In this document: positions 1 to 64,000 of the stretch, one piece after another | Layout: the number at the start of each line of letters is the position of its first letter | How positions within the stretch are numbered: the first letter of the stretch is position 1 | NCBI GenBank assembly: GCA_016867265.1 | Contig: VGJW01000008.1 | Span: 66,552 to 130,551 of the forward strand | Source: Candidatus Tanganyikabacteria bacterium | GTDB taxonomy: Bacteria > Cyanobacteriota > Sericytochromatia > S15B-MN24 > VGJW01 | Reading direction: 5' to 3' | Length of the DNA stretch: 64,000 nucleotides | Made by a program: the position numbers and the translations under genes | Notes under the pieces: generated by a model | What the model was told of the DNA's origin: nothing | Seen by the model: the letters and a program-made list of their open reading frames with translations, nothing else | Databases searched by the model: none

Positions 1-1487
1 GAGGCACCGTTGAACGTGCCACCGCGCTCGACGTACTTGACCGAGTACATCAGGCCCTTCAGGCTGCGGACCTGACGGGACACCTTGAGCCGGACCTTGG
101 TCGCCGTGCTGAAGGGCGTGTCGAGGACGTCCTTGGCCATACCAGCCTGACGCAGCACCAGCTGATACTGCACACCGGGCAGATCGGGCTTGGCCGGCCA
201 CGAGGCGACGAGCGTGTCCTTGTCCCACGACAGGCTGATGCCCGCTGCGTCCCAGGTCACGTCCAGGCTCACCATCGCATCCTTGCCCGCCTCGACCCTG
301 ACCGGCGTGGAGACGGCGGCACCTGCCGCAGTCGTGACATCCGGTGCCGCACGGTACACCAGCTGGTACTCGCCAGGGTCCAGGCCTTCGAAGCGATAGC
401 CACCCACGCCGTCCGTCAGAGTCTTGCGCTCGGTGTTGACCCAGCCCTTGCCCTTCTTGACCTTCATGCCGACGGGCACGCCGGCGACGGCAGGCGCCGA
501 CAAGGTGTTGATGACGGCACCGGTCAGAACGCCGACGCGAGGCGCGGGGGCCGTGACGGGGGCGAGCGTCGGGATCGGCTCGGGGGTGGGCTCCGGTGTC
601 GGAACAGGGGTCGGCACAGCCTTGGGTTCGATGACCGGCGCGGGCATCGGTGCAGACGCCTTGCCGACCAACCGGGAACCGATACCGACCAGCAGGGTCT
701 GGATGGGGAATCCATAGCTGTCGGCCGGAACCAACGAAGCATTGGCCTGCAGGTAGGTACCGGTCCACAGGTTGCGGCGCAACCCAAGAGAATGCTGCCA
801 CTCGTGATCTCGCAAACGGGTGGCGCCGGACGCAGGGTCGATCAAGTTGGCCTCTCCAGCCGAAGCCAATCCGACCACCCAGCCCCCGACCGTCCAGTCG
901 AGGCCGGCCCTGAGGGCGAGACCCGTACGATTCGACAAGGCGAACAGGGCAGGCGTGCCGTACAGCACCACATCACCGAGTGACCACGACCCGTTGCATG
1001 CGCCCTCGACCCCCTGGGCAAACGCATAGGGTCCGGACAGAGCCGGTGCAAGCCCCTGGCCCGACGGTCTGAGTTGAAAGTATTGATCGGCACGGTAGCG
1101 CGCATCCCAACCCAACTTCTTGTCGCCGTCCTGCCACAGCGGCCCCCGGGCCGCCAGCGCCGTGCGCGGACCGAAGTCGACCAGCACGGCAAGACCGTCG
1201 CCCAATCTGGCCTGCACGGCCGTCAGCGCGCCCCGGACGTTCAACGAGGTCGAGGGAAACGAGAGAACCCCCAAGCGGAGGCTCAGATCCACTTCACCCG
1301 GCGCACCCAGGTAACCCGGCACCAGATGCAGGCCCGAGGCAGCAAGGCTGCTCGGAGCCAATTCGGCAACCGTGCCGTAGCTCAGCCCGAAGAGCGAGAC
1401 GGTTTCGTCCGACTCGGCCCGCGCTGGTGCGACAGGCGCCACGAGACCGGTCGCGGCAAGGAGGGACAGGAACGAACGCATGCGCAT
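1..1487 (-). CDS. Secreted protein: signal peptide, beta-strand-rich N-domain, PTPEPTP linker, Cna-B/carboxypeptidase-regulatory-like C-domain (runs off the window edge)
   Basis: Absent from the ORF track because there is no stop in the window. Read manually: ATG at 1487, MRMRSFLSLLAATGLVAPVAPARA|ES..., VPTPVPTPEPTPEPIPT, KTLTDGVGGYRFEGLDPGEYQLVY; open to base 1; AGGAG upstream. Confidence 0.8.
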   Translation of the reverse strand, partial: MRMRSFLSLLAATGLVAPVAPARAESDETVSLFGLSYGTVAELAPSSLAASGLHLVPGYLGAPGEVDLSLRLGVLSFPSTSLNVRGALTAVQARLGDGLAVLVDFGPRTALAARGPLWQDGDKKLGWDARYRADQYFQLRPSGQGLAPALSGPYAFAQGVEGACNGSWSLGDVVLYGTPALFALSNRTGLALRAGLDWTVGGWVVGLASAGEANLIDPASGATRLRDHEWQHSLGLRRNLWTGTYLQANASLVPADSYGFPIQTLLVGIGSRLVGKASAPMPAPVIEPKAVPTPVPTPEPTPEPIPTLAPVTAPAPRVGVLTGAVINTLSAPAVAGVPVGMKVKKGKGWVNTERKTLTDGVGGYRFEGLDPGEYQLVYRAAPDVTTAAGAAVSTPVRVEAGKDAMVSLDVTWDAAGISLSWDKDTLVASWPAKPDLPGVQYQLVLRQAGMAKDVLDTPFSTATKVRLKVSRQVRSLKGLMYSVKYVERGGTFNGA

Positions 1488-1492
1488 GGACT

Positions 1493-2656
1493 TTACTGGA
1501 TCGTCTCCTTGAGGATGGGCGCCTTCTGAACCTTGGCCAACCCGCCGATGTTCTGGAAATTATAGCCCCCGATGTAGTAAACGGCCTTGTCTGCAATCTG
1601 GACGACGACACCGCCGGAATACGATTCCGCCAGACTCGAAACCCCATCGGTGCCTAAGCCGACCAGATCACCCGATGCCTCGAAGGTGCCCCGCTCGAGG
1701 GCGGTCAGGAAGTCTCGACCGGAGTAGCCGCCTAGGAAGTAGACATAGTCAGCCAAGGTCACCACACCGTGGTCGTGACGAGGCGCAGAGAGCGCGGAAG
1801 AGACAGCCGAGAACGCCCCAATCGCCCCATCGGCTCCGATGACCGCACGCTCCAGGGTACCCAACGCCACCTTGGTAAAGGATTCGCCGGGAGACATCCC
1901 CCCCGCAACGTAGAAGAAGTCTCCGATTCGGAATCCGGACAAGCCGGAACGCTTGGTCACCAGCGGCGTATCAACCCTCTGGAATGCACCTATCGCACCA
2001 TCTTCGCCAATGGCCGCACGTTCGGTTGTCGCGACGAAGTTGGACATCGACGTCATGTCAAAAGCGCTCTCTCCTCCCATCACGGTCAGAAAGGTGCCTG
2101 TGTTGAGGCCTGCGAAGGCTCCTCGTGCCGCCGCCAGCTTCACCCCTGGAACCTCGGCAAAAGGCCCCATCGAGCCATCGGTAAGCACCGTCGCGCGTTC
2201 CACCTTGTCCGTGGCGTTCGAGCGGGCGGAGGCGTATCCGCCCAGGACGTAGACGAAGTTGCCGACACGGGTGGCCCAGCCCTTGTGGCGAGCCACCACG
2301 AGCTTGTTGTCGGGCAGAAGCGAGAACCCGCCCAGGCTGCCGTCGTCATGGACATCGGCCACCAGAATCTGGTTGGTCGTCATGCCTGAAGATTCAAGAC
2401 CGCCCAGCAGGTACACCTTGTTGCCCACATACAGCGGCATGGCTTCCTGAACGTTGAAAGGCATCGTTGCCGTCACGAGGAAAGCGTCCAGAAGCCCCCT
2501 GATCCGAGGCTCCGCTGGGGCCACCACGCCCGGCAGTGGCGCGGAAAGAAATGAGGCCGGGCTTGCCGCGGGTAACTTCAAGGTCCGCCAATCTTCATTC
2601 CCTAGGGCTCCACAATTGTTGGCTTCTTCGATGGAAAAAGCATCCCGACAAGCCAC
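1493..2656 (-). CDS. Kelch-repeat beta-propeller protein (start uncertain)
   Basis: Six Kelch-like blades: KVYLLGG, FVYVLGGY, FLTVMGG, FFYVAGG, YVYFLGGY, VYYIGGY. Confidence 0.8.
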   Translation of the reverse strand: MACRDAFSIEEANNCGALGNEDWRTLKLPAASPASFLSAPLPGVVAPAEPRIRGLLDAFLVTATMPFNVQEAMPLYVGNKVYLLGGLESSGMTTNQILVADVHDDGSLGGFSLLPDNKLVVARHKGWATRVGNFVYVLGGYASARSNATDKVERATVLTDGSMGPFAEVPGVKLAAARGAFAGLNTGTFLTVMGGESAFDMTSMSNFVATTERAAIGEDGAIGAFQRVDTPLVTKRSGLSGFRIGDFFYVAGGMSPGESFTKVALGTLERAVIGADGAIGAFSAVSSALSAPRHDHGVVTLADYVYFLGGYSGRDFLTALERGTFEASGDLVGLGTDGVSSLAESYSGGVVVQIADKAVYYIGGYNFQNIGGLAKVQKAPILKETIQ

Positions 2657-2785
2657 TCGCCACCACGGCGACCGCCAACCACCCGAATCGCCTGGAAATC
2701 AAGTTGGTGCACCTCGACCGGAAAGCCCGTTACAAGCCAGAACCTGAGTGGCAAGCGTGCCGATTGTCCACACGCATGGCCCGGA

Positions 2786-2813
2786 TTCAACTCCCGTTCC
2801 CATGCCGTACAAT
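2786..2813 (+). promoter_or_regulatory. Putative sigma70 promoter of the BMC operon
   Basis: TTCAAC-N16-TACAAT, ending 30 nt before the rpiB ATG. Confidence 0.45.
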
Positions 2814-2843
2814 GGGGCGCCCCCCCGACCGGCCAGGAAACCC

Positions 2844-3296
2844 ATGCGCATCGCGATCGGCAGCGACCACGGCGGCTTCCCGCTCAAGGAAGCGCTCCGC
2901 GCCTATGTGCAGGGCCTGGGCCACACCGTGACCGACATGGGCACCTACAGCACCGTAGCCTGCGACTATCCCGACTATGCCCTCAAGGTCGCGGGCGCCG
3001 TCGCGACGGGTGAGGCGGACCGGGGCATCATGATCGATGGCGCCGGCATCGGCAGCGGCATGGTCGCCAACAAGCTGCCCGGCATCCGCGCCGCCCTCTG
3101 CAACGACATGTACGCCGCCCGCAACGCCCGCGAGCACAACGACGCCAACGTGCTCACGCTGGGCGCGCGCGTCATCGGCCCGGGCCTCGCCGAGGAAGTC
3201 GTCCGGCTGTTCCTGGACACCGCCTTCGCCACCCGCCACCAGCCCCGCATCGACAAGATCCACGCCCTCGAGCGCGAGCTCCATCGGAACGGTTGA
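2844..3296 (+). CDS. rpiB: RpiB/LacA/LacB family sugar-phosphate isomerase
   Basis: [49 protein letters not shown]. Confidence 0.93.
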
Positions 3297-3303
3297 CCTC
3301 CTC

Positions 3304-4515
3304 ATGTCCACGTCCGGCCGCCGCACCCTCGTCCTCTACACCGAGGACCACCGCAACCTGCCCGCTGTCCTCGACGCCACCACGGCCGCCGGCCACAAGG
3401 TCCGCCTGTGGCAACCCCGCTGGGCCCGCCCGCTCAAGGCCATCGCCTTCGAAACCGTGGCCGCCGAGACGGCCGACCCGGCCAAGGTGCTGGGCGAGAC
3501 GGACCTGATCGTGCTGCCCAGCGTCCCCGACAGCCTGAGCAAGCTGCTGGCCTCGGCCGACGAGGACAGTCCCACCGTCCGCCTCGTGCGCCACGCCCGC
3601 CGCAGGGGGATCCCGATGGTGGCGCTCGCCGGCGAGGGCCAGGCCAAAGCACTTGCCGCCGTCGGCATCGCGCCCGTCACCATCAAGGAGGTCGCGACCC
3701 CCGAGAAGGCCATCGCCGAGTTGCCGTCGTGCGACACCTGCGCCAAGCAGTCCACCTGCGCCGTCCGGTGCAGCGGCCGCGTGCAGGACCTGGTCACGCT
3801 GGGCGCAGCCCGCATCGGGGCTGGCGAGGGCGTGGGCGCCCCAAACCCCAAGCTGGCGCGCATGATCGACCACACCCTCCTCAAGGCGGACGCCACCGAG
3901 GACGAGGTCCGCAAGCTGTGCGCCGAAGCCCGCCAGCAAAGATTCATGAGCGTCTGCGTCAACCCGGGCTGGGTCAAGCTCTCGGCCCAGCTGCTCAAGG
4001 ACAGCGGCGTCAAGGTCTGCACCGTCGTCGGCTTCCCGCTGGGCGCCACCGACACCGCCACCAAGGTCTTCGAGACGCAGGAAGCCATCCGCAATGGCGC
4101 CACCGAGATCGACATGGTGATCAACGTGGGCGCCCTCAAGAGCAAGGACTACGAGACGGTCGAGCGCGACATCCGCGGCGTCGTGCAGGCCTGCCCCAAG
4201 GGCATCGTCAGCAAGGTCATCCTCGAGACGGCCCTGCTCGACGACGAGCAGAAGGTCATCGCGTGCGCCCTGTCCAAAAGCGCCGGTGCCGACTTCGTGA
4301 AGACCTCGACCGGCTTCTCGACAGGTGGCGCGACCGTTCGCGACATCGCCCTGATGCGTGCCACCGTGGGCCCGGAACTTGGCGTCAAGGCCTCGGGCGG
4401 CATCCGCGACACGAAAACCGCACAGGACATGATCGCCGCCGGCGCGACGCGCATCGGGGCCAGCGCCTCCGTTGCCATTGTCAAAGGTGTCTCCGCCGGG
4501 GCAGGAAGCTACTAG
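3304..4515 (+). CDS. deoC: Deoxyribose-phosphate aldolase with ~180-aa N-terminal extension (flavoprotein-like segment plus Cys4 motif)
   Basis: [58 protein letters not shown]; extension contains [14 protein letters not shown]. Confidence 0.92.
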
Positions 4516-4577
4516 CGCCCCTCCACCTTCACCCACTTCGTCACCCCGTCCCACCCGCATCCGCCCCGAGGGCTCCC

Positions 4578-5213
4578 ATGGCCGAGAACGTCCAGCTCCG
4601 CACCTTCTGCTACATCGACGCGATGCAGCCGCAGTTCGCTGCCTTCATGGCCTCGGTCGCCTCCGGCTACCTTCCCGTCGAAGGCCAGGCCGCCCTCTAT
4701 GTCGAGGTCGCGCCCGGCATGGCCATCAACAACCTTATGGACGTGGCGCTCAAGGCCACCAAGGTCACGCCAGCCGAGCAGATCGTCGAGCGTCAGTACG
4801 GCATGCTCGAGCTGCACGCCGACGAGCAAGCCGAGGTCCGACAGGCCGGCGACGCCATCCTGCGGGCGATGGGCAAGACCGAGGCCGATCGCCTGAAGCC
4901 CAAGGTCGTTTCGAACCAGATCATCCACCGCGTGACAGACCACCAGGCCATGCTGATCAACCGCAGCGGTCGCAAGGGCATGATGCTGGTCGCCAAGCAG
5001 ACGCTCTTCATCATGGAGACTTATCCCGCCGGCTACGCCGCGCTCGCTGCAAACGAGGCCGAGAAGGCCGCCGACGTGAACATCGTCATCATCCGGCCCA
5101 CGGGTGCCTTCGGGCGCCTGTACCTGGCCGGTGACGAAGATCAAATCAAGATCGCCCGGGATGCGGCCATGCAGGCCGTTTCCGACCTCGACGGCATCGA
5201 CGAGAAGCGCTGA
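4578..5213 (+). CDS. BMC shell protein, permuted tandem-domain BMC-Tdp (CcmP/CsoS1D-like)
   Basis: LRTFCYIDAMQPQFAAF, EVAPGMAI, VERQYGMLELH, PAGYAALAANEAEKAA, GAFGRLYLAG. Confidence 0.9.
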   Translation: MAENVQLRTFCYIDAMQPQFAAFMASVASGYLPVEGQAALYVEVAPGMAINNLMDVALKATKVTPAEQIVERQYGMLELHADEQAEVRQAGDAILRAMGKTEADRLKPKVVSNQIIHRVTDHQAMLINRSGRKGMMLVAKQTLFIMETYPAGYAALAANEAEKAADVNIVIIRPTGAFGRLYLAGDEDQIKIARDAAMQAVSDLDGIDEKR

Positions 5214-5254
5214 CCCCATCGCCCCCTACCCACCCACACTAAGGAGAAAAACCC

Positions 5255-5548
5255 ATGGCTGATGCGCTCGGCATGATCGAGACCAAAAGCTTCGCCGCCC
5301 TCGTCGAGGCCTCGGACGCGATGGTCAAGGCGGCCAAGGTCGAACTCGTAACCTACGAGAAGACCGGCGGCGGCTTCGTGACCGCCATCGTCCGCGGTGA
5401 TGTCGCCGCCGTGAAGGCCGCGACCGAGGCCGGCTCCCGCGCCGCCGAGAAGGTCGGCGAGGTCGTCGCCGTCCACGTCATCGCCCGCCCGCATGCCAAC
5501 ATCGACGCGGTCATGCCGCTCGGTCGCGGCGACGGCGCCAAGGCCTGA
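5255..5548 (+). CDS. BMC-H hexameric shell protein (EutM/PduA/CcmK family)
   Basis: ALGMIETK...[11 protein letters not shown]...[19 protein letters not shown]...HVIARPH; strong AAGGAG RBS. Confidence 0.96.
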
Positions 5549-5620
5549 TCGCCCCCTGCGTGACGTCCGGGCCCGGCTCGATGGCCGGGTCCCGGGGCGT
5601 CGCCTGAACGGAGGAACCCG

Positions 5621-5935
5621 ATGCTGATCGGACGCGTCGTCGGCTCGCTGGTCGCCGACCAGAAGGACCCCAAGCTGCTTGGCAGCAAGCTGCTGGTGGT
5701 CCAGCAACTGGACATCGAGGCCCGCGAGACCTCGGGCTACGTCATCGCCGCGGACTCCGTCGGCGCCGGCGAGGGCGAGGTCGTGCTCTACGCCACGGGC
5801 TCGAGCGCCCGCAACACCCATGCGACCGAGGGCAAGCCCATCGACGCCACCATCATGGCCATCGTCGACACTTGGGATGTCCACGGCGTTACCCGGTTCC
5901 AGAAGGACACGGCCCTCCCCGTCACGTCCTGGTAG
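5621..5935 (+). CDS. BMC-P pentameric vertex protein (EutN/CcmL family) #1
   Basis: MLIGRVVGSLVA.QKDPKLLGSKLLVV, AADSVGAGEGE, PIDATIMAIVD. Confidence 0.93.
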   Translation: MLIGRVVGSLVADQKDPKLLGSKLLVVQQLDIEARETSGYVIAADSVGAGEGEVVLYATGSSARNTHATEGKPIDATIMAIVDTWDVHGVTRFQKDTALPVTSW

Positions 5936-5982
5936 GCCGCCGGCCTGCCCTTCCGCGTCCCCCACCCGGAGACCCCTGCCCC

Positions 5983-7416
5983 ATGTCGATGTCCCAGGCC
6001 CAGTTGAGCGCCCTCGTCCAGCGCGTGCTCCAGCGCGTCGAGGACGGCGGGGGCGGCCGTATCGCGGCCGTGGCGGGCGGCGGGACCGTCGAAGGCGTCT
6101 ACCCGACGCTCGACGCGGCGGTCGCGGCGGCCAACAAGGCCCAGCAGACCCTCGAGTGGCACCGCTCGATGGCCGACAGGTCGCGCATCATCGAGGCGAT
6201 GCGCGCGATGATGCGCGACAACCTCGAGACCATCGCCAGACTCGCCGTCGAGGAGACGGGCCTCGGCCGGGTCGACCACAAGGTCATCAAGAACCGCCTC
6301 GTCACCAACAAGACGCCCGGTACCGAGGACCTCACCTCGCAGGTCTGGACCGGCGACCACGGCCTGACGCTTTACGAATTCGCGCCGTGGGGCGTCATCG
6401 GGGCCATCTGCCCCACCACAAACCCGTCCGAGACCGTCATCTGCAACGCCATCGGCATGATTGCGGCCGGCAACGCCGTGGTCTTCCAGCCGCACCCCAG
6501 CGCCAAGCGCGTGACCCACCTGACGATCGGCCTGCTCAACCGCGCCATCGTCTCGGCAGGCGGCCCGCCTGACCTCATCACCACCATCGCCGAGCCCACG
6601 ATGGACACGGCAACCGCGCTCATGAAGCACCCCGGCATCCGCCTGCTGGTCGTCACCGGCGGCCCGGGCGTGGTCAAGGCGGCGATGGCCTCGGGCAAGA
6701 AGACCATCGCGGCAGGTCCGGGCAACCCGCCCTCGTTGTGCGACGAGACGGCCGACCTCGAGAAAGCCGCCCGCGACATGGTCAACGGCGCGTCCTTCGA
6801 CAACAACATCATCTGCTGTGACGAGAAGGAGTTCATCGCCGTCGCGTCGATCGCCGACGCGCTCAAGGGCCACATGCGCCAGGCAGGGGCCTTCGAGGCC
6901 GATGCCGACCAGACCGAGCGCCTGATGAAGGCGATCCTCGCCACCGACCGCGGCCCCGGGCAGCATTCGGATGTCAACAAGAAGTTCGTCGGCAAGGACG
7001 CCAGCGTGATCCTGCGGGAGATCGGCATCAACGTGGGCCCCGAGGTCAAGATGGTCCTCGCCGAGGTCAACCGCAACCACACGCTGCTGCACACCGAACA
7101 ACTGATGCCCGTCATCCCCTTCACCCGGGTCCGGGACTTCCACGAGGGGCTCGAGCTGGCTCGCGAGGTCGAGCATGGCTACGGCCACACCTCGAGCATC
7201 CACAGCCGCCGCATCGACCGGATGAGCGAGATGGCCCGGGTCATGAACACGGCCATCTTCGTCAAGAACGGCGCTCACTACTCGGGCCTGGGCGAGGGCG
7301 GAGAGGGGCCGACCTCCTTCACCATCGCCCACCCCACGGGCGAGGGCCTGACGTACGCCCGCCACTTCTCGCGCATGCGCCGCTGCGCGCTCGTCGACGC
7401 CCTGCGGATCGTCTAG
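5983..7416 (+). CDS. BMC CoA-acylating aldehyde dehydrogenase (EutE/PduP family) with N-terminal encapsulation peptide
   Basis: PWGVIGAICPTTNPSET, VTGGPGVV, AGPGNPP, SFDNNIICCDEKE, TEQLMP, SFTIAHPTGEG; amphipathic N-terminus QLSALVQRVLQRV. Confidence 0.93.
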   Translation: MSMSQAQLSALVQRVLQRVEDGGGGRIAAVAGGGTVEGVYPTLDAAVAAANKAQQTLEWHRSMADRSRIIEAMRAMMRDNLETIARLAVEETGLGRVDHKVIKNRLVTNKTPGTEDLTSQVWTGDHGLTLYEFAPWGVIGAICPTTNPSETVICNAIGMIAAGNAVVFQPHPSAKRVTHLTIGLLNRAIVSAGGPPDLITTIAEPTMDTATALMKHPGIRLLVVTGGPGVVKAAMASGKKTIAAGPGNPPSLCDETADLEKAARDMVNGASFDNNIICCDEKEFIAVASIADALKGHMRQAGAFEADADQTERLMKAILATDRGPGQHSDVNKKFVGKDASVILREIGINVGPEVKMVLAEVNRNHTLLHTEQLMPVIPFTRVRDFHEGLELAREVEHGYGHTSSIHSRRIDRMSEMARVMNTAIFVKNGAHYSGLGEGGEGPTSFTIAHPTGEGLTYARHFSRMRRCALVDALRIV

Positions 7417-7427
7417 CCCTGACCCCG

Positions 7428-8804
7428 ATGGCCCTGCACGCCGCCACCGCCCGTCCCGCCGCCCTCGCCGCGGCGGCCCGGGATGCCGGCCTGCTGGACG
7501 GGCAGGGACGTCCCCTGCACCTGCGCCTCGCGGCCGCGTGGCAACGCGTCCTCGTCGTCCCCTCGTCGGCCGATCCGGCCTGCCCGACGGATGCCGTGCT
7601 CTGGCAGCACCAGGCAACCGAACTGCTGCTTGCACTCGAGGTCCTCGCCGGCTGCCATGGCGGCGCACGGTCGCGCATCGAGATCGCCCTGTCCTCGACC
7701 ACCGCCCGGCTGATCGACCTCGACAACCTGCGGCCCCGACTCGACGGCGCGGGTGTGCTCGTGTTGCCGGATCGCTATCCTGCGGCCGCGACGGAACATG
7801 CGTGGCTGGCCCGGGTGGGCCACGCCTTCCCGGGCTGGCAGGCGGCGGCCGAGGAGGGTGTCCTCGTGCTGGACACCGTCGGCCTCTGGCAACTGGGCCT
7901 GCGCGCCGGTGGACACGTGCCTGCGCCCCGCATCCTGACATGCACCGATGCACAAGGTGCCGTCCGGTCGTGGCTGCTGCCGTTGGGCAGTCCGCTCGCG
8001 CCCATCCTGGAGGCGCTCCCTGAGGGCGAGGCATGGGCCGGGGGTGCCCTGTCGGGCCGTCGTCTGGATGCCGGTGAGTACGTCGCCGCCGACGTGCACT
8101 GGATCCAGGCGCTGCCCCGGGACCATGCGGCCACGCGCCATCGCCGCGTCCCCGTCGACGTAGCCCTCAAACGCGCCCTGTCGTTGTGCGGCACGTGTAC
8201 CGCCTGCACGGACTGGTGCCCGTCGGCGGACGTGCCGGCGTCCGGTGCGGCCGGGCATCCCGCGCATGCGGCCACCGGCCTCGTGCCGCACCGCCTTGTA
8301 CGCCTCGCGGCCCACGGCCAGGAGGGCCAAGCCGAACTCTTGATGGGTGCTCGTCATTGCGGTGCTTGCGGGATCTGCAGCGTGGCCGCCTGTCCCTCCG
8401 AGGTCAACCCCGCAGCCCTCCTGGTGGCCCTGCGCGAGGGCCTGGTCGCAGGTGGCGTGCCCCGGACGGCGGCACCGACCGGGGCACCCTCGCGCTTGAC
8501 CGGTGCCTTGGCGGGTCCTGCAGCCCATCATTTCCGGCTGGGCGAGGACGCGTTGCTGGAACGCCTGCGCGTGCGACGACCCGTCACCGTGCCCGAGCCT
8601 GCCGCCCACCACCCCCGCAAGATCCGGATCCCGCTCGTCGCGGACGGGGACGTCCCCCTCGCCCCGCTGTGGCCCGAGGACGGCCAGGTCAAGGCCGGTC
8701 AGCCTGTCGCGCTCACGCCCCACGCCCACGGCGGCTGGCGCCTCGTCGCCCCGATCTCGGGCAGGCTCGCCTGGAGCCCCGGCCAGCTCGAGGTCCTCGC
8801 ATGA
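7428..8804 (+). CDS. PduS/RnfC-like Fe-S protein, divergent
   Basis: Two ferredoxin motifs, CGTCTACTDWCP and CGACGICSVAACP; C-terminal GQVKAGQPVA...VAPISG; position in the BMC operon next to a PduT-like gene. Confidence 0.7.
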   Translation: MALHAATARPAALAAAARDAGLLDGQGRPLHLRLAAAWQRVLVVPSSADPACPTDAVLWQHQATELLLALEVLAGCHGGARSRIEIALSSTTARLIDLDNLRPRLDGAGVLVLPDRYPAAATEHAWLARVGHAFPGWQAAAEEGVLVLDTVGLWQLGLRAGGHVPAPRILTCTDAQGAVRSWLLPLGSPLAPILEALPEGEAWAGGALSGRRLDAGEYVAADVHWIQALPRDHAATRHRRVPVDVALKRALSLCGTCTACTDWCPSADVPASGAAGHPAHAATGLVPHRLVRLAAHGQEGQAELLMGARHCGACGICSVAACPSEVNPAALLVALREGLVAGGVPRTAAPTGAPSRLTGALAGPAAHHFRLGEDALLERLRVRRPVTVPEPAAHHPRKIRIPLVADGDVPLAPLWPEDGQVKAGQPVALTPHAHGGWRLVAPISGRLAWSPGQLEVLA

Positions 8805-9784
8805 CGGACGAGATTCGCGACTCGTTCCCGTTCAAGCCGCGTCTGCCGGGCGATCAGCCGCCGGGCAAGCTGGGACCCGTGGCCCCGGAATACACGCTGC
8901 CGCCCGGACCCGAGCCGGATGCCCCGAGCCTGAGCGACGAGGCTTGGCCCGACGCCGAGTTCGACGTGCCCATCCACGGGGAAACGCCCGACGGGCCCAT
9001 CGGCCAGGACGAAGTCCCCGACCCTCAGGACCTGCCGCCGGGAGCCGGTGCCGATGCCCCATCACTTCTGGATGCCGAGGCTTGGCCCGACGCCGAGTTC
9101 GACGTCCCTCCCCCGGACGAGCCGTCGTTTGGCCAACCTGACTCCGGTCCGCTTGTCGGGCCTATCCGGGCGGAACCGACGGGCACATCGGCCTGGCGTG
9201 GCTTGCATGAGGGCCGACCGGCCGACGAAGCCCCGGCGCTGGCGATGCTCGAATTCGGATCCATCGTCGCGGCTTGGGAGGCCGCCGACGCCCTCTGCAA
9301 GCGAGCGCCCGTCGACCTGCTGCTGGTGCGGCCCGCAAGCCCCGGCAAGGGCCTCGTGGTCTTCGCGGGCGCGGTGGCCGAGGTCGAGGAGTCGATGCAG
9401 GCCGGCAGGACCGTGGCCCCCGAGGTCCTGGTGGATGCCATGTTGCTGCCCCACGCCGCACCCGACCTGCTGCTACGCCTGCGCAGGGGCACCGAGCCAC
9501 CGGACGCCACCAGCCCCGTCGCCCTCGTCGAGTCGTTCGCCTGCGCAGGTGCCCTCGCTGCGGCCGATGCCGCCCTCAAGGCGGCCGACGTGCGCCTACA
9601 CCTGATCAAGCTGGCCGACGGCCTGGGCGGCAAGGCCTGGTTCGTGCTGGGCGGCGGGCTCGAGGACCTCGAGGTGGCCGTGACCGCGGCCCGGGCCCAT
9701 CTCGACCCCTTGGGCCTGACGTGCCGGACGCTGGTGCTGCCCAGTCCCCATCCGGACCTGCGTGTCCATTTGCAGGAGGCCTAG
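8801..9784 (+). CDS. PduT-like tandem BMC-T shell protein with ~145-aa acidic/Pro-rich N-terminal extension
   Basis: ALAMLEFGSIVAAWEAADALCKRAPV...PGKGLVVFAGAVAEVEES; second domain AADAALKAADV...GLGGKA...LPSPHPDL; ATGA overlap with the upstream gene. Confidence 0.88.
   Translation: MTDEIRDSFPFKPRLPGDQPPGKLGPVAPEYTLPPGPEPDAPSLSDEAWPDAEFDVPIHGETPDGPIGQDEVPDPQDLPPGAGADAPSLLDAEAWPDAEFDVPPPDEPSFGQPDSGPLVGPIRAEPTGTSAWRGLHEGRPADEAPALAMLEFGSIVAAWEAADALCKRAPVDLLLVRPASPGKGLVVFAGAVAEVEESMQAGRTVAPEVLVDAMLLPHAAPDLLLRLRRGTEPPDATSPVALVESFACAGALAAADAALKAADVRLHLIKLADGLGGKAWFVLGGGLEDLEVAVTAARAHLDPLGLTCRTLVLPSPHPDLRVHLQEA
8938..9105 (+). repeat. 30-bp exact direct repeat in the BMC-T extension, encoding EAWPDAEFDV twice
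   Basis: cgaggcttggcccgacgccgagttcgacgt at 8938-8967 and 9076-9105. Confidence 0.9.
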
Positions 9785-9788
9785 GCCC

Positions 9789-10064
9789 ATGTTCGTCGGC
9801 GAGGTCATCGGATCACTGGTCGCCACCGTCAAGGACCCCTCTCTCCAGGGCATCAAGCTGATGCTCGTGCAACCCCTTGACGACGAGGGACAACCCGCCG
9901 GCCAGCCCCTCGTCGCGACCGATAGCATCGGCGTCGGCGTGGGCGAACGCGCCTTCTGCATCCTCGGGCGCGAGGCGGCCCTCGCCCTGCCCGACAGCTT
10001 TGCGCCGGTCGACGCAGGCATCGTCGGCATCGTCGACCGGGCGGACAAGGACGAGGAGGCCTAG
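9789..10064 (+). CDS. BMC-P vertex protein #2
   Basis: MFVGEVIGSLVATVKDPSLQGIKLMLV, VATDSIGVGVGE, GREAA, PVDAGIVGIVD. Confidence 0.92.
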   Translation: MFVGEVIGSLVATVKDPSLQGIKLMLVQPLDDEGQPAGQPLVATDSIGVGVGERAFCILGREAALALPDSFAPVDAGIVGIVDRADKDEEA

Positions 10065-10068
10065 GGAC

Positions 10069-10350
10069 ATGCTGCTGGCCAAGGTCACGGGTACCGTCGT
10101 CGCCACCTTGAAACACCCCGATCTCGAAGGGCACAAACTGATGCAGGTGCAGCCCATCCTGCCTGACGGGACCTCCAAGGGCGCCTCGTTCGTGGCGATC
10201 GACCTCGTCCAGGCGGGGCCCGGGGCCACGGTGCTGGTAGCCCGCGAGGGCGGCAGCGCCCGCATCGCCTTCGGCAAGGACGACGCACCCGTGCACGCCG
10301 TCATCCTGGGCATCGTAGATGCCGTCGCGGGCACGACCGTCTCCTCGTGA
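10069..10350 (+). CDS. BMC-P vertex protein #3
   Basis: MLLAKVTGTVVATLKHPDLEGHKLMQV, VAIDLVQAGPG, EGGSAR, PVHAVILGIVD. Confidence 0.92.
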   Translation: MLLAKVTGTVVATLKHPDLEGHKLMQVQPILPDGTSKGASFVAIDLVQAGPGATVLVAREGGSARIAFGKDDAPVHAVILGIVDAVAGTTVSS

Positions 10351-10457
10351 AGACAGACCGGACCCGGCGTGTGTCCCTCGTCCTTGACGGCATCGGGCGG
10401 GCGGGGTAGGTGGAGAACAGGCGACCCACCACGTGCCGGCGCCAAGGAGGTCCAGCC

Positions 10458-11942
10458 GTGTCCCGTCGATTCCCGTTGCAGCGCCTGCCGGGTGCCACCC
10501 TGCTTGCCCTCGCGCTGGCCGGGGCCGGAGCAGGCTGTTTCTGGCCGAACCCGATCATCAACTCGATCGCCGCGACGAACAACCAGCTCTACGTCGGCGA
10601 ATCGACGACCATCACCGTCACGGCCAGCACCAACCCGGGTCGCGAGCTGCAGTTCCAGGCGACCGCCGCCCGCGGCCGCATCTTGCAGACGGACACCCGC
10701 AGCCGGACCTTCACGTACATTGCCCCATTCACGGCAGCCGCGCCCGATAATGCGGGCAACCAGGTCATCGGCGACCGCGTGACGATTCGCGTCATCGACG
10801 GCACGGCCGTCGTGGATCAGGTCCTGACCATGAACCTCAACGGCAGCACCGTGATCTTCAAGGACGAGGCCAACGCGACGACGGGCCAGGGGCAGCCGTG
10901 CGAGCCCGGGGCCACGTTGACGGACTGCAACGGCCCCCTCTATGTCGGCGTGGTCGATGAGGTCAGCCAGGTCGTCCGCAACATCCGGCCGCTCAAGAAC
11001 CGAGCCGGTCAGGCGCTGCGGGGCACGCAGCCGGCCATCTCTCCCGACGGCCGGCGCATCGCCTACGTCGAATACTCGGGGACGACGGGCGGTTCCGCCA
11101 TCCAGTCGGTGGACTCGGCCGGCGACGTCCGCACCGTGGTCATCGCCGAACCCGCCGTCCTGAACGTGGACCCCACTTGGACCGGGCCGGGGAACGAGAT
11201 TCTCTTCGCGAGCAACCGGGGCAACCGGGGCTTCGACATCTACCGGGCCATTCCCGACCAGCAAGGGTCGGTGCCCACCCAGCTGACCTCTTCGGCGGCT
11301 GACGAGCGCTTTCCCTCGGCCAACCCCAATCTGACGGGCCAGATCGACCTTGTCGTCTCGGCGCAGGCCAACTCCCTGGGTGACCTCAACAACCGGACAC
11401 CAACCGCGGCGTGGAACTTGTTCACCTTCGATCGCCAGACAGGCACCACGGGTGGCTTGGGTTACGTCGACCAGCTGACCAACCTGTCCCAGACCGGTGA
11501 CTATGCCGTCGAAGCCCGATGGCGCCCGGACGGCCAGTGGATCGCCTTCACGCAGAACGGCCCCGTTGCCAATGCGCAGTCGACCTCGTCCCGGTTCCAG
11601 CGCGTCGTCATCCAGGAGATCGCCAAGCCCCGCGGGTCCGGCTGCGCCCTGACGGTCGCCTTCACGGCCCCCCAGTCCGACTACAAGGAAGGCAATCCCG
11701 TCTGGAGTCCCCGCAACCAGGAGCTGTTCTACCTCGACACCAACGGCCCGGATGTCATCGCCGGAGCCACCCAACTGCGCCGCATCCTGCCCAACCTGGG
11801 CTGCGCGTCAGGCCAGCAGGGCGGCAACCAGCAGGCGCCGCAGCCCGTCGGCATCACGGGCGTGTCCCGCCCTGCGGTCCTACGCGTCACCGTCGGCAAC
11901 GGCAACAACATCGTCGGCGGCTGGGGCATGGACTGGCGCTGA
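10458..11942 (+). CDS. Lipoprotein with Ig-like N-domain and TolB/PD40-type beta-propeller
   Basis: GTG after AAGGAGG; lipobox LALALAGAGAG-C; PAISPDGRRIAY, PTWTGPGNEILFASNR, ARWRPDGQWIAF, PVWSPRNQELFY. Confidence 0.8.
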   Translation: MSRRFPLQRLPGATLLALALAGAGAGCFWPNPIINSIAATNNQLYVGESTTITVTASTNPGRELQFQATAARGRILQTDTRSRTFTYIAPFTAAAPDNAGNQVIGDRVTIRVIDGTAVVDQVLTMNLNGSTVIFKDEANATTGQGQPCEPGATLTDCNGPLYVGVVDEVSQVVRNIRPLKNRAGQALRGTQPAISPDGRRIAYVEYSGTTGGSAIQSVDSAGDVRTVVIAEPAVLNVDPTWTGPGNEILFASNRGNRGFDIYRAIPDQQGSVPTQLTSSAADERFPSANPNLTGQIDLVVSAQANSLGDLNNRTPTAAWNLFTFDRQTGTTGGLGYVDQLTNLSQTGDYAVEARWRPDGQWIAFTQNGPVANAQSTSSRFQRVVIQEIAKPRGSGCALTVAFTAPQSDYKEGNPVWSPRNQELFYLDTNGPDVIAGATQLRRILPNLGCASGQQGGNQQAPQPVGITGVSRPAVLRVTVGNGNNIVGGWGMDWR

Positions 11943-11957
11943 GCGCCAGACGAGGCC

Positions 11958-12374
11958 TCAGGGCGATGCCGCCTCCTGCTCGAGCCGTTCGGCAAGTTGC
12001 AACAGGTCATCGAGGCCTGAATCCAGAACGGCTTGGACCACGGCAGGGTCCAAGCGGTCATAGGTGTGGACAAGCGCATTCCGGAACGCCACCATCCGCG
12101 TCAGCCGTTCGGCCAGACCCACCGGAAGGCATTCGGCACGGGCGAGCGTGATGAAGGCATCGCGGCGCTCGCCCACGACTCCCAAACGCCTCATGCGCAT
12201 CAAGCGAAGTGCGCCGTCGATGGCGGATTCGCAGGCACGTTGCAAGTTGGCGGACACGGCGTCCTGCACCAGGAAAGACACGTCCAGCCAGGCCTCGCCG
12301 GCCATGTAGCTGCGGACTTGGCCAACGGCACGACGGACTTGCCCGGCCTTCAGGCGCAAGACCTCATCCGGCAC
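11958..12374 (-). CDS. hepT: HEPN (DUF86/HepT-like) RNase toxin
   Basis: RX4HXY motif RNALVHTY; LQRACESAID; overlaps the upstream MNT gene. Confidence 0.85.
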   Translation of the reverse strand: MPDEVLRLKAGQVRRAVGQVRSYMAGEAWLDVSFLVQDAVSANLQRACESAIDGALRLMRMRRLGVVGERRDAFITLARAECLPVGLAERLTRMVAFRNALVHTYDRLDPAVVQAVLDSGLDDLLQLAERLEQEAASP

Positions 12375-12768
12375 GACGATGCTCCGGCCCCCACCCCGGG
12401 CCCATGGTCCGCTCGCGCATGGCCTCGCCCTCGAGGAAGTCCAGATGGTCCGACCAGGCGTGGAGCAGGAAGAGCTCGGCCTCGACCTCGGACGCGGCCC
12501 AGACGAGCCGCCCCTCGTCCAGAACCTGCACGGCCAGCACGTCGGAGGCCCGGCGCAGATCGACGAGATCGACCGAACCCCCGCAGAGGGCCTCAACTTC
12601 GTGCAAGGCATCCAGCAGGGTCAGTCCATCCAGCGTGTCGCGGCCCAACAGGGCCAGGTCCCAGTCGCTGTCCGGCACGGCGTCGCCCCGCGCCCGACTC
12701 CCGAAGAGCCATACGGCGCGGAGGTCCGGCAACCGCTCCCGCAGCAACGCCACAACCCGCTCGTCCAC
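12364..12768 (-). CDS. mntA: Minimal nucleotidyltransferase antitoxin (MntA-like)
   Basis: GSX10DXD motif FGSRARGDAVPDSDWD; VDLVDL; GTG start 6 nt after a TACGAT -10 box. Confidence 0.85.
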   Translation of the reverse strand: MDERVVALLRERLPDLRAVWLFGSRARGDAVPDSDWDLALLGRDTLDGLTLLDALHEVEALCGGSVDLVDLRRASDVLAVQVLDEGRLVWAASEVEAELFLLHAWSDHLDFLEGEAMRERTMGPGWGPEHRRAG

Positions 12769-12846
12769 CGTTCGATCGTACCCTTCCCCGCTACCTGCTA
12801 GCATGGCCCGGGCCGGATGGTCCCAAGTCTGCCGAGGAGAGTCTCG

Positions 12847-14628
12847 ATGCGCATGAGCCGCCTGCTCGCGCCCACCCTGCGCGAAGTCCCGGGTGACGCC
12901 GAGATCGCCAGCCACCAGTTGCTGCTCAGGGCCGGCTTCATCCGCCGCGTGTCGCCGGGTGTCTACAACTTCCTCCCCCTGATGGAGCGCGTCGTCCGCA
13001 AGGTGGCCCAGATCGTCCGCGAGGAGATGGATCGGTCCGGCGCACAGGAGGTCCGGATGCCCATCCTTTGCCCGGCAGACCTGTGGCAGCAGTCTGGCCG
13101 CTGGGGCGCCTACGGCAAGGAGATGTTCCGCCTGAAGAACCGTCACGAACGCGACGAGCTGCTTGGCCCCACCCACGAGGAGGTCGTCACGGCCATTGCC
13201 CGCGAAGAGGTCCGCAGCTACCGGCAACTGCCGCTGAACCTCTACCAGATCCAGACCAAGTTCCGTGACGAGATCCGGCCCCGCTTCGGGTTGCTGCGCG
13301 GCCGCGAGTTCCTGATGAAGGACGCCTACAGCTTTCATGTCGACACGGCAGACCTCGAGCGCGAATACGCCGCCATGTGCGACACCTACACGTCGATCTT
13401 CAATCGCTGCGGCCTCGCGACCCGGGCCGTGGAATCCGATGTCGGCGCCATCGGCGGCTCAGCGGCCCATGAGTTCATGGTCATCGTCGACACCCCGGGC
13501 GGCGAGTGCGACATCCTCTACAGCGACGCGTGCGACTACGCCGCCAATGTCGAGCGGGCCGAAACGCGGGTGGCTCTCCCCACGTACACCCCGACCGACG
13601 CCGCCCGGGAGAAGGTCCATACCCCTGCCATCCGCACCGTGGCCGAGCAAGCCGCGATGCTGGGCATCCCAGTCGACCAGATCGTCAAGACCGTGGTGAC
13701 GCTCGCGACGTGGTTCGACGGTCCCGAGGGCAAGCCCCGGCACCAGGCCGTGGTGGCCGTGCTGCGCGGCGACCTGAAGCTCAACCTCGTCAAGCTCCAG
13801 AACCACCTCGGATGCCATGAGCTGCGCACGGCCAGCGACGAGGAAGTCCTGTCGCACACAGGCGTCGTGCCTGGCTTCGTCGGTCCCTTCGATCTGCCCC
13901 GGGGCGTCTTGCTGGTGGGTGACCGTTCCGTCGAAACGATGCGCGACTTCTCCACCGGCGCCAGCGAGAAGGACATGCACTATATCCATGCCTCGTGGTC
14001 CGACGCATGCCGCCCGGCCTCGGTCGCGGACCTCGTGCAGGCCGAGGCCGGCATGCCGTGTCCGCGCACGCCCGGCGGCACCCTTCGGGCGACCAAGGGC
14101 ATCGAGGTAGGCAACACTTTCAAGCTCGGCACCAAGTACTCCAAGGCCATGGGTGCGACGTTCACCACGGCCGAAGGTGGCGAGGAGCCCTTCGTGATGG
14201 GCTGCTACGGCATCGGCGTGACCCGGACGGCCCAAGCGGCCGCCGAGGCGTGCCACGACGCCAACGGCATCGCGTGGCCGGTAGCCATCGCCCCTTATCA
14301 TCTGGTCATCATCCCGGCCAACCCCAAGGACGAGGCCGTCGTGGCCGCCGCCGAGCAGTTGTACGCCCAGGCGGCCAAAGCCGGTATCGAGGCCGTGATC
14401 GACGACCGCGACGAACGGGCGGGCGTCAAGTTCAAGGACGCCGACCTCATCGGCTTCCCGTACCGCATCACGGTGGGCAAGGCCCTCGCCGAAGGCAAGG
14501 TCGAGTTCAAGCCCCGGCTTGCCTCCGAGGTCGCCACCCTGCCCGTCGACTCCGTCATCGACCACGTCGCGGGCCTGGTCCGCGAGGCCACCTCGGGCGC
14601 GCCGGCACCGGCGCCCGTTCTCGCCTGA
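12847..14628 (+). CDS. proS: Proline--tRNA ligase (bacterial type with INS editing domain)
   Basis: SHQLLLRAGFIR, LGPTHEE, FRDEIRPRFGLLRGREFLMKDAYSF, GIEVGNTFKLG, MGCYGIG, GVKFKDADLIG. Confidence 0.97.
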   Translation: MRMSRLLAPTLREVPGDAEIASHQLLLRAGFIRRVSPGVYNFLPLMERVVRKVAQIVREEMDRSGAQEVRMPILCPADLWQQSGRWGAYGKEMFRLKNRHERDELLGPTHEEVVTAIAREEVRSYRQLPLNLYQIQTKFRDEIRPRFGLLRGREFLMKDAYSFHVDTADLEREYAAMCDTYTSIFNRCGLATRAVESDVGAIGGSAAHEFMVIVDTPGGECDILYSDACDYAANVERAETRVALPTYTPTDAAREKVHTPAIRTVAEQAAMLGIPVDQIVKTVVTLATWFDGPEGKPRHQAVVAVLRGDLKLNLVKLQNHLGCHELRTASDEEVLSHTGVVPGFVGPFDLPRGVLLVGDRSVETMRDFSTGASEKDMHYIHASWSDACRPASVADLVQAEAGMPCPRTPGGTLRATKGIEVGNTFKLGTKYSKAMGATFTTAEGGEEPFVMGCYGIGVTRTAQAAAEACHDANGIAWPVAIAPYHLVIIPANPKDEAVVAAAEQLYAQAAKAGIEAVIDDRDERAGVKFKDADLIGFPYRITVGKALAEGKVEFKPRLASEVATLPVDSVIDHVAGLVREATSGAPAPAPVLA

Positions 14629-14735
14629 CGCGACAGACCACCATACGACATCTCCGACGGCCCGCGGGTGGCCTCAAGTCTGCGCCTCGGGGCGTCGGAG
14701 ACAAGTCCGGAGGCGGTTCCGGGTATAACCCATCC

Positions 14736-16721
14736 ATGTACGCCCGCCCCCAGCTACTTGCAGCATTTGTCGCCCTGCTCGCCGCCGTCAGCGTCGGCTG
14801 TTCGACGGCCACGATAAAGCCCCTGGCGGGCCAAGGGAGTGACAGTCTCGTGCCGCGAGCCCTGTCGCTCATCGAGGGTCAGGTTTCCGGACCACCCGGG
14901 CTCATCGCCAACGGCAGCGCCGGCCTCATCGCCAACGGCAGTGCGGGTCTGATCGCCAACGGCAGCGCCGGGCTCGTCACCCGCTCGGCCCAAGCCCTGC
15001 GTCGCCCCGGCGAGCGCTACCTGCCCGGCCAGGTCATTTACCTGAATCGCCCGGACGGAGAGTTCTTCCGCGACCAACTGGGCCGGCCAGTTTCGACCGT
15101 GACGGACGGCAGCGGCTACTACATGCTGCGCGACGATATCCCCCAGAGCGTGCCCGTCGTCATCAGCGTGCTGCTGCCGGGCGACCGCAGGCTGGTCGGC
15201 TTCACGAAGCCCGTGGCCGGCAGCAACCGCGTTGATGTCTCAGTGGCAACGACCATCGTGACGGAGTACCTGCGCGAGCAGGCGCCCGGCGACAAGAGTT
15301 CCATCGCTTCCTTCGATCTCCGCCTGGTGCCCGACCTGATCGATCGGACGGAGCAGTTGCTCGAGTCCGGCCTGATGGCGACACCCAGCCTGCGGATCGG
15401 CGACATCGCCGAAATGAACCGACTCTATGCAGTCGCCATCGGCCAGGACACCTTTGGCCTGGGCGCAGCATGGGAGAAGATGCTGAGCAAGCGCATCATC
15501 GCCGGCGTGGCCTTCGCCGGCACCGGCGACCCCTACTCCACCGTGCGCGACGGCACGGCCGCCCTGCAGGCGGGGCTCTCCGTCCCCAAGGGGATCGCAA
15601 CCGATGCGCTGGGCAACGTCTATGTCGCCGAGGAGGGCGGTCACCTCATCCGCAAGATATCGCCGACAGGCAAGGTCTCGGTCATCGGCGGCGTCGCCGT
15701 GGCTGACGTCGGCCGGCCGGGCTATCCCGGCAACGATCCCCGGGCAACGTCCTCGTACTTCAACTGGCCGCGCACCCTCGCCCTTGGACCGGACGGCAAC
15801 CTCTACGTCGCCGACGTCTTCAACATGCGCATCCGGGCCATCTGTCTCCAGCCGGCGATCACCTTCGGTCGGGACATGGCCGAGGTCGGCAACGTCTACA
15901 CCATCGTCGGCAAGCCCAACTGCCGCGAGGGCGCCTCGCAGTGCGACAACGGCTTCGAGCGTGACCGTGACGCTGTAGCAGGTGGCGATGGCGTGCCGGG
16001 CCTCGAGGCCCGCCTGACGGGCGTGCGCGGCATGGCCTTCGACGCCGACGGCAACCTCGTGTTCTCGGACAGCTGGGGCTGGCCCGCGAAGGGCAAGGAA
16101 AATGAGTACAGCGTGTCGGTCCGTCACCGCATCCGGGTGCTGGCCAGCAAGGCCGGACGCTTCTACGGCATCACGATGAAGGCCGGCCACGTCTACACCA
16201 TCGCCGGCAAGGACGGCGTGACCGGATTCGCGGGCGACGCGGCCCAGCCGGCGCTTGGTGCTCCGATCGGCTACCCGCAGGCCGTCATCGTTCGCAAGAA
16301 CGGCGACGTACTCTTCACCGAGGCCGACACGGACCGCATCCGCAGGATCTCCCCGGACGGCGTCCTGACGACCTTTGCCGGTGGTGGCCTCAAGCCTGTG
16401 TCAGGTGAAGTCTCGACCTACGGTGACGGCGAGTCCGCGCTGCGCGCCTACATCGGCCGGCCCTTCGGGCTTGTCGAGGACCAGGGTGGCAACGTCTACG
16501 TGACGATGCGCTCGGTCAACCTCATCCGCCGCATCAATCCAGCCGGCATCATCCAGACCATCGCCGGCACAGATGGGGCCGGCATCCGCGGTGACCATGA
16601 CGCCCGCCGCATGGCCCTGAACCAGCCCTTCGACCTGGCCATACTGCCAGATGGCAGCCTGCTGGCTTCGGAAGCCCGCGGCCATCGCCTGCTGCGCTTC
16701 TTCGTGCAGTGGGGCCTGTAG
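14736..16721 (+). CDS. Lipoprotein with octapeptide repeats and NHL-repeat beta-propeller
   Basis: Lipobox AVSVG-C; NHL repeats PKGIATDALGNVYVAE, PRTLALGPDGNLYVAD, PFGLVEDQGGNVYV, PFDLAILPDGSLLASE. Confidence 0.85.
   Translation: MYARPQLLAAFVALLAAVSVGCSTATIKPLAGQGSDSLVPRALSLIEGQVSGPPGLIANGSAGLIANGSAGLIANGSAGLVTRSAQALRRPGERYLPGQVIYLNRPDGEFFRDQLGRPVSTVTDGSGYYMLRDDIPQSVPVVISVLLPGDRRLVGFTKPVAGSNRVDVSVATTIVTEYLREQAPGDKSSIASFDLRLVPDLIDRTEQLLESGLMATPSLRIGDIAEMNRLYAVAIGQDTFGLGAAWEKMLSKRIIAGVAFAGTGDPYSTVRDGTAALQAGLSVPKGIATDALGNVYVAEEGGHLIRKISPTGKVSVIGGVAVADVGRPGYPGNDPRATSSYFNWPRTLALGPDGNLYVADVFNMRIRAICLQPAITFGRDMAEVGNVYTIVGKPNCREGASQCDNGFERDRDAVAGGDGVPGLEARLTGVRGMAFDADGNLVFSDSWGWPAKGKENEYSVSVRHRIRVLASKAGRFYGITMKAGHVYTIAGKDGVTGFAGDAAQPALGAPIGYPQAVIVRKNGDVLFTEADTDRIRRISPDGVLTTFAGGGLKPVSGEVSTYGDGESALRAYIGRPFGLVEDQGGNVYVTMRSVNLIRRINPAGIIQTIAGTDGAGIRGDHDARRMALNQPFDLAILPDGSLLASEARGHRLLRFFVQWGL
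14898..14969 (+). repeat. Three tandem 24-bp coding repeats (GLIANGSA)
   Basis: gggctcatcgccaacggcagcgcc / ggcctcatcgccaacggcagtgcg / ggtctgatcgccaacggcagcgcc; all differences are synonymous. Confidence 0.92.
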
Positions 16722-16745
16722 GCCCTCAAGGCGTATCCTGAATCC

Positions 16746-17039
16746 ATGGAAACAACCAACACCCTGACAGAGCCCAGCCTGCTGCAGATGCTGGCGCAGC
16801 GGGTTCCGGACGAGATGGCCCTGCCCCTGCTCGAGTCGTGCCTCGAGGTTCTGGGCCAGCCCCGCAAGCCCGTCTACACGATGGATGACGTGATTGCCAT
16901 CGGCGAGGTCCTGACCAGTGCGGCGGCAGCCCTGCTGGACGAGGGGCTCGGCATCCTTGAGGCCGAGGCCGGCAAGGAGACCGAGGTCGTCATCCAGCCC
17001 GTCGACGCAAAGGAAAGGAACACCGGCCGTCTCCTCTGA
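16746..17039 (+). CDS. Small acidic hypothetical protein
   Basis: 97-aa ORF with GC3-rich codons; TATCCT -10 box 6 nt before the ATG. Confidence 0.65.
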   Translation: METTNTLTEPSLLQMLAQRVPDEMALPLLESCLEVLGQPRKPVYTMDDVIAIGEVLTSAAAALLDEGLGILEAEAGKETEVVIQPVDAKERNTGRLL

Positions 17040-17127
17040 GCGACCGAGTCCCGGGCAAATCGCCCTGTAGCCAACTGATGAAGGCCAACCCAGTTGAACG
17101 GGACCGGCCTCGTGACTGACGCGCGCC

Positions 17128-18291
17128 TCAGCCCCCGAAACCGAAGAGCTTCTTGACCCCGCCCAGTACGCTGCCGGCCTTCTTGAGGCCGTCACCAACC
17201 AAGTTGCCGGCGGCATCGGCCAGCTTCCCGGCCTCCTTGGCGGCCGCCGAAGCCACCCGCTTCGAGGTGGCACCCGGATTGCGGAAGAAGTCCGCAGCGG
17301 TGCTCGCAGCCTGGACCCCGAGCTTGATCGCGGCCTTGCCCCCGGCCATGATCTTTTCCTTGTTGGCGATGCCGTAGCGGATCAGATCGAGGCCCATGGC
17401 AGCGACCTTGAGGCCGGCGGCCACCACCGGACCGGCCGGCGGCAGCAACATCGCCACGCTACCGGCCATGTTCAGGGCTTGGCTGGCCAGTTCGCTGGCG
17501 TTCTTCCAATTGAGACCATGTTTGGCAATGTCCGAGGCAGCACCTGTGACGCCGAAGGCGCCCGACGCGATGCCGGCAATGGGATTGAGCTTGGCGGCAA
17601 GACCGCTCTTGCCAGCCAGCTGGGCGACACCACCAACTCCGTTCAGGGTCGTCAGAACATCGCGACCGATGCCGCGCACGAAGTCGGGGTCGGTGAACTT
17701 CCGCGGGTCCTTCGCCGCAGCAACCAAGGACTTGCTCATGTTGATGGCCGACATGCCGCCGCGTACCACGTCGATGCCCGCGCCTACCCTGACCATGGCG
17801 CCGAGGGGCTTGGCATCGGGAACCGCTGCGGCCTTCGGCTGGTAGGGCACGCCATTGGCCTTGGCCTCGCCAAAGGCCCTGAGCTCATTGCGGAAATTGC
17901 CACGCTCGCGCACCAGCTTGTTCCACTTGACAACGCCATCCCTCGAGGCCTCGGCTCCTTCGATGGTTGCCGCAGCGTCATTGTTGCCGGTCATCTTGGC
18001 CACGGTACCCGCAACGGCCAAGCCGGCAGTCGCGACCATCTCGGGCTTGATGTTCCGGACAGAGCCGATCAGACGCTTGGCCTGGTCCACGTTCAGCTTT
18101 TCCGTCAGGCCGCCCGAAGGACGGGCGCCTTCCAACTGGCCAGAGCCCTTGAATGCGTCGCCAGCGAGTGGGGAGGCAGAAGGGGGCACCGGTTCAATCG
18201 GTGCGGACCCGCCCGATCTGGAACCCGCTGCCGCCAAGCCCTGGCTGCCCAGCGGCTGGGTACCCACGGGGCGCTTCGCATTGACGCTCAT
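17128..18291 (-). CDS. Hypothetical Gly/Ala-rich helical protein with C-terminal hydrophobic helices (translocator/pore-former-like)
   Basis: ATG after AAGGAG; low-complexity N-terminus; LNPIAGIASGAFGVTG and AMLLPPAGPVVAAGLKVAAMGLD segments. Confidence 0.75.
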   Translation of the reverse strand: MSVNAKRPVGTQPLGSQGLAAAGSRSGGSAPIEPVPPSASPLAGDAFKGSGQLEGARPSGGLTEKLNVDQAKRLIGSVRNIKPEMVATAGLAVAGTVAKMTGNNDAAATIEGAEASRDGVVKWNKLVRERGNFRNELRAFGEAKANGVPYQPKAAAVPDAKPLGAMVRVGAGIDVVRGGMSAINMSKSLVAAAKDPRKFTDPDFVRGIGRDVLTTLNGVGGVAQLAGKSGLAAKLNPIAGIASGAFGVTGAASDIAKHGLNWKNASELASQALNMAGSVAMLLPPAGPVVAAGLKVAAMGLDLIRYGIANKEKIMAGGKAAIKLGVQAASTAADFFRNPGATSKRVASAAAKEAGKLADAAGNLVGDGLKKAGSVLGGVKKLFGFGG

Positions 18292-18385
18292 GCATGGTTC
18301 TCCTTGTCCCCATCGTCCACAGTCTGGACAGGCAAGATGCCCTGCTTCAACAAGGCTTGGAGAACAATTGATGCCGCTTAATGGT

Positions 18386-19777
18386 TCACAGCGTCTTCGA
18401 GAAGATGCGGCCCCGCTCGGGGGCCTGCCGCAGGTACGCATCGAAGACCATGCAGATGTTGCGGATCAGCATCTGGCCCACGGGCGTGACTTCGAGCGCC
18501 TCCGGCAGCCTGCTTACCAGTCCGTCGGCCTCGAACACCGCCAGTTCCGCCCACTCGGCCGCAAACACCGCATCGAACGAGATGCTATGACGCGCTTCGA
18601 TCCGCGCCTTGTCGATCCTGCCGTGGCCGATGAGCGTGTTGATGACATCCCGGCGCAGCCGGTCATCCGCCGAAAGGTGCATGCCCTTGGCCACGGGGCC
18701 GTCCAGGCCCTCCATCGCGGTCATGTAGGCCGCCAGCGTCCGCTGGTTCTGGTAGTAGGCGCCGTCAAGGTCGCTGATGGCCGACATGCCGAAGGAAAGA
18801 AGATCGCTGTCGGCACATGTCGTGTAGCCCATGAAGTTGCGGCGCAGCGACCCGTCCTTGCGGGCATGCGTCAGCTCGTTGTCCGGCCGGGCGAAGTGGT
18901 CCATCCCGATGTAGGCCATGCCGGCATCAACAAAGGTGTCGATCGCCCGCTCGAACAAGCGCAATTTCAAGTCCGAGTCGGGCAGGTTCTTGAGATTGCG
19001 CTGGTGCGGAAAGACCGAGGGGAGGTGTGCATAGTGGAACAGGGCCAAGCGATCGGGTGCGATTGCCAGGACCTGCTCCATCGTCTTCACGAACCCGTCC
19101 CAGGTCTGCTCGGGCAGACCGTACATCAAGTCCAGGTTGACGCTGATGAAGCCCTGCTCCCGGCACATGGCGACGAGATCACGCGTCAGCTCAAAGGACT
19201 GCAGGCGGTTGACGGCCTTCTGGACCACGGGATCGAAGTCCTGGACCCCCATGCTGATCCGGTTGAAGCCCAGCTTGGCCAGAGTCTCGACATGGGCCCG
19301 CGTCGTGACGTTCGGGTGAACCTCGAGCGAGACCTCGGCCCCGGGGGCGATTCGGAAGGTCCCGGTCAGGATGCCGAACAGCCGCTCGATCTCGTCCGGC
19401 TGGAGATGCGTGGGCGTACCGCCGCCCCAATGCAACTGTACGACAGGCCGCGACGTGTCGACCTGCGCAGCGACCCAGGCGACCTCCCGCTCGAGGGCAT
19501 CCAGGTAGGCCGTGACCCGCGCCCGGTCCTTGTTGAGCTGGATGTTGCAGCCACAGTAGAAGCACAGCTTCTCGCAGAACGGGATATGGACATACAACGA
19601 GAGCGGCATGCCGGCGCGGGCCGTCGCATTGGTACGCAAGGCCTCGCGGCCGCCCTCGGGACCGAAGTCGGCGGACCACTCGGGAGCCGTGGGGTAGCTG
19701 GTGTACCGCGGACCAGACTGCGCGTACCGCTCGAGCAGGTCGCGCGGCACCCGAAAAGCAGAGGCAGGAGGCACCAT
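18386..19777 (-). CDS. hemN: Oxygen-independent coproporphyrinogen III oxidase (radical SAM)
   Basis: GPRYTSYPTA, YVHIPFCEKLCFYCGC, HWGGGTPT, RRNFMGYTT. Confidence 0.95.
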   Translation of the reverse strand: MVPPASAFRVPRDLLERYAQSGPRYTSYPTAPEWSADFGPEGGREALRTNATARAGMPLSLYVHIPFCEKLCFYCGCNIQLNKDRARVTAYLDALEREVAWVAAQVDTSRPVVQLHWGGGTPTHLQPDEIERLFGILTGTFRIAPGAEVSLEVHPNVTTRAHVETLAKLGFNRISMGVQDFDPVVQKAVNRLQSFELTRDLVAMCREQGFISVNLDLMYGLPEQTWDGFVKTMEQVLAIAPDRLALFHYAHLPSVFPHQRNLKNLPDSDLKLRLFERAIDTFVDAGMAYIGMDHFARPDNELTHARKDGSLRRNFMGYTTCADSDLLSFGMSAISDLDGAYYQNQRTLAAYMTAMEGLDGPVAKGMHLSADDRLRRDVINTLIGHGRIDKARIEARHSISFDAVFAAEWAELAVFEADGLVSRLPEALEVTPVGQMLIRNICMVFDAYLRQAPERGRIFSKTL

Positions 19778-20835
19778 CAGGCCTGGTCCCCGTTGCCCAT
19801 CGGATCGCGCGTGGCTTCCACGAAGGCCCGGACGTGGGCGACGGGCATGTCAGGCAGCAAGCCATGCCCCAGATTCCACACGTGGCCAGGCCTGCCGGCC
19901 ACGGCCTCAGCCAGGGCACGGACCCGCTGCCGTATCCGCTCGGGCGCCGCATAAAGCAGGCAAGGATCGATGTTGCCCTGAAGGGCCACCCGATCCCCAT
20001 GCCGCTCCAGGATGGACGGCAAGTCGCACCGCCAGTCGAGAGACAGCATGTCCGCCCCGGAGTCGACCATCGCCTCGACGAGGTGGGGGCTCATGCCGAC
20101 ATACAGCGTAACCGGCACGCCGACCTGCTTCAGGGCCCGGACAATCTTGCGGATGGGCGGCAGGGCGACGGCACGCCATGTGGCTTCGTCCAGGATGCCG
20201 CCCCACGAGTCGAAGACCTGAACCATGCGCGCGCCGCCGCGCACCTGGTCCGCGAGCGAGCTGGCCACGGTGTCGGCCATCCGGTCGAGCAGCTGGGCGA
20301 AGGCGGCCGGATGCTCGGCCAGAAAGCGCCGCGTCCGGGACCAGTCCTTGCTGCCGCCGCCGTCGATGGCATAACAGGCGAGCGTGAAGGGCGCACCGGC
20401 GAAGCCGATGACAGGCACCCGGCCGGCCAGGCGGTCACAGACCTCCTCGACGGCCTTGCGGACGAACGGCAGCTCGGTCGCGGCATCGGCGACCCGGACC
20501 CGGTCGAGATCCGCCAGCGCCCGGACGGGATTGGCAATGCGGGGACCCTTATCCAGGAAGGCGACCTCGAAGCCCATGGCCTCGAGGGGCACCAAGATGT
20601 CCGAGAACAGGATGGCGGCATCCACGCCAAGGATGTCGACGGGCTGGACGGTGACCTCGGCCGCCAAGGCAGGCGTGCGGCACATCGTCAGGAAGTCGGC
20701 CTTCTCGCGGACCGCCCGGTATTCCGGCAGGTACCGCCCCGCCTGACGCATCATCCAGACTGGCGCACGGTCTACGGGCTGCCGCCGCGCAGCAGCGAGG
20801 ATCCTGGGTGCCGTTCCGGGTGTCGCGGTGGTCAT
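19777..20835 (-). CDS. hemE: Uroporphyrinogen decarboxylase
   Basis: PVWMMRQAGRYLPEY, DAAILFSDIL, GFAGAPFTL, LQGNIDP, NLGHG. Confidence 0.96.
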   Translation of the reverse strand: MTTATPGTAPRILAAARRQPVDRAPVWMMRQAGRYLPEYRAVREKADFLTMCRTPALAAEVTVQPVDILGVDAAILFSDILVPLEAMGFEVAFLDKGPRIANPVRALADLDRVRVADAATELPFVRKAVEEVCDRLAGRVPVIGFAGAPFTLACYAIDGGGSKDWSRTRRFLAEHPAAFAQLLDRMADTVASSLADQVRGGARMVQVFDSWGGILDEATWRAVALPPIRKIVRALKQVGVPVTLYVGMSPHLVEAMVDSGADMLSLDWRCDLPSILERHGDRVALQGNIDPCLLYAAPERIRQRVRALAEAVAGRPGHVWNLGHGLLPDMPVAHVRAFVEATRDPMGNGDQA

Positions 20836-20869
20836 GCAAACCATGGTAGCGCACGCCACCACGGAGGGC

Positions 20870-21436
20870 TCAGGACGCGATGCGGTCGAGAATCTCCCGG
20901 ACGTAGGCGCGTGTCTCCCGGAAGGGCGGGACGCCGTCGTACTTGCGCACGTTTCCGGGACCCGCGTTGTACGCCGCAAGGGCCAGCTTGATGTCGCCGT
21001 TGAAGGTCTGGATCTGTTCCCGCAGGTAGCGTGCGCCCCCGCGCAAGCTCTGGACCGGATCGAAGGGATCCTTGACGCCCATGGCCCGGGCCGTAGCAGG
21101 CATCAGTTGCATCAACCCCTTGGCCCCGGCCGGGGAAACCAGGTGGGGGCGACCGTTGGACTCCTGCTGCATCTGCGAGGCCAGAAGACGCGGGTCCAGG
21201 CCGAACTCCTGCGCGACCTCCTGAATCTGAGGCCACCAGCGCTTGACGGCAGGAAGGGCCCACTCGGGCGCAGCCTGCCCGCCGGCCGCCACCTTGGGCC
21301 TGGCGGTCGCGAGCGTGTCCCGGGCGACGGCCGTGCGCGCCACCTCTGCCTCTGGCACCCGGGTTTCCGGAGCTGCGGCACGCGACGCCCCGCCTGGCGA
21401 CTGACCAAGCGGTGTCGACCTCGAAACTTGCGGCAT
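20870..21436 (-). CDS. Lytic transglycosylase (SLT domain), no signal peptide
   Basis: QQESNG, SPAGAKGLMQLMPATA, GARYL, ALAAYNAGPG, PPFRETRAYV; GGAGG RBS. Confidence 0.92.
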   Translation of the reverse strand: MPQVSRSTPLGQSPGGASRAAAPETRVPEAEVARTAVARDTLATARPKVAAGGQAAPEWALPAVKRWWPQIQEVAQEFGLDPRLLASQMQQESNGRPHLVSPAGAKGLMQLMPATARAMGVKDPFDPVQSLRGGARYLREQIQTFNGDIKLALAAYNAGPGNVRKYDGVPPFRETRAYVREILDRIAS

Positions 21437-21530
21437 CCTGTCCTCCGGGAAATCCGAGACTTTTATACCCGCAAACGCGGGATCCGGGGCGTCAACGGCG
21501 TGGCATGATGGTCGGCAGGGGGTAGCCTGT

Positions 21531-22409
21531 GTGCCGCAAGACCATGAGTACATCGTCTTCGACGTCGAGACCACGGGGCTGAGCCCCTCCCAGGACGCCC
21601 TGATCGAGGTGGCCGCGATGCGATTCACGGCGGGCGGCGCGACGTGCGACTCGTTCCACGCCCTCGTCCGCCCCCCGCGCGACCACATTCCCCACAAGAT
21701 CCAGGAGCTAACGGGCATACGCCCCCAGGACGTCCGGGACGCTCACGGCCCCGATCGCGTCCTGCCGGACTTCCGGCGGTGGCTCGGAGATGGCCGCACG
21801 CCCATGCTGGCCCACAACGCGGTCTTCGACCTCGACTTCCTGGGTCCTGCGATGGCCCGGATGGGCCTGGACCTGCCGGCGGCCCCGGTCTTCGACACCC
21901 TCGAGATGGCGCGAGCGCTGCTGCCGGACCTGGTCAACCACAAGCTGGTGACGGTCGGCCAGGCGCTGGGTCTGGACTCGGACGTCCTGCACCGGGCCGA
22001 TGCGGACGGCGCCCTGCTCAAGGACATCTTCCTCGCGTTGGGGCGTCTTGCCGGACTGGGCACGCCCGAGGCCATCGCCGCGCGGTTCAGACCGCTGCGC
22101 TTCCAGGCCACGCCCCAGCCGCGAATCGAACCCGAACTGCTGCCTGTCCCCCACGCCCCCCCGGGCTTCGAGGGGCTGAAGCAAGCCATCGCGAACGCTA
22201 CCGCCATCCGTTTCGTCTATCAGGGGGGGCGCGACCCAGGGCTGGCCCGGACCATCGTGCCGACGCGCCTGGGCAGGCTGGGCCAGAACCTCTACATAAA
22301 AGGCATTCCGCCCGGCGGCAGCAGCGAACTGACCTACCGCCTCGAACTGGTGTCCGACTGGCAGGTCCTTGCGCCGGCGCCGGCTCCATCTCCCCCGCCC
22401 TTGCCCTGA
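21531..22409 (+). CDS. DEDDh 3'-5' exonuclease (DnaQ-like) fused to C-terminal WYL-like domain
   Basis: VFDVETTG, AHNAVFD, HRADAD; C-terminal IRFVYQGG...RTIVP...YIKG...TYRLELV. Confidence 0.82.
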   Translation: MPQDHEYIVFDVETTGLSPSQDALIEVAAMRFTAGGATCDSFHALVRPPRDHIPHKIQELTGIRPQDVRDAHGPDRVLPDFRRWLGDGRTPMLAHNAVFDLDFLGPAMARMGLDLPAAPVFDTLEMARALLPDLVNHKLVTVGQALGLDSDVLHRADADGALLKDIFLALGRLAGLGTPEAIAARFRPLRFQATPQPRIEPELLPVPHAPPGFEGLKQAIANATAIRFVYQGGRDPGLARTIVPTRLGRLGQNLYIKGIPPGGSSELTYRLELVSDWQVLAPAPAPSPPPLP

Positions 22410-22462
22410 ACGAGACACCGGGTGGCCCGTGCTAGCATGACTCACCCCTTCCAGCGAGTCGC

Positions 22463-24616
22463 ATGCTTCTCGGCCACCAGCCCAATATCCGCTTCGCCTT
22501 CGGCCTGCATCTGCACCAACCCGTCGGCAACTCGGACGAGGTCGCGACCCGGGTCTGCGACCAAGCCTATCTGCCGTTCCTGCGCGTGCTGGAGCGGCAC
22601 CCCTCGATTCCCGTCGCCCTGCACTTCAGCGGATCGATCTTGGACCGCTTCGCCACCCACAGGCCCGAGTTGCTGGCGATCGTCCGCGGCCTCGTCGCAC
22701 GGGGGCAGGTGGAAGTCATCGGAGGCGCCTACCACGAACCCCTGCTGGCCCTGATCCCGGACCAGGACCGCCGGGACCAGGTGTCGGCCCTTTCGGAACG
22801 CCTCCACGAGCTGTTCGGCAAGCGACCGACGGGCTTGTGGCTGACGGAGCGGGCCTGGGAGCCACATCTGGCCGACGCCATCGGCCGTACGGGCCTGACG
22901 TGGACGGTCCTCGACGACGAGCACCTGCAAGCCGGCGGCCTGAGAGGTCCCCAGCGCTTCGGCAACTGGATCACCGAGGACGCGGGGACCGCGTTGCGCA
23001 TCCTGCCGATGCACACCGACCTGCGCCTGCTCATCCCCAATGCGGAGCCGGAGGACGTGCTGCGCTACCTGCACGACCACGCCACCCCGGACGGCAGCCG
23101 CATCGCGGTGTTCTTCGACGACGCCTCGCGATTCGGCGCCTGGCCCGGGACGCACCAGCGCCTCTACGGGGAAGGTTGGCTGGACCGGTTTTTCACGCTG
23201 CTCGCGGAGAACCGCTCGTGGGTCACTTGCGACACCCCCTCGGCACACCTCGCCGCGCTGGCGCCCTGGGGCCAGGTCTACATCCCCGCGATGAGCTACC
23301 GCGAGATGGCCGGCTGGTCCCTGCCGCCCGAACTCGAGCCGGCCCACGCACGGGCCGCGGCCGCGCTGGGCCCAGAGCTGACGCCTTTCCTCGGCGGCGG
23401 CTTCATGCGCCGTTTCCTCGCCCGATACCCCGAGGCCAACATGCTGCACAAGCGCATGCTGGACGTGTCCCGCAGACTGGTCGAGGCCCGCGAGCATCTG
23501 GCCGGAAAAGCGGACCCGCGGCTGGCCGAGGCACGTGAGGCCCTGTGGCGCGGGCAGGCCAACGAACCGTTGTGGCACGGAGTTTTCGGCGGCCTCTATC
23601 TGGCCAACTTGCGGGATGCCGGCTGGCGGGCCCTCATCGAGGCGGACAGACTGATCGACGGCCTGCGCCACGGCGAGGCGCCCTTCCTCGAGAGCAGCAG
23701 CCAGGACCTAGATCGGGACGGCCGGGACGAGACCATCGTGCGGACGCGCGACCTCACGGCCGTCGTCACGTGGCAGGGCGGCGCGATGCTCGAGCTGGAC
23801 ATGAAGCCCTGGGCCCGCAACGTACTGGACACGCTGACCCGGCATCCGGAGGCCTATCACGCGCCGTTGGTCGTGGCTTCGGCCCGCCATGCGGCCCATG
23901 AGGCGAACGGCACGGGGCAGCGCGCAGCCCAGGAGCTGGTCATGGTGAAGGAAAGCGCTCAAGCGGCCATGGCACGCGACTGGCATCGCCGCGCCTCGTG
24001 CCTGGATCACCTGCTCCATCCGGACAGCACGCTCGAGCAGTGGGCCGATGCCACCTATGGCGAACAGGGGGACTTCGTCCTCGAGCCCTACCGCATCGGC
24101 ACCTCCAGGGAGCCGGGCGGGCTTGTCGTGACGGCGGAGCGTGAAGGGCACGTTTGGGTCGGCCAGGACTTCATGCCGCTGGCGATCCGCAAGGACTACA
24201 GATTCACCGAGAACGGCATGGGCCTCGAGGTCACGCTCACGCTCCGACACCCGGGCGAGACGCCGCTTGCCCTCTGGTACGGCATGTCCTCGGCCTTGGC
24301 CATCGTGCCCGGGGCCGATGTCGGCCATACGTTGACGCTTGGCGGGGAAACCGGTTCGGTTGCCTTGCGTCGGCGCGCCGAGTCGATCCCCGACCTGCGC
24401 TTTGCGGACACCCGCTCGGGACGCAGCCTGTCCATGAGCTGGTCCAGGCCCGCAAACGTCTGGACGACACCTGTCGAGACCCGCTCTCAGGGCACGGAAG
24501 GCATCGAGCGCCTCTTCCAGGGCTGTGCCGTGCTGACCCACTGGCATGTGACGCTCGAACCCGGAATGCCCTGGAGCGTCACGCTGCGCTGGACGGCCAA
24601 CGCAGCCGAAGCCTGA
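22463..24616 (+). CDS. GH57 alpha-amylase/4-alpha-glucanotransferase
   Basis: HLHQPVGN, GLWLTERAW (nucleophile), FFDD (acid/base), SYREM, WHGVFGGLY. Confidence 0.9.
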   Translation: MLLGHQPNIRFAFGLHLHQPVGNSDEVATRVCDQAYLPFLRVLERHPSIPVALHFSGSILDRFATHRPELLAIVRGLVARGQVEVIGGAYHEPLLALIPDQDRRDQVSALSERLHELFGKRPTGLWLTERAWEPHLADAIGRTGLTWTVLDDEHLQAGGLRGPQRFGNWITEDAGTALRILPMHTDLRLLIPNAEPEDVLRYLHDHATPDGSRIAVFFDDASRFGAWPGTHQRLYGEGWLDRFFTLLAENRSWVTCDTPSAHLAALAPWGQVYIPAMSYREMAGWSLPPELEPAHARAAAALGPELTPFLGGGFMRRFLARYPEANMLHKRMLDVSRRLVEAREHLAGKADPRLAEAREALWRGQANEPLWHGVFGGLYLANLRDAGWRALIEADRLIDGLRHGEAPFLESSSQDLDRDGRDETIVRTRDLTAVVTWQGGAMLELDMKPWARNVLDTLTRHPEAYHAPLVVASARHAAHEANGTGQRAAQELVMVKESAQAAMARDWHRRASCLDHLLHPDSTLEQWADATYGEQGDFVLEPYRIGTSREPGGLVVTAEREGHVWVGQDFMPLAIRKDYRFTENGMGLEVTLTLRHPGETPLALWYGMSSALAIVPGADVGHTLTLGGETGSVALRRRAESIPDLRFADTRSGRSLSMSWSRPANVWTTPVETRSQGTEGIERLFQGCAVLTHWHVTLEPGMPWSVTLRWTANAAEA

Positions 24617-24619
24617 CGC

Positions 24620-25225
24620 CTACCGCTTGAGGATCAACTCGTCCTTGGGGAAGCCCTTGGCGAGGATCCACTGCTCCATCAGGGCCGTCTCACGGCGGCG
24701 GACGGGGTCCATGCCGCCCAGCATCACGTGAGCCCGAGCCGCTCCCCGGTAGGCGCCTACGGCTTCTTCGCGCAAGGTGGCGATGCGGCGATCGAGGACC
24801 TTGGTGGACGAGGTGTTGCGGTTGGCTTCGGCGGTGTCGTAGGCCGAGGACGAGCGAAGGAAGGTATCCCTGCTCATCCGGTAGAAGGTCGACGCTTCCT
24901 CGGACTTCAGGCGGGAAATCTCGGCCGCGGGCGTGCCCACCCGCGCCAGCTGCTGCTCGGCCTCGGTGAAGGGCTTGCCTGTACGGAGGAACTCGCGGAC
25001 CGCCGCCCGATAGGCGACCTCGGGCGCACGGGGGCGTCCCGAGTGTGCCGCCGTGCGGATGACTTCGCCATCGGCATGCAGGCCAGAGAGCATCATGTGG
25101 TCCCTGTCCGGCCGGGCGTCGTGAAGCTCCGGATCGGGACGGACGGGTGCGGGACGTGTCGTGACCGGACCGACGGGAGCCGGGCCGGTGGGTACGCCGC
25201 GGAGGTTGGCCTGCATGTCTGCCAT
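24620..25225 (-). CDS. Hypothetical protein with Pro-rich N-terminus
   Basis: MADMQANLRGVPTGPAPVGP...; GC3-biased frame filling the gap between the GH57 and nitroreductase genes. Confidence 0.6.
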   Translation of the reverse strand: MADMQANLRGVPTGPAPVGPVTTRPAPVRPDPELHDARPDRDHMMLSGLHADGEVIRTAAHSGRPRAPEVAYRAAVREFLRTGKPFTEAEQQLARVGTPAAEISRLKSEEASTFYRMSRDTFLRSSSAYDTAEANRNTSSTKVLDRRIATLREEAVGAYRGAARAHVMLGGMDPVRRRETALMEQWILAKGFPKDELILKR

Positions 25226-25327
25226 GTCTAGCTTATGCCTCGGAGCAGGCGGTTTCTTGCCTCCGGGGTGGCAAGAACCGGAAGGGCGGGACGGCCGGGC
25301 GCACGATGGTGCATGATGGGCGTGTCC

Positions 25328-26113
25328 ATGGAACTGCACGATGCCATCCTTCGCCGCCGGACAACGAACGGCCCATTCCTGCCGGATTCGGTCCGCCCGG
25401 AGCACCAGCGGCGCATCATCGAGGCCGCAAGCCGCGCACCCAGCCACTTCAACAGCCAGCCGTGGCGCTTCGTCCTGATTGACGACCCTGATCGCATCGG
25501 CCGGATCGCGAGCCTTGCCGGCCAGAGCATGACCCGCCTGATTGAGGACGGCCTGTTCTTCGAGCGCTACAAGCGGTACTTCCGCTTCTCGCGCGCGGAG
25601 ATGGACGAACGACGCGACGGCATCTTCATCGACCATCTGCCGGCCCCGCTACGCCCCTTCATTCAGAAGGTCTTCAGCGAGACCGGCCTCAAGGTCATGA
25701 GGACGCTGGGTGTCCCCGAGCGCCTCGGCAAGGACAACCAGGAGCTGGTCGCCGGCAGCCCGCTGCTGCTGGCCGTGATGCTCGACCGGGAGGAGTACGT
25801 GCCGGACAAGCTCAGCGGCTTCTACAGCCTGTTCGGGATGGGCGCCGCCATGGAGAACATCTGGCTGACGGTCGGCGACCTCGGCATGGGCATCCAGTTC
25901 GTCAGCACCCCCATGGAGGTGCCGTCCTGCTGGCAGGAGATCCAGAACCTGCTCGAGGTCCCGCCGGACCTTGCCCTGATGGCGATCTACCGCCTGGGGT
26001 ACCTGCCGCCCGAGACCCGACGGCCGACGATCGACTGGACCAGCAACGAGCGCAAGCCCTACGACCGATTCGTCTTCCGCAACACGTGCCGGCAGCCGGA
26101 GCCGCTCGCGTGA
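25328..26113 (+). CDS. Nitroreductase family flavoprotein
   Basis: [39 protein letters not shown]. Confidence 0.9.
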
Positions 26114-27153
26114 CCGTCCACCTGCGCGCGATGGCCACGGCGACACCCGAGCACGCCGTGGGCCAGGCCGACGCCTTGGCGCTCGCAGGCAAGCTCTACC
26201 CGGACCTGGCCGCCATCCCCAGCGTCGCCCGGGTCTTTGCCAACTCGGGCATCGCGCGACGCTATCTGGCCCGCCCGCTCGAATGGTTCGACGCGGGCCA
26301 CGACTTCGCGGCCCGGAACGCTGCGTGGGTCGAGACCGCAGACTTCCTCGGCCGCGAGGTCATCACGGCGGCACTGCTGGCTGCCGCCCTCGAACCCGGC
26401 GACATCGACGCCCTCGTGATGGTCACCACGACAGGCCTGCGGACACCCAGCCTGGATGCGCGCTGGATCGACACGCTCGGCTTTTCCCGGACCACGCTCC
26501 GCCTGCCGATCTGGGGCCTGGGTTGCGCGGGCGGCGCCGCAGGGCTTGCCCGAGCCGCGGATCTGGTCCGTGCCGGAAGGCGCAACGTGCTGCTCGTAGT
26601 GGTCGAATGCTGCTCCTTGACCTTCGTGCGCGAGGACGACCGGCGCAGCAACTTCACGGCGACGGCGCTGTTCGGGGACGGGGCGGCGGCCGTGGTGCTC
26701 TCTGCCGAGGGACCCGGGCCGCGCATTCTGGGCAGCAGCAGCACCCTGCTCGAGGATTCCGACGACATCATGGGCTGGGACCTGGCTCCGGAAGGCCTCA
26801 AGGTCCGCTTCGCCCGCGACATCCCCAATCTGGTCTCGCGGCACATCCCGGCAAGCCTTGCACACGCCTGCTCCGCCCATGGCCTCGCACCCGACGCCAT
26901 CCGCCACCACGTCGTCCATCCCGGAGGCCCAAAGGTCCTGAGTGCCTACGAGACTGTCCTGGGCCTCGGGGAAGGCGGATTGGCCGAGGCAAGGTCCGTC
27001 CTGCGGGACTTCGGCAACATGAGCGCATCCACGGTGCTGTTCGTCCTCGACCGCCTGCTGCGCCGGGGTCCCGAACCCGGGTTCGGAGTCCTGACGGCAA
27101 TGGGACCCGGCTTCTCGGTCGAGCACGTCGTCTTCGAGGTCGCGGGCACGTGA
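26110..27153 (+). CDS. Type III polyketide synthase (BpsA/SrsA-like)
   Basis: Catalytic triad motifs GLGCAGG, HPGG, GNMS; LFGDGAAA; MGPGFS; GTGA overlap with the nitroreductase gene. Confidence 0.93.
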
Positions 27154-28232
27154 TGGCCCCGGTCGGAGGCGCGGTCGCCGTCCTGGGCCTGGCGGTGCTC
27201 GTCATCGTGCAGCGCCTCGTCGAACTGCGCATCGCCAAGCGCCATGAGGCATGGGCCCGTGCGCAGGGCGCAATCGAGCATGGGCGTAACCATTACCCCT
27301 GGTTCTTCCTGCTGCATGGCGGCTGGCTGGTCGGCTGGATCGCCGAGGGCTGGATCGCGGGCACGGGCCTGCACCCGGTCTGGGCAGCCGCGTGGCTGCT
27401 GCTGCAGATCGCCCGGGCGTGGGTGATCCGCAGCCTCGGTCCCTACTGGAACACGCGCATCCTCATCGTCCCGGGAGCCTCGCCCGTACGCCGGGGCCCC
27501 TACCGCTGGGTCAAGCACCCCAACTACCTGGTGGTGGCCGCCGAGATGATCGTGACGCCACTTGCGGTGGGCGCGCCGTGGACGGCGCTGGCGGGCACGC
27601 TGGCCAATGCGGCCATGATGGCCGTCCGCATCCCGGCCGAGGACCGGGCCTTGGCGACGATGAGATCGCTGGTGCTGGTGGCCGCGGTCACCACCGGCAT
27701 CACCGCCTGCGCGACACCCGGGGTTCTCGCCGGTGCGCCAGCGGCCCGGGCGACCATCGAGGCGCGTCTGGATGGCCAACCCTTTCCCCACGGCTCCGTC
27801 CGCATCATCTCGACCTACGGCGAGGAACTGGCGCGCCAGGGCGGACACGCCGCATCGGACGGCGATTTTGCCGTGACGTGGCCGGATGAAGGCCTGACCG
27901 TGGCCATCGTGCTCGATGGGACCCGCCCCGACGGCAGCCCGGTGATGGTCTCGGCCTTGATGCGCACCGGCGGCCAGAAACTTGTCGATGAAGCCGCCTC
28001 GGTCATTTGCGAGAAGGCGTTGTCGACCTCGGGGGGCCTCGGCCCGCAATTGGCCAGCCGCCTGACGGTGGCCGACATCGATCGCCTCGAGACGGCGGCG
28101 CGGCAGGCCTTGACGGCCGATGAAGCCCGACGGGCCGCAACCGACGGGGAAGGCTTCGGCGCGCTGTTCCCCAGCCTTGTGGCGCGCAGCCCCGCCCTGA
28201 CGGACGCCTGGCGCATCGCCGGCGGCAGCTGA
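27153..28232 (+). CDS. ICMT-family methyltransferase (BpsB/SrsB-like) read in frame into a lipoprotein-like domain
   Basis: QRLVELRIA, LGPYWNTRI, GPYRWVKHPNY, RIPAEDRAL; internal ATG at 27660 starts MRSLVLVAAVTTGITA-C. Confidence 0.8.
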   Translation: MAPVGGAVAVLGLAVLVIVQRLVELRIAKRHEAWARAQGAIEHGRNHYPWFFLLHGGWLVGWIAEGWIAGTGLHPVWAAAWLLLQIARAWVIRSLGPYWNTRILIVPGASPVRRGPYRWVKHPNYLVVAAEMIVTPLAVGAPWTALAGTLANAAMMAVRIPAEDRALATMRSLVLVAAVTTGITACATPGVLAGAPAARATIEARLDGQPFPHGSVRIISTYGEELARQGGHAASDGDFAVTWPDEGLTVAIVLDGTRPDGSPVMVSALMRTGGQKLVDEAASVICEKALSTSGGLGPQLASRLTVADIDRLETAARQALTADEARRAATDGEGFGALFPSLVARSPALTDAWRIAGGS

Positions 28233-28233
28233 G

Positions 28234-29808
28234 TCAGTCGTACTCGGACCAGGACGATGGCGCGACACCGGGATAAACCCACGTGGGGTCAAGGCGGCCG
28301 AAGGGATTGTCGAGGGCCTCGTAACGCTCCACCAGGCTCTCGTCGGGATCGCCCGCATCCACCATCTCCGCCAGGCGGCGGAAACGATCGAGATGCTCGC
28401 GGATCCGCGCGGCAGCATAGTCTGCCGCCCCCCCGCCTACGCCGACCATGCGGGGCCAGTCGCCCGACGCCAGCAGCATCGCCTCGCGCTGCGCCTGGGC
28501 CAACGCACGCCTCATCAGGGGGCGATCATCCCCGCCACGGTGGCCCACCAACGACTCGGCATGATCGGCCGCGGCAGCCACCTGTTGCCAATACCAGTCC
28601 GTGTTGAGCGGCTGCCAAGGCAGCAAGGTGCCCGAGCGATCCCAGGATGACGGCAGAACAGCCGAAAGGGAACGGGTCGGGGACCAGGCCGCGACCTCGC
28701 CTGCGGATCGCAGCGTCAAGCCGGCCTCGCCCGCCCGCCCGAGAACCTGCATGAACCAGCGCTTGCCTTCGGGCCACGCGAGGAATCGCGCTGCGTCCAC
28801 CGGCAGGAGAAGACAGGCTGCCCGTCCCGTGCGCGCGATGGCGGCATCGAGCAACTGGCGCGCCAGGGCGAGGGCGCTAGCGGCGTGACGATCCGCAAGA
28901 TCACGAGCCTGCTCAGGAAGGTAGGGCACGGACGACGCCTCGCCGTCCTCCCCGGTACCCCGCGCCAGCAGGGGACCTGCGGGCGCCACCGACATCGGGG
29001 CGTCGGGCACCACGCCCAGGTAGCCACCCTCGCCCGGAAAGCCGGACAAGGGATCGAGGCAAGCCGCCATGAAGCTGTCCGGGGGCGCGAGGTGCACCAG
29101 GCCATCAGGTGACGAAGCCGGGCCGAAAGGCTCGCGCGAACCGATGCCATCGTCCTGATCCACCCATCCTCGTGCACTGTCCAGCACGTAGCGGAAGCCG
29201 ACGTCCGAGGCAAGCCCGTCCAGGGACCAGCCGCCCGAGGCAGCGGAGGCCCACGCACCCTCGGGCGTCCAGAGGCCCTCCGGGGCCGCCCCCATGAGCT
29301 CCTCGAGCGTCACCCGGGCAACATGCAGTTGCATGCGGGCCGCCGAAGGCCGGGGCGAGAGCGGCAGGACCGCCCCGGTCGCCGGAGCTGCAAGAATCTC
29401 GACAAGGCCGTCCGCCTGCAGGGCGGCAAGGGCGGCGAGGGGCTGCTGGGCCAGCGTGCCGAACCAGGCCTCCTCGACCTCGCCCATGCGCTCGCGCTCC
29501 CACGCCCAGGCCAGCTCCAGGTCGGCCGGAAGGCCCGATGGCAGCTCCCGCACGGCCTCCCAGCGACGCCGCAACCACTTGCCGATGCCTCTCAGGATCT
29601 CGCGATCGGCGAGCTGGGTCGCAAGGACGGGGGACAAGGCCACGGACAGGCGGCACGGCGAGGCACACTGGCGCCCTGCCACAAGGAGGGGCACGAGCAC
29701 CTCGGCGGCATGACGCTGCAGCTGGTGCTCCCCGAAGGGCCAAGCTCCCGCACGCCGGACGTAGGGAACGTGCAGCAGGACCGCCGGCACCAGGGCGCGC
29801 TCGGACAT
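28234..29808 (-). CDS. GH57 branching-enzyme-like protein, divergent
   Basis: LLHVPYVR, GLWTPEGAW, SSW, AQREAMLLASGDWP, C-terminal LDNPF. Confidence 0.78.
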   Translation of the reverse strand: MSERALVPAVLLHVPYVRRAGAWPFGEHQLQRHAAEVLVPLLVAGRQCASPCRLSVALSPVLATQLADREILRGIGKWLRRRWEAVRELPSGLPADLELAWAWERERMGEVEEAWFGTLAQQPLAALAALQADGLVEILAAPATGAVLPLSPRPSAARMQLHVARVTLEELMGAAPEGLWTPEGAWASAASGGWSLDGLASDVGFRYVLDSARGWVDQDDGIGSREPFGPASSPDGLVHLAPPDSFMAACLDPLSGFPGEGGYLGVVPDAPMSVAPAGPLLARGTGEDGEASSVPYLPEQARDLADRHAASALALARQLLDAAIARTGRAACLLLPVDAARFLAWPEGKRWFMQVLGRAGEAGLTLRSAGEVAAWSPTRSLSAVLPSSWDRSGTLLPWQPLNTDWYWQQVAAAADHAESLVGHRGGDDRPLMRRALAQAQREAMLLASGDWPRMVGVGGGAADYAAARIREHLDRFRRLAEMVDAGDPDESLVERYEALDNPFGRLDPTWVYPGVAPSSWSEYD

Positions 29809-29955
29809 GGCTTCACCATCCCCCGACGATAGCCGGGCGTCAACCGGAGAAGCACGCGACGCCGTGTCTTTGCCGGTTCTTCTCCGGATATTTACCAAGT
29901 CATGCCGACCTGTGACCGACAACCGGATCAGTCCCCCTCCGAGGAGCCCCACCCG

Positions 29956-31653
29956 ATGACCGCCATTCGCAGGCTGAACGCCCCCCAGGGCGCCGCCCCG
30001 CGCGTGGAGGCCGGCGGAGGCCCTTCGAAGCCGACCATGCGCTGGATCCCTTCCGTCAACCACAACGCACGGCCCGGCGGCAAGCGCGACATCGACACCA
30101 TTGTCCTGCACCACACGGGTGGCGGCTCGCTCAAGAGCAATGTGGCCTGGATGAACAACCCGGCCAGCAAGGTCTCCGCGCACTACACGGTGGGCAAGGA
30201 CGGCCGCATCGTCAACAGCGTCCAAGATCAGGACAGGGCCTGGCATGCGGGTACCAGCCGCTACAAGGGCCGTGACAACGTCAACGACTTCTCGGTGGGC
30301 ATCGAAATCGTCAACGAGGGTGACCACGTCGACCCCTATCCCCCCGAGCAGATGGAGGCCGTCGCGCACCTTGTCTCCTGGTTGATGGCGACCCATGGCA
30401 TCAGCTACGAGCGCATCACCGGGCACCGGGACGTTGCGTTGCCCAAGGGCCGCAAGGTCGACCCCTCGAACAATTTCGACTGGCAGGACCTGAAGGCTCG
30501 TGTGCAGCGGCACCTCGGCCAGGCCCCCACGCCACCCGGTGGCCAACCTTCCTCTCCGGTGGACCAGGCCCCGGCTCCCCGTCCGGCACCGGCCCCTGCA
30601 CGTCCAGACGGCACCGTCACCGTACACAAGGGCGACACGCTCTGGCATCTGGCCGAGGTCCACCTCGGCGACGCCACCCGCTGGCGCGAGATCTACGACG
30701 CGAACCGGGATCGCCTGAAGGACCCCAACCTCATCCTGCCCGGCCAGGTGCTGCGCCTGCCCGGCACGGCTGTCGCCCCTGCCCCCGGAGCGCAACCGGC
30801 CCAGCCCGCACCCGCGCAGCCTTCGCCGAATCAGCCTGCGCCGGTTCAGCCCGCCCCCGCGCAACCCGTCCCCGGGCAGCCAGCACCGGGCGGCACCATC
30901 CTGCCAGTCCACCCTCCGGCAGCACCGATGCCAGCCCGGCCCTATGTGCCGCCCGTCCAGGAGATCGCGCCGCCTCTGCCGCCCGTCCAGGCGCAGCCAG
31001 GTCCCCGACCTGCCCCAGCACCGGTACCCGCGCCTGCCCCCGTGCCGTCGCCGGCACCCGGTCGGCCCGCACCCCCACCCGGCGCGGGTGTTGACCGCCT
31101 GGGCTGGACCTTGCGGGGCGGAGCGCCCCTCGCGGGCGGCCTGATCGCCGGTGGCGCCGGATCAGCCTGGGGCGGTGCAGGCACGCGCCTCGGCTACGGC
31201 GCACGCATACCGGGTGGCTTGATGGGGTCAGCCCTCTTCGCGGGTCTTGGCGCCCTCGTGTCGAACCTCCTCGACTGGCGCGCGGGCAGGGTCAGCGGTC
31301 GCCAGGCCCTTCTGGGCACGGCTGTCGACACGGCCGCGTACACCGGCATCGCTGCCACCTCGACGTGGATCGGCGGCGCGCTGGGCAGCGTCCTTCCGGG
31401 GTTCGGCACCGCCATCGGCATGATCGCCGGCACGGCCGTGGGCGTCGGGCTCTCGTGGCTCTACGAAAAGTTCGTGCGGAGCCGCGGCATCGCGATGGCT
31501 GGCGCCGCGACCCAAGGCATCCGCAGCGACCTCGTGCCCCGGCCGGCCAGCGTGGGCGTGGTGCCTTCGGTGGACACCTTCACCCGCACGCCGACGCCAT
31601 CGTCGCCGCGCCCGTCCTTCGACAGCCGCAGCATGGTGCCCGAGGCTCGCTGA
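29956..31653 (+). CDS. N-acetylmuramoyl-L-alanine amidase (Amidase_2) + LysM + QPAP linker + glycine-zipper membrane domain
   Basis: IVLHHT, SAHY, RAWHAG, NDFSVGIEIV, GHRDVA..RK.DP; LysM VHKGDTLWHLA...IYDAN...NLILPGQVLRLP; C-terminal IGGALGSVLPGFGTAIG. Confidence 0.9.
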   Translation: MTAIRRLNAPQGAAPRVEAGGGPSKPTMRWIPSVNHNARPGGKRDIDTIVLHHTGGGSLKSNVAWMNNPASKVSAHYTVGKDGRIVNSVQDQDRAWHAGTSRYKGRDNVNDFSVGIEIVNEGDHVDPYPPEQMEAVAHLVSWLMATHGISYERITGHRDVALPKGRKVDPSNNFDWQDLKARVQRHLGQAPTPPGGQPSSPVDQAPAPRPAPAPARPDGTVTVHKGDTLWHLAEVHLGDATRWREIYDANRDRLKDPNLILPGQVLRLPGTAVAPAPGAQPAQPAPAQPSPNQPAPVQPAPAQPVPGQPAPGGTILPVHPPAAPMPARPYVPPVQEIAPPLPPVQAQPGPRPAPAPVPAPAPVPSPAPGRPAPPPGAGVDRLGWTLRGGAPLAGGLIAGGAGSAWGGAGTRLGYGARIPGGLMGSALFAGLGALVSNLLDWRAGRVSGRQALLGTAVDTAAYTGIAATSTWIGGALGSVLPGFGTAIGMIAGTAVGVGLSWLYEKFVRSRGIAMAGAATQGIRSDLVPRPASVGVVPSVDTFTRTPTPSSPRPSFDSRSMVPEAR

Positions 31654-31671
31654 CGCCCGCGGGCCACGCCC

Positions 31672-32751
31672 TCAGCCCAAGCGCTTCTCGGAGGCGGGGT
31701 CGAAGAGATGCACGCGAGAAGGCCGCACGGAGAATCGTGCGCGGCCGCCCGGGGCCGGCGTGACCTCGACAGGTACTCGCGCCAGCGCGGGTCCGCGTGC
31801 CGACGCCGCACGGAGGTGAACGTAACTCTCCGAACCCAGAGTCTCGACGACATCCACATCGGCCTCGAGCGTGCAGCCCTCGGCTGTCTCCGCCGGGTCG
31901 AGATGCTCGGGCCGGAGGCCGACCACCACCTTGCCGGGCCGGTGGTGAGGCTCGGCCGGCAGATCCAGGGCCAGACCCGACGCCGTGACGCGCGCCCGGC
32001 CACCCGACACGTCAAGGATAGCGTCGAACAGGTTCATCTGCGGCGAGCCGATGAAGGTGGCCACGAACAGGTTTGCGGGGCGGTCGTAGACCTCGAGGGG
32101 CGAGCCGTGCTGCTGCAGGTCGCCGCCGCGCATGACGGCAATACGGTCCCCCAGGGTCATGGCCTCTGTCTGGTCATGCGTGACGTAAACGAAGGTCGTC
32201 GCGAGGCGCTGGTGCAGTTTCTTGATCTCGGCCCGCATCGACACCCGCAGCTTGGCATCCAGGTTGGACAGGGGTTCGTCCATCAGGAAGACCTTGGGCT
32301 CGCGCACGATCGCGCGGCCGATGGCCACCCGCTGGCGCTGGCCGCCCGACAGGGCCTTGGGCTTGCGCTCGAGCAGGTGCTCGATCTCGAGTGAACGAGC
32401 CGCCTCGCGGACCTTGGTGTCGATTTCGGCGACAGGCAACTTGCGCAGCTTGAGCGCAAAGGCCATGTTTTCATACACCGTCATGTGCGGGTAGAGCGCG
32501 TAGTTCTGGAAGACCATTGCGATGTCCCGGGCCTTGGGATGCAGATCGTTGACGACCAACTCACCGATGCGCAGATGGCCGCCCGTAATCTCCTCGAGGC
32601 CGGCAATCATGCGAAGCGCGGTCGACTTGCCGCAGCCTGACGGCCCGACCAGCACGAGAAATTCCTTGTCCTCGACCGCCAGCGACAATTCACGTATGAC
32701 TACGTTGTCCCCGTAGCGCTTCTCGACCTTCTCGAAGATCACCTTGGCCAT
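31672..32751 (-). CDS. Sugar ABC transporter ATP-binding protein (MalK/MsmX/UgpC family), orphan
   Basis: GPSGCGKST, VFQNYALYPH, LSGGQRQR, LMDEPLSNLDAKLR, YVTHDQ, TOBE-like C-terminus. Confidence 0.95.
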   Translation of the reverse strand: MAKVIFEKVEKRYGDNVVIRELSLAVEDKEFLVLVGPSGCGKSTALRMIAGLEEITGGHLRIGELVVNDLHPKARDIAMVFQNYALYPHMTVYENMAFALKLRKLPVAEIDTKVREAARSLEIEHLLERKPKALSGGQRQRVAIGRAIVREPKVFLMDEPLSNLDAKLRVSMRAEIKKLHQRLATTFVYVTHDQTEAMTLGDRIAVMRGGDLQQHGSPLEVYDRPANLFVATFIGSPQMNLFDAILDVSGGRARVTASGLALDLPAEPHHRPGKVVVGLRPEHLDPAETAEGCTLEADVDVVETLGSESYVHLRAASARGPALARVPVEVTPAPGGRARFSVRPSRVHLFDPASEKRLG

Positions 32752-32825
32752 GAATCGGAACTCCTGACTGGGCGCATCCGTATGCCTGCCGTCAAGCCCA
32801 GATAAGGCATCCTAGCAGAAGGAAA

Positions 32826-32858
32826 GCCCTCCGGGCGCGGATGGCGCGCCCGGAGGGC
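32826..32858 (-). terminator. Intrinsic terminator of the gene at 32876-33562
   Basis: 14-bp perfect stem gccctccgggcgcg/cgcgcccggagggc, followed by TTTCCTTCT on the minus strand. Confidence 0.8.
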
Positions 32859-32875
32859 CTCGCAAACGTGGCCGA

Positions 32876-33562
32876 TCAGCTGGCGACGGGAATGACCGAC
32901 GACCGGGCCTGTGCGGCAGGGATGGCCTGTGCCTGAACCGGTGCCGATGCTGCCTGGGTGTGCGCCACAGGCGCCGATGGGGTCGCGGGGGCGGCGGACT
33001 GGTTGACGAGACCTTCCAGCTGGCCCTGGATGGCGCCGTTCAGGCTCGGACGCACCTTGTTCTCGTAGAACTTGCCGGCGAAGTAGCTGAAGAGTGCGCC
33101 GACACCGATGCCGACGATGGTGCCGATGCCCGGAACCAGGCTGCCGACGAATCCACCGACCATGGTGGCGGTGGCGCCGATGCCCGTGTAGGCCACCGTA
33201 TCACCGGCCGTGTTGGCGACAAACTTGGTGAACGAGCTGCGGCCGCTGACGAGGTCAATCGCGTTGGTGAAGACCGACATCAGGCCAGCGAGGGCGAAGT
33301 TGCTCTTGAGCAGGCCGGGCAGGGCGCGCAGGCTGGTGCTGATGGCGCTGCCGATGCCCGAGAAGAAGCCACCACCAAGACCGGTGCCACCCGCGACCAT
33401 CGCACGCGTCGCATCCGCTCCGGCACGGGACAGTTGGAAGACATCACGAGCGGCGCCCAGCGCCTTGGCCGACTGGATGACCGGGACAGCGACCCGCAGG
33501 CCACCGTGCATGTCGGCGCTGGCGAAGGGGCCGACAGGTGCGGCAGGTCCGTTGATGGCCAT
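32876..33562 (-). CDS. Glycine-zipper membrane-domain protein (paralog 1)
   Basis: MAINGPAAPVG...; TNAIDLVSG...TAGDTVAYTGIGATATMVGGFVGSLVPGIGTIVGIGVG...FYENKVRP. Confidence 0.82.
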   Translation of the reverse strand: MAINGPAAPVGPFASADMHGGLRVAVPVIQSAKALGAARDVFQLSRAGADATRAMVAGGTGLGGGFFSGIGSAISTSLRALPGLLKSNFALAGLMSVFTNAIDLVSGRSSFTKFVANTAGDTVAYTGIGATATMVGGFVGSLVPGIGTIVGIGVGALFSYFAGKFYENKVRPSLNGAIQGQLEGLVNQSAAPATPSAPVAHTQAASAPVQAQAIPAAQARSSVIPVAS

Positions 33563-33598
33563 CGGGGATACCTCGCTCGAGGGGGGTGGAGCCAAGGG

Positions 33599-33648
33599 GG
33601 TTACGACGGTGTTGTCCGGAGAACGACGCCCGATACGGTAAACCTGCG
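33599..33648 (-). promoter_or_regulatory. Conserved 50-bp upstream element, copy 1
   Basis: CGCAGGTTTACCG-N18-GGACAA-N5-TCGTAACC; same blocks and spacing at 51641-51690. Confidence 0.75.
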
Positions 33649-33718
33649 GTGAAGAAATCCCCAATACCGAGAGAAGGATCAACCACCCCGGCGGTGGTAC
33701 ATAGCCCAAGCAGGCCTC

Positions 33719-35581
33719 ATGATGCATTCCCGACGCCGCCCAGCCATCGAGCAGTTCTACGCCATCCGCAAGACGCGCGGCCTGGCGCTTGCGGCCGATG
33801 GCAAGACGGTAGCGTTCGTGACCAACCTGACAGGCACCCCGGAGGTCTGGACGGTGCCCGCCTCGGGCGGCTGGCCCCACCAGCTCACCTTTGGGGGCCA
33901 GGCCGTGCAGCAGGTCCTGTGGGCCGATGACGGCGAGAGCCTCATCGTCTCGATGGACCATGACGGTGATGAGGACTTCGAAATCTTCCGCGTCCCGCGC
34001 GCGGGCGGCATCCCTGTGCGCCTGCACCCGCCGGTGAAGGAACAGACCCACCTCGGCGGCATCTCGCCGGACGGCAAGCTGCTGGCCTACGCCAGCAACC
34101 ACGGCCATCCCGCCGCCTTTGACATCCTACTGCACGACCTGACGACCGGCGAAGAGCGAGTCCTGTGGCGTAGCAGCCTCGTCGACCTGCCCCTCGACTT
34201 CTCGCCCTGCGGCCGCTGGCTGCTGGCCTACCGCTTCGAGCAGAACGCCAACCAGGACCTGCTGCTCATCGACGTGGCCACCGGAGAGGGACGAATCCTG
34301 ACGGGACACGAGGGTCTTGTGCGCAACCACAGCGCAGTCTGGATCCCGGGCAGCTCCTCCTTCCTCTTCCTGACCGATCGGGACCGCGACTTCATGGGCG
34401 TCGGCCGCTACGACCTCGAGACCGGGACATGGGCGTGGGCCCACGCCCCGGAGCGAGATGTCATGGAATTGGCAATCGCCCCGGACGGAAACCGGTGGGC
34501 CTTCATCGAGAATCGGGATGGGCACCTCGTGCCTGTCCTGCACGACCCGGCCACCGGAACCGTGACCGAATTGCCGGACTACGCCGAGGGGGCCGCCAGC
34601 GAGCCCAAGTTCTCTCGGGACGGCCATACGCTGGCCTTCTGCCACGAGTCACCGGTCAGGCCACGCGACGTTCACATTCTGGACCTTGCGCACCACGACC
34701 GGCCGGGCATCCAGATTACCTTCTCGCAGATTGGTGGCCTTTCCGCAGCCGATCTGATCCGGCCCGAGATCCTGCGCTATGCGTCCTTCGACGGCCTCGA
34801 GATCACCGGCTGGCTCTTCACGCCTCGGGGGGAGGTCCCGCCCGGAGGCCATCCCGCCATCATCTGGCCCCACGGTGGCCCGGACTCGCAAGTCATCGCG
34901 AACTTCCAGCATTGGTTCCAGGTCTTTGCCGGCGCCGGCTACATGGTCCTCGCCCCCAACTTCCGCGGCAGCACGGGCTACGGCAAGGCATTCCAGGCGC
35001 TCAATCGACGCGACTGGGGTGGGGCAAGCTTTCGCGACATCGTCGCCGGCTCCGACCACCTGATCGGTCTGGGCAACGTCGACCCCACGCGCATCTCCGT
35101 GGTCGGCGGTTCCTTCGGGGGATTCATGGCCCTTACGGCGGCTACCCGGGAACCGGACCGCTGGGGAGCGATCGTCGACATCTTCGGCATCAGCAACCTG
35201 TTCACCTTCATCGAGACCACCCCGGCCTGGTGGAAACCCTACCTGCACCAGATGGTGGGCCACCCGGTCGCGGATCGCGCCCTGCTCGAGGAGCGCAGCC
35301 CGATCAACTTCATCGACCGCGTCAAGGCGCCCATGCTTGTCATCCAGGGCGCCAACGACGCACGCGTGGTCAAGGCCGAGTCGGACCAGGTCGTCGAACG
35401 CCTGCGCGGCCTGGGGGGCACGGTCGAGTATCTGGTCTTCGATGACGAGGGTCACGGCTTCAGCCACGTCTCCAACGAGATTCGGGCTGCAAGCGCCATC
35501 GTGGGCTTCCTCGACCGGCACATGCCGGCGAAGCATGCCCAAGTCCCGGCAGGAGCGCCGACGACGAACCGCCCGGCCTAG
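33719..35581 (+). CDS. S9 family peptidase (acylaminoacyl/prolyl oligopeptidase)
   Basis: N-terminal propeller; HGGP, NFRGSTGYG, GGSFGG, GANDARV, DEGHG. Confidence 0.93.
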   Translation: MMHSRRRPAIEQFYAIRKTRGLALAADGKTVAFVTNLTGTPEVWTVPASGGWPHQLTFGGQAVQQVLWADDGESLIVSMDHDGDEDFEIFRVPRAGGIPVRLHPPVKEQTHLGGISPDGKLLAYASNHGHPAAFDILLHDLTTGEERVLWRSSLVDLPLDFSPCGRWLLAYRFEQNANQDLLLIDVATGEGRILTGHEGLVRNHSAVWIPGSSSFLFLTDRDRDFMGVGRYDLETGTWAWAHAPERDVMELAIAPDGNRWAFIENRDGHLVPVLHDPATGTVTELPDYAEGAASEPKFSRDGHTLAFCHESPVRPRDVHILDLAHHDRPGIQITFSQIGGLSAADLIRPEILRYASFDGLEITGWLFTPRGEVPPGGHPAIIWPHGGPDSQVIANFQHWFQVFAGAGYMVLAPNFRGSTGYGKAFQALNRRDWGGASFRDIVAGSDHLIGLGNVDPTRISVVGGSFGGFMALTAATREPDRWGAIVDIFGISNLFTFIETTPAWWKPYLHQMVGHPVADRALLEERSPINFIDRVKAPMLVIQGANDARVVKAESDQVVERLRGLGGTVEYLVFDDEGHGFSHVSNEIRAASAIVGFLDRHMPAKHAQVPAGAPTTNRPA

Positions 35582-36117
35582 GGCAGGAACAGACCGGTCC
35601 GAGCGTCCAACCGGAACACGCCCTCGGGCGCGATGAGGGTCCAGATGGCCCGACGCTGCAAGTTCACCTGGTCGAGCGTGAACACGTCCGTCCGCCCGGG
35701 GGACATGCCCTGACGGACGGCCACGGCCACGGCCTGGTCGCTGTCGATCCGCGGCCGCTCGGTCAAGGCCTCGAGCGCGGCATCCCGGGACGTGACACGG
35801 ACCGACAGCCCCGTGTCGCCAAGCGACACCACGGCCATGTCGCGAGGGCGACGTGCCGACACGTAGGTGTAGGTCCAGTCCTGCACCATGTAGCCGGCCA
35901 TCATGGGGCCACCGGAGATGCGGGCAAGTCGCGCCTTGTCATCCCAGTCCAAGGCAGCCTGTTCGGCGGCGGCAAGCCCGGCCAGAGCGGTCGTCGCCCC
36001 CGCCGAACGGGCCGTCATCGCGATCGGCGTCGCGGACCGGGCAGCAGGCAGCACCGAACCGCAGCCGACGAGGCAGGATAAGGCGAGCGCCAGAAAGCGA
36101 AAAACCTGAATGGACAC
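35578..36117 (-). CDS. Hypothetical lipoprotein (PepSY-like C-terminus); start could be 36153
   Basis: FRFLALALSCLVG-C lipobox; IDSDQAVAVA...W...FRLDARTG. Confidence 0.65.
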   Translation of the reverse strand: MSIQVFRFLALALSCLVGCGSVLPAARSATPIAMTARSAGATTALAGLAAAEQAALDWDDKARLARISGGPMMAGYMVQDWTYTYVSARRPRDMAVVSLGDTGLSVRVTSRDAALEALTERPRIDSDQAVAVAVRQGMSPGRTDVFTLDQVNLQRRAIWTLIAPEGVFRLDARTGLFLP

Positions 36118-36243
36118 TCTGTGGAACCTTATAGAATAACGTAATCTTAACATGTTTTCGGAACAGGAAACAACTCCCGGCCTCCAGAGGAAGGCGGAGG
36201 GTACAATGAACCGTCCCGTTCCCCTGCTGGAGCCACGTCGCCC

Positions 36244-37785
36244 ATGCCCCGACGCCTCGAACCACCGACCGGCACCGATCGGCACGGCCGCCCCTTGGCA
36301 CGGACCGTCCTCGTGCTGGCAGGATCTCTGGCGGTCGGCCCGATTCTGGGGTCGATGCCCGCCTCTGCTGCCGAAGGCCCCAAGGCCGCTTCCCTGACGG
36401 ACGTGCCGCCGAACCACTGGGCCTACAACGCCATCAAGGTGCTCATGGAGCGCTACCGCATCATGGGCAGCTTCCCCGACAACACCTTCCGGGGCGAGAA
36501 GGCGGTCAACCGCTACGAACTGGCCGCCATCCTGGCCTTGGTCATGGACCGTGTCAACGCCCGGGGCGACGAGCGCCTGACCGATGCCAACCGCGCCCTT
36601 GTCGACAAACTCGCCGTCGAATTCCGCACCGAACTTGCGGCGCGGGCCACCATGCAGGATCGCCTCACCCAGCTCGAGAAGCAACAGGGCGAACTGACCA
36701 GCCAGCTGACGGAGCTCAAACAGCAGATCGGCGGGACCAACAAGGTGTCGGCCCATGTCGACAGCTCGATCATCGACGACCCGGAAGACAAGCTGTACCC
36801 GCACTGGACCAGCTCGACCCGGGTCGGCTTTTCGGGCAAGGTCAACGACATCACGACGGCGACCTTCGGCATCGGCGGCGGTTATGGCGCCCGGCAGACC
36901 AGCGTCTCTCCCGCCATCGCGGGTGCCTCGAAGCCACCCGCCGGCGAGATGCGCCTGTCGGGCACAGCCGCCTTCACCACCAAGCTCAACAGCGACCAGA
37001 CGTTGACGACCCGATTCGGCTCATTTGGCCTGGGCGCCCTGATGAACCTCAAGGGCTACGCCAGCCACTGGGGGGACGGGCTGATCGGTTCCGGCCTCGC
37101 GGAACCCTCCGGCTATGTCTCGCGCGGCGGCCGAGATCAGGGCTTCGCGTACAAGCTCGACAACGCCGGCCTGTCGTTGGCGGCTGGCGTGAACTCGTAC
37201 CTGATGGCCGCCTACGTGGGCTACGACTTCGGCATCGGGGACGTCAACGTCATCGGCGACTTCGACCACAACAGCATCGGTGCCGTAACCCTGCCCCAGG
37301 CGCAGGCCTTCGCCGTGTCCTCGGCCCTGAACCTGGGCTCGGAGCAACTGGGCCTGCAGGTCCAGGGCGGTGTCCGCGGCAGCCTGAGCCCCAATGGCAT
37401 CCTGCAGAACATGACAACGGCGGCGGGCGCCCAGGCCGTCGCCAATGTCTGGGGCATGGAGGTTGCCGGCGGCGCCGGCCTCAAGCAAGGTCCCGAAAAA
37501 ACCAACACCACCCTGCAGCTTCAGCCGGCCGCCTACGTCTTCCGGCCTGCGGACGGCTGGGTACCCTCGGTCCTGCTCGGCACGACGACCCCGTTCACGC
37601 TGGCAGGAAAGAAAACAGGTGAGGGTTCGCTGCTGGGTGACAAGGCGGGCTGGACCGTCCAGTTGGGCATCGACAACCCGATCCTGCCCAACTTGGTGGT
37701 CGAGGCCAGCCTGCAGCAGGACATCCTTTTCGGTAGCAAGTACGACGGCTGGGCCTACGCCATCTTCAGCGGGGTGGACTTCTGA
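36244..37785 (+). CDS. SLH domain + coiled coil + beta-barrel outer-membrane porin (cyanobacterial SomA/OmpM-like architecture)
   Basis: LTDVPPNHWAYNAI...FPDNTFRGEKAVNRYELAA; coiled coil; amphipathic strands; terminal Phe. Confidence 0.85.
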   Translation: MPRRLEPPTGTDRHGRPLARTVLVLAGSLAVGPILGSMPASAAEGPKAASLTDVPPNHWAYNAIKVLMERYRIMGSFPDNTFRGEKAVNRYELAAILALVMDRVNARGDERLTDANRALVDKLAVEFRTELAARATMQDRLTQLEKQQGELTSQLTELKQQIGGTNKVSAHVDSSIIDDPEDKLYPHWTSSTRVGFSGKVNDITTATFGIGGGYGARQTSVSPAIAGASKPPAGEMRLSGTAAFTTKLNSDQTLTTRFGSFGLGALMNLKGYASHWGDGLIGSGLAEPSGYVSRGGRDQGFAYKLDNAGLSLAAGVNSYLMAAYVGYDFGIGDVNVIGDFDHNSIGAVTLPQAQAFAVSSALNLGSEQLGLQVQGGVRGSLSPNGILQNMTTAAGAQAVANVWGMEVAGGAGLKQGPEKTNTTLQLQPAAYVFRPADGWVPSVLLGTTTPFTLAGKKTGEGSLLGDKAGWTVQLGIDNPILPNLVVEASLQQDILFGSKYDGWAYAIFSGVDF

Positions 37786-38525
37786 GGCAACGCCCGGGTC
37801 CTGCAAGGTGGGCCGCCCTGCCGGCAGCCCTGCTCGTTGGCTGTGCGGGCTCAGGCCCGGCGTTGCCTGCGGGTGCGCTGGGTGGCAAGCTGACCTACAT
37901 GGACCGGCCAGCCCCGGGCAAGCGGGTTTCGCTGCTGGCCCGCAAGGGTGACGCCTGGGTGGATGCGACGGGCGCGGACGGCAATCCCCTGACAGCCCAG
38001 GCCGACGGGGCCGGCATCTACCACTTTCCCGCGCTGCCCGGGAGCACCTACCGCGTGGTCTACCTGGCCCAGGAAGTGCCCGACGGCAATGGCGCACCCC
38101 TGCCTTCGCGGGAGGTCGCGGCCTGGAACAGCGCCGACGTGACGCATAGGACGGGCGGCACCTCGACGGTGCCCGACATCGAGGTGACCTACAACGGCCT
38201 TGTCTATCCGGACACGGGCCAGTCCTACCCGGTCGCCACCGAACTGCCCCTGCCATTCCACTGGGCGACCCACCGGCACGGCCGTCGCTACCGCCTGATC
38301 GTCTACGGCAACCGCGAGGGCCGTCCCCCGGCGTTCTACCAAGGGCCCTGGACCGACACCCCGTCGGCCGTCCTCGCACAGGAAGCCCAGCCGGACCTCT
38401 ACGCCTGGGAAGTCTTCATCGACGCAGGCCCGAACGGCGAAGGTCGATCCGGGCGTCGCAATCTGGACCTCAAGCCACCGGCCCAGGCAGACCCGCCGGC
38501 CGAGGAGCCAGCCCCGGAACCTTAG
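37782..38525 (+). CDS. Lipoprotein with Cna-B/carboxypeptidase-regulatory-like domain (probable CTG start)
   Basis: In-frame RWAALPAALLVG-C lipobox upstream of the track's TTG; ADGAGIYHFPALPGSTYRVVY. Confidence 0.65.
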   Translation: MRQRPGPARWAALPAALLVGCAGSGPALPAGALGGKLTYMDRPAPGKRVSLLARKGDAWVDATGADGNPLTAQADGAGIYHFPALPGSTYRVVYLAQEVPDGNGAPLPSREVAAWNSADVTHRTGGTSTVPDIEVTYNGLVYPDTGQSYPVATELPLPFHWATHRHGRRYRLIVYGNREGRPPAFYQGPWTDTPSAVLAQEAQPDLYAWEVFIDAGPNGEGRSGRRNLDLKPPAQADPPAEEPAPEP

Positions 38526-39232
38526 CCGCGAGATCCGGGGCGCTTGCGAAGCCCCCTCTGGCGGCGCCGGATGTCCGGCCATACGCGGACGGCGGCCAGA
38601 CCGACGAGGAAGCCGCCGATATGGGCCCACCAGGCAACACCTCCACCCGTTGCCGAGGCGGCCTCGAGCCGCGAGACCGTCGCCGAGAAGGCCTGCACCA
38701 CGAACCACCACCCCAGGAACCACCACGCCCGGATCTTGGGGAAAAGGATGAAGATGCCCAGCAGCAGCAGGGTTCGGACACGTGCGTCGGGAAACAACAC
38801 CATGTAGAGGCCCAGGACCCCGGCAATGGCGCCGGAGGCCCCGATGATGGGCACCTCCGAGCCGGTCTCGAGGAGGGCCTGCGCCACGAAGGCAAGGGCG
38901 CCCGCTGCCAGATAGAAGAAGAAATAGCGAGCGTGACCCAGGCGGCCCTCGACGTTGTCCCCGAAGACGAAGAGGAACCACATGTTGCCAAGCAGGTGAA
39001 GCCAGCCGCCGTGCAGAAAAATGGCCGTCACGAGGGTTCCGAGGCCGTCGGCGCGCCCTCGCGCGAGCGCCCCCCAGAATGCGGCGGGCACGACACCGTG
39101 CCGCATCATCGCGCCTTCCAGGGCCTCACCGAGCTGGACTTGCCAAAGGAACACCCCGGTCGTCAGCAGGATCAGGCCCAGGTTGACGAACGCGAAGCGC
39201 TCCGAGGGCAGGTCATCCTTGATGGGAAACAT
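38522..39232 (-). CDS. Rhomboid intramembrane serine protease
   Basis: FLHGGWLHLLGNM, FGDNVE, GASGAIAG, AWWAHIGG. Confidence 0.95.
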   Translation of the reverse strand: MFPIKDDLPSERFAFVNLGLILLTTGVFLWQVQLGEALEGAMMRHGVVPAAFWGALARGRADGLGTLVTAIFLHGGWLHLLGNMWFLFVFGDNVEGRLGHARYFFFYLAAGALAFVAQALLETGSEVPIIGASGAIAGVLGLYMVLFPDARVRTLLLLGIFILFPKIRAWWFLGWWFVVQAFSATVSRLEAASATGGGVAWWAHIGGFLVGLAAVRVWPDIRRRQRGLRKRPGSRG

Positions 39233-39241
39233 GATCGATGG

Positions 39242-41104
39242 TCAGCGGAACGAGCCCGTTGCCTGGAGATGCGAGCCCGTTCGCGTGAAGGAATCGTCCG
39301 AGGACAAGTAGTACTCGTTCCCCTCCTTGGGGCCGGTCCAGACGTTGGCACCATCGGCCGCATCGCCCCGGGGCCAGACCTCGAAGTAACCGTGGCGATC
39401 GATGAAGCCCGAGGTCGAAGAAACGATGCTGTTGGGTGAGTCGACGAGCCGCTCGCTGGGACTGGGTGTCTGGCCGGGCGGCGGGCTCCGCACGAGCGGA
39501 GGCTCGAGCAGCGGATTGACGAAAGGCGTGCGGCGCCAGCGCCACTTGGTGCGGTCCGCCGGGTTGGCGCGGTCATAGGACAACCAGATGAAGTTGGTAT
39601 TGGCCTCGACGTAGGCCATGGTGGTGTTGGTCTTGTCGGGGCGAGCGTCCTCCCACAGATAGAAGAACGTTTGCATGGGCGGCGCGCGGAAGGTATTCAG
39701 GGTGCCGTCGGGATAGTAGTACTCCTGCATGTCGCCGGGAGCGGGAGTGACCGGGACCGAGCCCGATTGGTAGGCGCCGTGGCTCGCCAGCATGTAGCCC
39801 CGGTTGCCGTCCGCGCGGAACACCTGGCCCGAGATCGTCGAGCCCGCGGCCAGACTCCGGCCGACATTGTCGAGCACGCCCGGATACCAATTGAAGTCAG
39901 GCGGGACCGTATTGGCACCCAGCTCCGTCTCGACCGACTCACGGGAGACATTGAGGGCCTTGAGCTCCATGCCCCCGCTCGAGATATAGATGTACTTGCC
40001 CGTAATCTCCGAAGGCTTGAAGGACTTCGTGTCGCCCTTGCCGTCGACACGGCCTTCGGTGACGGCAGCCAGGTAGAAACGCAGCAGGCGGTCCGAGCGG
40101 CGCTGGTCGACATCCAGGGTCGCAGCGTCCCCAGCCAGGTACTCCCGCAGGTCCAGCCGACAGTAGACCGCCACCCGGCTGCCGCTGGGCATCTGGTAGA
40201 TCTTCTTGTAGAACGGGGTGTCCAGCAGGTTCATGTCTGCCGGGTACTCCGCAACCCGATTGGGCCATTGCTCGCCCGTGGGCCTGTAGGTCGACTCGGG
40301 CGGGATGTACTTGGCCTCGATCGGGGTGGGCGAAGGCCCCGGCACGGTCGGCGCCGGCGTCGCGGGCAACCCCGTCTTCGCCGCCCCGGCCGTCACCGGA
40401 AGCAGTTGCTCGTACCAGAAGCTGTGCTTGACGGCCTTCTGGCCATCGCGCGGATCGCCTCCCATGCTGACGGTCGTCATGTAAGCTTCAGAGGGGAACA
40501 TCGCGCCGGTCTTCGCGTCCTTGCGCTGGGCGATGATGACGGGGAAGGGCTGCGCACCCACGCCTTCTCCCGTGTACCAATCGTCATCGATGCTGCTGTC
40601 CCGGGGCACCAGGCGCCAATACCGTGTCAGCGCGGGGAAGTCCTTGTTCGCGGGATTCCAAGTGCCCTTGTAGGTCTGCCAGTCGCAGAAAGCAGGCCAG
40701 TTCCGGGGATTGCCCAGCAAGGTCAGCTGCAGCAACGGCCGGTGGCGGAGCATCGCGGCCTCGGTCTGGGCCGGGAACTCGGGATTGATGTCGAGTTCGG
40801 AAAAAGTCCGGGTGGTATCAGCGGAATAATGGCCGGCTTGCACCGCGGGGCTGAAGGTACCGTTGACGGTCCAGAACGCCAGCAGCATCTTGTCCATGCC
40901 CGTCAGGATTTCGGTCTCGGCAAAGCGCAACGCGAGGTCGGCATCCTCGCGCGAGGCCAACTGGCGTGCGACGTTGCGGCCTACCTTCTGGTCGGTGAGC
41001 ACGCGCAGCACCACGGCCGTCACCAGCCCGGTCATGACCACCGAGATGACAATGGCGAAGACCAAAGCGAAACCCCGGGCCTGCGCCGTACGGGCACGCG
41101 TCAC
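39242..41104 (-). CDS. PilX-like large minor pilin/adhesin
   Basis: Class III signal RG|FALVFAIVISVVM lacking Glu5, as in PilX/GspK. Confidence 0.7.
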   Translation of the reverse strand: MTRARTAQARGFALVFAIVISVVMTGLVTAVVLRVLTDQKVGRNVARQLASREDADLALRFAETEILTGMDKMLLAFWTVNGTFSPAVQAGHYSADTTRTFSELDINPEFPAQTEAAMLRHRPLLQLTLLGNPRNWPAFCDWQTYKGTWNPANKDFPALTRYWRLVPRDSSIDDDWYTGEGVGAQPFPVIIAQRKDAKTGAMFPSEAYMTTVSMGGDPRDGQKAVKHSFWYEQLLPVTAGAAKTGLPATPAPTVPGPSPTPIEAKYIPPESTYRPTGEQWPNRVAEYPADMNLLDTPFYKKIYQMPSGSRVAVYCRLDLREYLAGDAATLDVDQRRSDRLLRFYLAAVTEGRVDGKGDTKSFKPSEITGKYIYISSGGMELKALNVSRESVETELGANTVPPDFNWYPGVLDNVGRSLAAGSTISGQVFRADGNRGYMLASHGAYQSGSVPVTPAPGDMQEYYYPDGTLNTFRAPPMQTFFYLWEDARPDKTNTTMAYVEANTNFIWLSYDRANPADRTKWRWRRTPFVNPLLEPPLVRSPPPGQTPSPSERLVDSPNSIVSSTSGFIDRHGYFEVWPRGDAADGANVWTGPKEGNEYYLSSDDSFTRTGSHLQATGSFR

Positions 41105-42075
41105 AAGGAACCTCCCTGGGGCAGGGGAACATTGCGGGCGAAGGCATACCCCTCGACCACCACGCCGTCGAGCGGCTCGCCGTCGCCATCCCTCTGGTTG
41201 CCCCCCGGAAGGGCGGGGCGGTTGGGATCACCGGCCATGAAGTTCCAGGCCACCTCATAGGGGCTGAGCACGTTCGAGTTGGCCGCAGGATGGTCCAGCA
41301 GCAGGCGGAAGAGCGTCTTCACGCCCTCCGGGGCGTAGACGGGCACATCCGCCGCAGACTCGCCCGGCACCACCGTCGCAAGCACCAGGGCCTGGGTCGG
41401 CTGGCACGTCAGGGATGCTGCCGCGTTCGCAGAGCCCGTCCAGTGATCGCCATTCAGCGTGGTGGCAGCCGCAACGAAGCGCACATTATGCTGCGGCAGG
41501 GGGCCGCCGGCCGTCCGGTAGTTCACGTTCATCCGGAACTGCTCGCCCGTCGCGGTGTTGATGGTGCCCGAGCAGGCCATCGACAGCCGGACCATCCGGT
41601 TCCACAGGCCCGTCCCGTCGCGCTCCGCCGCCGTCGGGTTCCGGGGATTGACGGGCCCGTTCGTCCGCATGTAGGCCACGAAGATCGGTGTTTCCATGGT
41701 GCCTTGCATCAGGACCAGCACATCCGTGGGCAACCCGTTGGAGAGCTTACCCGACCGCAACTCGTCGCCCCACGCGGCGGGAATCGTGGTCTGCCCGCCC
41801 GATGGCAACCAGTTGGCCAACGACTGGCCGCCGACCTTGACGCCGGCATCCACGGTCACACGGGTCGAATGATAGATGTACCGGGCCACGCGAATGTCCT
41901 CGCCCAGGCGAATGGTTGCGAAGCGGGACTGCCCCAGTGCCGAGGACTTGGCATTGACCTTGGCCGCATAAGCACCCCAGCGACGCGTCAACTCGAACGA
42001 GGTCGCCACGACGATGGAAAAAACGACGATGCCCGAAACCAGTTCGACGAGCGTGAAGCCCCTGCGCCTGCTCAT
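41101..42075 (-). CDS. PilW-like minor pilin
   Basis: MSRRRG|FTLVELV; RLGEDIRVA. Confidence 0.8.
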   Translation of the reverse strand: MSRRRGFTLVELVSGIVVFSIVVATSFELTRRWGAYAAKVNAKSSALGQSRFATIRLGEDIRVARYIYHSTRVTVDAGVKVGGQSLANWLPSGGQTTIPAAWGDELRSGKLSNGLPTDVLVLMQGTMETPIFVAYMRTNGPVNPRNPTAAERDGTGLWNRMVRLSMACSGTINTATGEQFRMNVNYRTAGGPLPQHNVRFVAAATTLNGDHWTGSANAAASLTCQPTQALVLATVVPGESAADVPVYAPEGVKTLFRLLLDHPAANSNVLSPYEVAWNFMAGDPNRPALPGGNQRDGDGEPLDGVVVEGYAFARNVPLPQGGSL

Positions 42076-43058
42076 TGGCCCAGCATCCGTCCCGAAATGA
42101 CGACCGAGGCGCTGGCCAGCTCCTTCTCGACCTTGCCGCCCGAGACGAAGCCCCAGTCCCCGGCATAGCTCTTGGCCGGATAGGTTCGCGCGACCAGAAT
42201 GCGCGTCAGGCATTCGGTGAACTCGCTGCGGAAGCCACCGGTAGCAGGACGTCCGGCCCGACTGTCATAGACGAACAGGCGCCCCGTATCCAGGAGGCCG
42301 GACGTCCGCGGGGAGCCGATGGCGGAATCGGCCAGCAACGCATAGGCCTCGGCAGAGATACCGGTAGACGGCAGGACGCCCGAGACGTCGGCACCGACAT
42401 GGATGGCGTTGGCTGACTCGGATATCCCGGACAATCTGTTCGCTCCGCTGTCGACCCGGCGCATGGCCGCCTCGGACAGGCCGAAACATTGCAGTCGGAC
42501 CACGTAGCGCACGCCGGTGGGGTCCGCGAGCGACGACGCGAAATCTGCCTGGTCATCCACGAGGGCAGAAAGTTCGCGGCCGGAGTTGTTGAACTTGAAG
42601 ACCGTACCGAAAGGAGTCTCGTTGAACCACGAACCGTAGAGATTGTCGACATTCAAGACGAGTGCGCCTCCGACCACTTTCGTGGGGATGGCGGCCAGCG
42701 CCCGGTTCGCCGGGGCCTCGATAGGGCGCCCATTGTCCGGGAACAGGTCGAAGAAGTACTGGGTGACCTGAGCGCCCTGCCGCTGCAGGCGATAGGCGCG
42801 GCCATAGCGCTGACCCTCGGTCATGAAAGCCAGGGAAGTCTCGGTGGCCAAATCCGCGAGGATGGTATCCAGAACACGATCGGCCAGGCTCTGCGCGTAG
42901 GGGCCTTCCATGGTCTTGGTGCCCGTCTTGGAGAAGCTCATCAGCAGCTGGGCCATGGAGCTCAGGATGATGCCCATGACGGCCGCGGCCACGAGGTTCT
43001 CGACGAGCGTGAAGCCCCGTGCCCGCCACCGCGGGGTAGAGCAGCCCGAAGATCGCAT
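42072..43058 (-). CDS. PilV-like minor pilin
   Basis: RG|FTLVENLVAAAVMGIIL. Confidence 0.8.
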   Translation of the reverse strand: MRSSGCSTPRWRARGFTLVENLVAAAVMGIILSSMAQLLMSFSKTGTKTMEGPYAQSLADRVLDTILADLATETSLAFMTEGQRYGRAYRLQRQGAQVTQYFFDLFPDNGRPIEAPANRALAAIPTKVVGGALVLNVDNLYGSWFNETPFGTVFKFNNSGRELSALVDDQADFASSLADPTGVRYVVRLQCFGLSEAAMRRVDSGANRLSGISESANAIHVGADVSGVLPSTGISAEAYALLADSAIGSPRTSGLLDTGRLFVYDSRAGRPATGGFRSEFTECLTRILVARTYPAKSYAGDWGFVSGGKVEKELASASVVISGRMLGQ

Positions 43059-43138
43059 GGCTGCATCGTTCCCCCCCAGTCAAGCCTCGTAACGGGCGGG
43101 CCGGCCTTGCCCCTTCGGGCATCCCGGGCGCCCGGGAG

Positions 43139-43621
43139 TTGCATTGCCACGCGGACGCCCTCCTGCTGCTGCGGCGCGGGCCGTACGGCCTCCGGGTGGT
43201 GGCCATTCCCCGGGACACCTGGCTGGCCCCGCTCGGCACCAAGGCCAACGGTGCGACATGGCGCCTTCCGCCCCGGGCGGCTCGGCTGGCGCTCGGCCGG
43301 GCCATCGGAGTCCGGATCGACGGCCATGTCGTGTTGACGATGGAGGGTGTGCAGCGCGCCGTGGACCTGATGGGCGGCATCGATGCGAATGTGCCGCACC
43401 CCCTGCGTGATGCCGACCGGACGGCCGGCCGGGAAATCGACCTGCCTGTCGGCCGCCAGCGCTTGGACGGGCGACGAGCGGTCCAATGGCTACGCTACAG
43501 GGGCCAAGGCTCGGACCTCGACCGCATGCGTCGCCTCGCGGAGTTGGCCCCCCAGCTGATCCGCGGCCTGCCCGGACCCGCAGGGCTCCTGGCCAGGGCC
43601 AGGCGTTTGGCTGGCACCTAG
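43139..43621 (+). pseudogene. LytR-CpsA-Psr (LCP) domain fragment, truncated or minimal
   Basis: ADALLL, AIPRDT, AVDLMGGI, LDGRRAVQWLRYR, SDLDRMRR; no TM anchor or first strand; in-frame stop at 43037. Confidence 0.55.
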
Positions 43622-43780
43622 GCCTGCGACGAGCCCATCTACGAATGGGGAGGCTGGTGCGCCGCGGGCCGAAGAGGCGTCACGTGGCGAATTTGGCCGG
43701 GCAGGGCCGCGCGTGGGCGGCCGCTGGGTGTGGCTGGGCGAGACCGAGGGCCTCGGGCGCCTGCTGGACCGCGAGGCGGA

Positions 43781-44287
43781 TCAGTCCAAGTAGAAGCTGG
43801 TGACGACCTTGTGCTTTTCCTGGGCGTATTTCACGGAGTCCATGAGGGTCGTGCTGCTGTGGTAGAGGAAGCAGATGAGCTGCTGGCAGGAGTCGATGAT
43901 CTCCTGGTTGCACATCTGCGAGGCCTGAGCCAGCGTCAGCAACCTGCGCTCCGCGTGCTCGCGGACTGCGGGCAGCGCCTGCAGAAGCTCCTGGCTCTCG
44001 GAGGACTGCTGGGAGAGCGTCTGGGGCAGAACGACCTGGAGGTTGCCCGGATTGGCACGCTGCACGCCCTTGATGACGGCCGAGTTCGTGCCGGCAGCGC
44101 CACTCGTGATGATGGTGTTGCCCGTGAGGGCGAGGGCGTAGGCCAACATCTCGATGAGCTGCTGGTGAGTCAGCGAGATGTGTCGGGTGCCGAGGATGGC
44201 GATCTTCTTGGCTCCAGACGTCTGAATCGTCTGAAGCTCTGCCATGAAGGCGTCCACGGTGGCGGGAACCTGGATCGAAGTATCCAT
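43781..44287 (-). CDS. Short SLOG/DprA-like protein of the conserved cyanobacterial type
   Basis: KIAILGTRH, ITSGAAGTNSAVI, VVLPQTL, ASQMCNQEII, VTSFYLD. Confidence 0.8.
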   Translation of the reverse strand: MDTSIQVPATVDAFMAELQTIQTSGAKKIAILGTRHISLTHQQLIEMLAYALALTGNTIITSGAAGTNSAVIKGVQRANPGNLQVVLPQTLSQQSSESQELLQALPAVREHAERRLLTLAQASQMCNQEIIDSCQQLICFLYHSSTTLMDSVKYAQEKHKVVTSFYLD

Positions 44288-44351
44288 GCGCGGTCGGGAC
44301 CTGCTGACGTTGGCGTGCCGTTCTGGTGACGCATGCTAGCATGGGGGTCCC

Positions 44352-46661
44352 GTGTCGTCGATCGAAGGCCTCAACCCCTCCCAGCTCCGCGCGGCGACCC
44401 ATCCCGGCGGCCCCCTGCTGGTCCTTGCGGGTGCCGGTGCAGGCAAGACCCGGGTCCTGACCGAGCGCGTGGCCTGGCTGCTTGCCGATGGCCACGCCGA
44501 GCCTTGGCAAATCATGGCCGTGACCTTCACCAACAAGGCGGCCCGCCAGCTTCGTGAACGCATCGGGAGACGCCTGCGCCCCGACCTGCCCGCTGACGAG
44601 GCAGCCCGGGCCTTCCCGTCGATGTGGGTCGGCACCTTCCATGGCCTGTGCGCGCGCCTGCTGCGGACCGAGGCCGACAAGCTGCCCGCGTCTTGGGGCC
44701 CGGGCTTCAGCATCTACGACACGGGCGACCAAGAGCGCGTGATGCGGCAGGTGCTCGAGGCGCAGGAAATTCCTCAGGAACTGCTGACGACCCGGCAGGC
44801 CCTGTCGGCCGTCTCGAACGCAAAGGCCACCGGACGCGACGCCACGACCTTCGCGGCTTCGGCACGCCACCGCATCGAGGACGCCATCGCCCGGGCATGG
44901 ACAGCCTATGACGAGGCACTGGCACGCCAGAACGCCCTCGACTTCGACGACCTGCTGCTCTTGCCGGCCCGCCTCCTGACGGAGCGACCGGACGTGCTGG
45001 CCTATTGGCAGCAGCGTTTTCGCCACATCCTGGTCGACGAATATCAGGACACCAACCAGGCCCAATACCGCCTCATCCAGCTGCTCTCGGGCGGCCACCA
45101 CAACCTGACGGTCGTCGGCGACGTCGACCAGAGCATCTACTCGTTCCGCGCCGCCGACTTCCGCATCCTGCTGCAATTCGAGCAGGACCACCCCGATGCG
45201 ACACGCGTGACGCTCGAGGAGAACTACCGATCCCGCAGCGCCATCCTCGAACTGGCCAACAGCCTGATCGCCCATAACCTCGAACGCTACCCGAAGACCT
45301 TGCGCCCGGTGCGCGAGGGGCAAGCCTCGGTGCAACTCTATTGCGCCAGCGACGAGGCCGACGAGGCGGAGTGGATCGTGACGCGTATCCGGCAGGAAAA
45401 CCTCGATCCGGACGACGTCTGCGTCCTTTACCGCACGCACGCGATGTCCCGGGCGCTGGAAGAGGCCTTCACCCGGGCGGCGCTCGCCTACCGGCTGGTC
45501 GGCGGCATCCGCTACTTCGACCGCAAGGAGGTCCGGGACGCGCTCGCGTGGCTGCGGCTCGCCGTCAATCCTCGCGATGACGCAGCCTTTGTGCGGGCTT
45601 CGGCGGCTCCGCGCCGCGGCCTCGGCGCCGCCACGATCACCCGCCTGCAGGAACATGCCGCCCGACGCGGCATGGCGCTCTGGCCGGCCCTCGCGGAAGG
45701 ACTGCCCGACGAACTCAAGGGAGCGGCGCGCAAGAAGGTACAGGCCTACCTCGAGACCCTCGGGCACGTCGCGGCGGCCGTTCGCGGGCAACCGCCGTCG
45801 ATGGCGATTACCTCGGCACTGGAGCTCAGCGGCCTTGCGGCCGAGCTCGCCGGCGAGGGCGACGACGAAGCGATGATGCGGCTCGAGAACATGCAGGAAC
45901 TGGTTTCACGTGCGGCGGCGATGGAAGAGGCCGGCGAGGCAACTGACCTCGAAGGCTTCCTCGCCACCGTGCCCCTCGCCGGAGCAGACGACGAGCCGGG
46001 TCAGGAAGACGGGCGCGGCAGGGCCACGCTGATGACCCTGCATGCGGCCAAGGGCCTCGAGTACCCCATCGTCTTCCTGATTGGCCTCGAGGAGGGCGTC
46101 TTTCCGCATCAACGGGCGCTCGACGACCCGGCCGCGATGGAGGAAGAGCGTCGCCTGTGCTACGTGGGCGTCACGAGGGCAGAGGACCGATTATTCCTGA
46201 GCTATGCCGAAGGCCGACGGCTGTCGGGCCAGACACGCTGGAACCTGCCGTCAAGGTTCGTGGGCGAGATGCCCCGGGAACTGCTGCCTCGCACCGAGTC
46301 CCGGTGGCTGAGGCGCTCGGTCGAGGCGTGGGATGCCCGGACCCGGCGCGAGCAGGCCGTCCGCTGGATGGACGACACTCCTGCAGTCGCCCCCGGGGAT
46401 GAGCCCCCGGTGCCCGAAGGTCGCAACCGCTTCACGCGGCCGACCGAGCGCATCCGCGACGAAGAGATCGTCTGGAGCCAGGACCTGGACTTGGCGCTGC
46501 CCGATTACAACGAAGGGGACCGCGTCATCCATCCGCGCTTCGGGGAGGGCACGGTGACTGGCGTGCACGAGCGGCGGGGCCAGATAGACCTGACGGTCGA
46601 GTTCGTCCGCTTCGGCAGCAAGACGCTTGACGCCCGGCACGCGGGTCTGACGCGGCCCTAG
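44352..46661 (+). CDS. pcrA: UvrD/PcrA ATP-dependent DNA helicase
   Basis: AGAGAGKT, VTFTNKAA, LVDEYQD, VGDVDQSIYSFR, LEENYRS, TLHAAKGLE, EERRLCYVGVTRA, C-terminal Tudor HPRFGEG. Confidence 0.95.
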   Translation: MSSIEGLNPSQLRAATHPGGPLLVLAGAGAGKTRVLTERVAWLLADGHAEPWQIMAVTFTNKAARQLRERIGRRLRPDLPADEAARAFPSMWVGTFHGLCARLLRTEADKLPASWGPGFSIYDTGDQERVMRQVLEAQEIPQELLTTRQALSAVSNAKATGRDATTFAASARHRIEDAIARAWTAYDEALARQNALDFDDLLLLPARLLTERPDVLAYWQQRFRHILVDEYQDTNQAQYRLIQLLSGGHHNLTVVGDVDQSIYSFRAADFRILLQFEQDHPDATRVTLEENYRSRSAILELANSLIAHNLERYPKTLRPVREGQASVQLYCASDEADEAEWIVTRIRQENLDPDDVCVLYRTHAMSRALEEAFTRAALAYRLVGGIRYFDRKEVRDALAWLRLAVNPRDDAAFVRASAAPRRGLGAATITRLQEHAARRGMALWPALAEGLPDELKGAARKKVQAYLETLGHVAAAVRGQPPSMAITSALELSGLAAELAGEGDDEAMMRLENMQELVSRAAAMEEAGEATDLEGFLATVPLAGADDEPGQEDGRGRATLMTLHAAKGLEYPIVFLIGLEEGVFPHQRALDDPAAMEEERRLCYVGVTRAEDRLFLSYAEGRRLSGQTRWNLPSRFVGEMPRELLPRTESRWLRRSVEAWDARTRREQAVRWMDDTPAVAPGDEPPVPEGRNRFTRPTERIRDEEIVWSQDLDLALPDYNEGDRVIHPRFGEGTVTGVHERRGQIDLTVEFVRFGSKTLDARHAGLTRP

Positions 46662-47200
46662 AACCCGAGGCGGGACCAGAAGCCCTTGCGGGCCGCGAGG
46701 TTCTCTCCCTTGACCCGGGCACCCTGCATCGTTTCGGCCACGGCGTCGATGATGTCCTCGTCGACCTTGGCCCTGTGAAGCAGCGTGAAGACGCGGTCGA
46801 TGCGCTCGTTGGTGCCGGACAGGCGCTCGGCCAGCGTGCGAACGACCTGCAGCAGGATCGCGGGGTTCTTGGCCAGCAGGGACTCGAAGTTCCGATAGAC
46901 GGTGAACGAACACGGCGTCAGCGCCCGGACCGTCGCAGACCGGGGCTTGCGCAGCAGGGCCCCGACCTCGCCGAGGACCGCACCGGGCCCCTTGACCACG
47001 GCCACGCGCTCGTCGCCGACCAGGACCTCGACCTCACCTTCGTCCAGCACGATGACGTCGAAGCTCGATTCGCCGTCCTTGAAGACCGGCTTGCCGGGGC
47101 CGCAGGTCCAATGGCGGGGGGGCGTGATGGCATCGGGGGCGGTGCCCTTGCCCGGGGCGGGGCGATCCCAACCCGGCGATTTCTTGGCGTCCTCGGTCAT
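46658..47200 (-). CDS. Stand-alone cyclic-nucleotide-binding domain protein
   Basis: VFKDGE, LDEGEVEV, GAVLGEVGALL..PRSATVRA; no HTH. Confidence 0.82.
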   Translation of the reverse strand: MTEDAKKSPGWDRPAPGKGTAPDAITPPRHWTCGPGKPVFKDGESSFDVIVLDEGEVEVLVGDERVAVVKGPGAVLGEVGALLRKPRSATVRALTPCSFTVYRNFESLLAKNPAILLQVVRTLAERLSGTNERIDRVFTLLHRAKVDEDIIDAVAETMQGARVKGENLAARKGFWSRLGF

Positions 47201-47403
47201 CTCAACCTCCGTGGGGGTTTCCTCCCGCGCACGGCCACAAGAACCGGCCTTGACCCCCTGCTTGAATCTTTCGTACCATACCCTTTCAGTCACCCTTTGT
47301 CGTCTCTTTTCCAAACCTTGGTTCACCGAGGCAACGGTCGACGTCGCGGCGACGCCCCGGAAACGGCAAGCGCGCCCTCCCAGCAAGGAAGGTTCCCGAA
47401 CCC

Positions 47404-49530
47404 ATGGCTCCAGACCAGATCTTTCACCTGATCACGTGGTTCTCCATCGCGGCATCGCTGGCCGCCCTCGTGGTCGCAGGCGGCCTGACCGGCTGGGTCC
47501 TCAAGCAGCCCGCAGGCAATGCCCGGATGCAGGAAATCGCCGGAGCCATCCAGGAAGGTGCCGCCGCCTACCTCAATCGCCAGTACACGACCATCGCCGG
47601 CGTGTCGGTCGTGCTGGCCGCGCTGATCTTCTTCTTCTTCCGCACCCCGGAAGACACGATGCACGGCCTCGTGCCGGCACTCGGCTTCGTCGTCGGCGCC
47701 GTCTTCTCGGGCTTCGCCGGCTACGCGGGCATGAACATCTCGGTCCGTGCCAACGTCCGCACGACGGCAGCCGCCGAACGCGGCCTCCCGCAGGCCCTCG
47801 ACGTGGCCTTCCGCGGGGGCGCCGTCACGGGCTTCGCCATCGTCGGCCTGGGCCTGCTGGGCGTCGCAGCCTTCTTCATGTGGCTGTTCCCGACGGACCT
47901 GGCCGCCGAGGCCGCGAGCCACAACCGCGAGTTGTTCAACCTTGCCCTCGAGGGCATGGGTTTCGGCGCCAGCTTGATCTCGCTGTTCGCCCGCGTGGGC
48001 GGCGGCATCTTCACCAAGGCTGCCGACGTCGGCGGAGACCTCGTCGGCAAGGTCGAGGCAGGCATCCCCGAGGACGACCCCCGCAACCCGGCCACCATCG
48101 CCGACAACGTCGGTGACAACGTCGGCGACTGTGCCGGCATGGGCGCGGACCTCTTCGAGACCTACGTCGTCACGATGATCGCCGGCATGCTGCTCGGCCA
48201 GTTCGCCTTCCCCGGCAGCGCTCAGGGCGTGCTCCTGCCCCTGGCGCTCGGTGCCGCCGCCATCGTGGCGTCGATCATCGGTTCGTTCTTCGTCCGCCTG
48301 AGCGCGAGCGAGAACATCATGGGCGCCCTCTACAAGGGCCTCTTCGCCACCACGGCCGTCGCCGTCGGCCTGTTCTACTACCTGGTCGAAAAGGTCATGG
48401 GCGAGAACGCGATGCCGTTCTTCTGGGCCGGTTCGATCGGCCTCGCGGTCATGGTGCTGATCACGCTGATCACCGAGTACTACACCTCGACGAACTTCCG
48501 GCCTGTCAAGGTCATCGCCGAGGCGTCCCAGACCGGTCCCGCGACGAACATCATCTCGGGCCTCGCCGTCGGCATGGAGTCCACGGCCGTGCCTATCGTG
48601 ATCATCATCGCCGGTATCGCCGGTTCGTTCTTCATGACCCAGGGCCTCGCGACCGAGGGTGTCGAGACCGTCATCATGGGTGCCTACGGCATCGCCATTG
48701 CCGCTGTCGGCATGCTGTCGACCGCAGGCATGGTCGTTGCCATCGACTCGTACGGTCCCATCACGGACAACGCCGGTGGCATCGCCGAGATGAGCGAGCT
48801 GCCCGGCACCGTCCGTGAAATCACGGACAAGCTGGACGCCGTGGGCAACACCACCAAGGCCGTGACCAAGGGCTACGCCATCGGTTCCGCCGGTCTCGGC
48901 GCCCTAGCCCTGTTCATCACCTTCACCAAGAAGGTCGATGGCTTCGAGAACCTGAAGGGCATCGTCTACACGCTGCAGGACCCGATGATCATCATCGGTC
49001 TGTTCCTGGGCGGCATGCTGCCCTTCCTGGCTTCCTCGATGTTCATGAATGCCGTGGGCAAGGCGGCGCAGGCCGTCATCGTCGAAGTCCGTCGCCAGTT
49101 CCGCGAGATGCCCGGCATCATGGACCGGACGCAGAAGCCCGACTACGGCAAGGCCGTCGACTTGGTCACCCGTGCAGCCATCCGCGAGATGCTGCTGCCC
49201 GGCGCCATGGCCGTCCTGGCACCCGTCGTCGCTGCATTCGTCGGCATCAAGCTGCTGGCCGGCATGCTGTCCGGAGCCATCCTGACGGGCATGCTGATGG
49301 CGCTGATGATGGCCACCGGTGGCGGTGCGTGGGACAACGCCAAGAAGTACATCGAGCTCGGCAGCTTCGGCGGCAAGGGTTCCGATGCGCACAAGGCAGC
49401 CGTCGTCGGCGACACGGTCGGTGATCCCTTCAAGGACACCGCGGGTCCCGCGCTCAACCCGATGATCAAGATCCTGAACATCGTGGCGCTGCTCGTGGTG
49501 ACGGCGTTCGCCACCCAGCTGCACCCGTAG
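47404..49530 (+). CDS. hppA: Membrane-bound H+-translocating pyrophosphatase, K+-independent type
   Basis: [46 protein letters not shown] (Lys variant), [11 protein letters not shown]. Confidence 0.95.
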
Positions 49531-49545
49531 CCCGGGTCACAACCG

Positions 49546-49584
49546 ACAGCCCCGGGGCGCCGACATCGGCCCCCGGGGCTGTTT
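49546..49584 (+). terminator. Intrinsic terminator after hppA
   Basis: acagccccgggg...ccccggggctgt stem ending in a short TTT. Confidence 0.7.
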
Positions 49585-49698
49585 GCGTGCAGGCAGGGTA
49601 CGACATGGGCACGCCACCTCGTGGCTGATCGAGTGCAAGGTTTCCTGCTCAGGAAGCGGCAAGCTGCACCCCGTCTCCGACGATAGACACAACGGACC

Positions 49699-50823
49699 AT
49701 GGACACGACCATCCGCCACCGCACGCCCCCTGCCCAGGCAGGGAAGACTGCGGTTGCGGGGCTTGCGGCGCCGCCAAGGGCCATCAAGCGCGACGAACGT
49801 CCGGGTACGGTGGATGCGCGGGTGCTGTCCGCACCGGCCAGCCGCGCCGAGGAACAGGCCTTGATGGCCGCCGGCTGGCTGCCATCCGAATATGCCCAGG
49901 CCCGCGGCCGCAGCAGGGCCGCTGCCGAAGCCCTCGCGATGCGTCCGGGCGCGCCGGCTCGGTCCATGAGCTACACGGACCGTGAAGTCATGCTGAAGGG
50001 TGCCCGAACGCTCGCCGGTACGCCGGAACTTCAGGAGCTGGCCCGGACCGTCCGCAAGGGAGACATCGTCCTGACGGCCGAGTTCCTGCCCGGCGACCCG
50101 GTCACGGGCATGACCGGAGGTCCCTACAACCACGCCATGATTTGCGTGAAGGAAGGCCCCCAGCCCGAGTTCATCGAGGCCATCGGCGTGACGGGGGGCA
50201 AGGGCGACCCGACGGGGAATCGGGTACGGCAGTCACGCATCCAGGACTATGCCATTCGCCACATCGCCTTCCGCATCCTGCGTCCTGCCGACGCGCTCCC
50301 CCCGGCCCAGAGAGAGGCCGCCGTCTCGCGGGCTGTCGACTACGCCCGACAGCAGTTGGGGCGGCCCTACGACTATGCCTTCACGAATCTCGACCACGGC
50401 AAAGGCGGGGAGAAGGCGTTCTATTGCAGCGAGTTGGTCTACATGGCGTGGGCATCCAAGGCCGGAGCCGGCGTACGGATGCCCGTGGCGCGTGACGCCT
50501 CGCTCAACGGCGGCATGCGCGCCGTCCACGCCGTGCTCGACGCGGCAGGTCCCGTGCGTCCCAACGAAACCCTGCGTCCCATCGTTCGTCAGGTCATGGA
50601 CGGAAGACATCCCCTCGCCATCATCCAGAGCGCCCTTGGCAGCTTCCTGCCCAAGCTGCGTGGCCCAGACCTGAAGGCACTGGGCGAGGATCTGCTGGCC
50701 AAGGCCACCGGTCGGACGCCCGACCTGCGATTCGTTTCGCCCACCGACCTCGCCTGGGGCGGCCTGCCCGTGATGGACTTCAACACCAAGGGCCGGGCCA
50801 TGGACCCGACCACACGGCGCTGA
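49699..50823 (+). CDS. Permuted papain-like NlpC/P60 (YiiX/YebB family) hydrolase, no signal peptide
   Basis: GDIVL, YNHAMI, QLGRPYDY, FYCSELV, VSPTDL. Confidence 0.85.
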   Translation: MDTTIRHRTPPAQAGKTAVAGLAAPPRAIKRDERPGTVDARVLSAPASRAEEQALMAAGWLPSEYAQARGRSRAAAEALAMRPGAPARSMSYTDREVMLKGARTLAGTPELQELARTVRKGDIVLTAEFLPGDPVTGMTGGPYNHAMICVKEGPQPEFIEAIGVTGGKGDPTGNRVRQSRIQDYAIRHIAFRILRPADALPPAQREAAVSRAVDYARQQLGRPYDYAFTNLDHGKGGEKAFYCSELVYMAWASKAGAGVRMPVARDASLNGGMRAVHAVLDAAGPVRPNETLRPIVRQVMDGRHPLAIIQSALGSFLPKLRGPDLKALGEDLLAKATGRTPDLRFVSPTDLAWGGLPVMDFNTKGRAMDPTTRR

Positions 50824-50900
50824 TTCAGGCTCGCCGTCAGGCGGGCGGGCCTGTGTGTCCGAGACACGGCCAGCCGGCCTTGCCGGCCGAGACCAGGCCT

Positions 50901-51614
50901 TCAGCCCTGGAACATCTTGGCTTCGACGGTCTTGCGGAAATCCGGCTTGAGCAGCTTGTCGTACATCTCGCCGGCAAGGATGCCGACGCCAGCTCCGACC
51001 AGCATGCCGATGAGCGTCCCCGCGACCGGCACGATGGAACCCACGAGCCCACCAATGGCAGTGCCCAGCGAACCTGCGACGGTATAGCCGATACCATCCG
51101 CGACCGTTCCGGCCAGCATCTGGTTCTGGGTGATCTGGCCTTTGCGCATGTCGATGAAGTTCTGCACGAAGGCCAACGGGAAGCTGATGAGCGCCCCGAG
51201 CTTGAGACTGCGGAACAGGTTCATCGGGTTCAGGGCCTGGCCGAGCGCCGCCCCGAAGGTCGGCTTGAGGCCCTTGATACCATCGACCGATGCCTTGAGC
51301 ATCAAGCCGGCATCTGCAGAGCGCGCCACAGCGGAGGCCGCGGCACGATTCATCATCTCGGGCACCATGCGCACCGGCGCCACGGCACCGATGACGTTCA
51401 GCGTATGCGCCCCGGGCCGGGCCATCGGGTCGACCGGAGAGGCCGCAGGCGCGGGAGAAGCCATGGGCATCGACGGGCCAGGCACGAAACGGTCGGGCTG
51501 CTGAACCGGCGCAGGCTGTGGCATCTGGCCGGGCTGGGGTACGGGGGCCAGCACCGGAGGCGTGGGCACGACGCTGGCAGCGGACCAAGGAGAGACGGCA
51601 GGGACCATCGTCAT
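50901..51614 (-). CDS. Glycine-zipper membrane-domain protein (paralog 2)
   Basis: QNFIDMRKG...TVADGIGYTVAGSLGTAIGGLVGSIVPVAGTLIGMLVG...MYDKLLKP. Confidence 0.82.
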   Translation of the reverse strand: MTMVPAVSPWSAASVVPTPPVLAPVPQPGQMPQPAPVQQPDRFVPGPSMPMASPAPAASPVDPMARPGAHTLNVIGAVAPVRMVPEMMNRAAASAVARSADAGLMLKASVDGIKGLKPTFGAALGQALNPMNLFRSLKLGALISFPLAFVQNFIDMRKGQITQNQMLAGTVADGIGYTVAGSLGTAIGGLVGSIVPVAGTLIGMLVGAGVGILAGEMYDKLLKPDFRKTVEAKMFQG

Positions 51615-51640
51615 CGGGAGGACCTCGGGCAGCTGGACAC

Positions 51641-51690
51641 GGTAACGAGGGGATTGTCCGAGAAGATGACTGTCGCTCGGTAAACCTGCG
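51641..51690 (-). promoter_or_regulatory. Conserved 50-bp upstream element, copy 2
   Basis: CGCAGGTTTACCG-N18-GGACAA-N5-TCGTTACC. Confidence 0.75.
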
Positions 51691-51697
51691 CCATGGA

Positions 51698-52534
51698 TCA
51701 GGTAAAGCTTTGCGTCGGATCCAGCGCGGCAGCGCGCATCGGATCCTCCGGCAACAGGAACATGTAGCCGACCCCGGGGATGTTACGCAGGCGCGGTGGC
51801 TCACCCGGGTATCGCTCCAGCTTGGCCCGGAGATTACGGATATGATTCCGGACCGCCTCCGGGCTGCCCTGCCCGGAGGCGTGGCCCAAACCCTCGGCCA
51901 ACAGGCGCGGCATGGGCACCACCTGACCTGGCGTCTCGAGCAGGCACTCGAGCAACGCGGCCTCGAGGGGCGTCAGATGGATGCGGCGGCCCTCCTCGCA
52001 CCATTCCGCCCGATCCAGATCCAGTACCGCGCTACCCAGGGATAGGACGCCACCGCGTCGCTGATCCGTGCCGGCGTGGCGCAGACGAGCTTGCAGACGC
52101 AGGAAAAGTTCCGCCACCTCGAACGGCGGAAGCACGACATCCGTGGCACCCTCGGCCAGCCACGCCGCACGATCGCCCGGGATGGCCATCGGCGCCAGAA
52201 GAATGACCGGTGCTCCTCGAAACGCGCCACGTCCGTCCAGGCACCAATGCGCGAGGGGCGGTCGGGGCCACAAGGCGAGGTCCAGGATGATGCCGCCATG
52301 GGGACCGTGCGGCAGCAGTCCCTCGAGCTCCCCGCGGGAGCGAATGGGACGAAGGGGCGTGCGAGCATCTGGCCACATCGCCAGCAAGAGGCGCTCGAGC
52401 CCACCATCGCCAAGGGCCAGCAGAATCTCCCTGCGGGAAGCAGAACGTCTCAGAGGGCACCTCCTTCGAGTCGGGACGCCTTCTGTATCCCCTTGGGTGT
52501 CACGGCATCCTTGGACGTTCCACACAGGATCCAC
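51698..52534 (-). CDS. Atypical OmpR-family response regulator (degenerate receiver; start uncertain)
   Basis: IILDL, GATDVVLPPFEVAEL, HLTPLEAALL, VRNHIRNLRAKLE, IPGVGY. Confidence 0.78.
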   Translation of the reverse strand: MDPVWNVQGCRDTQGDTEGVPTRRRCPLRRSASRREILLALGDGGLERLLLAMWPDARTPLRPIRSRGELEGLLPHGPHGGIILDLALWPRPPLAHWCLDGRGAFRGAPVILLAPMAIPGDRAAWLAEGATDVVLPPFEVAELFLRLQARLRHAGTDQRRGGVLSLGSAVLDLDRAEWCEEGRRIHLTPLEAALLECLLETPGQVVPMPRLLAEGLGHASGQGSPEAVRNHIRNLRAKLERYPGEPPRLRNIPGVGYMFLLPEDPMRAAALDPTQSFT

Positions 52535-52606
52535 AGGCCATGCTGATGGTCCGGCGCTGCCCTGCTTGGCACACTCGGCTCATCGCAAGCGCAGGAGGAG
52601 ACAACG

Positions 52607-53341
52607 ATGGAACTCTGGAGCCTCGGGGACTCGGAACACGTAGGGCGGGCCCTCGCAGAGGCCGCCCGGCGACGCGGGTGGACCATCAACCGCCTCGAGG
52701 GATGGCATGATCTGGGACAACTGATGAGCGATGGCCCACGGACAAGACTTGGCCACGTCCATCTCGACGGAGACGGCCTGGAACAGGGCACACGTCTGGC
52801 CGCAACCCTTCGGGCCGGGTCGGCACGGCTGGGTCCCGTGCTCGTCACGCTCGACCACGAGGGCGCGAGGGCCCGGCACCTGGCCTGGGCAACCGGCTGC
52901 TCCGAGGTGCTGGTCGCACCCTTGGACCAGCGGGAACTCGACCTCCGCCTCGAGGCCCTCGCCCGCCGTGCGCTGCGCCAGAAGCCACGCGCGCTACCCT
53001 TGGACGAGCGCACCGTGCCTTCGTGGATACGGGTCGAGGACAGCCACGTGCGCCTGACGCCATCCGAGGCGGCCATCCTGCACTACCTGGCCAGGCGCCC
53101 GGGCAGGGCCATTGGTGCCCACGAGCTTCTTGCAACCGCCATGGGCTATGCCCCCGGCGAGGGTCACCCAGACATCATCCGCACCCACATGCGTCGCCTG
53201 CGCGGCAAGCTCGGGGCGTGCCGCGCAGCCATCGTGACACGCGCCGGCCACGGCTACCGCTGGGAGGGAAGCGAGGGCCTGCAAATACAGGACGGCCTTC
53301 CCCGGATCCAGAGACCGGGAAAGGCCGACCTTACAGCTTGA
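52607..53341 (+). CDS. Atypical OmpR-family response regulator (degenerate receiver)
   Basis: AGGAGG RBS; GCSEVLVAPLDQREL, RLTPSEAAIL, IRTHMRRLRGKL, AGHGYRW. Confidence 0.8.
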   Translation: MELWSLGDSEHVGRALAEAARRRGWTINRLEGWHDLGQLMSDGPRTRLGHVHLDGDGLEQGTRLAATLRAGSARLGPVLVTLDHEGARARHLAWATGCSEVLVAPLDQRELDLRLEALARRALRQKPRALPLDERTVPSWIRVEDSHVRLTPSEAAILHYLARRPGRAIGAHELLATAMGYAPGEGHPDIIRTHMRRLRGKLGACRAAIVTRAGHGYRWEGSEGLQIQDGLPRIQRPGKADLTA

Positions 53342-53348
53342 GGCGGGT

Positions 53349-53768
53349 TCAGGCCTGCGGACGCAGCTTGAGGCGACGTCCGCCCAGGACCTCGACCGCA
53401 CGAAGACGGATAAGGGCGCGGGCCAAAGCAGCCTCGCCCTCGGTCGTCCGGGTCCGATCGATCTCGAGCTCAGCACGCTTGCGCGCCTCCTCGGCGCGCA
53501 GCTTGTCGATATCCTCGGCACGCTCGGCAGCGGGCGTCAGGACGGTAACCCGCCCGGGAGCCACTTCGAGGAAGCCGCCCATGACCGCGAGCACCATCTC
53601 GTCGGCACCCTTGCGGGCGACCACGACATCACTCCGCAGGGACGTGAACAAGGGGGCGTGACCGGGGAGAACCCCCAGCTCGCCCTCGAGCGCACGCGCC
53701 GAAACGAAATCGACCTCCTCGGAGAGCACGGTGCGCTCCGGGGTAATCACATCCAAGGTGAGCGGCAT
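53349..53768 (-). CDS. atpC: ATP synthase F1 epsilon
   Basis: LDVITPE, GELGVLPGHAP, GGFLEV. Confidence 0.95.
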   Translation of the reverse strand: MPLTLDVITPERTVLSEEVDFVSARALEGELGVLPGHAPLFTSLRSDVVVARKGADEMVLAVMGGFLEVAPGRVTVLTPAAERAEDIDKLRAEEARKRAELEIDRTRTTEGEAALARALIRLRAVEVLGGRRLKLRPQA

Positions 53769-53779
53769 GTCGGAATGAC

Positions 53780-56106
<2,327 letters not shown>

Positions 56107-56116
56107 GAGCTTCCCC

Positions 56117-57640
<1,524 letters not shown>

Positions 57641-57685
57641 ATGCGGAACGTCTCCTCTGGGTGGGGGAAGGCTGTCGGGAAAGGG

Positions 57686-58222
57686 TCAGGGGCGAAGCAG
57701 CTGCTGCTTCAGGGTGTCGAGGCGCGCGCGCAGGCTGCCATCCAGCACCTCGTCGTCGACACGAAGGCACGCACCGGCGACCAACTGCTCATCGACGACG
57801 ATATCCAGCTCGACCTGCTTCTGCCACGAGGACTCGAGGCGGGCGCGCAAGCGGGAAACAGCCTCCTCGCCGGGATGCCGGGCGACGCGGAGGTGCGCCG
57901 TGGTCCGACGCGCGCTCTGGGCCACCAGCTGGTGGAACCGGGCCTGGATGGCCTCGAGCAGGGTGCCACGGCCCCTGTCCTGCAACAACTGCAAGAAGTT
58001 CAAGGTGATGCCGTCGACCTTGCCCGTGAAGATGCGGCGAACCATCTCGGTCTTGTCCGCCTTGGCCACCAGAGGATGCTCGAGCAGCTGCCGGAGACTC
58101 TGACTCTCGGCAACGGCCTGAGTAGCCAGCCCGAGGTCCTTGTCGACGGTGTCGAGAAGATCCTTGGCCTTCGCGAGGCGGAACAGGGCCTCGGCGTAGC
58201 GGTTGGCGATGACCTGACTCAT
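57686..58222 (-). CDS. atpH: ATP synthase F1 delta
   Basis: IANRYAEALF, NFLQLL, LDGSLRARL; operon position. Confidence 0.92.
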   Translation of the reverse strand: MSQVIANRYAEALFRLAKAKDLLDTVDKDLGLATQAVAESQSLRQLLEHPLVAKADKTEMVRRIFTGKVDGITLNFLQLLQDRGRGTLLEAIQARFHQLVAQSARRTTAHLRVARHPGEEAVSRLRARLESSWQKQVELDIVVDEQLVAGACLRVDDEVLDGSLRARLDTLKQQLLRP

Positions 58223-58755
58223 GGCGTCACCTCGGCCACCTTGGCGGAGAAGTCGTCGAACAGGGCGGCGTGATGCTCGGGTCCGAGGCGGCTTGCGAGC
58301 TGGGCTTCGGCACGCACGAAGGCGGCCTCGACCAAGCGGCGGCGGACCTCGTCAGAGAAGGAGCGACGAATGCGATCCGACTCGGAAGCGGCGGACGCCT
58401 TGATGCGGGCTGCCTCGGTCTCGGCTTCGGCACGGATGCCCACCGCAAGGCTCTCGGCCATCGCCCGGGCACCGGCGCCAATCTGCTCCAGCTGGGCCAG
58501 GCCGGCATCGGCCTCACCCTTCTGGCGCCCGAGGGCCGACTGCGCCTCGGCGAGTCCCCGCTCGAGCTGATCGACCTCATCGGCGACCCGCAGGCGCCGA
58601 GCTTCCAGCGCAGTCTTGATGGGCGCGCCGCCGAAGCGGACGAGCAGGACCACCAGCAGGACAAAGTTGATCAGGGACCAGAGATCCCCATTGCTCCAGA
58701 CGGGCACGCCCGAGGCGTGCTCCGAGAGCACCGGCAGGACGCTGAGCAAACTCAC
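58219..58755 (-). CDS. atpF: ATP synthase F0 subunit b
   Basis: LINFVLLVVLL TM plus coiled coil; operon position. Confidence 0.85.
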   Translation of the reverse strand: MSLLSVLPVLSEHASGVPVWSNGDLWSLINFVLLVVLLVRFGGAPIKTALEARRLRVADEVDQLERGLAEAQSALGRQKGEADAGLAQLEQIGAGARAMAESLAVGIRAEAETEAARIKASAASESDRIRRSFSDEVRRRLVEAAFVRAEAQLASRLGPEHHAALFDDFSAKVAEVTP

Positions 58756-59198
58756 GCGCTGGCTCCCTCCCGGGCGCGGTCCGATGAAAGGACCTGGCCC
58801 ACGATGCGTTCGGCGATCCGTTCGACCTCGCCATCCAGCGATCCCAGCGCACGGTCGCGCTCCTCGGCGAGGGCCTTGCGGGCCTGGTCGAGCGAGGCGG
58901 CGGCCTCCTGGGTGGCGGCAGCCACGACCCCGGCCTTCTCGGCCCGAGCTTCGGCAACCGCCTTGTCGACGACGGCCTGTGCCGAGCGCTGGGCGTCGAC
59001 GAGACGCTGCTGCTGCTCGGTCACGAGACCACGGGTCTCCTGGTTGAGACGATCGATTTCCGTCCGCCGCTCCTGCAGGAAGCGCTCACGCTGCTCCATG
59101 TGGCGAAGCACTGGCCGGAAAAACAACCGATCCAGAAGCCCCGCAAACACCAGGAAGCTGACCATCTGGACGATCAGCGTCAGGTTCAGGTCGAGCAT
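58752..59198 (-). CDS. atpF2: ATP synthase F0 subunit b'
   Basis: MLDLNLTLIVQMVSFLVF...FFRPV...R plus coiled coil. Confidence 0.85.
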   Translation of the reverse strand: MLDLNLTLIVQMVSFLVFAGLLDRLFFRPVLRHMEQRERFLQERRTEIDRLNQETRGLVTEQQQRLVDAQRSAQAVVDKAVAEARAEKAGVVAAATQEAAASLDQARKALAEERDRALGSLDGEVERIAERIVGQVLSSDRAREGASA

Positions 59199-59237
59199 GG
59201 GTGAGTGCCTCCGCAGGTAACGACAGACAAGTGACGG

Positions 59238-59603
<366 letters not shown>

Positions 59604-59634
59604 CTAGACCGGCACAGGGGGGGGACGAAGAGGA

Positions 59635-60450
59635 CTAGTGGTGCTCGGCGACCGCAGCCCCGATGTACGAGGCGGACAGGGCGGCGAAGATGAAAGCCTG
59701 GATGGAGCCGAGGAACAGCTCGAGGCCCATCAGGGGCAGGGGCACGAACCAGGGAGCCAACATCAGCAGGACCGAGATGACGACGTGGCCGGCCGTCACG
59801 TTGCCGAAGAGTCGAAGCGAGAGCGAGAGCGGCCGCGAGAGGTCTTCGATGAGGATGAAGGGCATCAGCCACGGCTTGGGCGTCACGTAGTGCTTGAAGT
59901 AAGAGAAACCCTTGACCGCGATGCCGAAGGCGAAGTAGGCGACGAAGCTCAGCAAGGCCAGGCCGACGGTGGTGTTGAAGTCACCGGTGGGCGGTTCGTA
60001 GTGCGGCAGGTGCAGGTCGGCCAACGGGCCGAAGTGCAGGAACTTCCAGGGCAGGATGCTCAGCCAGTTGGCAAGCAGGATGAACATGAAGAGCGAGCCG
60101 ACATACCACATATAGGGGCCGATGTCGTGGCCGATGAAGTTGTGGACGATGCCACGGGCGAACGAGACGAGCTCCTCGACGACCGTCTGGCGGCCGTCCG
60201 GCTTCATCCGGAGGCTGCCGGCCAGCAGGGCACCGGCCATGATCAGGATGACCATCACGGCCCAGGACCAGATCACGGTGTCGAGATGCAGCTGAGACCA
60301 GGGCGACAGATCCTGGAGACCATGCTGGAGCTTCCACTGTTCGAACTCGCCGAACGTGCGCGGTTCGAACCCGAAGGGCAGGGTGAACCCGTCCTTGACG
60401 ATCAGGTAGATGTGCTCACCGACCTTGACGCCTGCTTCTTCTGCGGCCAA
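59635..60450 (-). CDS. atpB: ATP synthase F0 subunit a
   Basis: PTGDFNTT, SRPLSLSLRLFGN, IQAFIFAALS; TTG start after AGGTGGAG. Confidence 0.95.
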   Translation of the reverse strand: MAAEEAGVKVGEHIYLIVKDGFTLPFGFEPRTFGEFEQWKLQHGLQDLSPWSQLHLDTVIWSWAVMVILIMAGALLAGSLRMKPDGRQTVVEELVSFARGIVHNFIGHDIGPYMWYVGSLFMFILLANWLSILPWKFLHFGPLADLHLPHYEPPTGDFNTTVGLALLSFVAYFAFGIAVKGFSYFKHYVTPKPWLMPFILIEDLSRPLSLSLRLFGNVTAGHVVISVLLMLAPWFVPLPLMGLELFLGSIQAFIFAALSASYIGAAVAEHH

Positions 60451-60919
60451 CTCTCCACCTCTCGCGACTCGTGAACCGGTCTTCACCCTCTTCCGGCGGC
60501 AAGGGCGGGGGCAGGGGCTCCCGCCTGGCCCGGAACCAGACCAGAACCTGGTAGGCACCGAGCAGCAACCGGAACAGGAAGAACGCCAGGATGGCTGCCC
60601 AGAGGTTGATGACGGGATGCGCCTTCGCCACGGCGGAGAAGCCTGCTCCGACGAGCCCGTATCGCCCAATCGACCCGGCCCTCAGAATCAGGTGATCCAG
60701 AAGACCGACCTTCCGGCCAGTCGCCCTTCCGACAAATGCCCCGACGTAGCGCCGCAGGGCCAAAAGGTAGACGGTGGACAGGGCAATCCCTGAAACGACG
60801 CCCCGCCCCAAGTCGGGGTGGCCAGCGACGTACAGAAACCCAGCCGCCGGAACCCCCAGACCGATGACGGAACCGGTCAGGACCATCGGCAAGCGCTCTG
60901 GGTCCATCTGGTCAACCAT
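60416..60919 (-). CDS. atpI: ATP synthase protein I-like membrane protein
   Basis: About four hydrophobic segments, directly upstream of atpB. Confidence 0.65.
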   Translation of the reverse strand: MVDQMDPERLPMVLTGSVIGLGVPAAGFLYVAGHPDLGRGVVSGIALSTVYLLALRRYVGAFVGRATGRKVGLLDHLILRAGSIGRYGLVGAGFSAVAKAHPVINLWAAILAFFLFRLLLGAYQVLVWFRARREPLPPPLPPEEGEDRFTSRERWRVGRRRSRRQGR

Positions 60920-61124
60920 CGGAGGGTGGCTCCCTAAGGAGCCTGAGCATCGCCACGAACCCCGAAACGAAGCCGAGGACGACACCACCCAACGTGAACC
61001 ACGGCAGGGAACCCAGCCGCCGATCCAACCACAGCCCCAGGACCAGGCAGAGGATGACGGGTCCGGCAAAGGTGACGGTGTGCTTCACGGAACGACTGGA
61101 CCTCGACGGGTCCAAGCCGATCAC
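60912..61124 (-). CDS. AtpZ/AtpI (ATPase gene 1) family small membrane protein
   Basis: LGLWLDRRLGSLPWFTLGGVVLG signature. Confidence 0.8.
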   Translation of the reverse strand: MIGLDPSRSSRSVKHTVTFAGPVILCLVLGLWLDRRLGSLPWFTLGGVVLGFVSGFVAMLRLLREPPSDG

Positions 61125-61174
61125 ACCATGCTCTTAACGAAAACACAAGCGAAGACAACGTTTGACCGCCCGTG

Positions 61175-62005
61175 ATGACCCCTCGGGCAGCCGGGTATGG
61201 AGCTCTCTGGGACGAGACGCGCGAAATTGGCCAAGAGAGGGCATCGGACAAGGACTTGAGCGGCCAGGACGAGATACGCTTCGGGCAGGGCAAGCCCCTG
61301 GGACCGGTCAGCTTCGGTTCGGGCGCGGGCTATGCAGACTCCTTCGTGCGTGGGGGCACGGGTCCGCTCGACGGGCAACGCCGCCCGACAGGCAACTTCA
61401 TCGACCCCGACGAGGCTCCGAAACTGCTCGCCGGCCACCAGCGACAGATTCGTGCCTGCCGCATCGCCCTTGATGGCCTGACCGCGCGCATGGCGCTGCT
61501 CGACTGGGCCATCGCGAAGGCTGCCGCCGCAGAGGCCGTGCGGGTCGAGGCTCCCCAGCCGCCGATTGCCCAGCCCGCCAAGGCTTCCGGCCGGAAGCCC
61601 CTGCTTGGCTTGGGCAAGGCCACAGGACGCCCCGCTCCGCCCCCGCCCAAGCCGCCTGTTGCACGCCCCCGGAAGCCAGCACCTCAGACATCCGCGCCAC
61701 CCTCTGCGCCTCGAACGCCGGAGCAGGCCCGGCGGGCCGAAGGCATGGCCGCCGCCATCGCCACCAGCCCGGATCTGCGGCGGCGCGCGCAGATCGCCAT
61801 CCAGCAATATCGCTTGGCCCAAGAGACCGTGCAGGCTGCCGAGCAGCACTTGGCGTCATGGGAAGACCTGGACCCCGAGACGCTGTCCGCCGAGCTGGGG
61901 AGCTTCAATCTCGGCAAGGTCCAAGGCACGTTGGTTCCCTTGGTGAACCTCGCGGAGGCCTTTCGCGACGCACCTGCACTCAAGGCCAATTTCGAGTTGG
62001 CCTGA
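61175..62005 (+). CDS. Hypothetical helical protein with central Pro/Lys-rich linker
   Basis: Long ORF divergent from the atp operon; no motif recognised. Confidence 0.6.
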   Translation: MTPRAAGYGALWDETREIGQERASDKDLSGQDEIRFGQGKPLGPVSFGSGAGYADSFVRGGTGPLDGQRRPTGNFIDPDEAPKLLAGHQRQIRACRIALDGLTARMALLDWAIAKAAAAEAVRVEAPQPPIAQPAKASGRKPLLGLGKATGRPAPPPPKPPVARPRKPAPQTSAPPSAPRTPEQARRAEGMAAAIATSPDLRRRAQIAIQQYRLAQETVQAAEQHLASWEDLDPETLSAELGSFNLGKVQGTLVPLVNLAEAFRDAPALKANFELA

Positions 62006-62014
62006 GGCGACGCG

Positions 62015-62845
62015 TCAGCCCTGCTTGCCAGGTACGCGTATACCGCGGGCTTGGAAGCCCCAATCGAAGAGCCTCCGGGCATCGCGCCACAAGTTTCGGC
62101 TGCCCAGCATCACCACCGTCAACATGGAATCCTGTGCGGCACCGACATAGCAGCGGCCGGCCGCGTTCGTGAAACCCGTCTTGCCCAGAACAGGCGTCCC
62201 GTAGGCAGCGAGCAGCTTGTTGGTGTTGCGGACGCGATGGCTCTCATGCTGTCCCGGCCACGCCAGATCGACCGACTGGGTCTGGGCGATGGCCACGAAT
62301 ACGGGACTCGCCATGGCGACACGGAAGATCAGCGCGAGGTCGCGGGCTGTCGTGAGATGGCCGGCGGCATGGAGCCCATTGGGCGTGACGAAGTGCGTGT
62401 CGGTCGCGCCCAGCGCACGGGCCTTGGCATTCATCATCAGGGCGAAACGCTCCTGGGTGCCCCCGACATGCTCGGCCAGCGCCACCGAGGCGTCATTGGC
62501 GGACATCAGCAACATCGCATAGAGCAACTCGAGGACCGTGTAACGCTCACCGGCCCGGACACCCATCCGGGAAGGGGGCATCCGGGACGCGGACGCACTG
62601 ATGGTGACGACATCCTCGAGGGGGACGGCATCAAGGACCGTCAGGGCCGTCAGGACCTTGGTGGTGCTGGCATTGGGCAAGGGCTTCTCGGCATCCCTCT
62701 GGAAGAGGATGTGGCCCTCGGCATCAACCACGATGGCCGAGCGCGCGGAGAGGACCGGCGCCGGGACCACGCCCTGGGCTTGGCAGGGCACCGCCAGCCC
62801 GAGCACCAGGACCCCGGCCGCCATGATTCGCAAGAGCCGCACCAA
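62015..62845 (-). CDS. D-alanyl-D-alanine carboxypeptidase (peptidase S11)
   Basis: Signal peptide; SxxK (STTK), SxN (SAN), KTG. Confidence 0.93.
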   Translation of the reverse strand: MVRLLRIMAAGVLVLGLAVPCQAQGVVPAPVLSARSAIVVDAEGHILFQRDAEKPLPNASTTKVLTALTVLDAVPLEDVVTISASASRMPPSRMGVRAGERYTVLELLYAMLLMSANDASVALAEHVGGTQERFALMMNAKARALGATDTHFVTPNGLHAAGHLTTARDLALIFRVAMASPVFVAIAQTQSVDLAWPGQHESHRVRNTNKLLAAYGTPVLGKTGFTNAAGRCYVGAAQDSMLTVVMLGSRNLWRDARRLFDWGFQARGIRVPGKQG

Positions 62846-63148
62846 GCGTGTCCCTCCGCCCTTCTTCTACCCACCGGCGCGGCGTTGCGACAGGGCCGCG
62901 GTCACCAAACATCCTGCGACATCCCGGCTGCGGCGACCGATGGCTCGAGGGTCATGTGACCAAGCGCACAGACCCGCCCGACATCGGCTCTCCCGCAGCG
63001 GCCGGTTGCGTGCTAGAGTTGTCAAGAAGGCGTCAGGACCGCCCCTCCGTCAAATCTTCATCAAATCCCACAAGCCGGTCCGCGATGTTTTCGATAACCC
63101 GACGAATCTAGCTGGCAAACTTCCCGGTGTCCTCGAGTGAGGGGGATC

Positions 63149-63904
63149 ATGTCCGTCATGGAAAAGGCCTTCAAGGGCGCTTCGCCCGAAGAGAAGGAAA
63201 AGCTCGTCAATCAGTTTCTTCCCCTGGTGCGGAAAATCGCACGGGGCCTCGCTCGGCGAAGCACCGACCCGGTGGAAGATCTCGTCCAGGTCGGTTCCAT
63301 TGGCCTTCTTGAAGCCATCGAGCGCTACGAGACCGGTCACAACACCGAGTTCAAGACCTACGCCGTACATTTCATTACCGGCCACATCCGCCATTACCTG
63401 CGGGATCGGCAAAGTCTGCTGCGCGGACCCCGCGTCTTGCAAGAGCTCTCCTACCGCCTGTCTCAGGTCGCGGCCAAGCTGACCCAGGAGTTCGGCCGCG
63501 ATCCTCAGAACCACGAGCTGGCCAAGGCCCTCGACGTGTCGCCCGAGCTGGTCGATGAGGTCAAGGTCTACGACCGCAGGGTCACGGTGCTGTGGCTGGA
63601 TCAGGACGGAAACGACGGCGACGACGACGAGCAGCGCTCGCTCCTCGAAAGCCTTTCGGATCCTCGCTTCACGGGCGAGGCCCGCGAAGTCACGGATGAG
63701 CGCCTCGTCCTGACGGAGGCGATGGGCCGCCTTCCCTCCTCACAGCGCGAATTGCTCGAGATGCGCTACTTCCAGGACCTGACGCAGGCGGAGTTGTCGC
63801 GCCGCCTTGGCATCTCTCAGATGGAAGTCTGCCGACGGCTCAAGAAGGCCGAGAAGCAGCTCCGGCAGGTCCTGACCATGCCGCTGCAGCGGACCGCAAA
63901 CTAG
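63149..63904 (+). CDS. Group 3 RNA polymerase sigma factor, SigB/SigF type
   Basis: EDLVQVGSIGLLEAIERY, FKTYAVHFITGHIRHYLRD, LTQAELSRRLGISQMEVCR. Confidence 0.92.
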   Translation: MSVMEKAFKGASPEEKEKLVNQFLPLVRKIARGLARRSTDPVEDLVQVGSIGLLEAIERYETGHNTEFKTYAVHFITGHIRHYLRDRQSLLRGPRVLQELSYRLSQVAAKLTQEFGRDPQNHELAKALDVSPELVDEVKVYDRRVTVLWLDQDGNDGDDDEQRSLLESLSDPRFTGEAREVTDERLVLTEAMGRLPSSQRELLEMRYFQDLTQAELSRRLGISQMEVCRRLKKAEKQLRQVLTMPLQRTAN

Positions 63905-63907
63905 ACA

Positions 63908-63951
63908 GGCAAGGTGCTTCGGGGCATCCTCTCTGGGGGATGCCCCTTGCC
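63908..63951 (+). terminator. Stem-loop after the sigma gene
   Basis: ggggcatcc/ggatgcccc inner stem with ggcaa/ttgcc outer stem; weak U-tract. Confidence 0.55.
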
Positions 63952-64000
63952 GTTGGGGCGAATGATTCGTCTCCGAATATTGCGCCCGACCGCAACGTGA

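Follow-up and report, generated by a model that had tools for sequence, protein, structure and literature searches.

The locus analysed here poses the problem of how wall enzymes that have no signal peptide get to the wall. It lies in a stretch of 64,000 nucleotides (the window) from an uncultured, non-photosynthetic relative of cyanobacteria, in which an earlier note had described three dispersed genes sharing a glycine-zipper domain, here called Gz. The three open reading frames (A, B and C) translate as that note had given them, with the quoted motifs in place and with the CGAGG and CCCG-ATG start contexts at all three genes. The features that the argument needs, by window position, are as follows.

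29956..31653, plus strand: gene A, 565 aa, with Amidase_2, LysM, a Pro/Ala-rich linker of ~150 aa, Gz and a short tail
30082..30468, plus strand: Amidase_2 domain of A, aa 43-171 (PF01510, E 8e-36)
30619..30762, plus strand: LysM domain of A, aa 222-269 (PF01476, E 2.9e-8)
31207..31485, plus strand: Gz domain of A, aa ~418-510
31672..32751, minus strand: MalK-like ABC ATPase (Pfam ABC_tran, OB_MalK and TOBE_2)
32876..33562, minus strand: gene B, 228 aa, with a conserved N-terminus (MAI...GMRxAVPVI), Gz and a Pro/Ala/Gln-rich tail
33047..33322, minus strand: Gz domain of B, aa ~81-172
50901..51614, minus strand: gene C, 237 aa, with a Pro-rich N-terminus, a conserved helical middle part and a C-terminal Gz
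50943..51227, minus strand: Gz domain of C, aa ~130-224

The Gz domain and the proteins that carry it

Gz spans ~95-115 residues and comprises three helices with a glycine zipper. Pairwise BLASTP with compositional adjustment aligns it between A and B (E 7e-17, 38% over 115 aa), A and C (E 5e-16, 39% over 76 aa) and B and C (E 3e-16, 31% over 134 aa), and 22 columns across the domain are invariant in the three-way alignment. The similarity is homology and not Gly-rich bias, and the three genes are paralogues that carry the same unnamed domain. The earlier claim of a shared domain thus holds, and no Pfam or NCBIfam model matched Gz at its cut-off. The best Pfam match of C, Gly-zipper_Omp (PF13488), reached 19.8 bits (E 7.4e-4) against a gathering cut-off of 25, relatives scored 16.7-20.1 bits, and A and B did not match this model; with whole-protein scores under the cut-off, membership in Gly-zipper_Omp was rejected. 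This family, DUF1269 (PF06897), DUF456 (PF04306) and MamC resemble Gz in having a Gly/Ala-rich helical hairpin, but their weak, sub-cut-off matches (E 7e-4 to 0.03) cover the zipper hairpin alone (35-50 residues), whereas Gz extends over 95-115. A Gz profile retrieved 2273 cluster representatives at E <= 1e-3 among 1.84 billion proteins. Gz currently has no family, and the present description would give it a name.

AlphaFold models Gz as three helices (mean pLDDT 65.6), within which N, D, T, D, Y and T are conserved as polar residues. Positive charge is unevenly spread, with 2.5 K/R per sequence in the H0-H1 loop and 2.7 after H2, and none in the H1-H2 turn. The helices are marginally hydrophobic (19-residue Kyte-Doolittle means 1.4-2.1, summed Hessa values positive), so that stable membrane residence of Gz is not certain. 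The absence of Sec signals that had been noted in the three proteins is borne out by their N-termini, none of which is Sec-like by hydropathy and K/R count: the maximum 9-residue Kyte-Doolittle mean within the first 50 residues is 0.07 in A, 1.8 in B and 1.41 in C, and the first eight residues hold two K/R in A and none in B or C.

The reported fusion of one Gz gene to a peptidoglycan amidase was likewise confirmed. By profile, A carries an Amidase_2 N-acetylmuramoyl-L-alanine amidase domain (123.7 bits against a cut-off of 26, covering profile positions 2-130 of 131) and a LysM domain (33.9 bits against 20.9). Assignment to AmpD, the cytoplasmic anhydro-muramyl amidase, was rejected at 115.6 bits to the NF008758 equivalog, under its cut-off of 143, and the fused LysM would also argue for action on the intact wall. 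Although a longer reading frame of A would start at 29902, the start at 29956 is preferred, because a promoter-like motif (described below) occupies 29891-29922. The architecture of A is shared by its orthologues P0027-P0029, and Amidase_2 with LysM also occurs in the A orthologues of genomes G014, G012 and G010. At the A locus of G022, CHAP/DUF1287 precedes LysM and Gz, which amounts to a swap of the catalytic head, and G010 has a LysM-Gz paralogue; Gz has thus been paired repeatedly with wall-binding or wall-cutting modules.

Distribution, neighbourhoods and promoter-like motif

A whole-genome search with B (2,851,896 bases, 41 contigs) found exactly three Gz places, namely A, B and C, which settles the copy-number check proposed earlier for this 2.85-Mb genome. 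As for taxonomic range, the window belongs to an order of Sericytochromatia whose 26 other genomes all have the family, usually in three copies (range 1-6), and in the other families of the class only weak matches occur, in 8 of 20 genomes. Within the order, the Gz genes fall into three old groups of orthologues with conserved synteny, and Gz is a core trait of this one order of flagellated Sericytochromatia. The order A, ABC ATPase, B is kept in all five relatives examined, at 69-73% identity; the ATPase gene lies 124 nt downstream of B and is co-directional with it, and the interval contains no terminator-like site. An S9 peptidase gene stands beside B in G027 and G022, the two whose stretch extended far enough, and C adjoins an H+-pyrophosphatase gene in G027 and G012. 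The neighbours of A, B and C are housekeeping genes, with no immunity gene candidate among them.

The window genome has two flagellar systems with two FlhA genes, and Flagellin_N has seven matches in it. One FliA scores above its cut-off and a second FliA-like sigma factor is encoded inside the second flagellar cluster; altogether, the FliA_WhiG model matches eight stretches at seven loci, one of them above cut-off. Of the 27 genomes in the order, 12 carry a Gz gene immediately 3' of motA-motB and in the same orientation, and the motB-Gz adjacency was confirmed at the locus level in 11 genomes. By family, the arrangement is found in 7/8 genomes of f2, 5/10 of f3, 0/1 of f4 and 0/8 of f1, the window genome's own family. 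C groups with the motB-adjacent genes of f3 in the short-domain tree (SH-aLRT 84-90); those of f2 do not group with it, though here support is weak. Since FlhA is present in nearly all Sericytochromatia searched (all except two incomplete genomes, both 87% complete), the co-occurrence of Gz with flagella is confounded by phylogeny.

A shared upstream element, also claimed by the earlier note, is present before all three genes as a two-part motif, TTTACC-N18/19-C[CG]GAYAA, ending 33-49 nt before the start codon.

29891..29922, plus strand: promoter-like motif of A, TTTACC-N19-CCGACAA, ending 33 nt before ATG
33612..33642, minus strand: promoter-like motif of B, TTTACC-N18-CGGACAA, ending 49 nt before ATG
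51654..51684, minus strand: promoter-like motif of C, TTTACC-N18-CGGACAA, ending 39 nt before ATG

The window contains two exact copies of AGGTTTACCG, one before B and one before C. Genome-wide (5.7 Mb, both strands), the motif has six exact matches, against none for the reversed-pattern control and ~0.5 expected by an estimate from base composition, and half of the six are those before A, B and C. Because the element is so rare, the proposed co-regulation of the three genes is likely. In five relatives, the motif was matched 25 times (reversed control, 0), always 2-59 nt upstream of a same-strand reading frame; the pattern used there demanded CCGAYAA, hence all 25 read CCGATAA or CCGACAA. The genes behind the motif include seven Gz genes; the rest consists largely of peptidoglycan enzymes or binders that lack Sec signals (an Amidase_2-only protein, two LysM proteins, and PG_binding_1, PG_binding_1 plus Glucosaminidase, and Peptidase_C39_2 proteins), together with lipoproteins and a Flp-like pilin.

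The sigma-28 consensus, as given in the excerpted text of PMC12784957, has GCCGATAA at -15 to -8 as its -10 element and TCTAAAG as its -35. The second half of the motif (CCGACAA and CGGACAA in the window) matches this -10 consensus. The canonical -35 (TCTAAAG/TAAA, ~14-15 nt upstream of the -10) is absent, and TTTACC(G) stands instead 17-18 nt before the 8-mer, whereas two flagellin genes of the same genome have a canonical-looking (T)AAAGGTT/TCAAGGTC-N11-(T)CCGACAT/GTCGATG element. As its -35 differs from both the canonical one and the genome's own flagellin promoters, the motif is likely read by a sigma factor other than the main FliA. Transcription of A, B and C probably starts from a predicted private promoter of the sigma-28/FliA class. 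For a group-3 sigma factor of the Sericytochromatia, the motif would supply a first promoter and regulon open to testing.

Proposed wall remodelling and its alternatives

The occurrence of the motif before genes for wall enzymes, wall-binding proteins, lipoproteins and a pilin suggests a motility-coupled wall-remodelling regulon, and we give an even chance to the reading that A, B and C are part of such a module with membrane-tethered hydrolases. Gz would insert in the cytoplasmic membrane such that the H1-H2 hairpin points its tip outwards and keeps its two ends on the inner side. In A, Gz would tether LysM and Amidase_2 to the wall through the linker of ~150 residues, leading to local trimming of peptidoglycan by the enzyme; B and C would be non-catalytic Gz proteins of the same set, with the C type working beside the MotAB stator. 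As there are no Sec signals, either Gz itself or the flagellar export gate would have to carry the N-terminal parts across the membrane, and we know of no routine precedent for moving a part of ~400 residues across without a signal peptide. A bolder version, in which the Gz proteins would be the conduit or self-inserting vehicle of an undescribed Sec-independent route for signal-less peptidoglycan hydrolases through the cytoplasmic membrane, run with the motor by a paralogous FliA-type sigma factor, appears unlikely; if true, it would be a chromosomal housekeeping descendant of the one membrane-crossing module with which phage tape measures and polymorphic toxins enter target cells.

A related solution would have B, C and the Gz of A oligomerise into a lesion or channel through which signal-less wall enzymes pass to the periplasm, much as holins let endolysins reach it and as holin/endolysin (type 10) secretion works. 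The motif-associated wall enzymes and binders indeed lack Sec signals, their starts being fixed by the promoter position, and among the assignable regulon genes only the Gz proteins have predicted membrane helices. The three Gz helices, with a K/R-rich stretch behind H2, are reminiscent of class I holins, and Gz is fused to or probably co-regulated with signal-less hydrolases, A being itself such a fusion. The sole lysis-category PHROG matched, the endolysin phrog_10341, is weak for the window proteins (E 0.0084-0.051, the best being C at 0.0084) and reaches E 1.9e-6 with a distant Gz relative. However, no holin family matched the Gz proteins in Pfam or NCBIfam, nor did any PHROG labelled holin. 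Holins are typically ~60-150 aa long, have 1-4 membrane helices, end in a charged C-terminus and are encoded beside a signal-less endolysin, whereas the Gz proteins (228-565 aa) have three to five times the typical length and conserved N-terminal parts. Such a channel would also leave the motAB-adjacent Gz gene unexplained, and we regard it as doubtful.

Could Gz instead be a plain C-terminal anchor, reused by unrelated proteins of a general envelope or surface regulon and only by accident near motAB? The lipoproteins and Flp pilin behind the motif, the lack of motAB adjacency in the window's own family, the -35 unlike that of the flagellin promoters and the several group-3 sigma-like genes of this genome would all suit such a reading. 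Yet 12 genomes from two families retain the motB-Gz order, the polar residues conserved in the Gz helices argue for more than a passive anchor, and the whole domain, beyond the zipper, recurs in toxin-like proteins, which makes this reading rather improbable. Those toxin-like proteins point to still another scheme, in which A, B and C would leave the cell by a non-Sec route, such as the flagellar type III gate alongside which they would be expressed, and attack other cells, the hydrolase cutting the target wall and Gz permeabilising or crossing the target membrane. The marginal hydrophobicity of the Gz helices would suit passage through a narrow secretion channel, and the lack of Sec signals also agrees. 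According to the excerpted text of PMC10240207, moreover, it is glycine zippers that let the T6SS effector Tde1 permeabilise membranes and enter target cells. Against this stand the orthologues of A, B and C, which are universal in the order, single-copy per type and stably placed among housekeeping genes, where polymorphic toxins would be patchy and fast-changing, the lack of an immunity gene candidate beside A, B or C, and that of a catalytic domain in B and C. Furthermore, wall enzymes released outside would need help to get to the wall of a diderm target. We therefore consider this scheme improbable. Of the uses suggested earlier, antagonism and predation have become less likely, given the universality, synteny, missing immunity gene and ties to flagellar genes, and envelope remodelling is the best fit.

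Comparison with known systems

The likeness to tape-measure and toxin-translocation segments drawn by the earlier note received some backing. Gz matches phrog_16692, of unknown function, at E 3e-12 and the PDB tape measure 9ki1_g at E 0.013; the tape-measure PHROGs themselves are weak (E 0.003-0.1), as are the tail-lysin PHROG matches. With no match to Gz in phage records by tblastn and with housekeeping neighbours, a phage tape measure segment was rejected. Distant Gz relatives form the ends of polymorphic-toxin-like proteins, in which the whole domain and not the zipper alone recurs; among 76 large Gz matches scanned, we found RES (4), YwqJ-deaminase (3), WXG100 (2), LXG (1) and eCIS_core (1) domains. 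A, B and C, which are only distantly related to these, have no toxin or trafficking domain (LXG/WXG100, eCIS cargo type) in Pfam, no toxin head and no adjacent immunity candidate, and were rejected as polymorphic toxins. Tde1 also resembles tape measure proteins, in the excerpt of PMC10240207. Gz shares with these modules the consecutive small-xxx-small repeats on paired helices and the association with wall hydrolases (tape measures, tail lysins) or toxin heads, but it is C-terminal, includes a third helix and the conserved motifs N..D and T..D...YT there, and belongs to core chromosomal genes, not to mobile toxin or phage loci. Gz connects core envelope proteins of these non-photosynthetic relatives of cyanobacteria with the membrane-crossing modules of toxins and phages.

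At the motor, lineage-specific stator-associated proteins encoded beside motAB, such as MotC/MotE/MotK and FliL, are described in the excerpted text of PMC13023049. The motAB-adjacent Gz gene resembles them as a gene for a small envelope protein directly 3' of motB, kept over two families. By description, those proteins are periplasmic TPR/chaperone types or single-pass, whereas Gz proteins have three Gly-rich helices and lack a Sec signal. The motAB-adjacent Gz gene is a candidate for a new stator-side component of a flagellar motor that is not known to have been described in this lineage; the papers found on Sericytochromatia and peptidoglycan or flagella, judged by titles and abstracts, contained nothing on it.

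In its logic, the predicted Gz regulon is comparable to the autolysin regulon of sigma-D, the sigma-28 homologue of Bacillus subtilis, which comprises the LytC amidase, the LytD glucosaminidase and LytF, a LysM protein with NlpC/P60. Both place wall amidase, glucosaminidase, cysteine-peptidase and LysM proteins behind a sigma-28-type -10 element in a flagellated organism. The Gz set differs in that its host is presumably a diderm, its enzymes lack Sec signals, some of them carrying Gz, its -35 is TTTACCG, and its amidase belongs to Amidase_2, not Amidase_3.

Glycine-zipper domain of the three genes

Three genes of the window, A, B and C, whose translations agree with those of the earlier note, have one domain in common, a glycine zipper with three helices (here, Gz). 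These genes and the ABC ATPase gene between A and B are located as follows.

A, 29956-31653, + strand: 565 aa; Amidase_2, LysM, Pro/Ala-rich stretch and Gz
B, 32876-33562, - strand: 228 aa; Gz
C, 50901-51614, - strand: 237 aa; Gz
MalK-type ABC ATPase, 31672-32751, - strand: co-directional with B and 124 nt downstream; lacks an adjacent permease

The shared domain proposed in the earlier note is real: BLASTP of the shared region with compositional adjustment, on which a compositional artefact was rejected, yielded E values of 7e-17 (A/B), 5e-16 (A/C) and 3e-16 (B/C), and the three-way alignment contains 22 invariant columns. The proposed fusion to a peptidoglycan amidase also held, as Pfam places Amidase_2 at aa 43-171 of A (123.7 bits) and LysM at aa 222-269, followed by a Pro/Ala-rich stretch of ~150 residues and then Gz; the cytoplasmic enzyme AmpD was rejected as the identity of A on the result of the NCBIfam AmpD model. 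None of the three proteins has a hydrophobic, positively charged N-terminus, in agreement with the claimed lack of Sec signals, and the CGAGG ribosome-binding sites and CCCG/ATG start contexts are present at all three genes. No Pfam or NCBIfam model matches Gz at cut-off, the best being Gly-zipper_Omp at 19.8 bits versus a cut-off of 25, in C only.

An AlphaFold2 model of Gz from a 35-row alignment (mean pLDDT 65.6) places helices at residues 6-45, 51-82 and 86-118, and a Foldseek search of the PDB with it returned nothing at E <= 0.001, generic helical hairpins only; for full-length C the model was unusable (mean pLDDT 43.4). The helices are rich in Gly, Ala and Thr and marginally hydrophobic, with 19-residue Kyte-Doolittle means of 1.4-2.1 and summed Hessa values of +2.4 to +7.3. 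Across the family, Lys and Arg average 2.5 per sequence in the H0-H1 loop and 2.7 after H2, with none in the H1-H2 turn, a distribution that by the positive-inside rule would place the tip of the H1-H2 hairpin outside; the N-terminal part would probably lie outside too, if H0 spans the membrane. Complex prediction for Gz of B with Gz of C, made from alignments without controls, scored 0.00, which is no answer, neither for nor against binding. Among phage proteins, C matched phrog_16692, a family of 1107 positions whose function is unknown, at E 3e-12, with weak matches to PHROG tape-measure, tail-lysin and endolysin families, and found no match by tblastn in 50,697 phage records. The best PDB sequence match of the profile was a tape measure protein (E 0.013), over the zipper only.

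Distribution, conserved loci and exchanged heads

The earlier note had proposed a profile search for copy number, range and fused catalytic domains. A search with B of the whole genome (41 contigs, 2.85 Mb, 98% complete) returned exactly three places, those of A, B and C. A profile built from the three window domains matched 26/26 other genomes of the order (f1, the family of the window, 7/7, f2 8/8, f3 10/10 and f4 1/1), usually in three copies (range 1-6). Beyond the order it thins out: 8/20 genomes from the remaining families of the class match weakly (E 8e-6 or worse), and in a sample of 201 phylum genomes the sole further consistent group is family f9 (25/74, E 1e-4 to 1e-10), with small, low-GC genomes that, going by ESM Atlas cluster labels, are probably Melainabacteria. 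Two other matches in the phylum are generic Gly-rich stretches. Each gene has an orthologue set of its own in public collections, with 3 matches for A, 12 for B and 11 for C, and near-identical proteins there bear the NCBI name "Candidatus Sericytochromatia bacterium"; the nearest ESM Atlas clusters, a lead only, are unnamed hypothetical proteins labelled Blackallbacteria/Melainabacteria (scores 0.85-0.90).

A 35-sequence profile searched against 1.84 billion cluster representatives found 2273 at E <= 1e-3, 116 at <= 1e-10 and 14 at <= 1e-30, the match in distant proteins covering most of the Gz profile and not the zipper alone. Among the 150 matches listed, 14 multi-stretch Gly-repeat proteins and everything below 300 aa were dropped and the 76 larger ones scanned. 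Most have no Pfam family; the others include LysM (4), RES (4), YwqJ-deaminase (3), WXG100 (2) and one each of LXG, eCIS_core, Amidase_2 and CHAP.

Two further architectures were observed. In f2, Gz proteins of ~450 aa (L048, L050, L052, P0045, P0057, P0061, P0077) are conserved at the N-terminus (GGDSQNTMPIA...) and at the C-terminal end, which is of SYEQA type, and have a long helical region rich in Ala, Lys and Thr; no Pfam family was found in the four scanned (L048, L050, L052, P0045). Distant low-GC homologues of 400-600 aa (L054-L057, L060) begin with a conserved domain, continue with a coiled-coil-like middle and Gz, and end in an Asn-Pro-Phe-Met-rich tail; they have a different common AT-rich element upstream (GCAATTT ... 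TATATA).

In 5/5 relatives examined (G027, G022, G012, G010 and G014) A is followed by the ABC ATPase (69-73% identical) and then B. An S9 peptidase adjoins B in G027 and G022; in G027 and G012 an H+-pyrophosphatase adjoins C. The housekeeping neighbours and the flat G+C content of the window (64-73%), which shows no compositional island at A, B or C, led to the rejection of a prophage or mobile island. The three genes are old orthologous groups among housekeeping genes and not a mobile element. The ABC ATPase gene and B may share a transcript, because they lie on one strand, the 124-nt gap has no terminator-like site, and the gene holds this position in each of the five relatives.

The head of A is Amidase_2 with LysM in all three other genomes scanned for head type; at the A locus of G022, from a related genus (L037:8481-10169, - strand, P0031), a CHAP/DUF1287 cysteine-peptidase-like head replaces Amidase_2 while LysM, linker and Gz are kept, and G010 has an extra LysM + Gz paralogue. 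Gz has therefore been coupled repeatedly to wall-binding or wall-cutting heads.

Other genes of the window were noted in passing. Convergent to C lies a Peptidase_C92 gene (permuted papain-like amidase; 49699-50823, + strand), which has no BLAST counterpart close to C in any relative examined. Directly upstream of C are divergent OmpR-type winged-helix genes (Trans_reg_C; 51698-52534, - strand, and 52607-53341, + strand), a pair also present beside C in G027. Two adjacent genes at 41101-43058 (- strand) carry the prokaryotic N-terminal methylation motif and are pilin- or pseudopilin-like; beside them is a 620-aa ORF with no Pfam family (39242-41104, - strand).

Promoter-like motif and flagellar neighbourhood

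The upstream element that the three genes were said to share is a promoter-like motif, TTTACC-N18/19-C[CG]GA[CT]AA, ending 33 (A), 49 (B) and 39 (C) nt ahead of the start codon, in the upstream regions 29891-29955, 33563-33642 and 51615-51684. It has six exact matches in the genome, against an estimated chance expectation from base composition of ~0.5, and the reversed pattern has none. Allowing one mismatch added noise, as the genome then gave 18 matches and two shuffles gave 11 and 14; the gene set was drawn from exact matches only. Besides those of A, B and C, the exact matches precede genes for a lipoprotein of 244 aa, a Pro/Ala-rich protein of 80 aa (at a distance of 212 nt) and a 288-aa signal-less Peptidase_C39_2 protein (on C6). 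In the same five relatives, TTTACC-N16-19-CCGAYAA matched 25 times versus 0 in the control, each time with an ORF on the same strand 2-59 nt downstream. The downstream genes included seven for Gz proteins, one for a protein with Amidase_2 alone, two for LysM proteins, one each for a PG_binding_1 and a PG_binding_1 + Glucosaminidase protein, five for lipoproteins, one for a Flp-like pilin (recognised by eye) and several for Pro/Ala-rich proteins without family assignment. The position of the motif limits where a transcript can start, so the lack of signal peptides does not stem from wrongly chosen start codons. The motif was not seen upstream of five distant low-GC homologues, probably from Melainabacteria. 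Several Pro/Ala-rich proteins downstream of the motif (C5:48580-48822, - strand, of this genome, and L078, L092 and L098) have a short amphipathic stretch of SF(L/F)S..W....FF type in common, in L092 besides two PG_binding_1 domains, and may make up another unnamed family within the gene set.

PMC12784957 gives the sigma-28 consensus as GCCGATAA at -10 and TCTAAAG at -35. In its second half the motif is the same as this -10 element; its first half differs from the -35 element and lies ~2-3 nt farther upstream. We infer from this likeness that the motif depends on a sigma factor of the FliA family, and a 255-aa ORF of the window (63137-63904, + strand), which scores 119 bits with the FliA/WhiG model, below its cut-off of 189.6, is a group-3-like candidate for its reader. 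Another group-3 sigma candidate of the genome lies at C10:39751. The genome has two complete-looking flagellar sets, at C15:40000-60000 (L071) and C5:70060-82052 (L072), two FlhA genes and seven Flagellin_N matches. A FliA above the NCBIfam cut-off (C15:57957) adjoins one FlhA gene; a second FliA-like sigma factor (C5:75940-76662) lies inside the second full cluster (FliK-like, FlgF, FlgG, FlgA, FlgI, FlgJ, sigma, FlgB, FlgC, FliF, FlhA), which has no built-in wall hydrolase, as its FlgJ is the rod-binding part only. Two flagellin genes have a canonical-looking sigma-28 promoter, unlike the Gz motif.

Local tblastn placed Gz genes of other genomes next to counterparts of two genes from the first flagellar region, which Pfam identifies as MotA and MotB. 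When MotB_plug and Gz positions were compared across the whole order (27 genomes), Gz lay downstream of motB (<= 2.5 kb, same strand) in 12/27 (f2 7/8, f3 5/10, f1, with the window, 0/8, f4 0/1), and at 5-6.5 kb in G010 and G011; adjacency was confirmed at locus level in eleven genomes. The gene order in G012 is pyrophosphatase, C-type Gz, motB, motA, with the motif between motB and Gz. A quick short-domain tree groups window C with the motB-adjacent genes of f3 (SH-aLRT 84-90) and places those of f2 in their own clade, in a weakly supported position. FlhA is found in 122/201 phylum genomes, including every Sericytochromatia family and f9 (74/74), and in none of the 24 other families of the tally except f27; Gz is thus nested in flagellated lineages, a pattern confounded by descent.

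Proposed motility-coupled wall remodelling and its alternatives

The reading best supported, to which we give an even chance, is a role of the set in motility-coupled wall remodelling under a FliA-family sigma factor. Such a factor would switch on wall-remodelling genes together with motility; Gz would insert into the membrane and so tether wall enzymes (A and its relatives with swapped heads), and it would also be the core of two non-catalytic partners, B and C, with the C type acting near the stator. Homology, range, synteny, the enrichment and position of the motif, the kinds of genes downstream of it and the adjacency to motAB were observed; dependence on the sigma factor, topology, tethering and any contact among the three proteins are inferred. 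Of the sequencing runs listed for the locus, 20 were of DNA and none of RNA. Instead, Gz might form a holin-like channel exporting the signal-less hydrolases, which we consider unlikely, or the Gz proteins might be simple anchors that belong to a general envelope regulon, which seems somewhat less likely again. The antagonism put forward in the earlier note, with the proteins as secreted effectors, draws on toxin-linked distant Gz relatives and on the part that glycine zippers were shown to play in Tde1 entry (PMC10240207), but fits poorly with a universal, syntenic distribution without immunity genes, and we judge it the least probable.

Three elements are already known, each by itself: glycine-zipper membrane modules, autolysin control of the sigma-28 type, and accessory proteins on the stator side. 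The family libraries and literature searched contained neither the three-helix Gz domain as a family, nor its fusion to Amidase_2/CHAP and LysM without a signal peptide, nor its private promoter or its place behind motAB; no literature joining DUF4157 with a glycine zipper was found. The logic proposed here for the Gz gene set would parallel that of the sigma-D autolysins in B. subtilis.

Follow-up and report, generated by a model that had tools for sequence, protein, structure and literature searches.

A Predicted Composite Promoter with a Sigma-28-like -10 Box and a Pho-box-type Repeat Array in Uncultured, Non-photosynthetic Relatives of Cyanobacteria

Introduction

What do three short sequence blocks, repeated at equal offsets upstream of two glycine-zipper protein genes, represent: a promoter, a binding site that defines a regulon, or a remnant of duplication? 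The blocks were found in a 64,000-nt stretch of contig VGJW01000008.1 of a Candidatus Tanganyikabacteria bacterium (herein referred to as the window; positions without a contig name are those of the window). An earlier note on this DNA proposed a promoter for an alternative sigma factor or a transcription-factor site defining a regulon. We know of no cultured member of this lineage, and no published description of its transcription signals was found in a literature search.

The genome containing the window (2.85 Mb, 67% G+C, 41 contigs) is herein referred to as G000. In total, 41 genomes including G000 were searched, 27 belonging to families f1-f4 and 14 to families f5-f7.

Elements in the Window

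Both elements are located on the minus strand. Site 1 reads CGCAGGTTTACCG-N18-GGACAA-N5-TCGTAACC at positions 33648-33599 and site 2 reads CGCAGGTTTACCG-N18-GGACAA-N5-TCGTTACC at positions 51690-51641. Their letters and coordinates agree with the earlier description: block 1 is identical at 13 of 13 positions, block 2 at 6 of 6, and block 3 at 7 of 8, the offsets between the blocks are equal, and the spacers are diverged, or randomised, in the pairwise comparison. The "identical spacing" ascribed to the pair holds between the blocks and fails for the start codons, which are found 36 nt from the element at site 1 (ATG 33562) and 26 nt from it at site 2 (ATG 51614). The sites also share cgcagg before TTTACC and ttctc before GGACAA, and these two stretches, together with block 3, are absent from the other members of the regulon described below. 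This extra identity may reflect common descent of both promoters or a paralog-specific factor.

Site 1 is predicted to drive the gene for glycine-zipper protein P0001 (228 aa, positions 32876..33562, minus strand), and site 2 the gene for glycine-zipper protein P0002 (237 aa, positions 50901..51614, minus strand). The glycine-zipper region is C-terminal in both proteins, and a profile search matched P0002 to Gly-zipper_Omp with 19.8 bits, below the cut-off.

The plus-strand copy that the earlier note described as partial is real. It contains TTTACC at 29891-29896 and CGACAA at 29917-29922 and lies ahead of a gene for an Amidase_2 and LysM fusion with a proline-rich linker and a glycine zipper (positions 29956..31653, plus strand; likely start ATG 29956, preceded by GAGGAG). 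The TTTACC-to-CGACAA spacing is 20 nt in this copy vs. 19 nt at sites 1 and 2. With the upstream repeats CTTTGCC (29868-29874) and CTTCTCC (29879-29885), the predicted promoter covers positions 29868..29922, has a weight-matrix score of 36.2 bits, and would initiate at A 29930.

The exact 13-mer of block 1 occurs only at sites 1 and 2, both in the window and in the whole 2.85-Mb genome. When two mismatches are allowed, the 13-mer alone is found twice in the window vs. 1.23 times expected, which is not significant. Thus, the significance of the element lies in the composite structure and the comparative data, and not in the 13-mer by itself.

One explanation of the pair is a relic of duplication or gene conversion without meaning beyond that of an ordinary promoter, or alternatively a structured RNA element in the 5'UTR. 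The identity confined to sites 1 and 2 speaks for a relic, which we nevertheless find scarcely credible in either version. The two proteins are just 31% identical over 134 residues while blocks 1 and 2 are intact, so these blocks are not a duplication relic; the spacers are randomised, and the same blocks precede unrelated genes across four families. As to RNA, blocks 1 and 2 are both upstream of the predicted transcription start and therefore would not be transcribed. The predicted 5'UTRs fold no better than shuffled sequences (z = -0.80 and +1.58), longer stretches fold worse, and no Rfam match was found at positions 29500-52500.

Conservation in Related Genomes and the -10 Box

Homologues of P0002 were found in 27 of the 41 genomes (counting G000), namely in all f1-f4 genomes and in none of the 14 f5-f7 genomes. 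Upstream regions were examined for 30 homologue loci. The pattern TTTACC-N19/20-[CG]GA[TC]A[ATG] was found in 18 of them, and TTTACC is invariant in these 18. Another 8 of the 30, all belonging to f4, have rCAA[GT]-N16-17-[CG]GAT[AG][AT] and a repeat array 11 bp further out. Genome-wide, the exact pattern was found 190 times in the 27 f1-f4 genomes vs. 31 times in the backward control, and 158 times vs. 218 in the 14 f5-f7 genomes. By the same comparison with the backward control, it is not enriched in the genomes G006, G010, and G014.

Outside the genus of the window, block 2 mostly reads CGATAA after C, that is, CCGATAA. Within the genus it reads CGACAA or GGACAA, and the site 1 ortholog in another genome of the genus (G003) has GGATAA. 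Since relatives have CCGATAA where the genus has CGACAA or GGACAA, block 2 is predicted to be a sigma-28-like -10 box, cCGAYAA. The resemblance of CGACAA to the sigma-28 CCGATAA, pointed out previously, is therefore literal in the relatives. In sites 1 and 2 this element, cGGACAA, is a genus variant of CCGATAA and occupies positions 33612..33618 and 51654..51660, respectively, on the minus strand.

Two sets of sites were used for base composition. The alignment set contains 25 sites, 18 from homologue loci plus 7 additional ones from G000, numbered relative to the first T of TTTACC. The independent set contains 40 pattern matches from six other genomes, already-used sites and one contig-edge site being left out. 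The -10 hexamer of the 25 sites has C in 18, G, A, Y, and A in all 25, and the final A in 21, where G, A, Y, and A are imposed by the search pattern and the first-position C is not. In the independent set the first position is C in 19 of 40 sites and G in 15. The published sigma-28 consensus is TAAAGTTT-N11-GCCGATAA (PMC2859248), and the regulon promoters agree with its -10 part, GCCGATAA, in which CGA is invariant.

Block 3 is less constant. Across the four genomes of the genus it reads TCGTAACC, TCGTAACC, TCGTCACC, and TTGTCTTC at site 1 and TCGTTACC, TCGTTACC, TTGTCACC, and TTGTCAGT at site 2. The earlier note counted it as part of the element; it decays within the genus, does not belong to the element shared across the regulon, and is only the predicted initiation region, common to the two paralog promoters and their closest orthologs alone. 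At site 1 block 3 is found at 33599..33606 (minus strand; predicted +1 at G 33604, 42-nt 5'UTR), and at site 2 at 51641..51648 (minus strand; predicted +1 at G 51646, 32-nt 5'UTR).

Repeat Array and Two Promoter Classes

Upstream of TTTACC, the dinucleotide TT was found at -22/-21 in all 25 sites of the alignment set and at -11/-10 in 21 of them, positions that had not been used for site selection. In the 40 independent sites T occupies -22 and -21 in 33 and 34 sites and -11 and -10 in 31 and 34 sites, respectively. By column majority these 40 sites read CTTAAC from -23 to -18, CTTAAC from -12 to -7, and CTTTACCG from -1 to +6. TTTACC is followed by G in 19 of the 25 sites and in 26 of the 40 independent ones. 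The phased TT and the column majorities identify block 1 as the promoter-proximal unit of three 11-bp direct repeats. The general form of the promoter is thus three direct repeats with an 11-bp period (CTTAAC, CTTAAC, CTTTACCG), N19 after TTTACC, and cCGAYAA; N19 counted from TTTACC is the same as N18 counted after its trailing G.

At site 1, the promoter-proximal repeat GTTTACCG forms the core of block 1 (positions 33636..33643, minus strand) and occupies the -35 position, at about -39 to -32. The upstream repeats in 11-bp phase (33648..33665, minus strand) are CTTCACC at 33654-33648 and a weak ATTGGGG at 33665-33659. At site 2, the proximal repeat GTTTACCG is likewise found at the -35 position (51678..51685, minus strand), preceded at 51690..51707 (minus strand) by a degenerate middle unit CCATGGC at 51696-51690 and a distal CTTTACC at 51707-51701. 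The distal unit overlaps the end of an upstream winged-helix gene. The likeness of GGTTTA to a SigB/F -35 element, suggested in the earlier note, stands as to place, GGTTTACCG being at the -35 position, but this sequence belongs to the 11-bp repeat array, a design of PhoB/OmpR-type activators, and is too far from the -10 box for a promoter of the SigB/F type.

In G000, the best -10-like block follows the array with a spacer of 19/20 nt (8 sites) or 30/31 nt (6 sites) and nowhere else. Promoters with the longer spacer, herein referred to as class 2, have the array moved by one repeat (11 bp) away from the -10 box and carry an rCAAG-type pentamer at the -35 place. All eight f4 homologue loci belong to this class. 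The class-2 promoter pattern, counted genome-wide, gave similar numbers with other spacer settings, and our guess is that coding GACAAG periodicity is the cause. The shift by a whole repeat, together with the separate pentamer at -35, suggests that a separate protein, and not the sigma -35 domain, binds the array. Activator arrays are characterized by two or three direct repeats or more, with a period of 11 bp, that adjoin the -35 box or take its place, and the promoters show this arrangement.

These promoters might instead work without an activator. TTTACCG would then be a true group-3 -35 element, and the phased TT dinucleotides would be UP-element-like contacts of the alpha subunit. Conservation is much stronger in the proximal unit than in the distal units, TTTACC being unchanged throughout the motif-bearing loci, and TTTACCG at -38 to -32 overlaps the reported place of the sigma-28 -35 box, -36 to -30. 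The upstream TT are found near -49 and -60, where contacts of the RNA polymerase alpha subunit are known. However, the class-2 array is shifted by exactly 11 bp and leaves rCAAG 17 nt from the -10 box, and a sigma domain cannot stretch by one helical turn; moreover, the three units share CTTAAC, which is the design of a Pho box. We consider a promoter of sigma factor alone improbable.

Predicted Transcription Start

At 5 of 25 sites, ORFs of 188-469 aa begin with an ATG that follows the hexamer at a distance of exactly 7 nt. By a rough estimate, chance would place an ATG at any single offset about 0.01 times per site. Lipoprotein precursors are encoded by at least two of the five leaderless-type ORFs, and the gene for a subtilase lipoprotein has a TTG start 5 nt after the hexamer. 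The ATG at 7 nt points to leaderless mRNAs with +1 eight bases after the last A. The start is accordingly predicted 8 nt after the last A of the hexamer, with the -10 box at about -14 to -8. The predicted +1 is a purine in 36 of the 40 independent sites, the preceding base is a pyrimidine in 30, and none of the 40 has T at -7.

Sigma-28 promoters have the start 7-8 nt after the -10 element, and the predicted starts have this spacing. The same geometry is given for the Pseudomonas fliC promoter, (-15)GCCGATAA(-8), and in the sigma-28 open complex the base at -7 is described as neither flipped nor conserved (PMC12784957).

Genome-wide Distribution and Putative Regulon

The pattern TTTACC-N19/20-[CG]GA[CT]AA was found 7 times in G000, and all 7 sites are upstream of ORFs; with nine alternative spacer settings the count was between 0 and 2 each. 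The full weight matrix gave 19 matches with at least 20 bits in G000, 8 of which came from the training set, vs. 0 in the reversed genome. At a threshold of at least 14 bits there were 25 matches vs. 2. A matrix that covered just the repeats, and to which G000 itself contributed no sites, gave 29 matches in G000 vs. 1 in the control. All top matrix sites precede ORFs, most of them with a Shine-Dalgarno sequence. These counts support the proposal of an alternative-sigma promoter and/or a transcription-factor site that defines a regulon. The earlier note would have reduced the element to a duplication relic if further sites were not enriched ahead of genes and the transcription start was unrelated to the element; the matrix scan did find such further sites.

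The putative regulon includes about 25 promoters in G000, with similar numbers in four related families, located ahead of genes for extracytoplasmic or cell-wall proteins. In addition to P0001 and P0002, the predicted targets encode a third glycine-zipper protein (contig 16), the Amidase_2 and LysM fusion, a LysM and Amidase_6 protein, a protein with four PG_binding_1 domains and its paralog, two Peptidase_C39_2 proteins, the subtilase lipoprotein, a CarboxypepD_reg lipoprotein, several lipoproteins of no known family, a 53-aa Flp-type pilin, and a DUF4332 protein. Among the approximately 25 targets in G000 no flagellar genes, the targets typical of sigma-28, were found; neither were phosphate genes (pst, phoA, and the like), the targets typical of a Pho system. 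On this sequence evidence it is fairly likely that the element is a promoter jointly switching on about 25 cell-surface and cell-wall genes.

Candidate Sigma Factors

The sigma factor genes found in G000 encode two RpoD-like proteins, two ECF proteins, a canonical FliA, a divergent FliA-like protein, and two SigB/F-type proteins. One of the latter, SigF-1, is encoded in the window (positions 63137..63904, plus strand; likely start ATG 63150 or 63159) and is a SigB/F/G-type group-3 sigma factor (TIGR02980, 194 bits vs. the cut-off of 234; cyanobacterial SigF model, 187). Its paralog SigF-2 (contig 10) is 66% identical to it. The SigF-1 gene is preceded by a putative promoter at 63070..63097 (plus strand), with ACAAG at 63070-63074, N17, and CGATAA at 63092-63097; its -10 box is that of the regulon and its -35 type is that of class 2. 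The pattern r[C/A]AAG-N15-19-[CG]GA[TC]A[AT], which was written after viewing these sequences, was found in 15 of the 21 upstream regions of SigF-1 orthologs vs. 0 of the 21 reversed ones, its genome-wide rate being 0.0066 per 205 nt. Among the sigma genes of G000, only that for SigF-1 has such a promoter: no composite promoter was seen upstream of the genes for SigF-2, FliA, the FliA-like sigma, or seven OmpR-type regulators. The earlier note had put forward the SigF-type gene at 63149 among possible readers of the element, and the conserved promoter with the same -10 box, present in 15 of 21 related genomes, makes it the best candidate. The conserved rCAAG-N17-CGATAA promoter of the gene itself also suggests autoregulation of SigF-1.

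Promoters of the SigB/SigF type have the form GTTTaa-N12-14-GGGTAt. The promoters analyzed here contain (G)TTTAC but differ in their spacer of 19-20 nt and in their -10 box, CGAYAA. SigF of Synechocystis, a member of a sister lineage, is reported to autoregulate and to control pili and the cell surface, its promoters upstream of pilA1 and sigF having TAGGC at -32 and GGTAA at -12 (PMC2532724). The likeness thus includes a group-3 SigF-type sigma factor, a pilin and surface proteins among the targets, and probable sigma autoregulation. The differences from the reported system are an unrelated promoter sequence, with CGAYAA instead of GGTAA and TTTACC or rCAAG instead of TAGGC, and a pilin of the Flp/Tad type.

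Orthologs of SigF-1 are 72-99% identical in most f1-f4 genomes, and f6-f7 have 33-53%. Exceptions are G008 of f2 (best match 67%), G023 (full-length, 70%), and G026 (full-length, 69%, and fragments with 86% and 81%). One f5 genome has a homologue with 69% identity, and the motif is not enriched there, so that SigF-1 and the motif match imperfectly in their distribution. In the segment YAVHFITG, SigF-1 has F where FliA of Pseudomonas (YAGIRIRG) has R, and FliA of G000 (YAATRIRG) keeps the R. Residue R80 of sigma-28 is said to contact the G at -12 (PMC12784957). SigF-1 appears to lack this arginine if the aligned R is R80, a match for which we infer the numbering offset. The missing arginine, the imperfect distribution, the dissimilar Synechocystis promoter, and a -10 box with the FliA consensus all speak against SigF-1 as reader.

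Taken by -10 box and start, the promoters are like those of sigma-28 (FliA/SigD/WhiG), with cCGAYAA, invariant G at -12 and A at -11, an unconserved -7, and the start 8 nt after the last A; the class-2 geometry, rCAAG or GAAAG with N16-17, is that of TAAAG-N16. They are unlike sigma-28 promoters in their envelope and cell-wall targets, in the obligatory upstream repeat array, in a reader that may belong to the SigB/F clade, and in the -35 region. TAAA, 15 nt upstream of the 8-mer in sigma-28 promoters, was found in neither class. Class 1 has CCGn at this place, with TTTACC(G) two bases further upstream, and class 2 has rCAAG or GAAAG.

The same promoter and regulon could also be read by the canonical FliA (contig 15), recruited by the repeat-bound activator without a TAAA -35 box. 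In that case the sigF-1 promoter would depend on FliA and form part of a cascade of sigma factors. FliA of G000 scores 253.6 vs. the cut-off of 189.6 and, by inspection, keeps the -10-contacting residues. Autolysins are included in the SigD regulon of Bacillus subtilis. The box cCGAYAA matches GCCGATAA, and the aer promoter of Escherichia coli uses GCCGACAT (PMC2859248). The start-site geometry is identical to that reported for sigma-28, and activator-dependent sigma-28 promoters exist, as described for CRP at aer (PMC2859248). The sigF-1 promoters of f4 read GAAAGTTT-N11-CGCGATAA, one base off the sigma-28 consensus, which makes a FliA-to-SigF-1 cascade possible.

Several observations stand against FliA, beginning with the zero flagellar genes among the targets. 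G000 carries flagellins and two FlhA genes, and TAAAG is the -35 sequence of those flagellin promoters of the order that were recognised as sigma-28-type. In G000 the exact canonical FliA pattern gave one convincing site, that of the contig-15 flagellin, TAAAGGTT-N11-TCCGACAT; the flagellin survey covered 150 nt upstream, and the long flagellin leaders place many promoters beyond this distance. T at the first -35 position was found in 0 of the 15 sigF-1 promoters and 0 of the 8 class-2 glycine-zipper promoters, the base there being G or A in every case. In E. coli, a T-to-C change at this position of a sigma-28 promoter is reported to lower activity about tenfold (PMC2859248). The f5-f7 genomes, which show no enrichment of the motif, have FliA as well. 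We therefore regard FliA, although the main rival of SigF-1, as an unlikely reader.

The divergent FliA-like sigma (contig 5, score 130.9) is disfavoured as reader. No ortholog of it was found in G004, where the best match (35%) is the canonical FliA, yet this genome has 15 motif matches vs. 2 in the control.

On balance, the chances that SigF-1 or SigF-2 reads the -10 box are about even, and the probability left by these two and FliA falls to some other reader.

Candidate Activator and Comparison with Pho Boxes

Seven full-length OmpR-family regulators were found in G000. Two of them were identified with profile models: an RpaB ortholog (331.3 vs. the cut-off of 330) and a PhoB-like regulator (273.6 vs. 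the cut-off of 296.2; contig 19, positions 28951-29637). The latter is 84-99% identical across f1-f4 and 76-79% identical in f5-f7; being present also in f5-f7, it is not singled out by its distribution. This highly conserved PhoB-like protein is the best candidate for an array-binding regulator. An atypical OmpR-type winged-helix protein lacking a receiver domain is encoded directly upstream of site 2 (positions 51698..52534, minus strand). It was rejected as a reader because it evolves too fast for a motif that is order-wide: it is 91, 73, and 61% identical among genomes of the genus and does not exceed 41% outside it.

The cyanobacterial Pho box, bound by SphR/PhoB, is described as at least three tandem 8-bp units with the consensus CTTAACCT and 3-bp linkers, with examples ending in CTTTACCG (nucH, PCC 6301) and CTTTACCA (pstS1, PCC 6803) (PMC1906773). 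The column majorities of the array agree with CTTAACCT as given there. The array further shares with the described Pho boxes the 3-4 direct repeats, the 11-bp period, CTTAAC, and a last unit CTTTACC(G/A). As in Pho boxes and E. coli PhoB class II promoters, it abuts or replaces the -35 box. Unlike in these promoters, it ends 18-19 nt from the -10 box, not about 10, the -10 box is of the group-3 type and not TATAAT-like, and phosphate targets are missing.

The transport genes associated with Pho systems are scarce as well. Two PstS models gave no match in G000, the best PstB match there is 215 vs. the cut-off of 343, and PBP_like_2 genes were found in just 3 of the 27 genomes of the order, none of the three having the motif.

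Discussion

The reading that we favor, and hold to be moderately probable from the sequence comparisons, is a composite, regulon-defining promoter, in which a -10 box and a repeat array are served by a group-3 sigma factor and a PhoB/OmpR-type activator. A group-3 sigma factor, the best candidates being SigF-1 and/or its contig-10 paralog, would read cCGAYAA, and a PhoB/OmpR-family response regulator would dock on the repeat array and replace the -35 contact. Activation would thus follow the class II mode known for Pho-box promoters. In class 2 the regulator would bind one repeat (11 bp) further upstream, with an rCAAG -35 box present, and the rCAAG-N17-CGATAA promoter of the SigF-1 gene would provide autoregulation.

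A broader reading concerns the order and is offered as a tentative possibility. Pst may have been largely lost, and a duplicated SigF-clade sigma factor together with a retained, repurposed SphR/PhoB-type regulator may run an autoregulated envelope programme. This programme would consist of cell-wall hydrolases, surface lipoproteins, a Tad pilin, and glycine-zipper membrane proteins. The sigma factor would be of the SigF clade with sigma-28-like specificity, acting at rCAAG-N17-CGATAA, and the regulator would act on Pho-box arrays. On this reading, the promoters would form a class of alternative-sigma promoters in need of a class II activator.

The sigma-28-like -10 box, the Pho-box array, class II activation, and leaderless starts are textbook knowledge. 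New are their combination, the set of targets, and the lineage, that is, uncultured, non-photosynthetic relatives of cyanobacteria. Activator-dependent promoters of alternative sigma factors are said to be few (PMC2859248). If the favored reading is true, the regulon would be a clear example from nature of an alternative-sigma -10 box joined to a PhoB-type repeat array. It would also show a Pho-box-type operator retained where the classical Pho targets were not found. For the organisms themselves, the promoter predicts the starts of its target genes, including leaderless ones, and nominates two regulators. It would thus serve as a handle, obtained from sequence only, on about 25 co-regulated and mostly unannotated genes per genome for secreted, lipoprotein, and cell-wall-active products.

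Sigma Factor Genes and Flagellar Genes

Two FlhA paralogs were found in the genome of the Tanganyikabacteria bacterium, each with a separate FliA-type sigma gene close to it. One paralog is located near the canonical FliA-type gene (contig 15, 51611-58682), and the other near a divergent FliA-type gene (contig 5, 75940-82001). The divergent sigma factor has 55-63% identity throughout the class and was not found in the related genome G004. The flagellin genes (contig 15, 74038-77515, and loci L129-L158) have long leaders. These leaders contain a conserved cacGGAtg within an inverted repeat, just 5' of the Shine-Dalgarno sequence, an arrangement that resembles CsrA-type sites.

The genome also contains two RpoD-like sigma genes. 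One of them (contig 4, 42351-43403) is preceded by a GCAAG-N17-CCGATAA match at about 43650-43704 (-), with a CTTTCTC unit on the upstream side of the match.

Candidate Regulators

No PstS was found in this genome with two PstS models, and among the 27 genomes of the order, this one and 26 relatives, PBP_like_2 genes were found in only 3. Despite this scarcity, the PhoB-like regulator, a candidate activator, is 84-99% conserved over the order.

In the window, two OmpR-type winged-helix genes, 51698-52534 (-) and 52607-53341 (+), form a divergent pair. Trans_reg_C is the sole Pfam match in both, with no receiver domain recognisable by Pfam in either. The pair evolves fast, with identity of 61-91% inside the genus. 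A comparable divergent pair adjoins the ortholog of the glycine-zipper protein P0002 in G004, and such pairs are also present in the genomes G005 and G007.

Directly 5' of the ACAAG box of sigF-1, the SigB/F-type sigma gene of the window, two TCAAATC direct repeats with an 11-bp period (window 63050-63067, +) were found. Each of the four genomes that represent the genus keeps these repeats, which differ in sequence from the CTTAAC repeats of the regulon. The gene divergent to sigF-1 encodes a D-alanyl-D-alanine carboxypeptidase (Peptidase_S11; window 62015-62845, -), which is in keeping with the cell-wall theme of the regulon.
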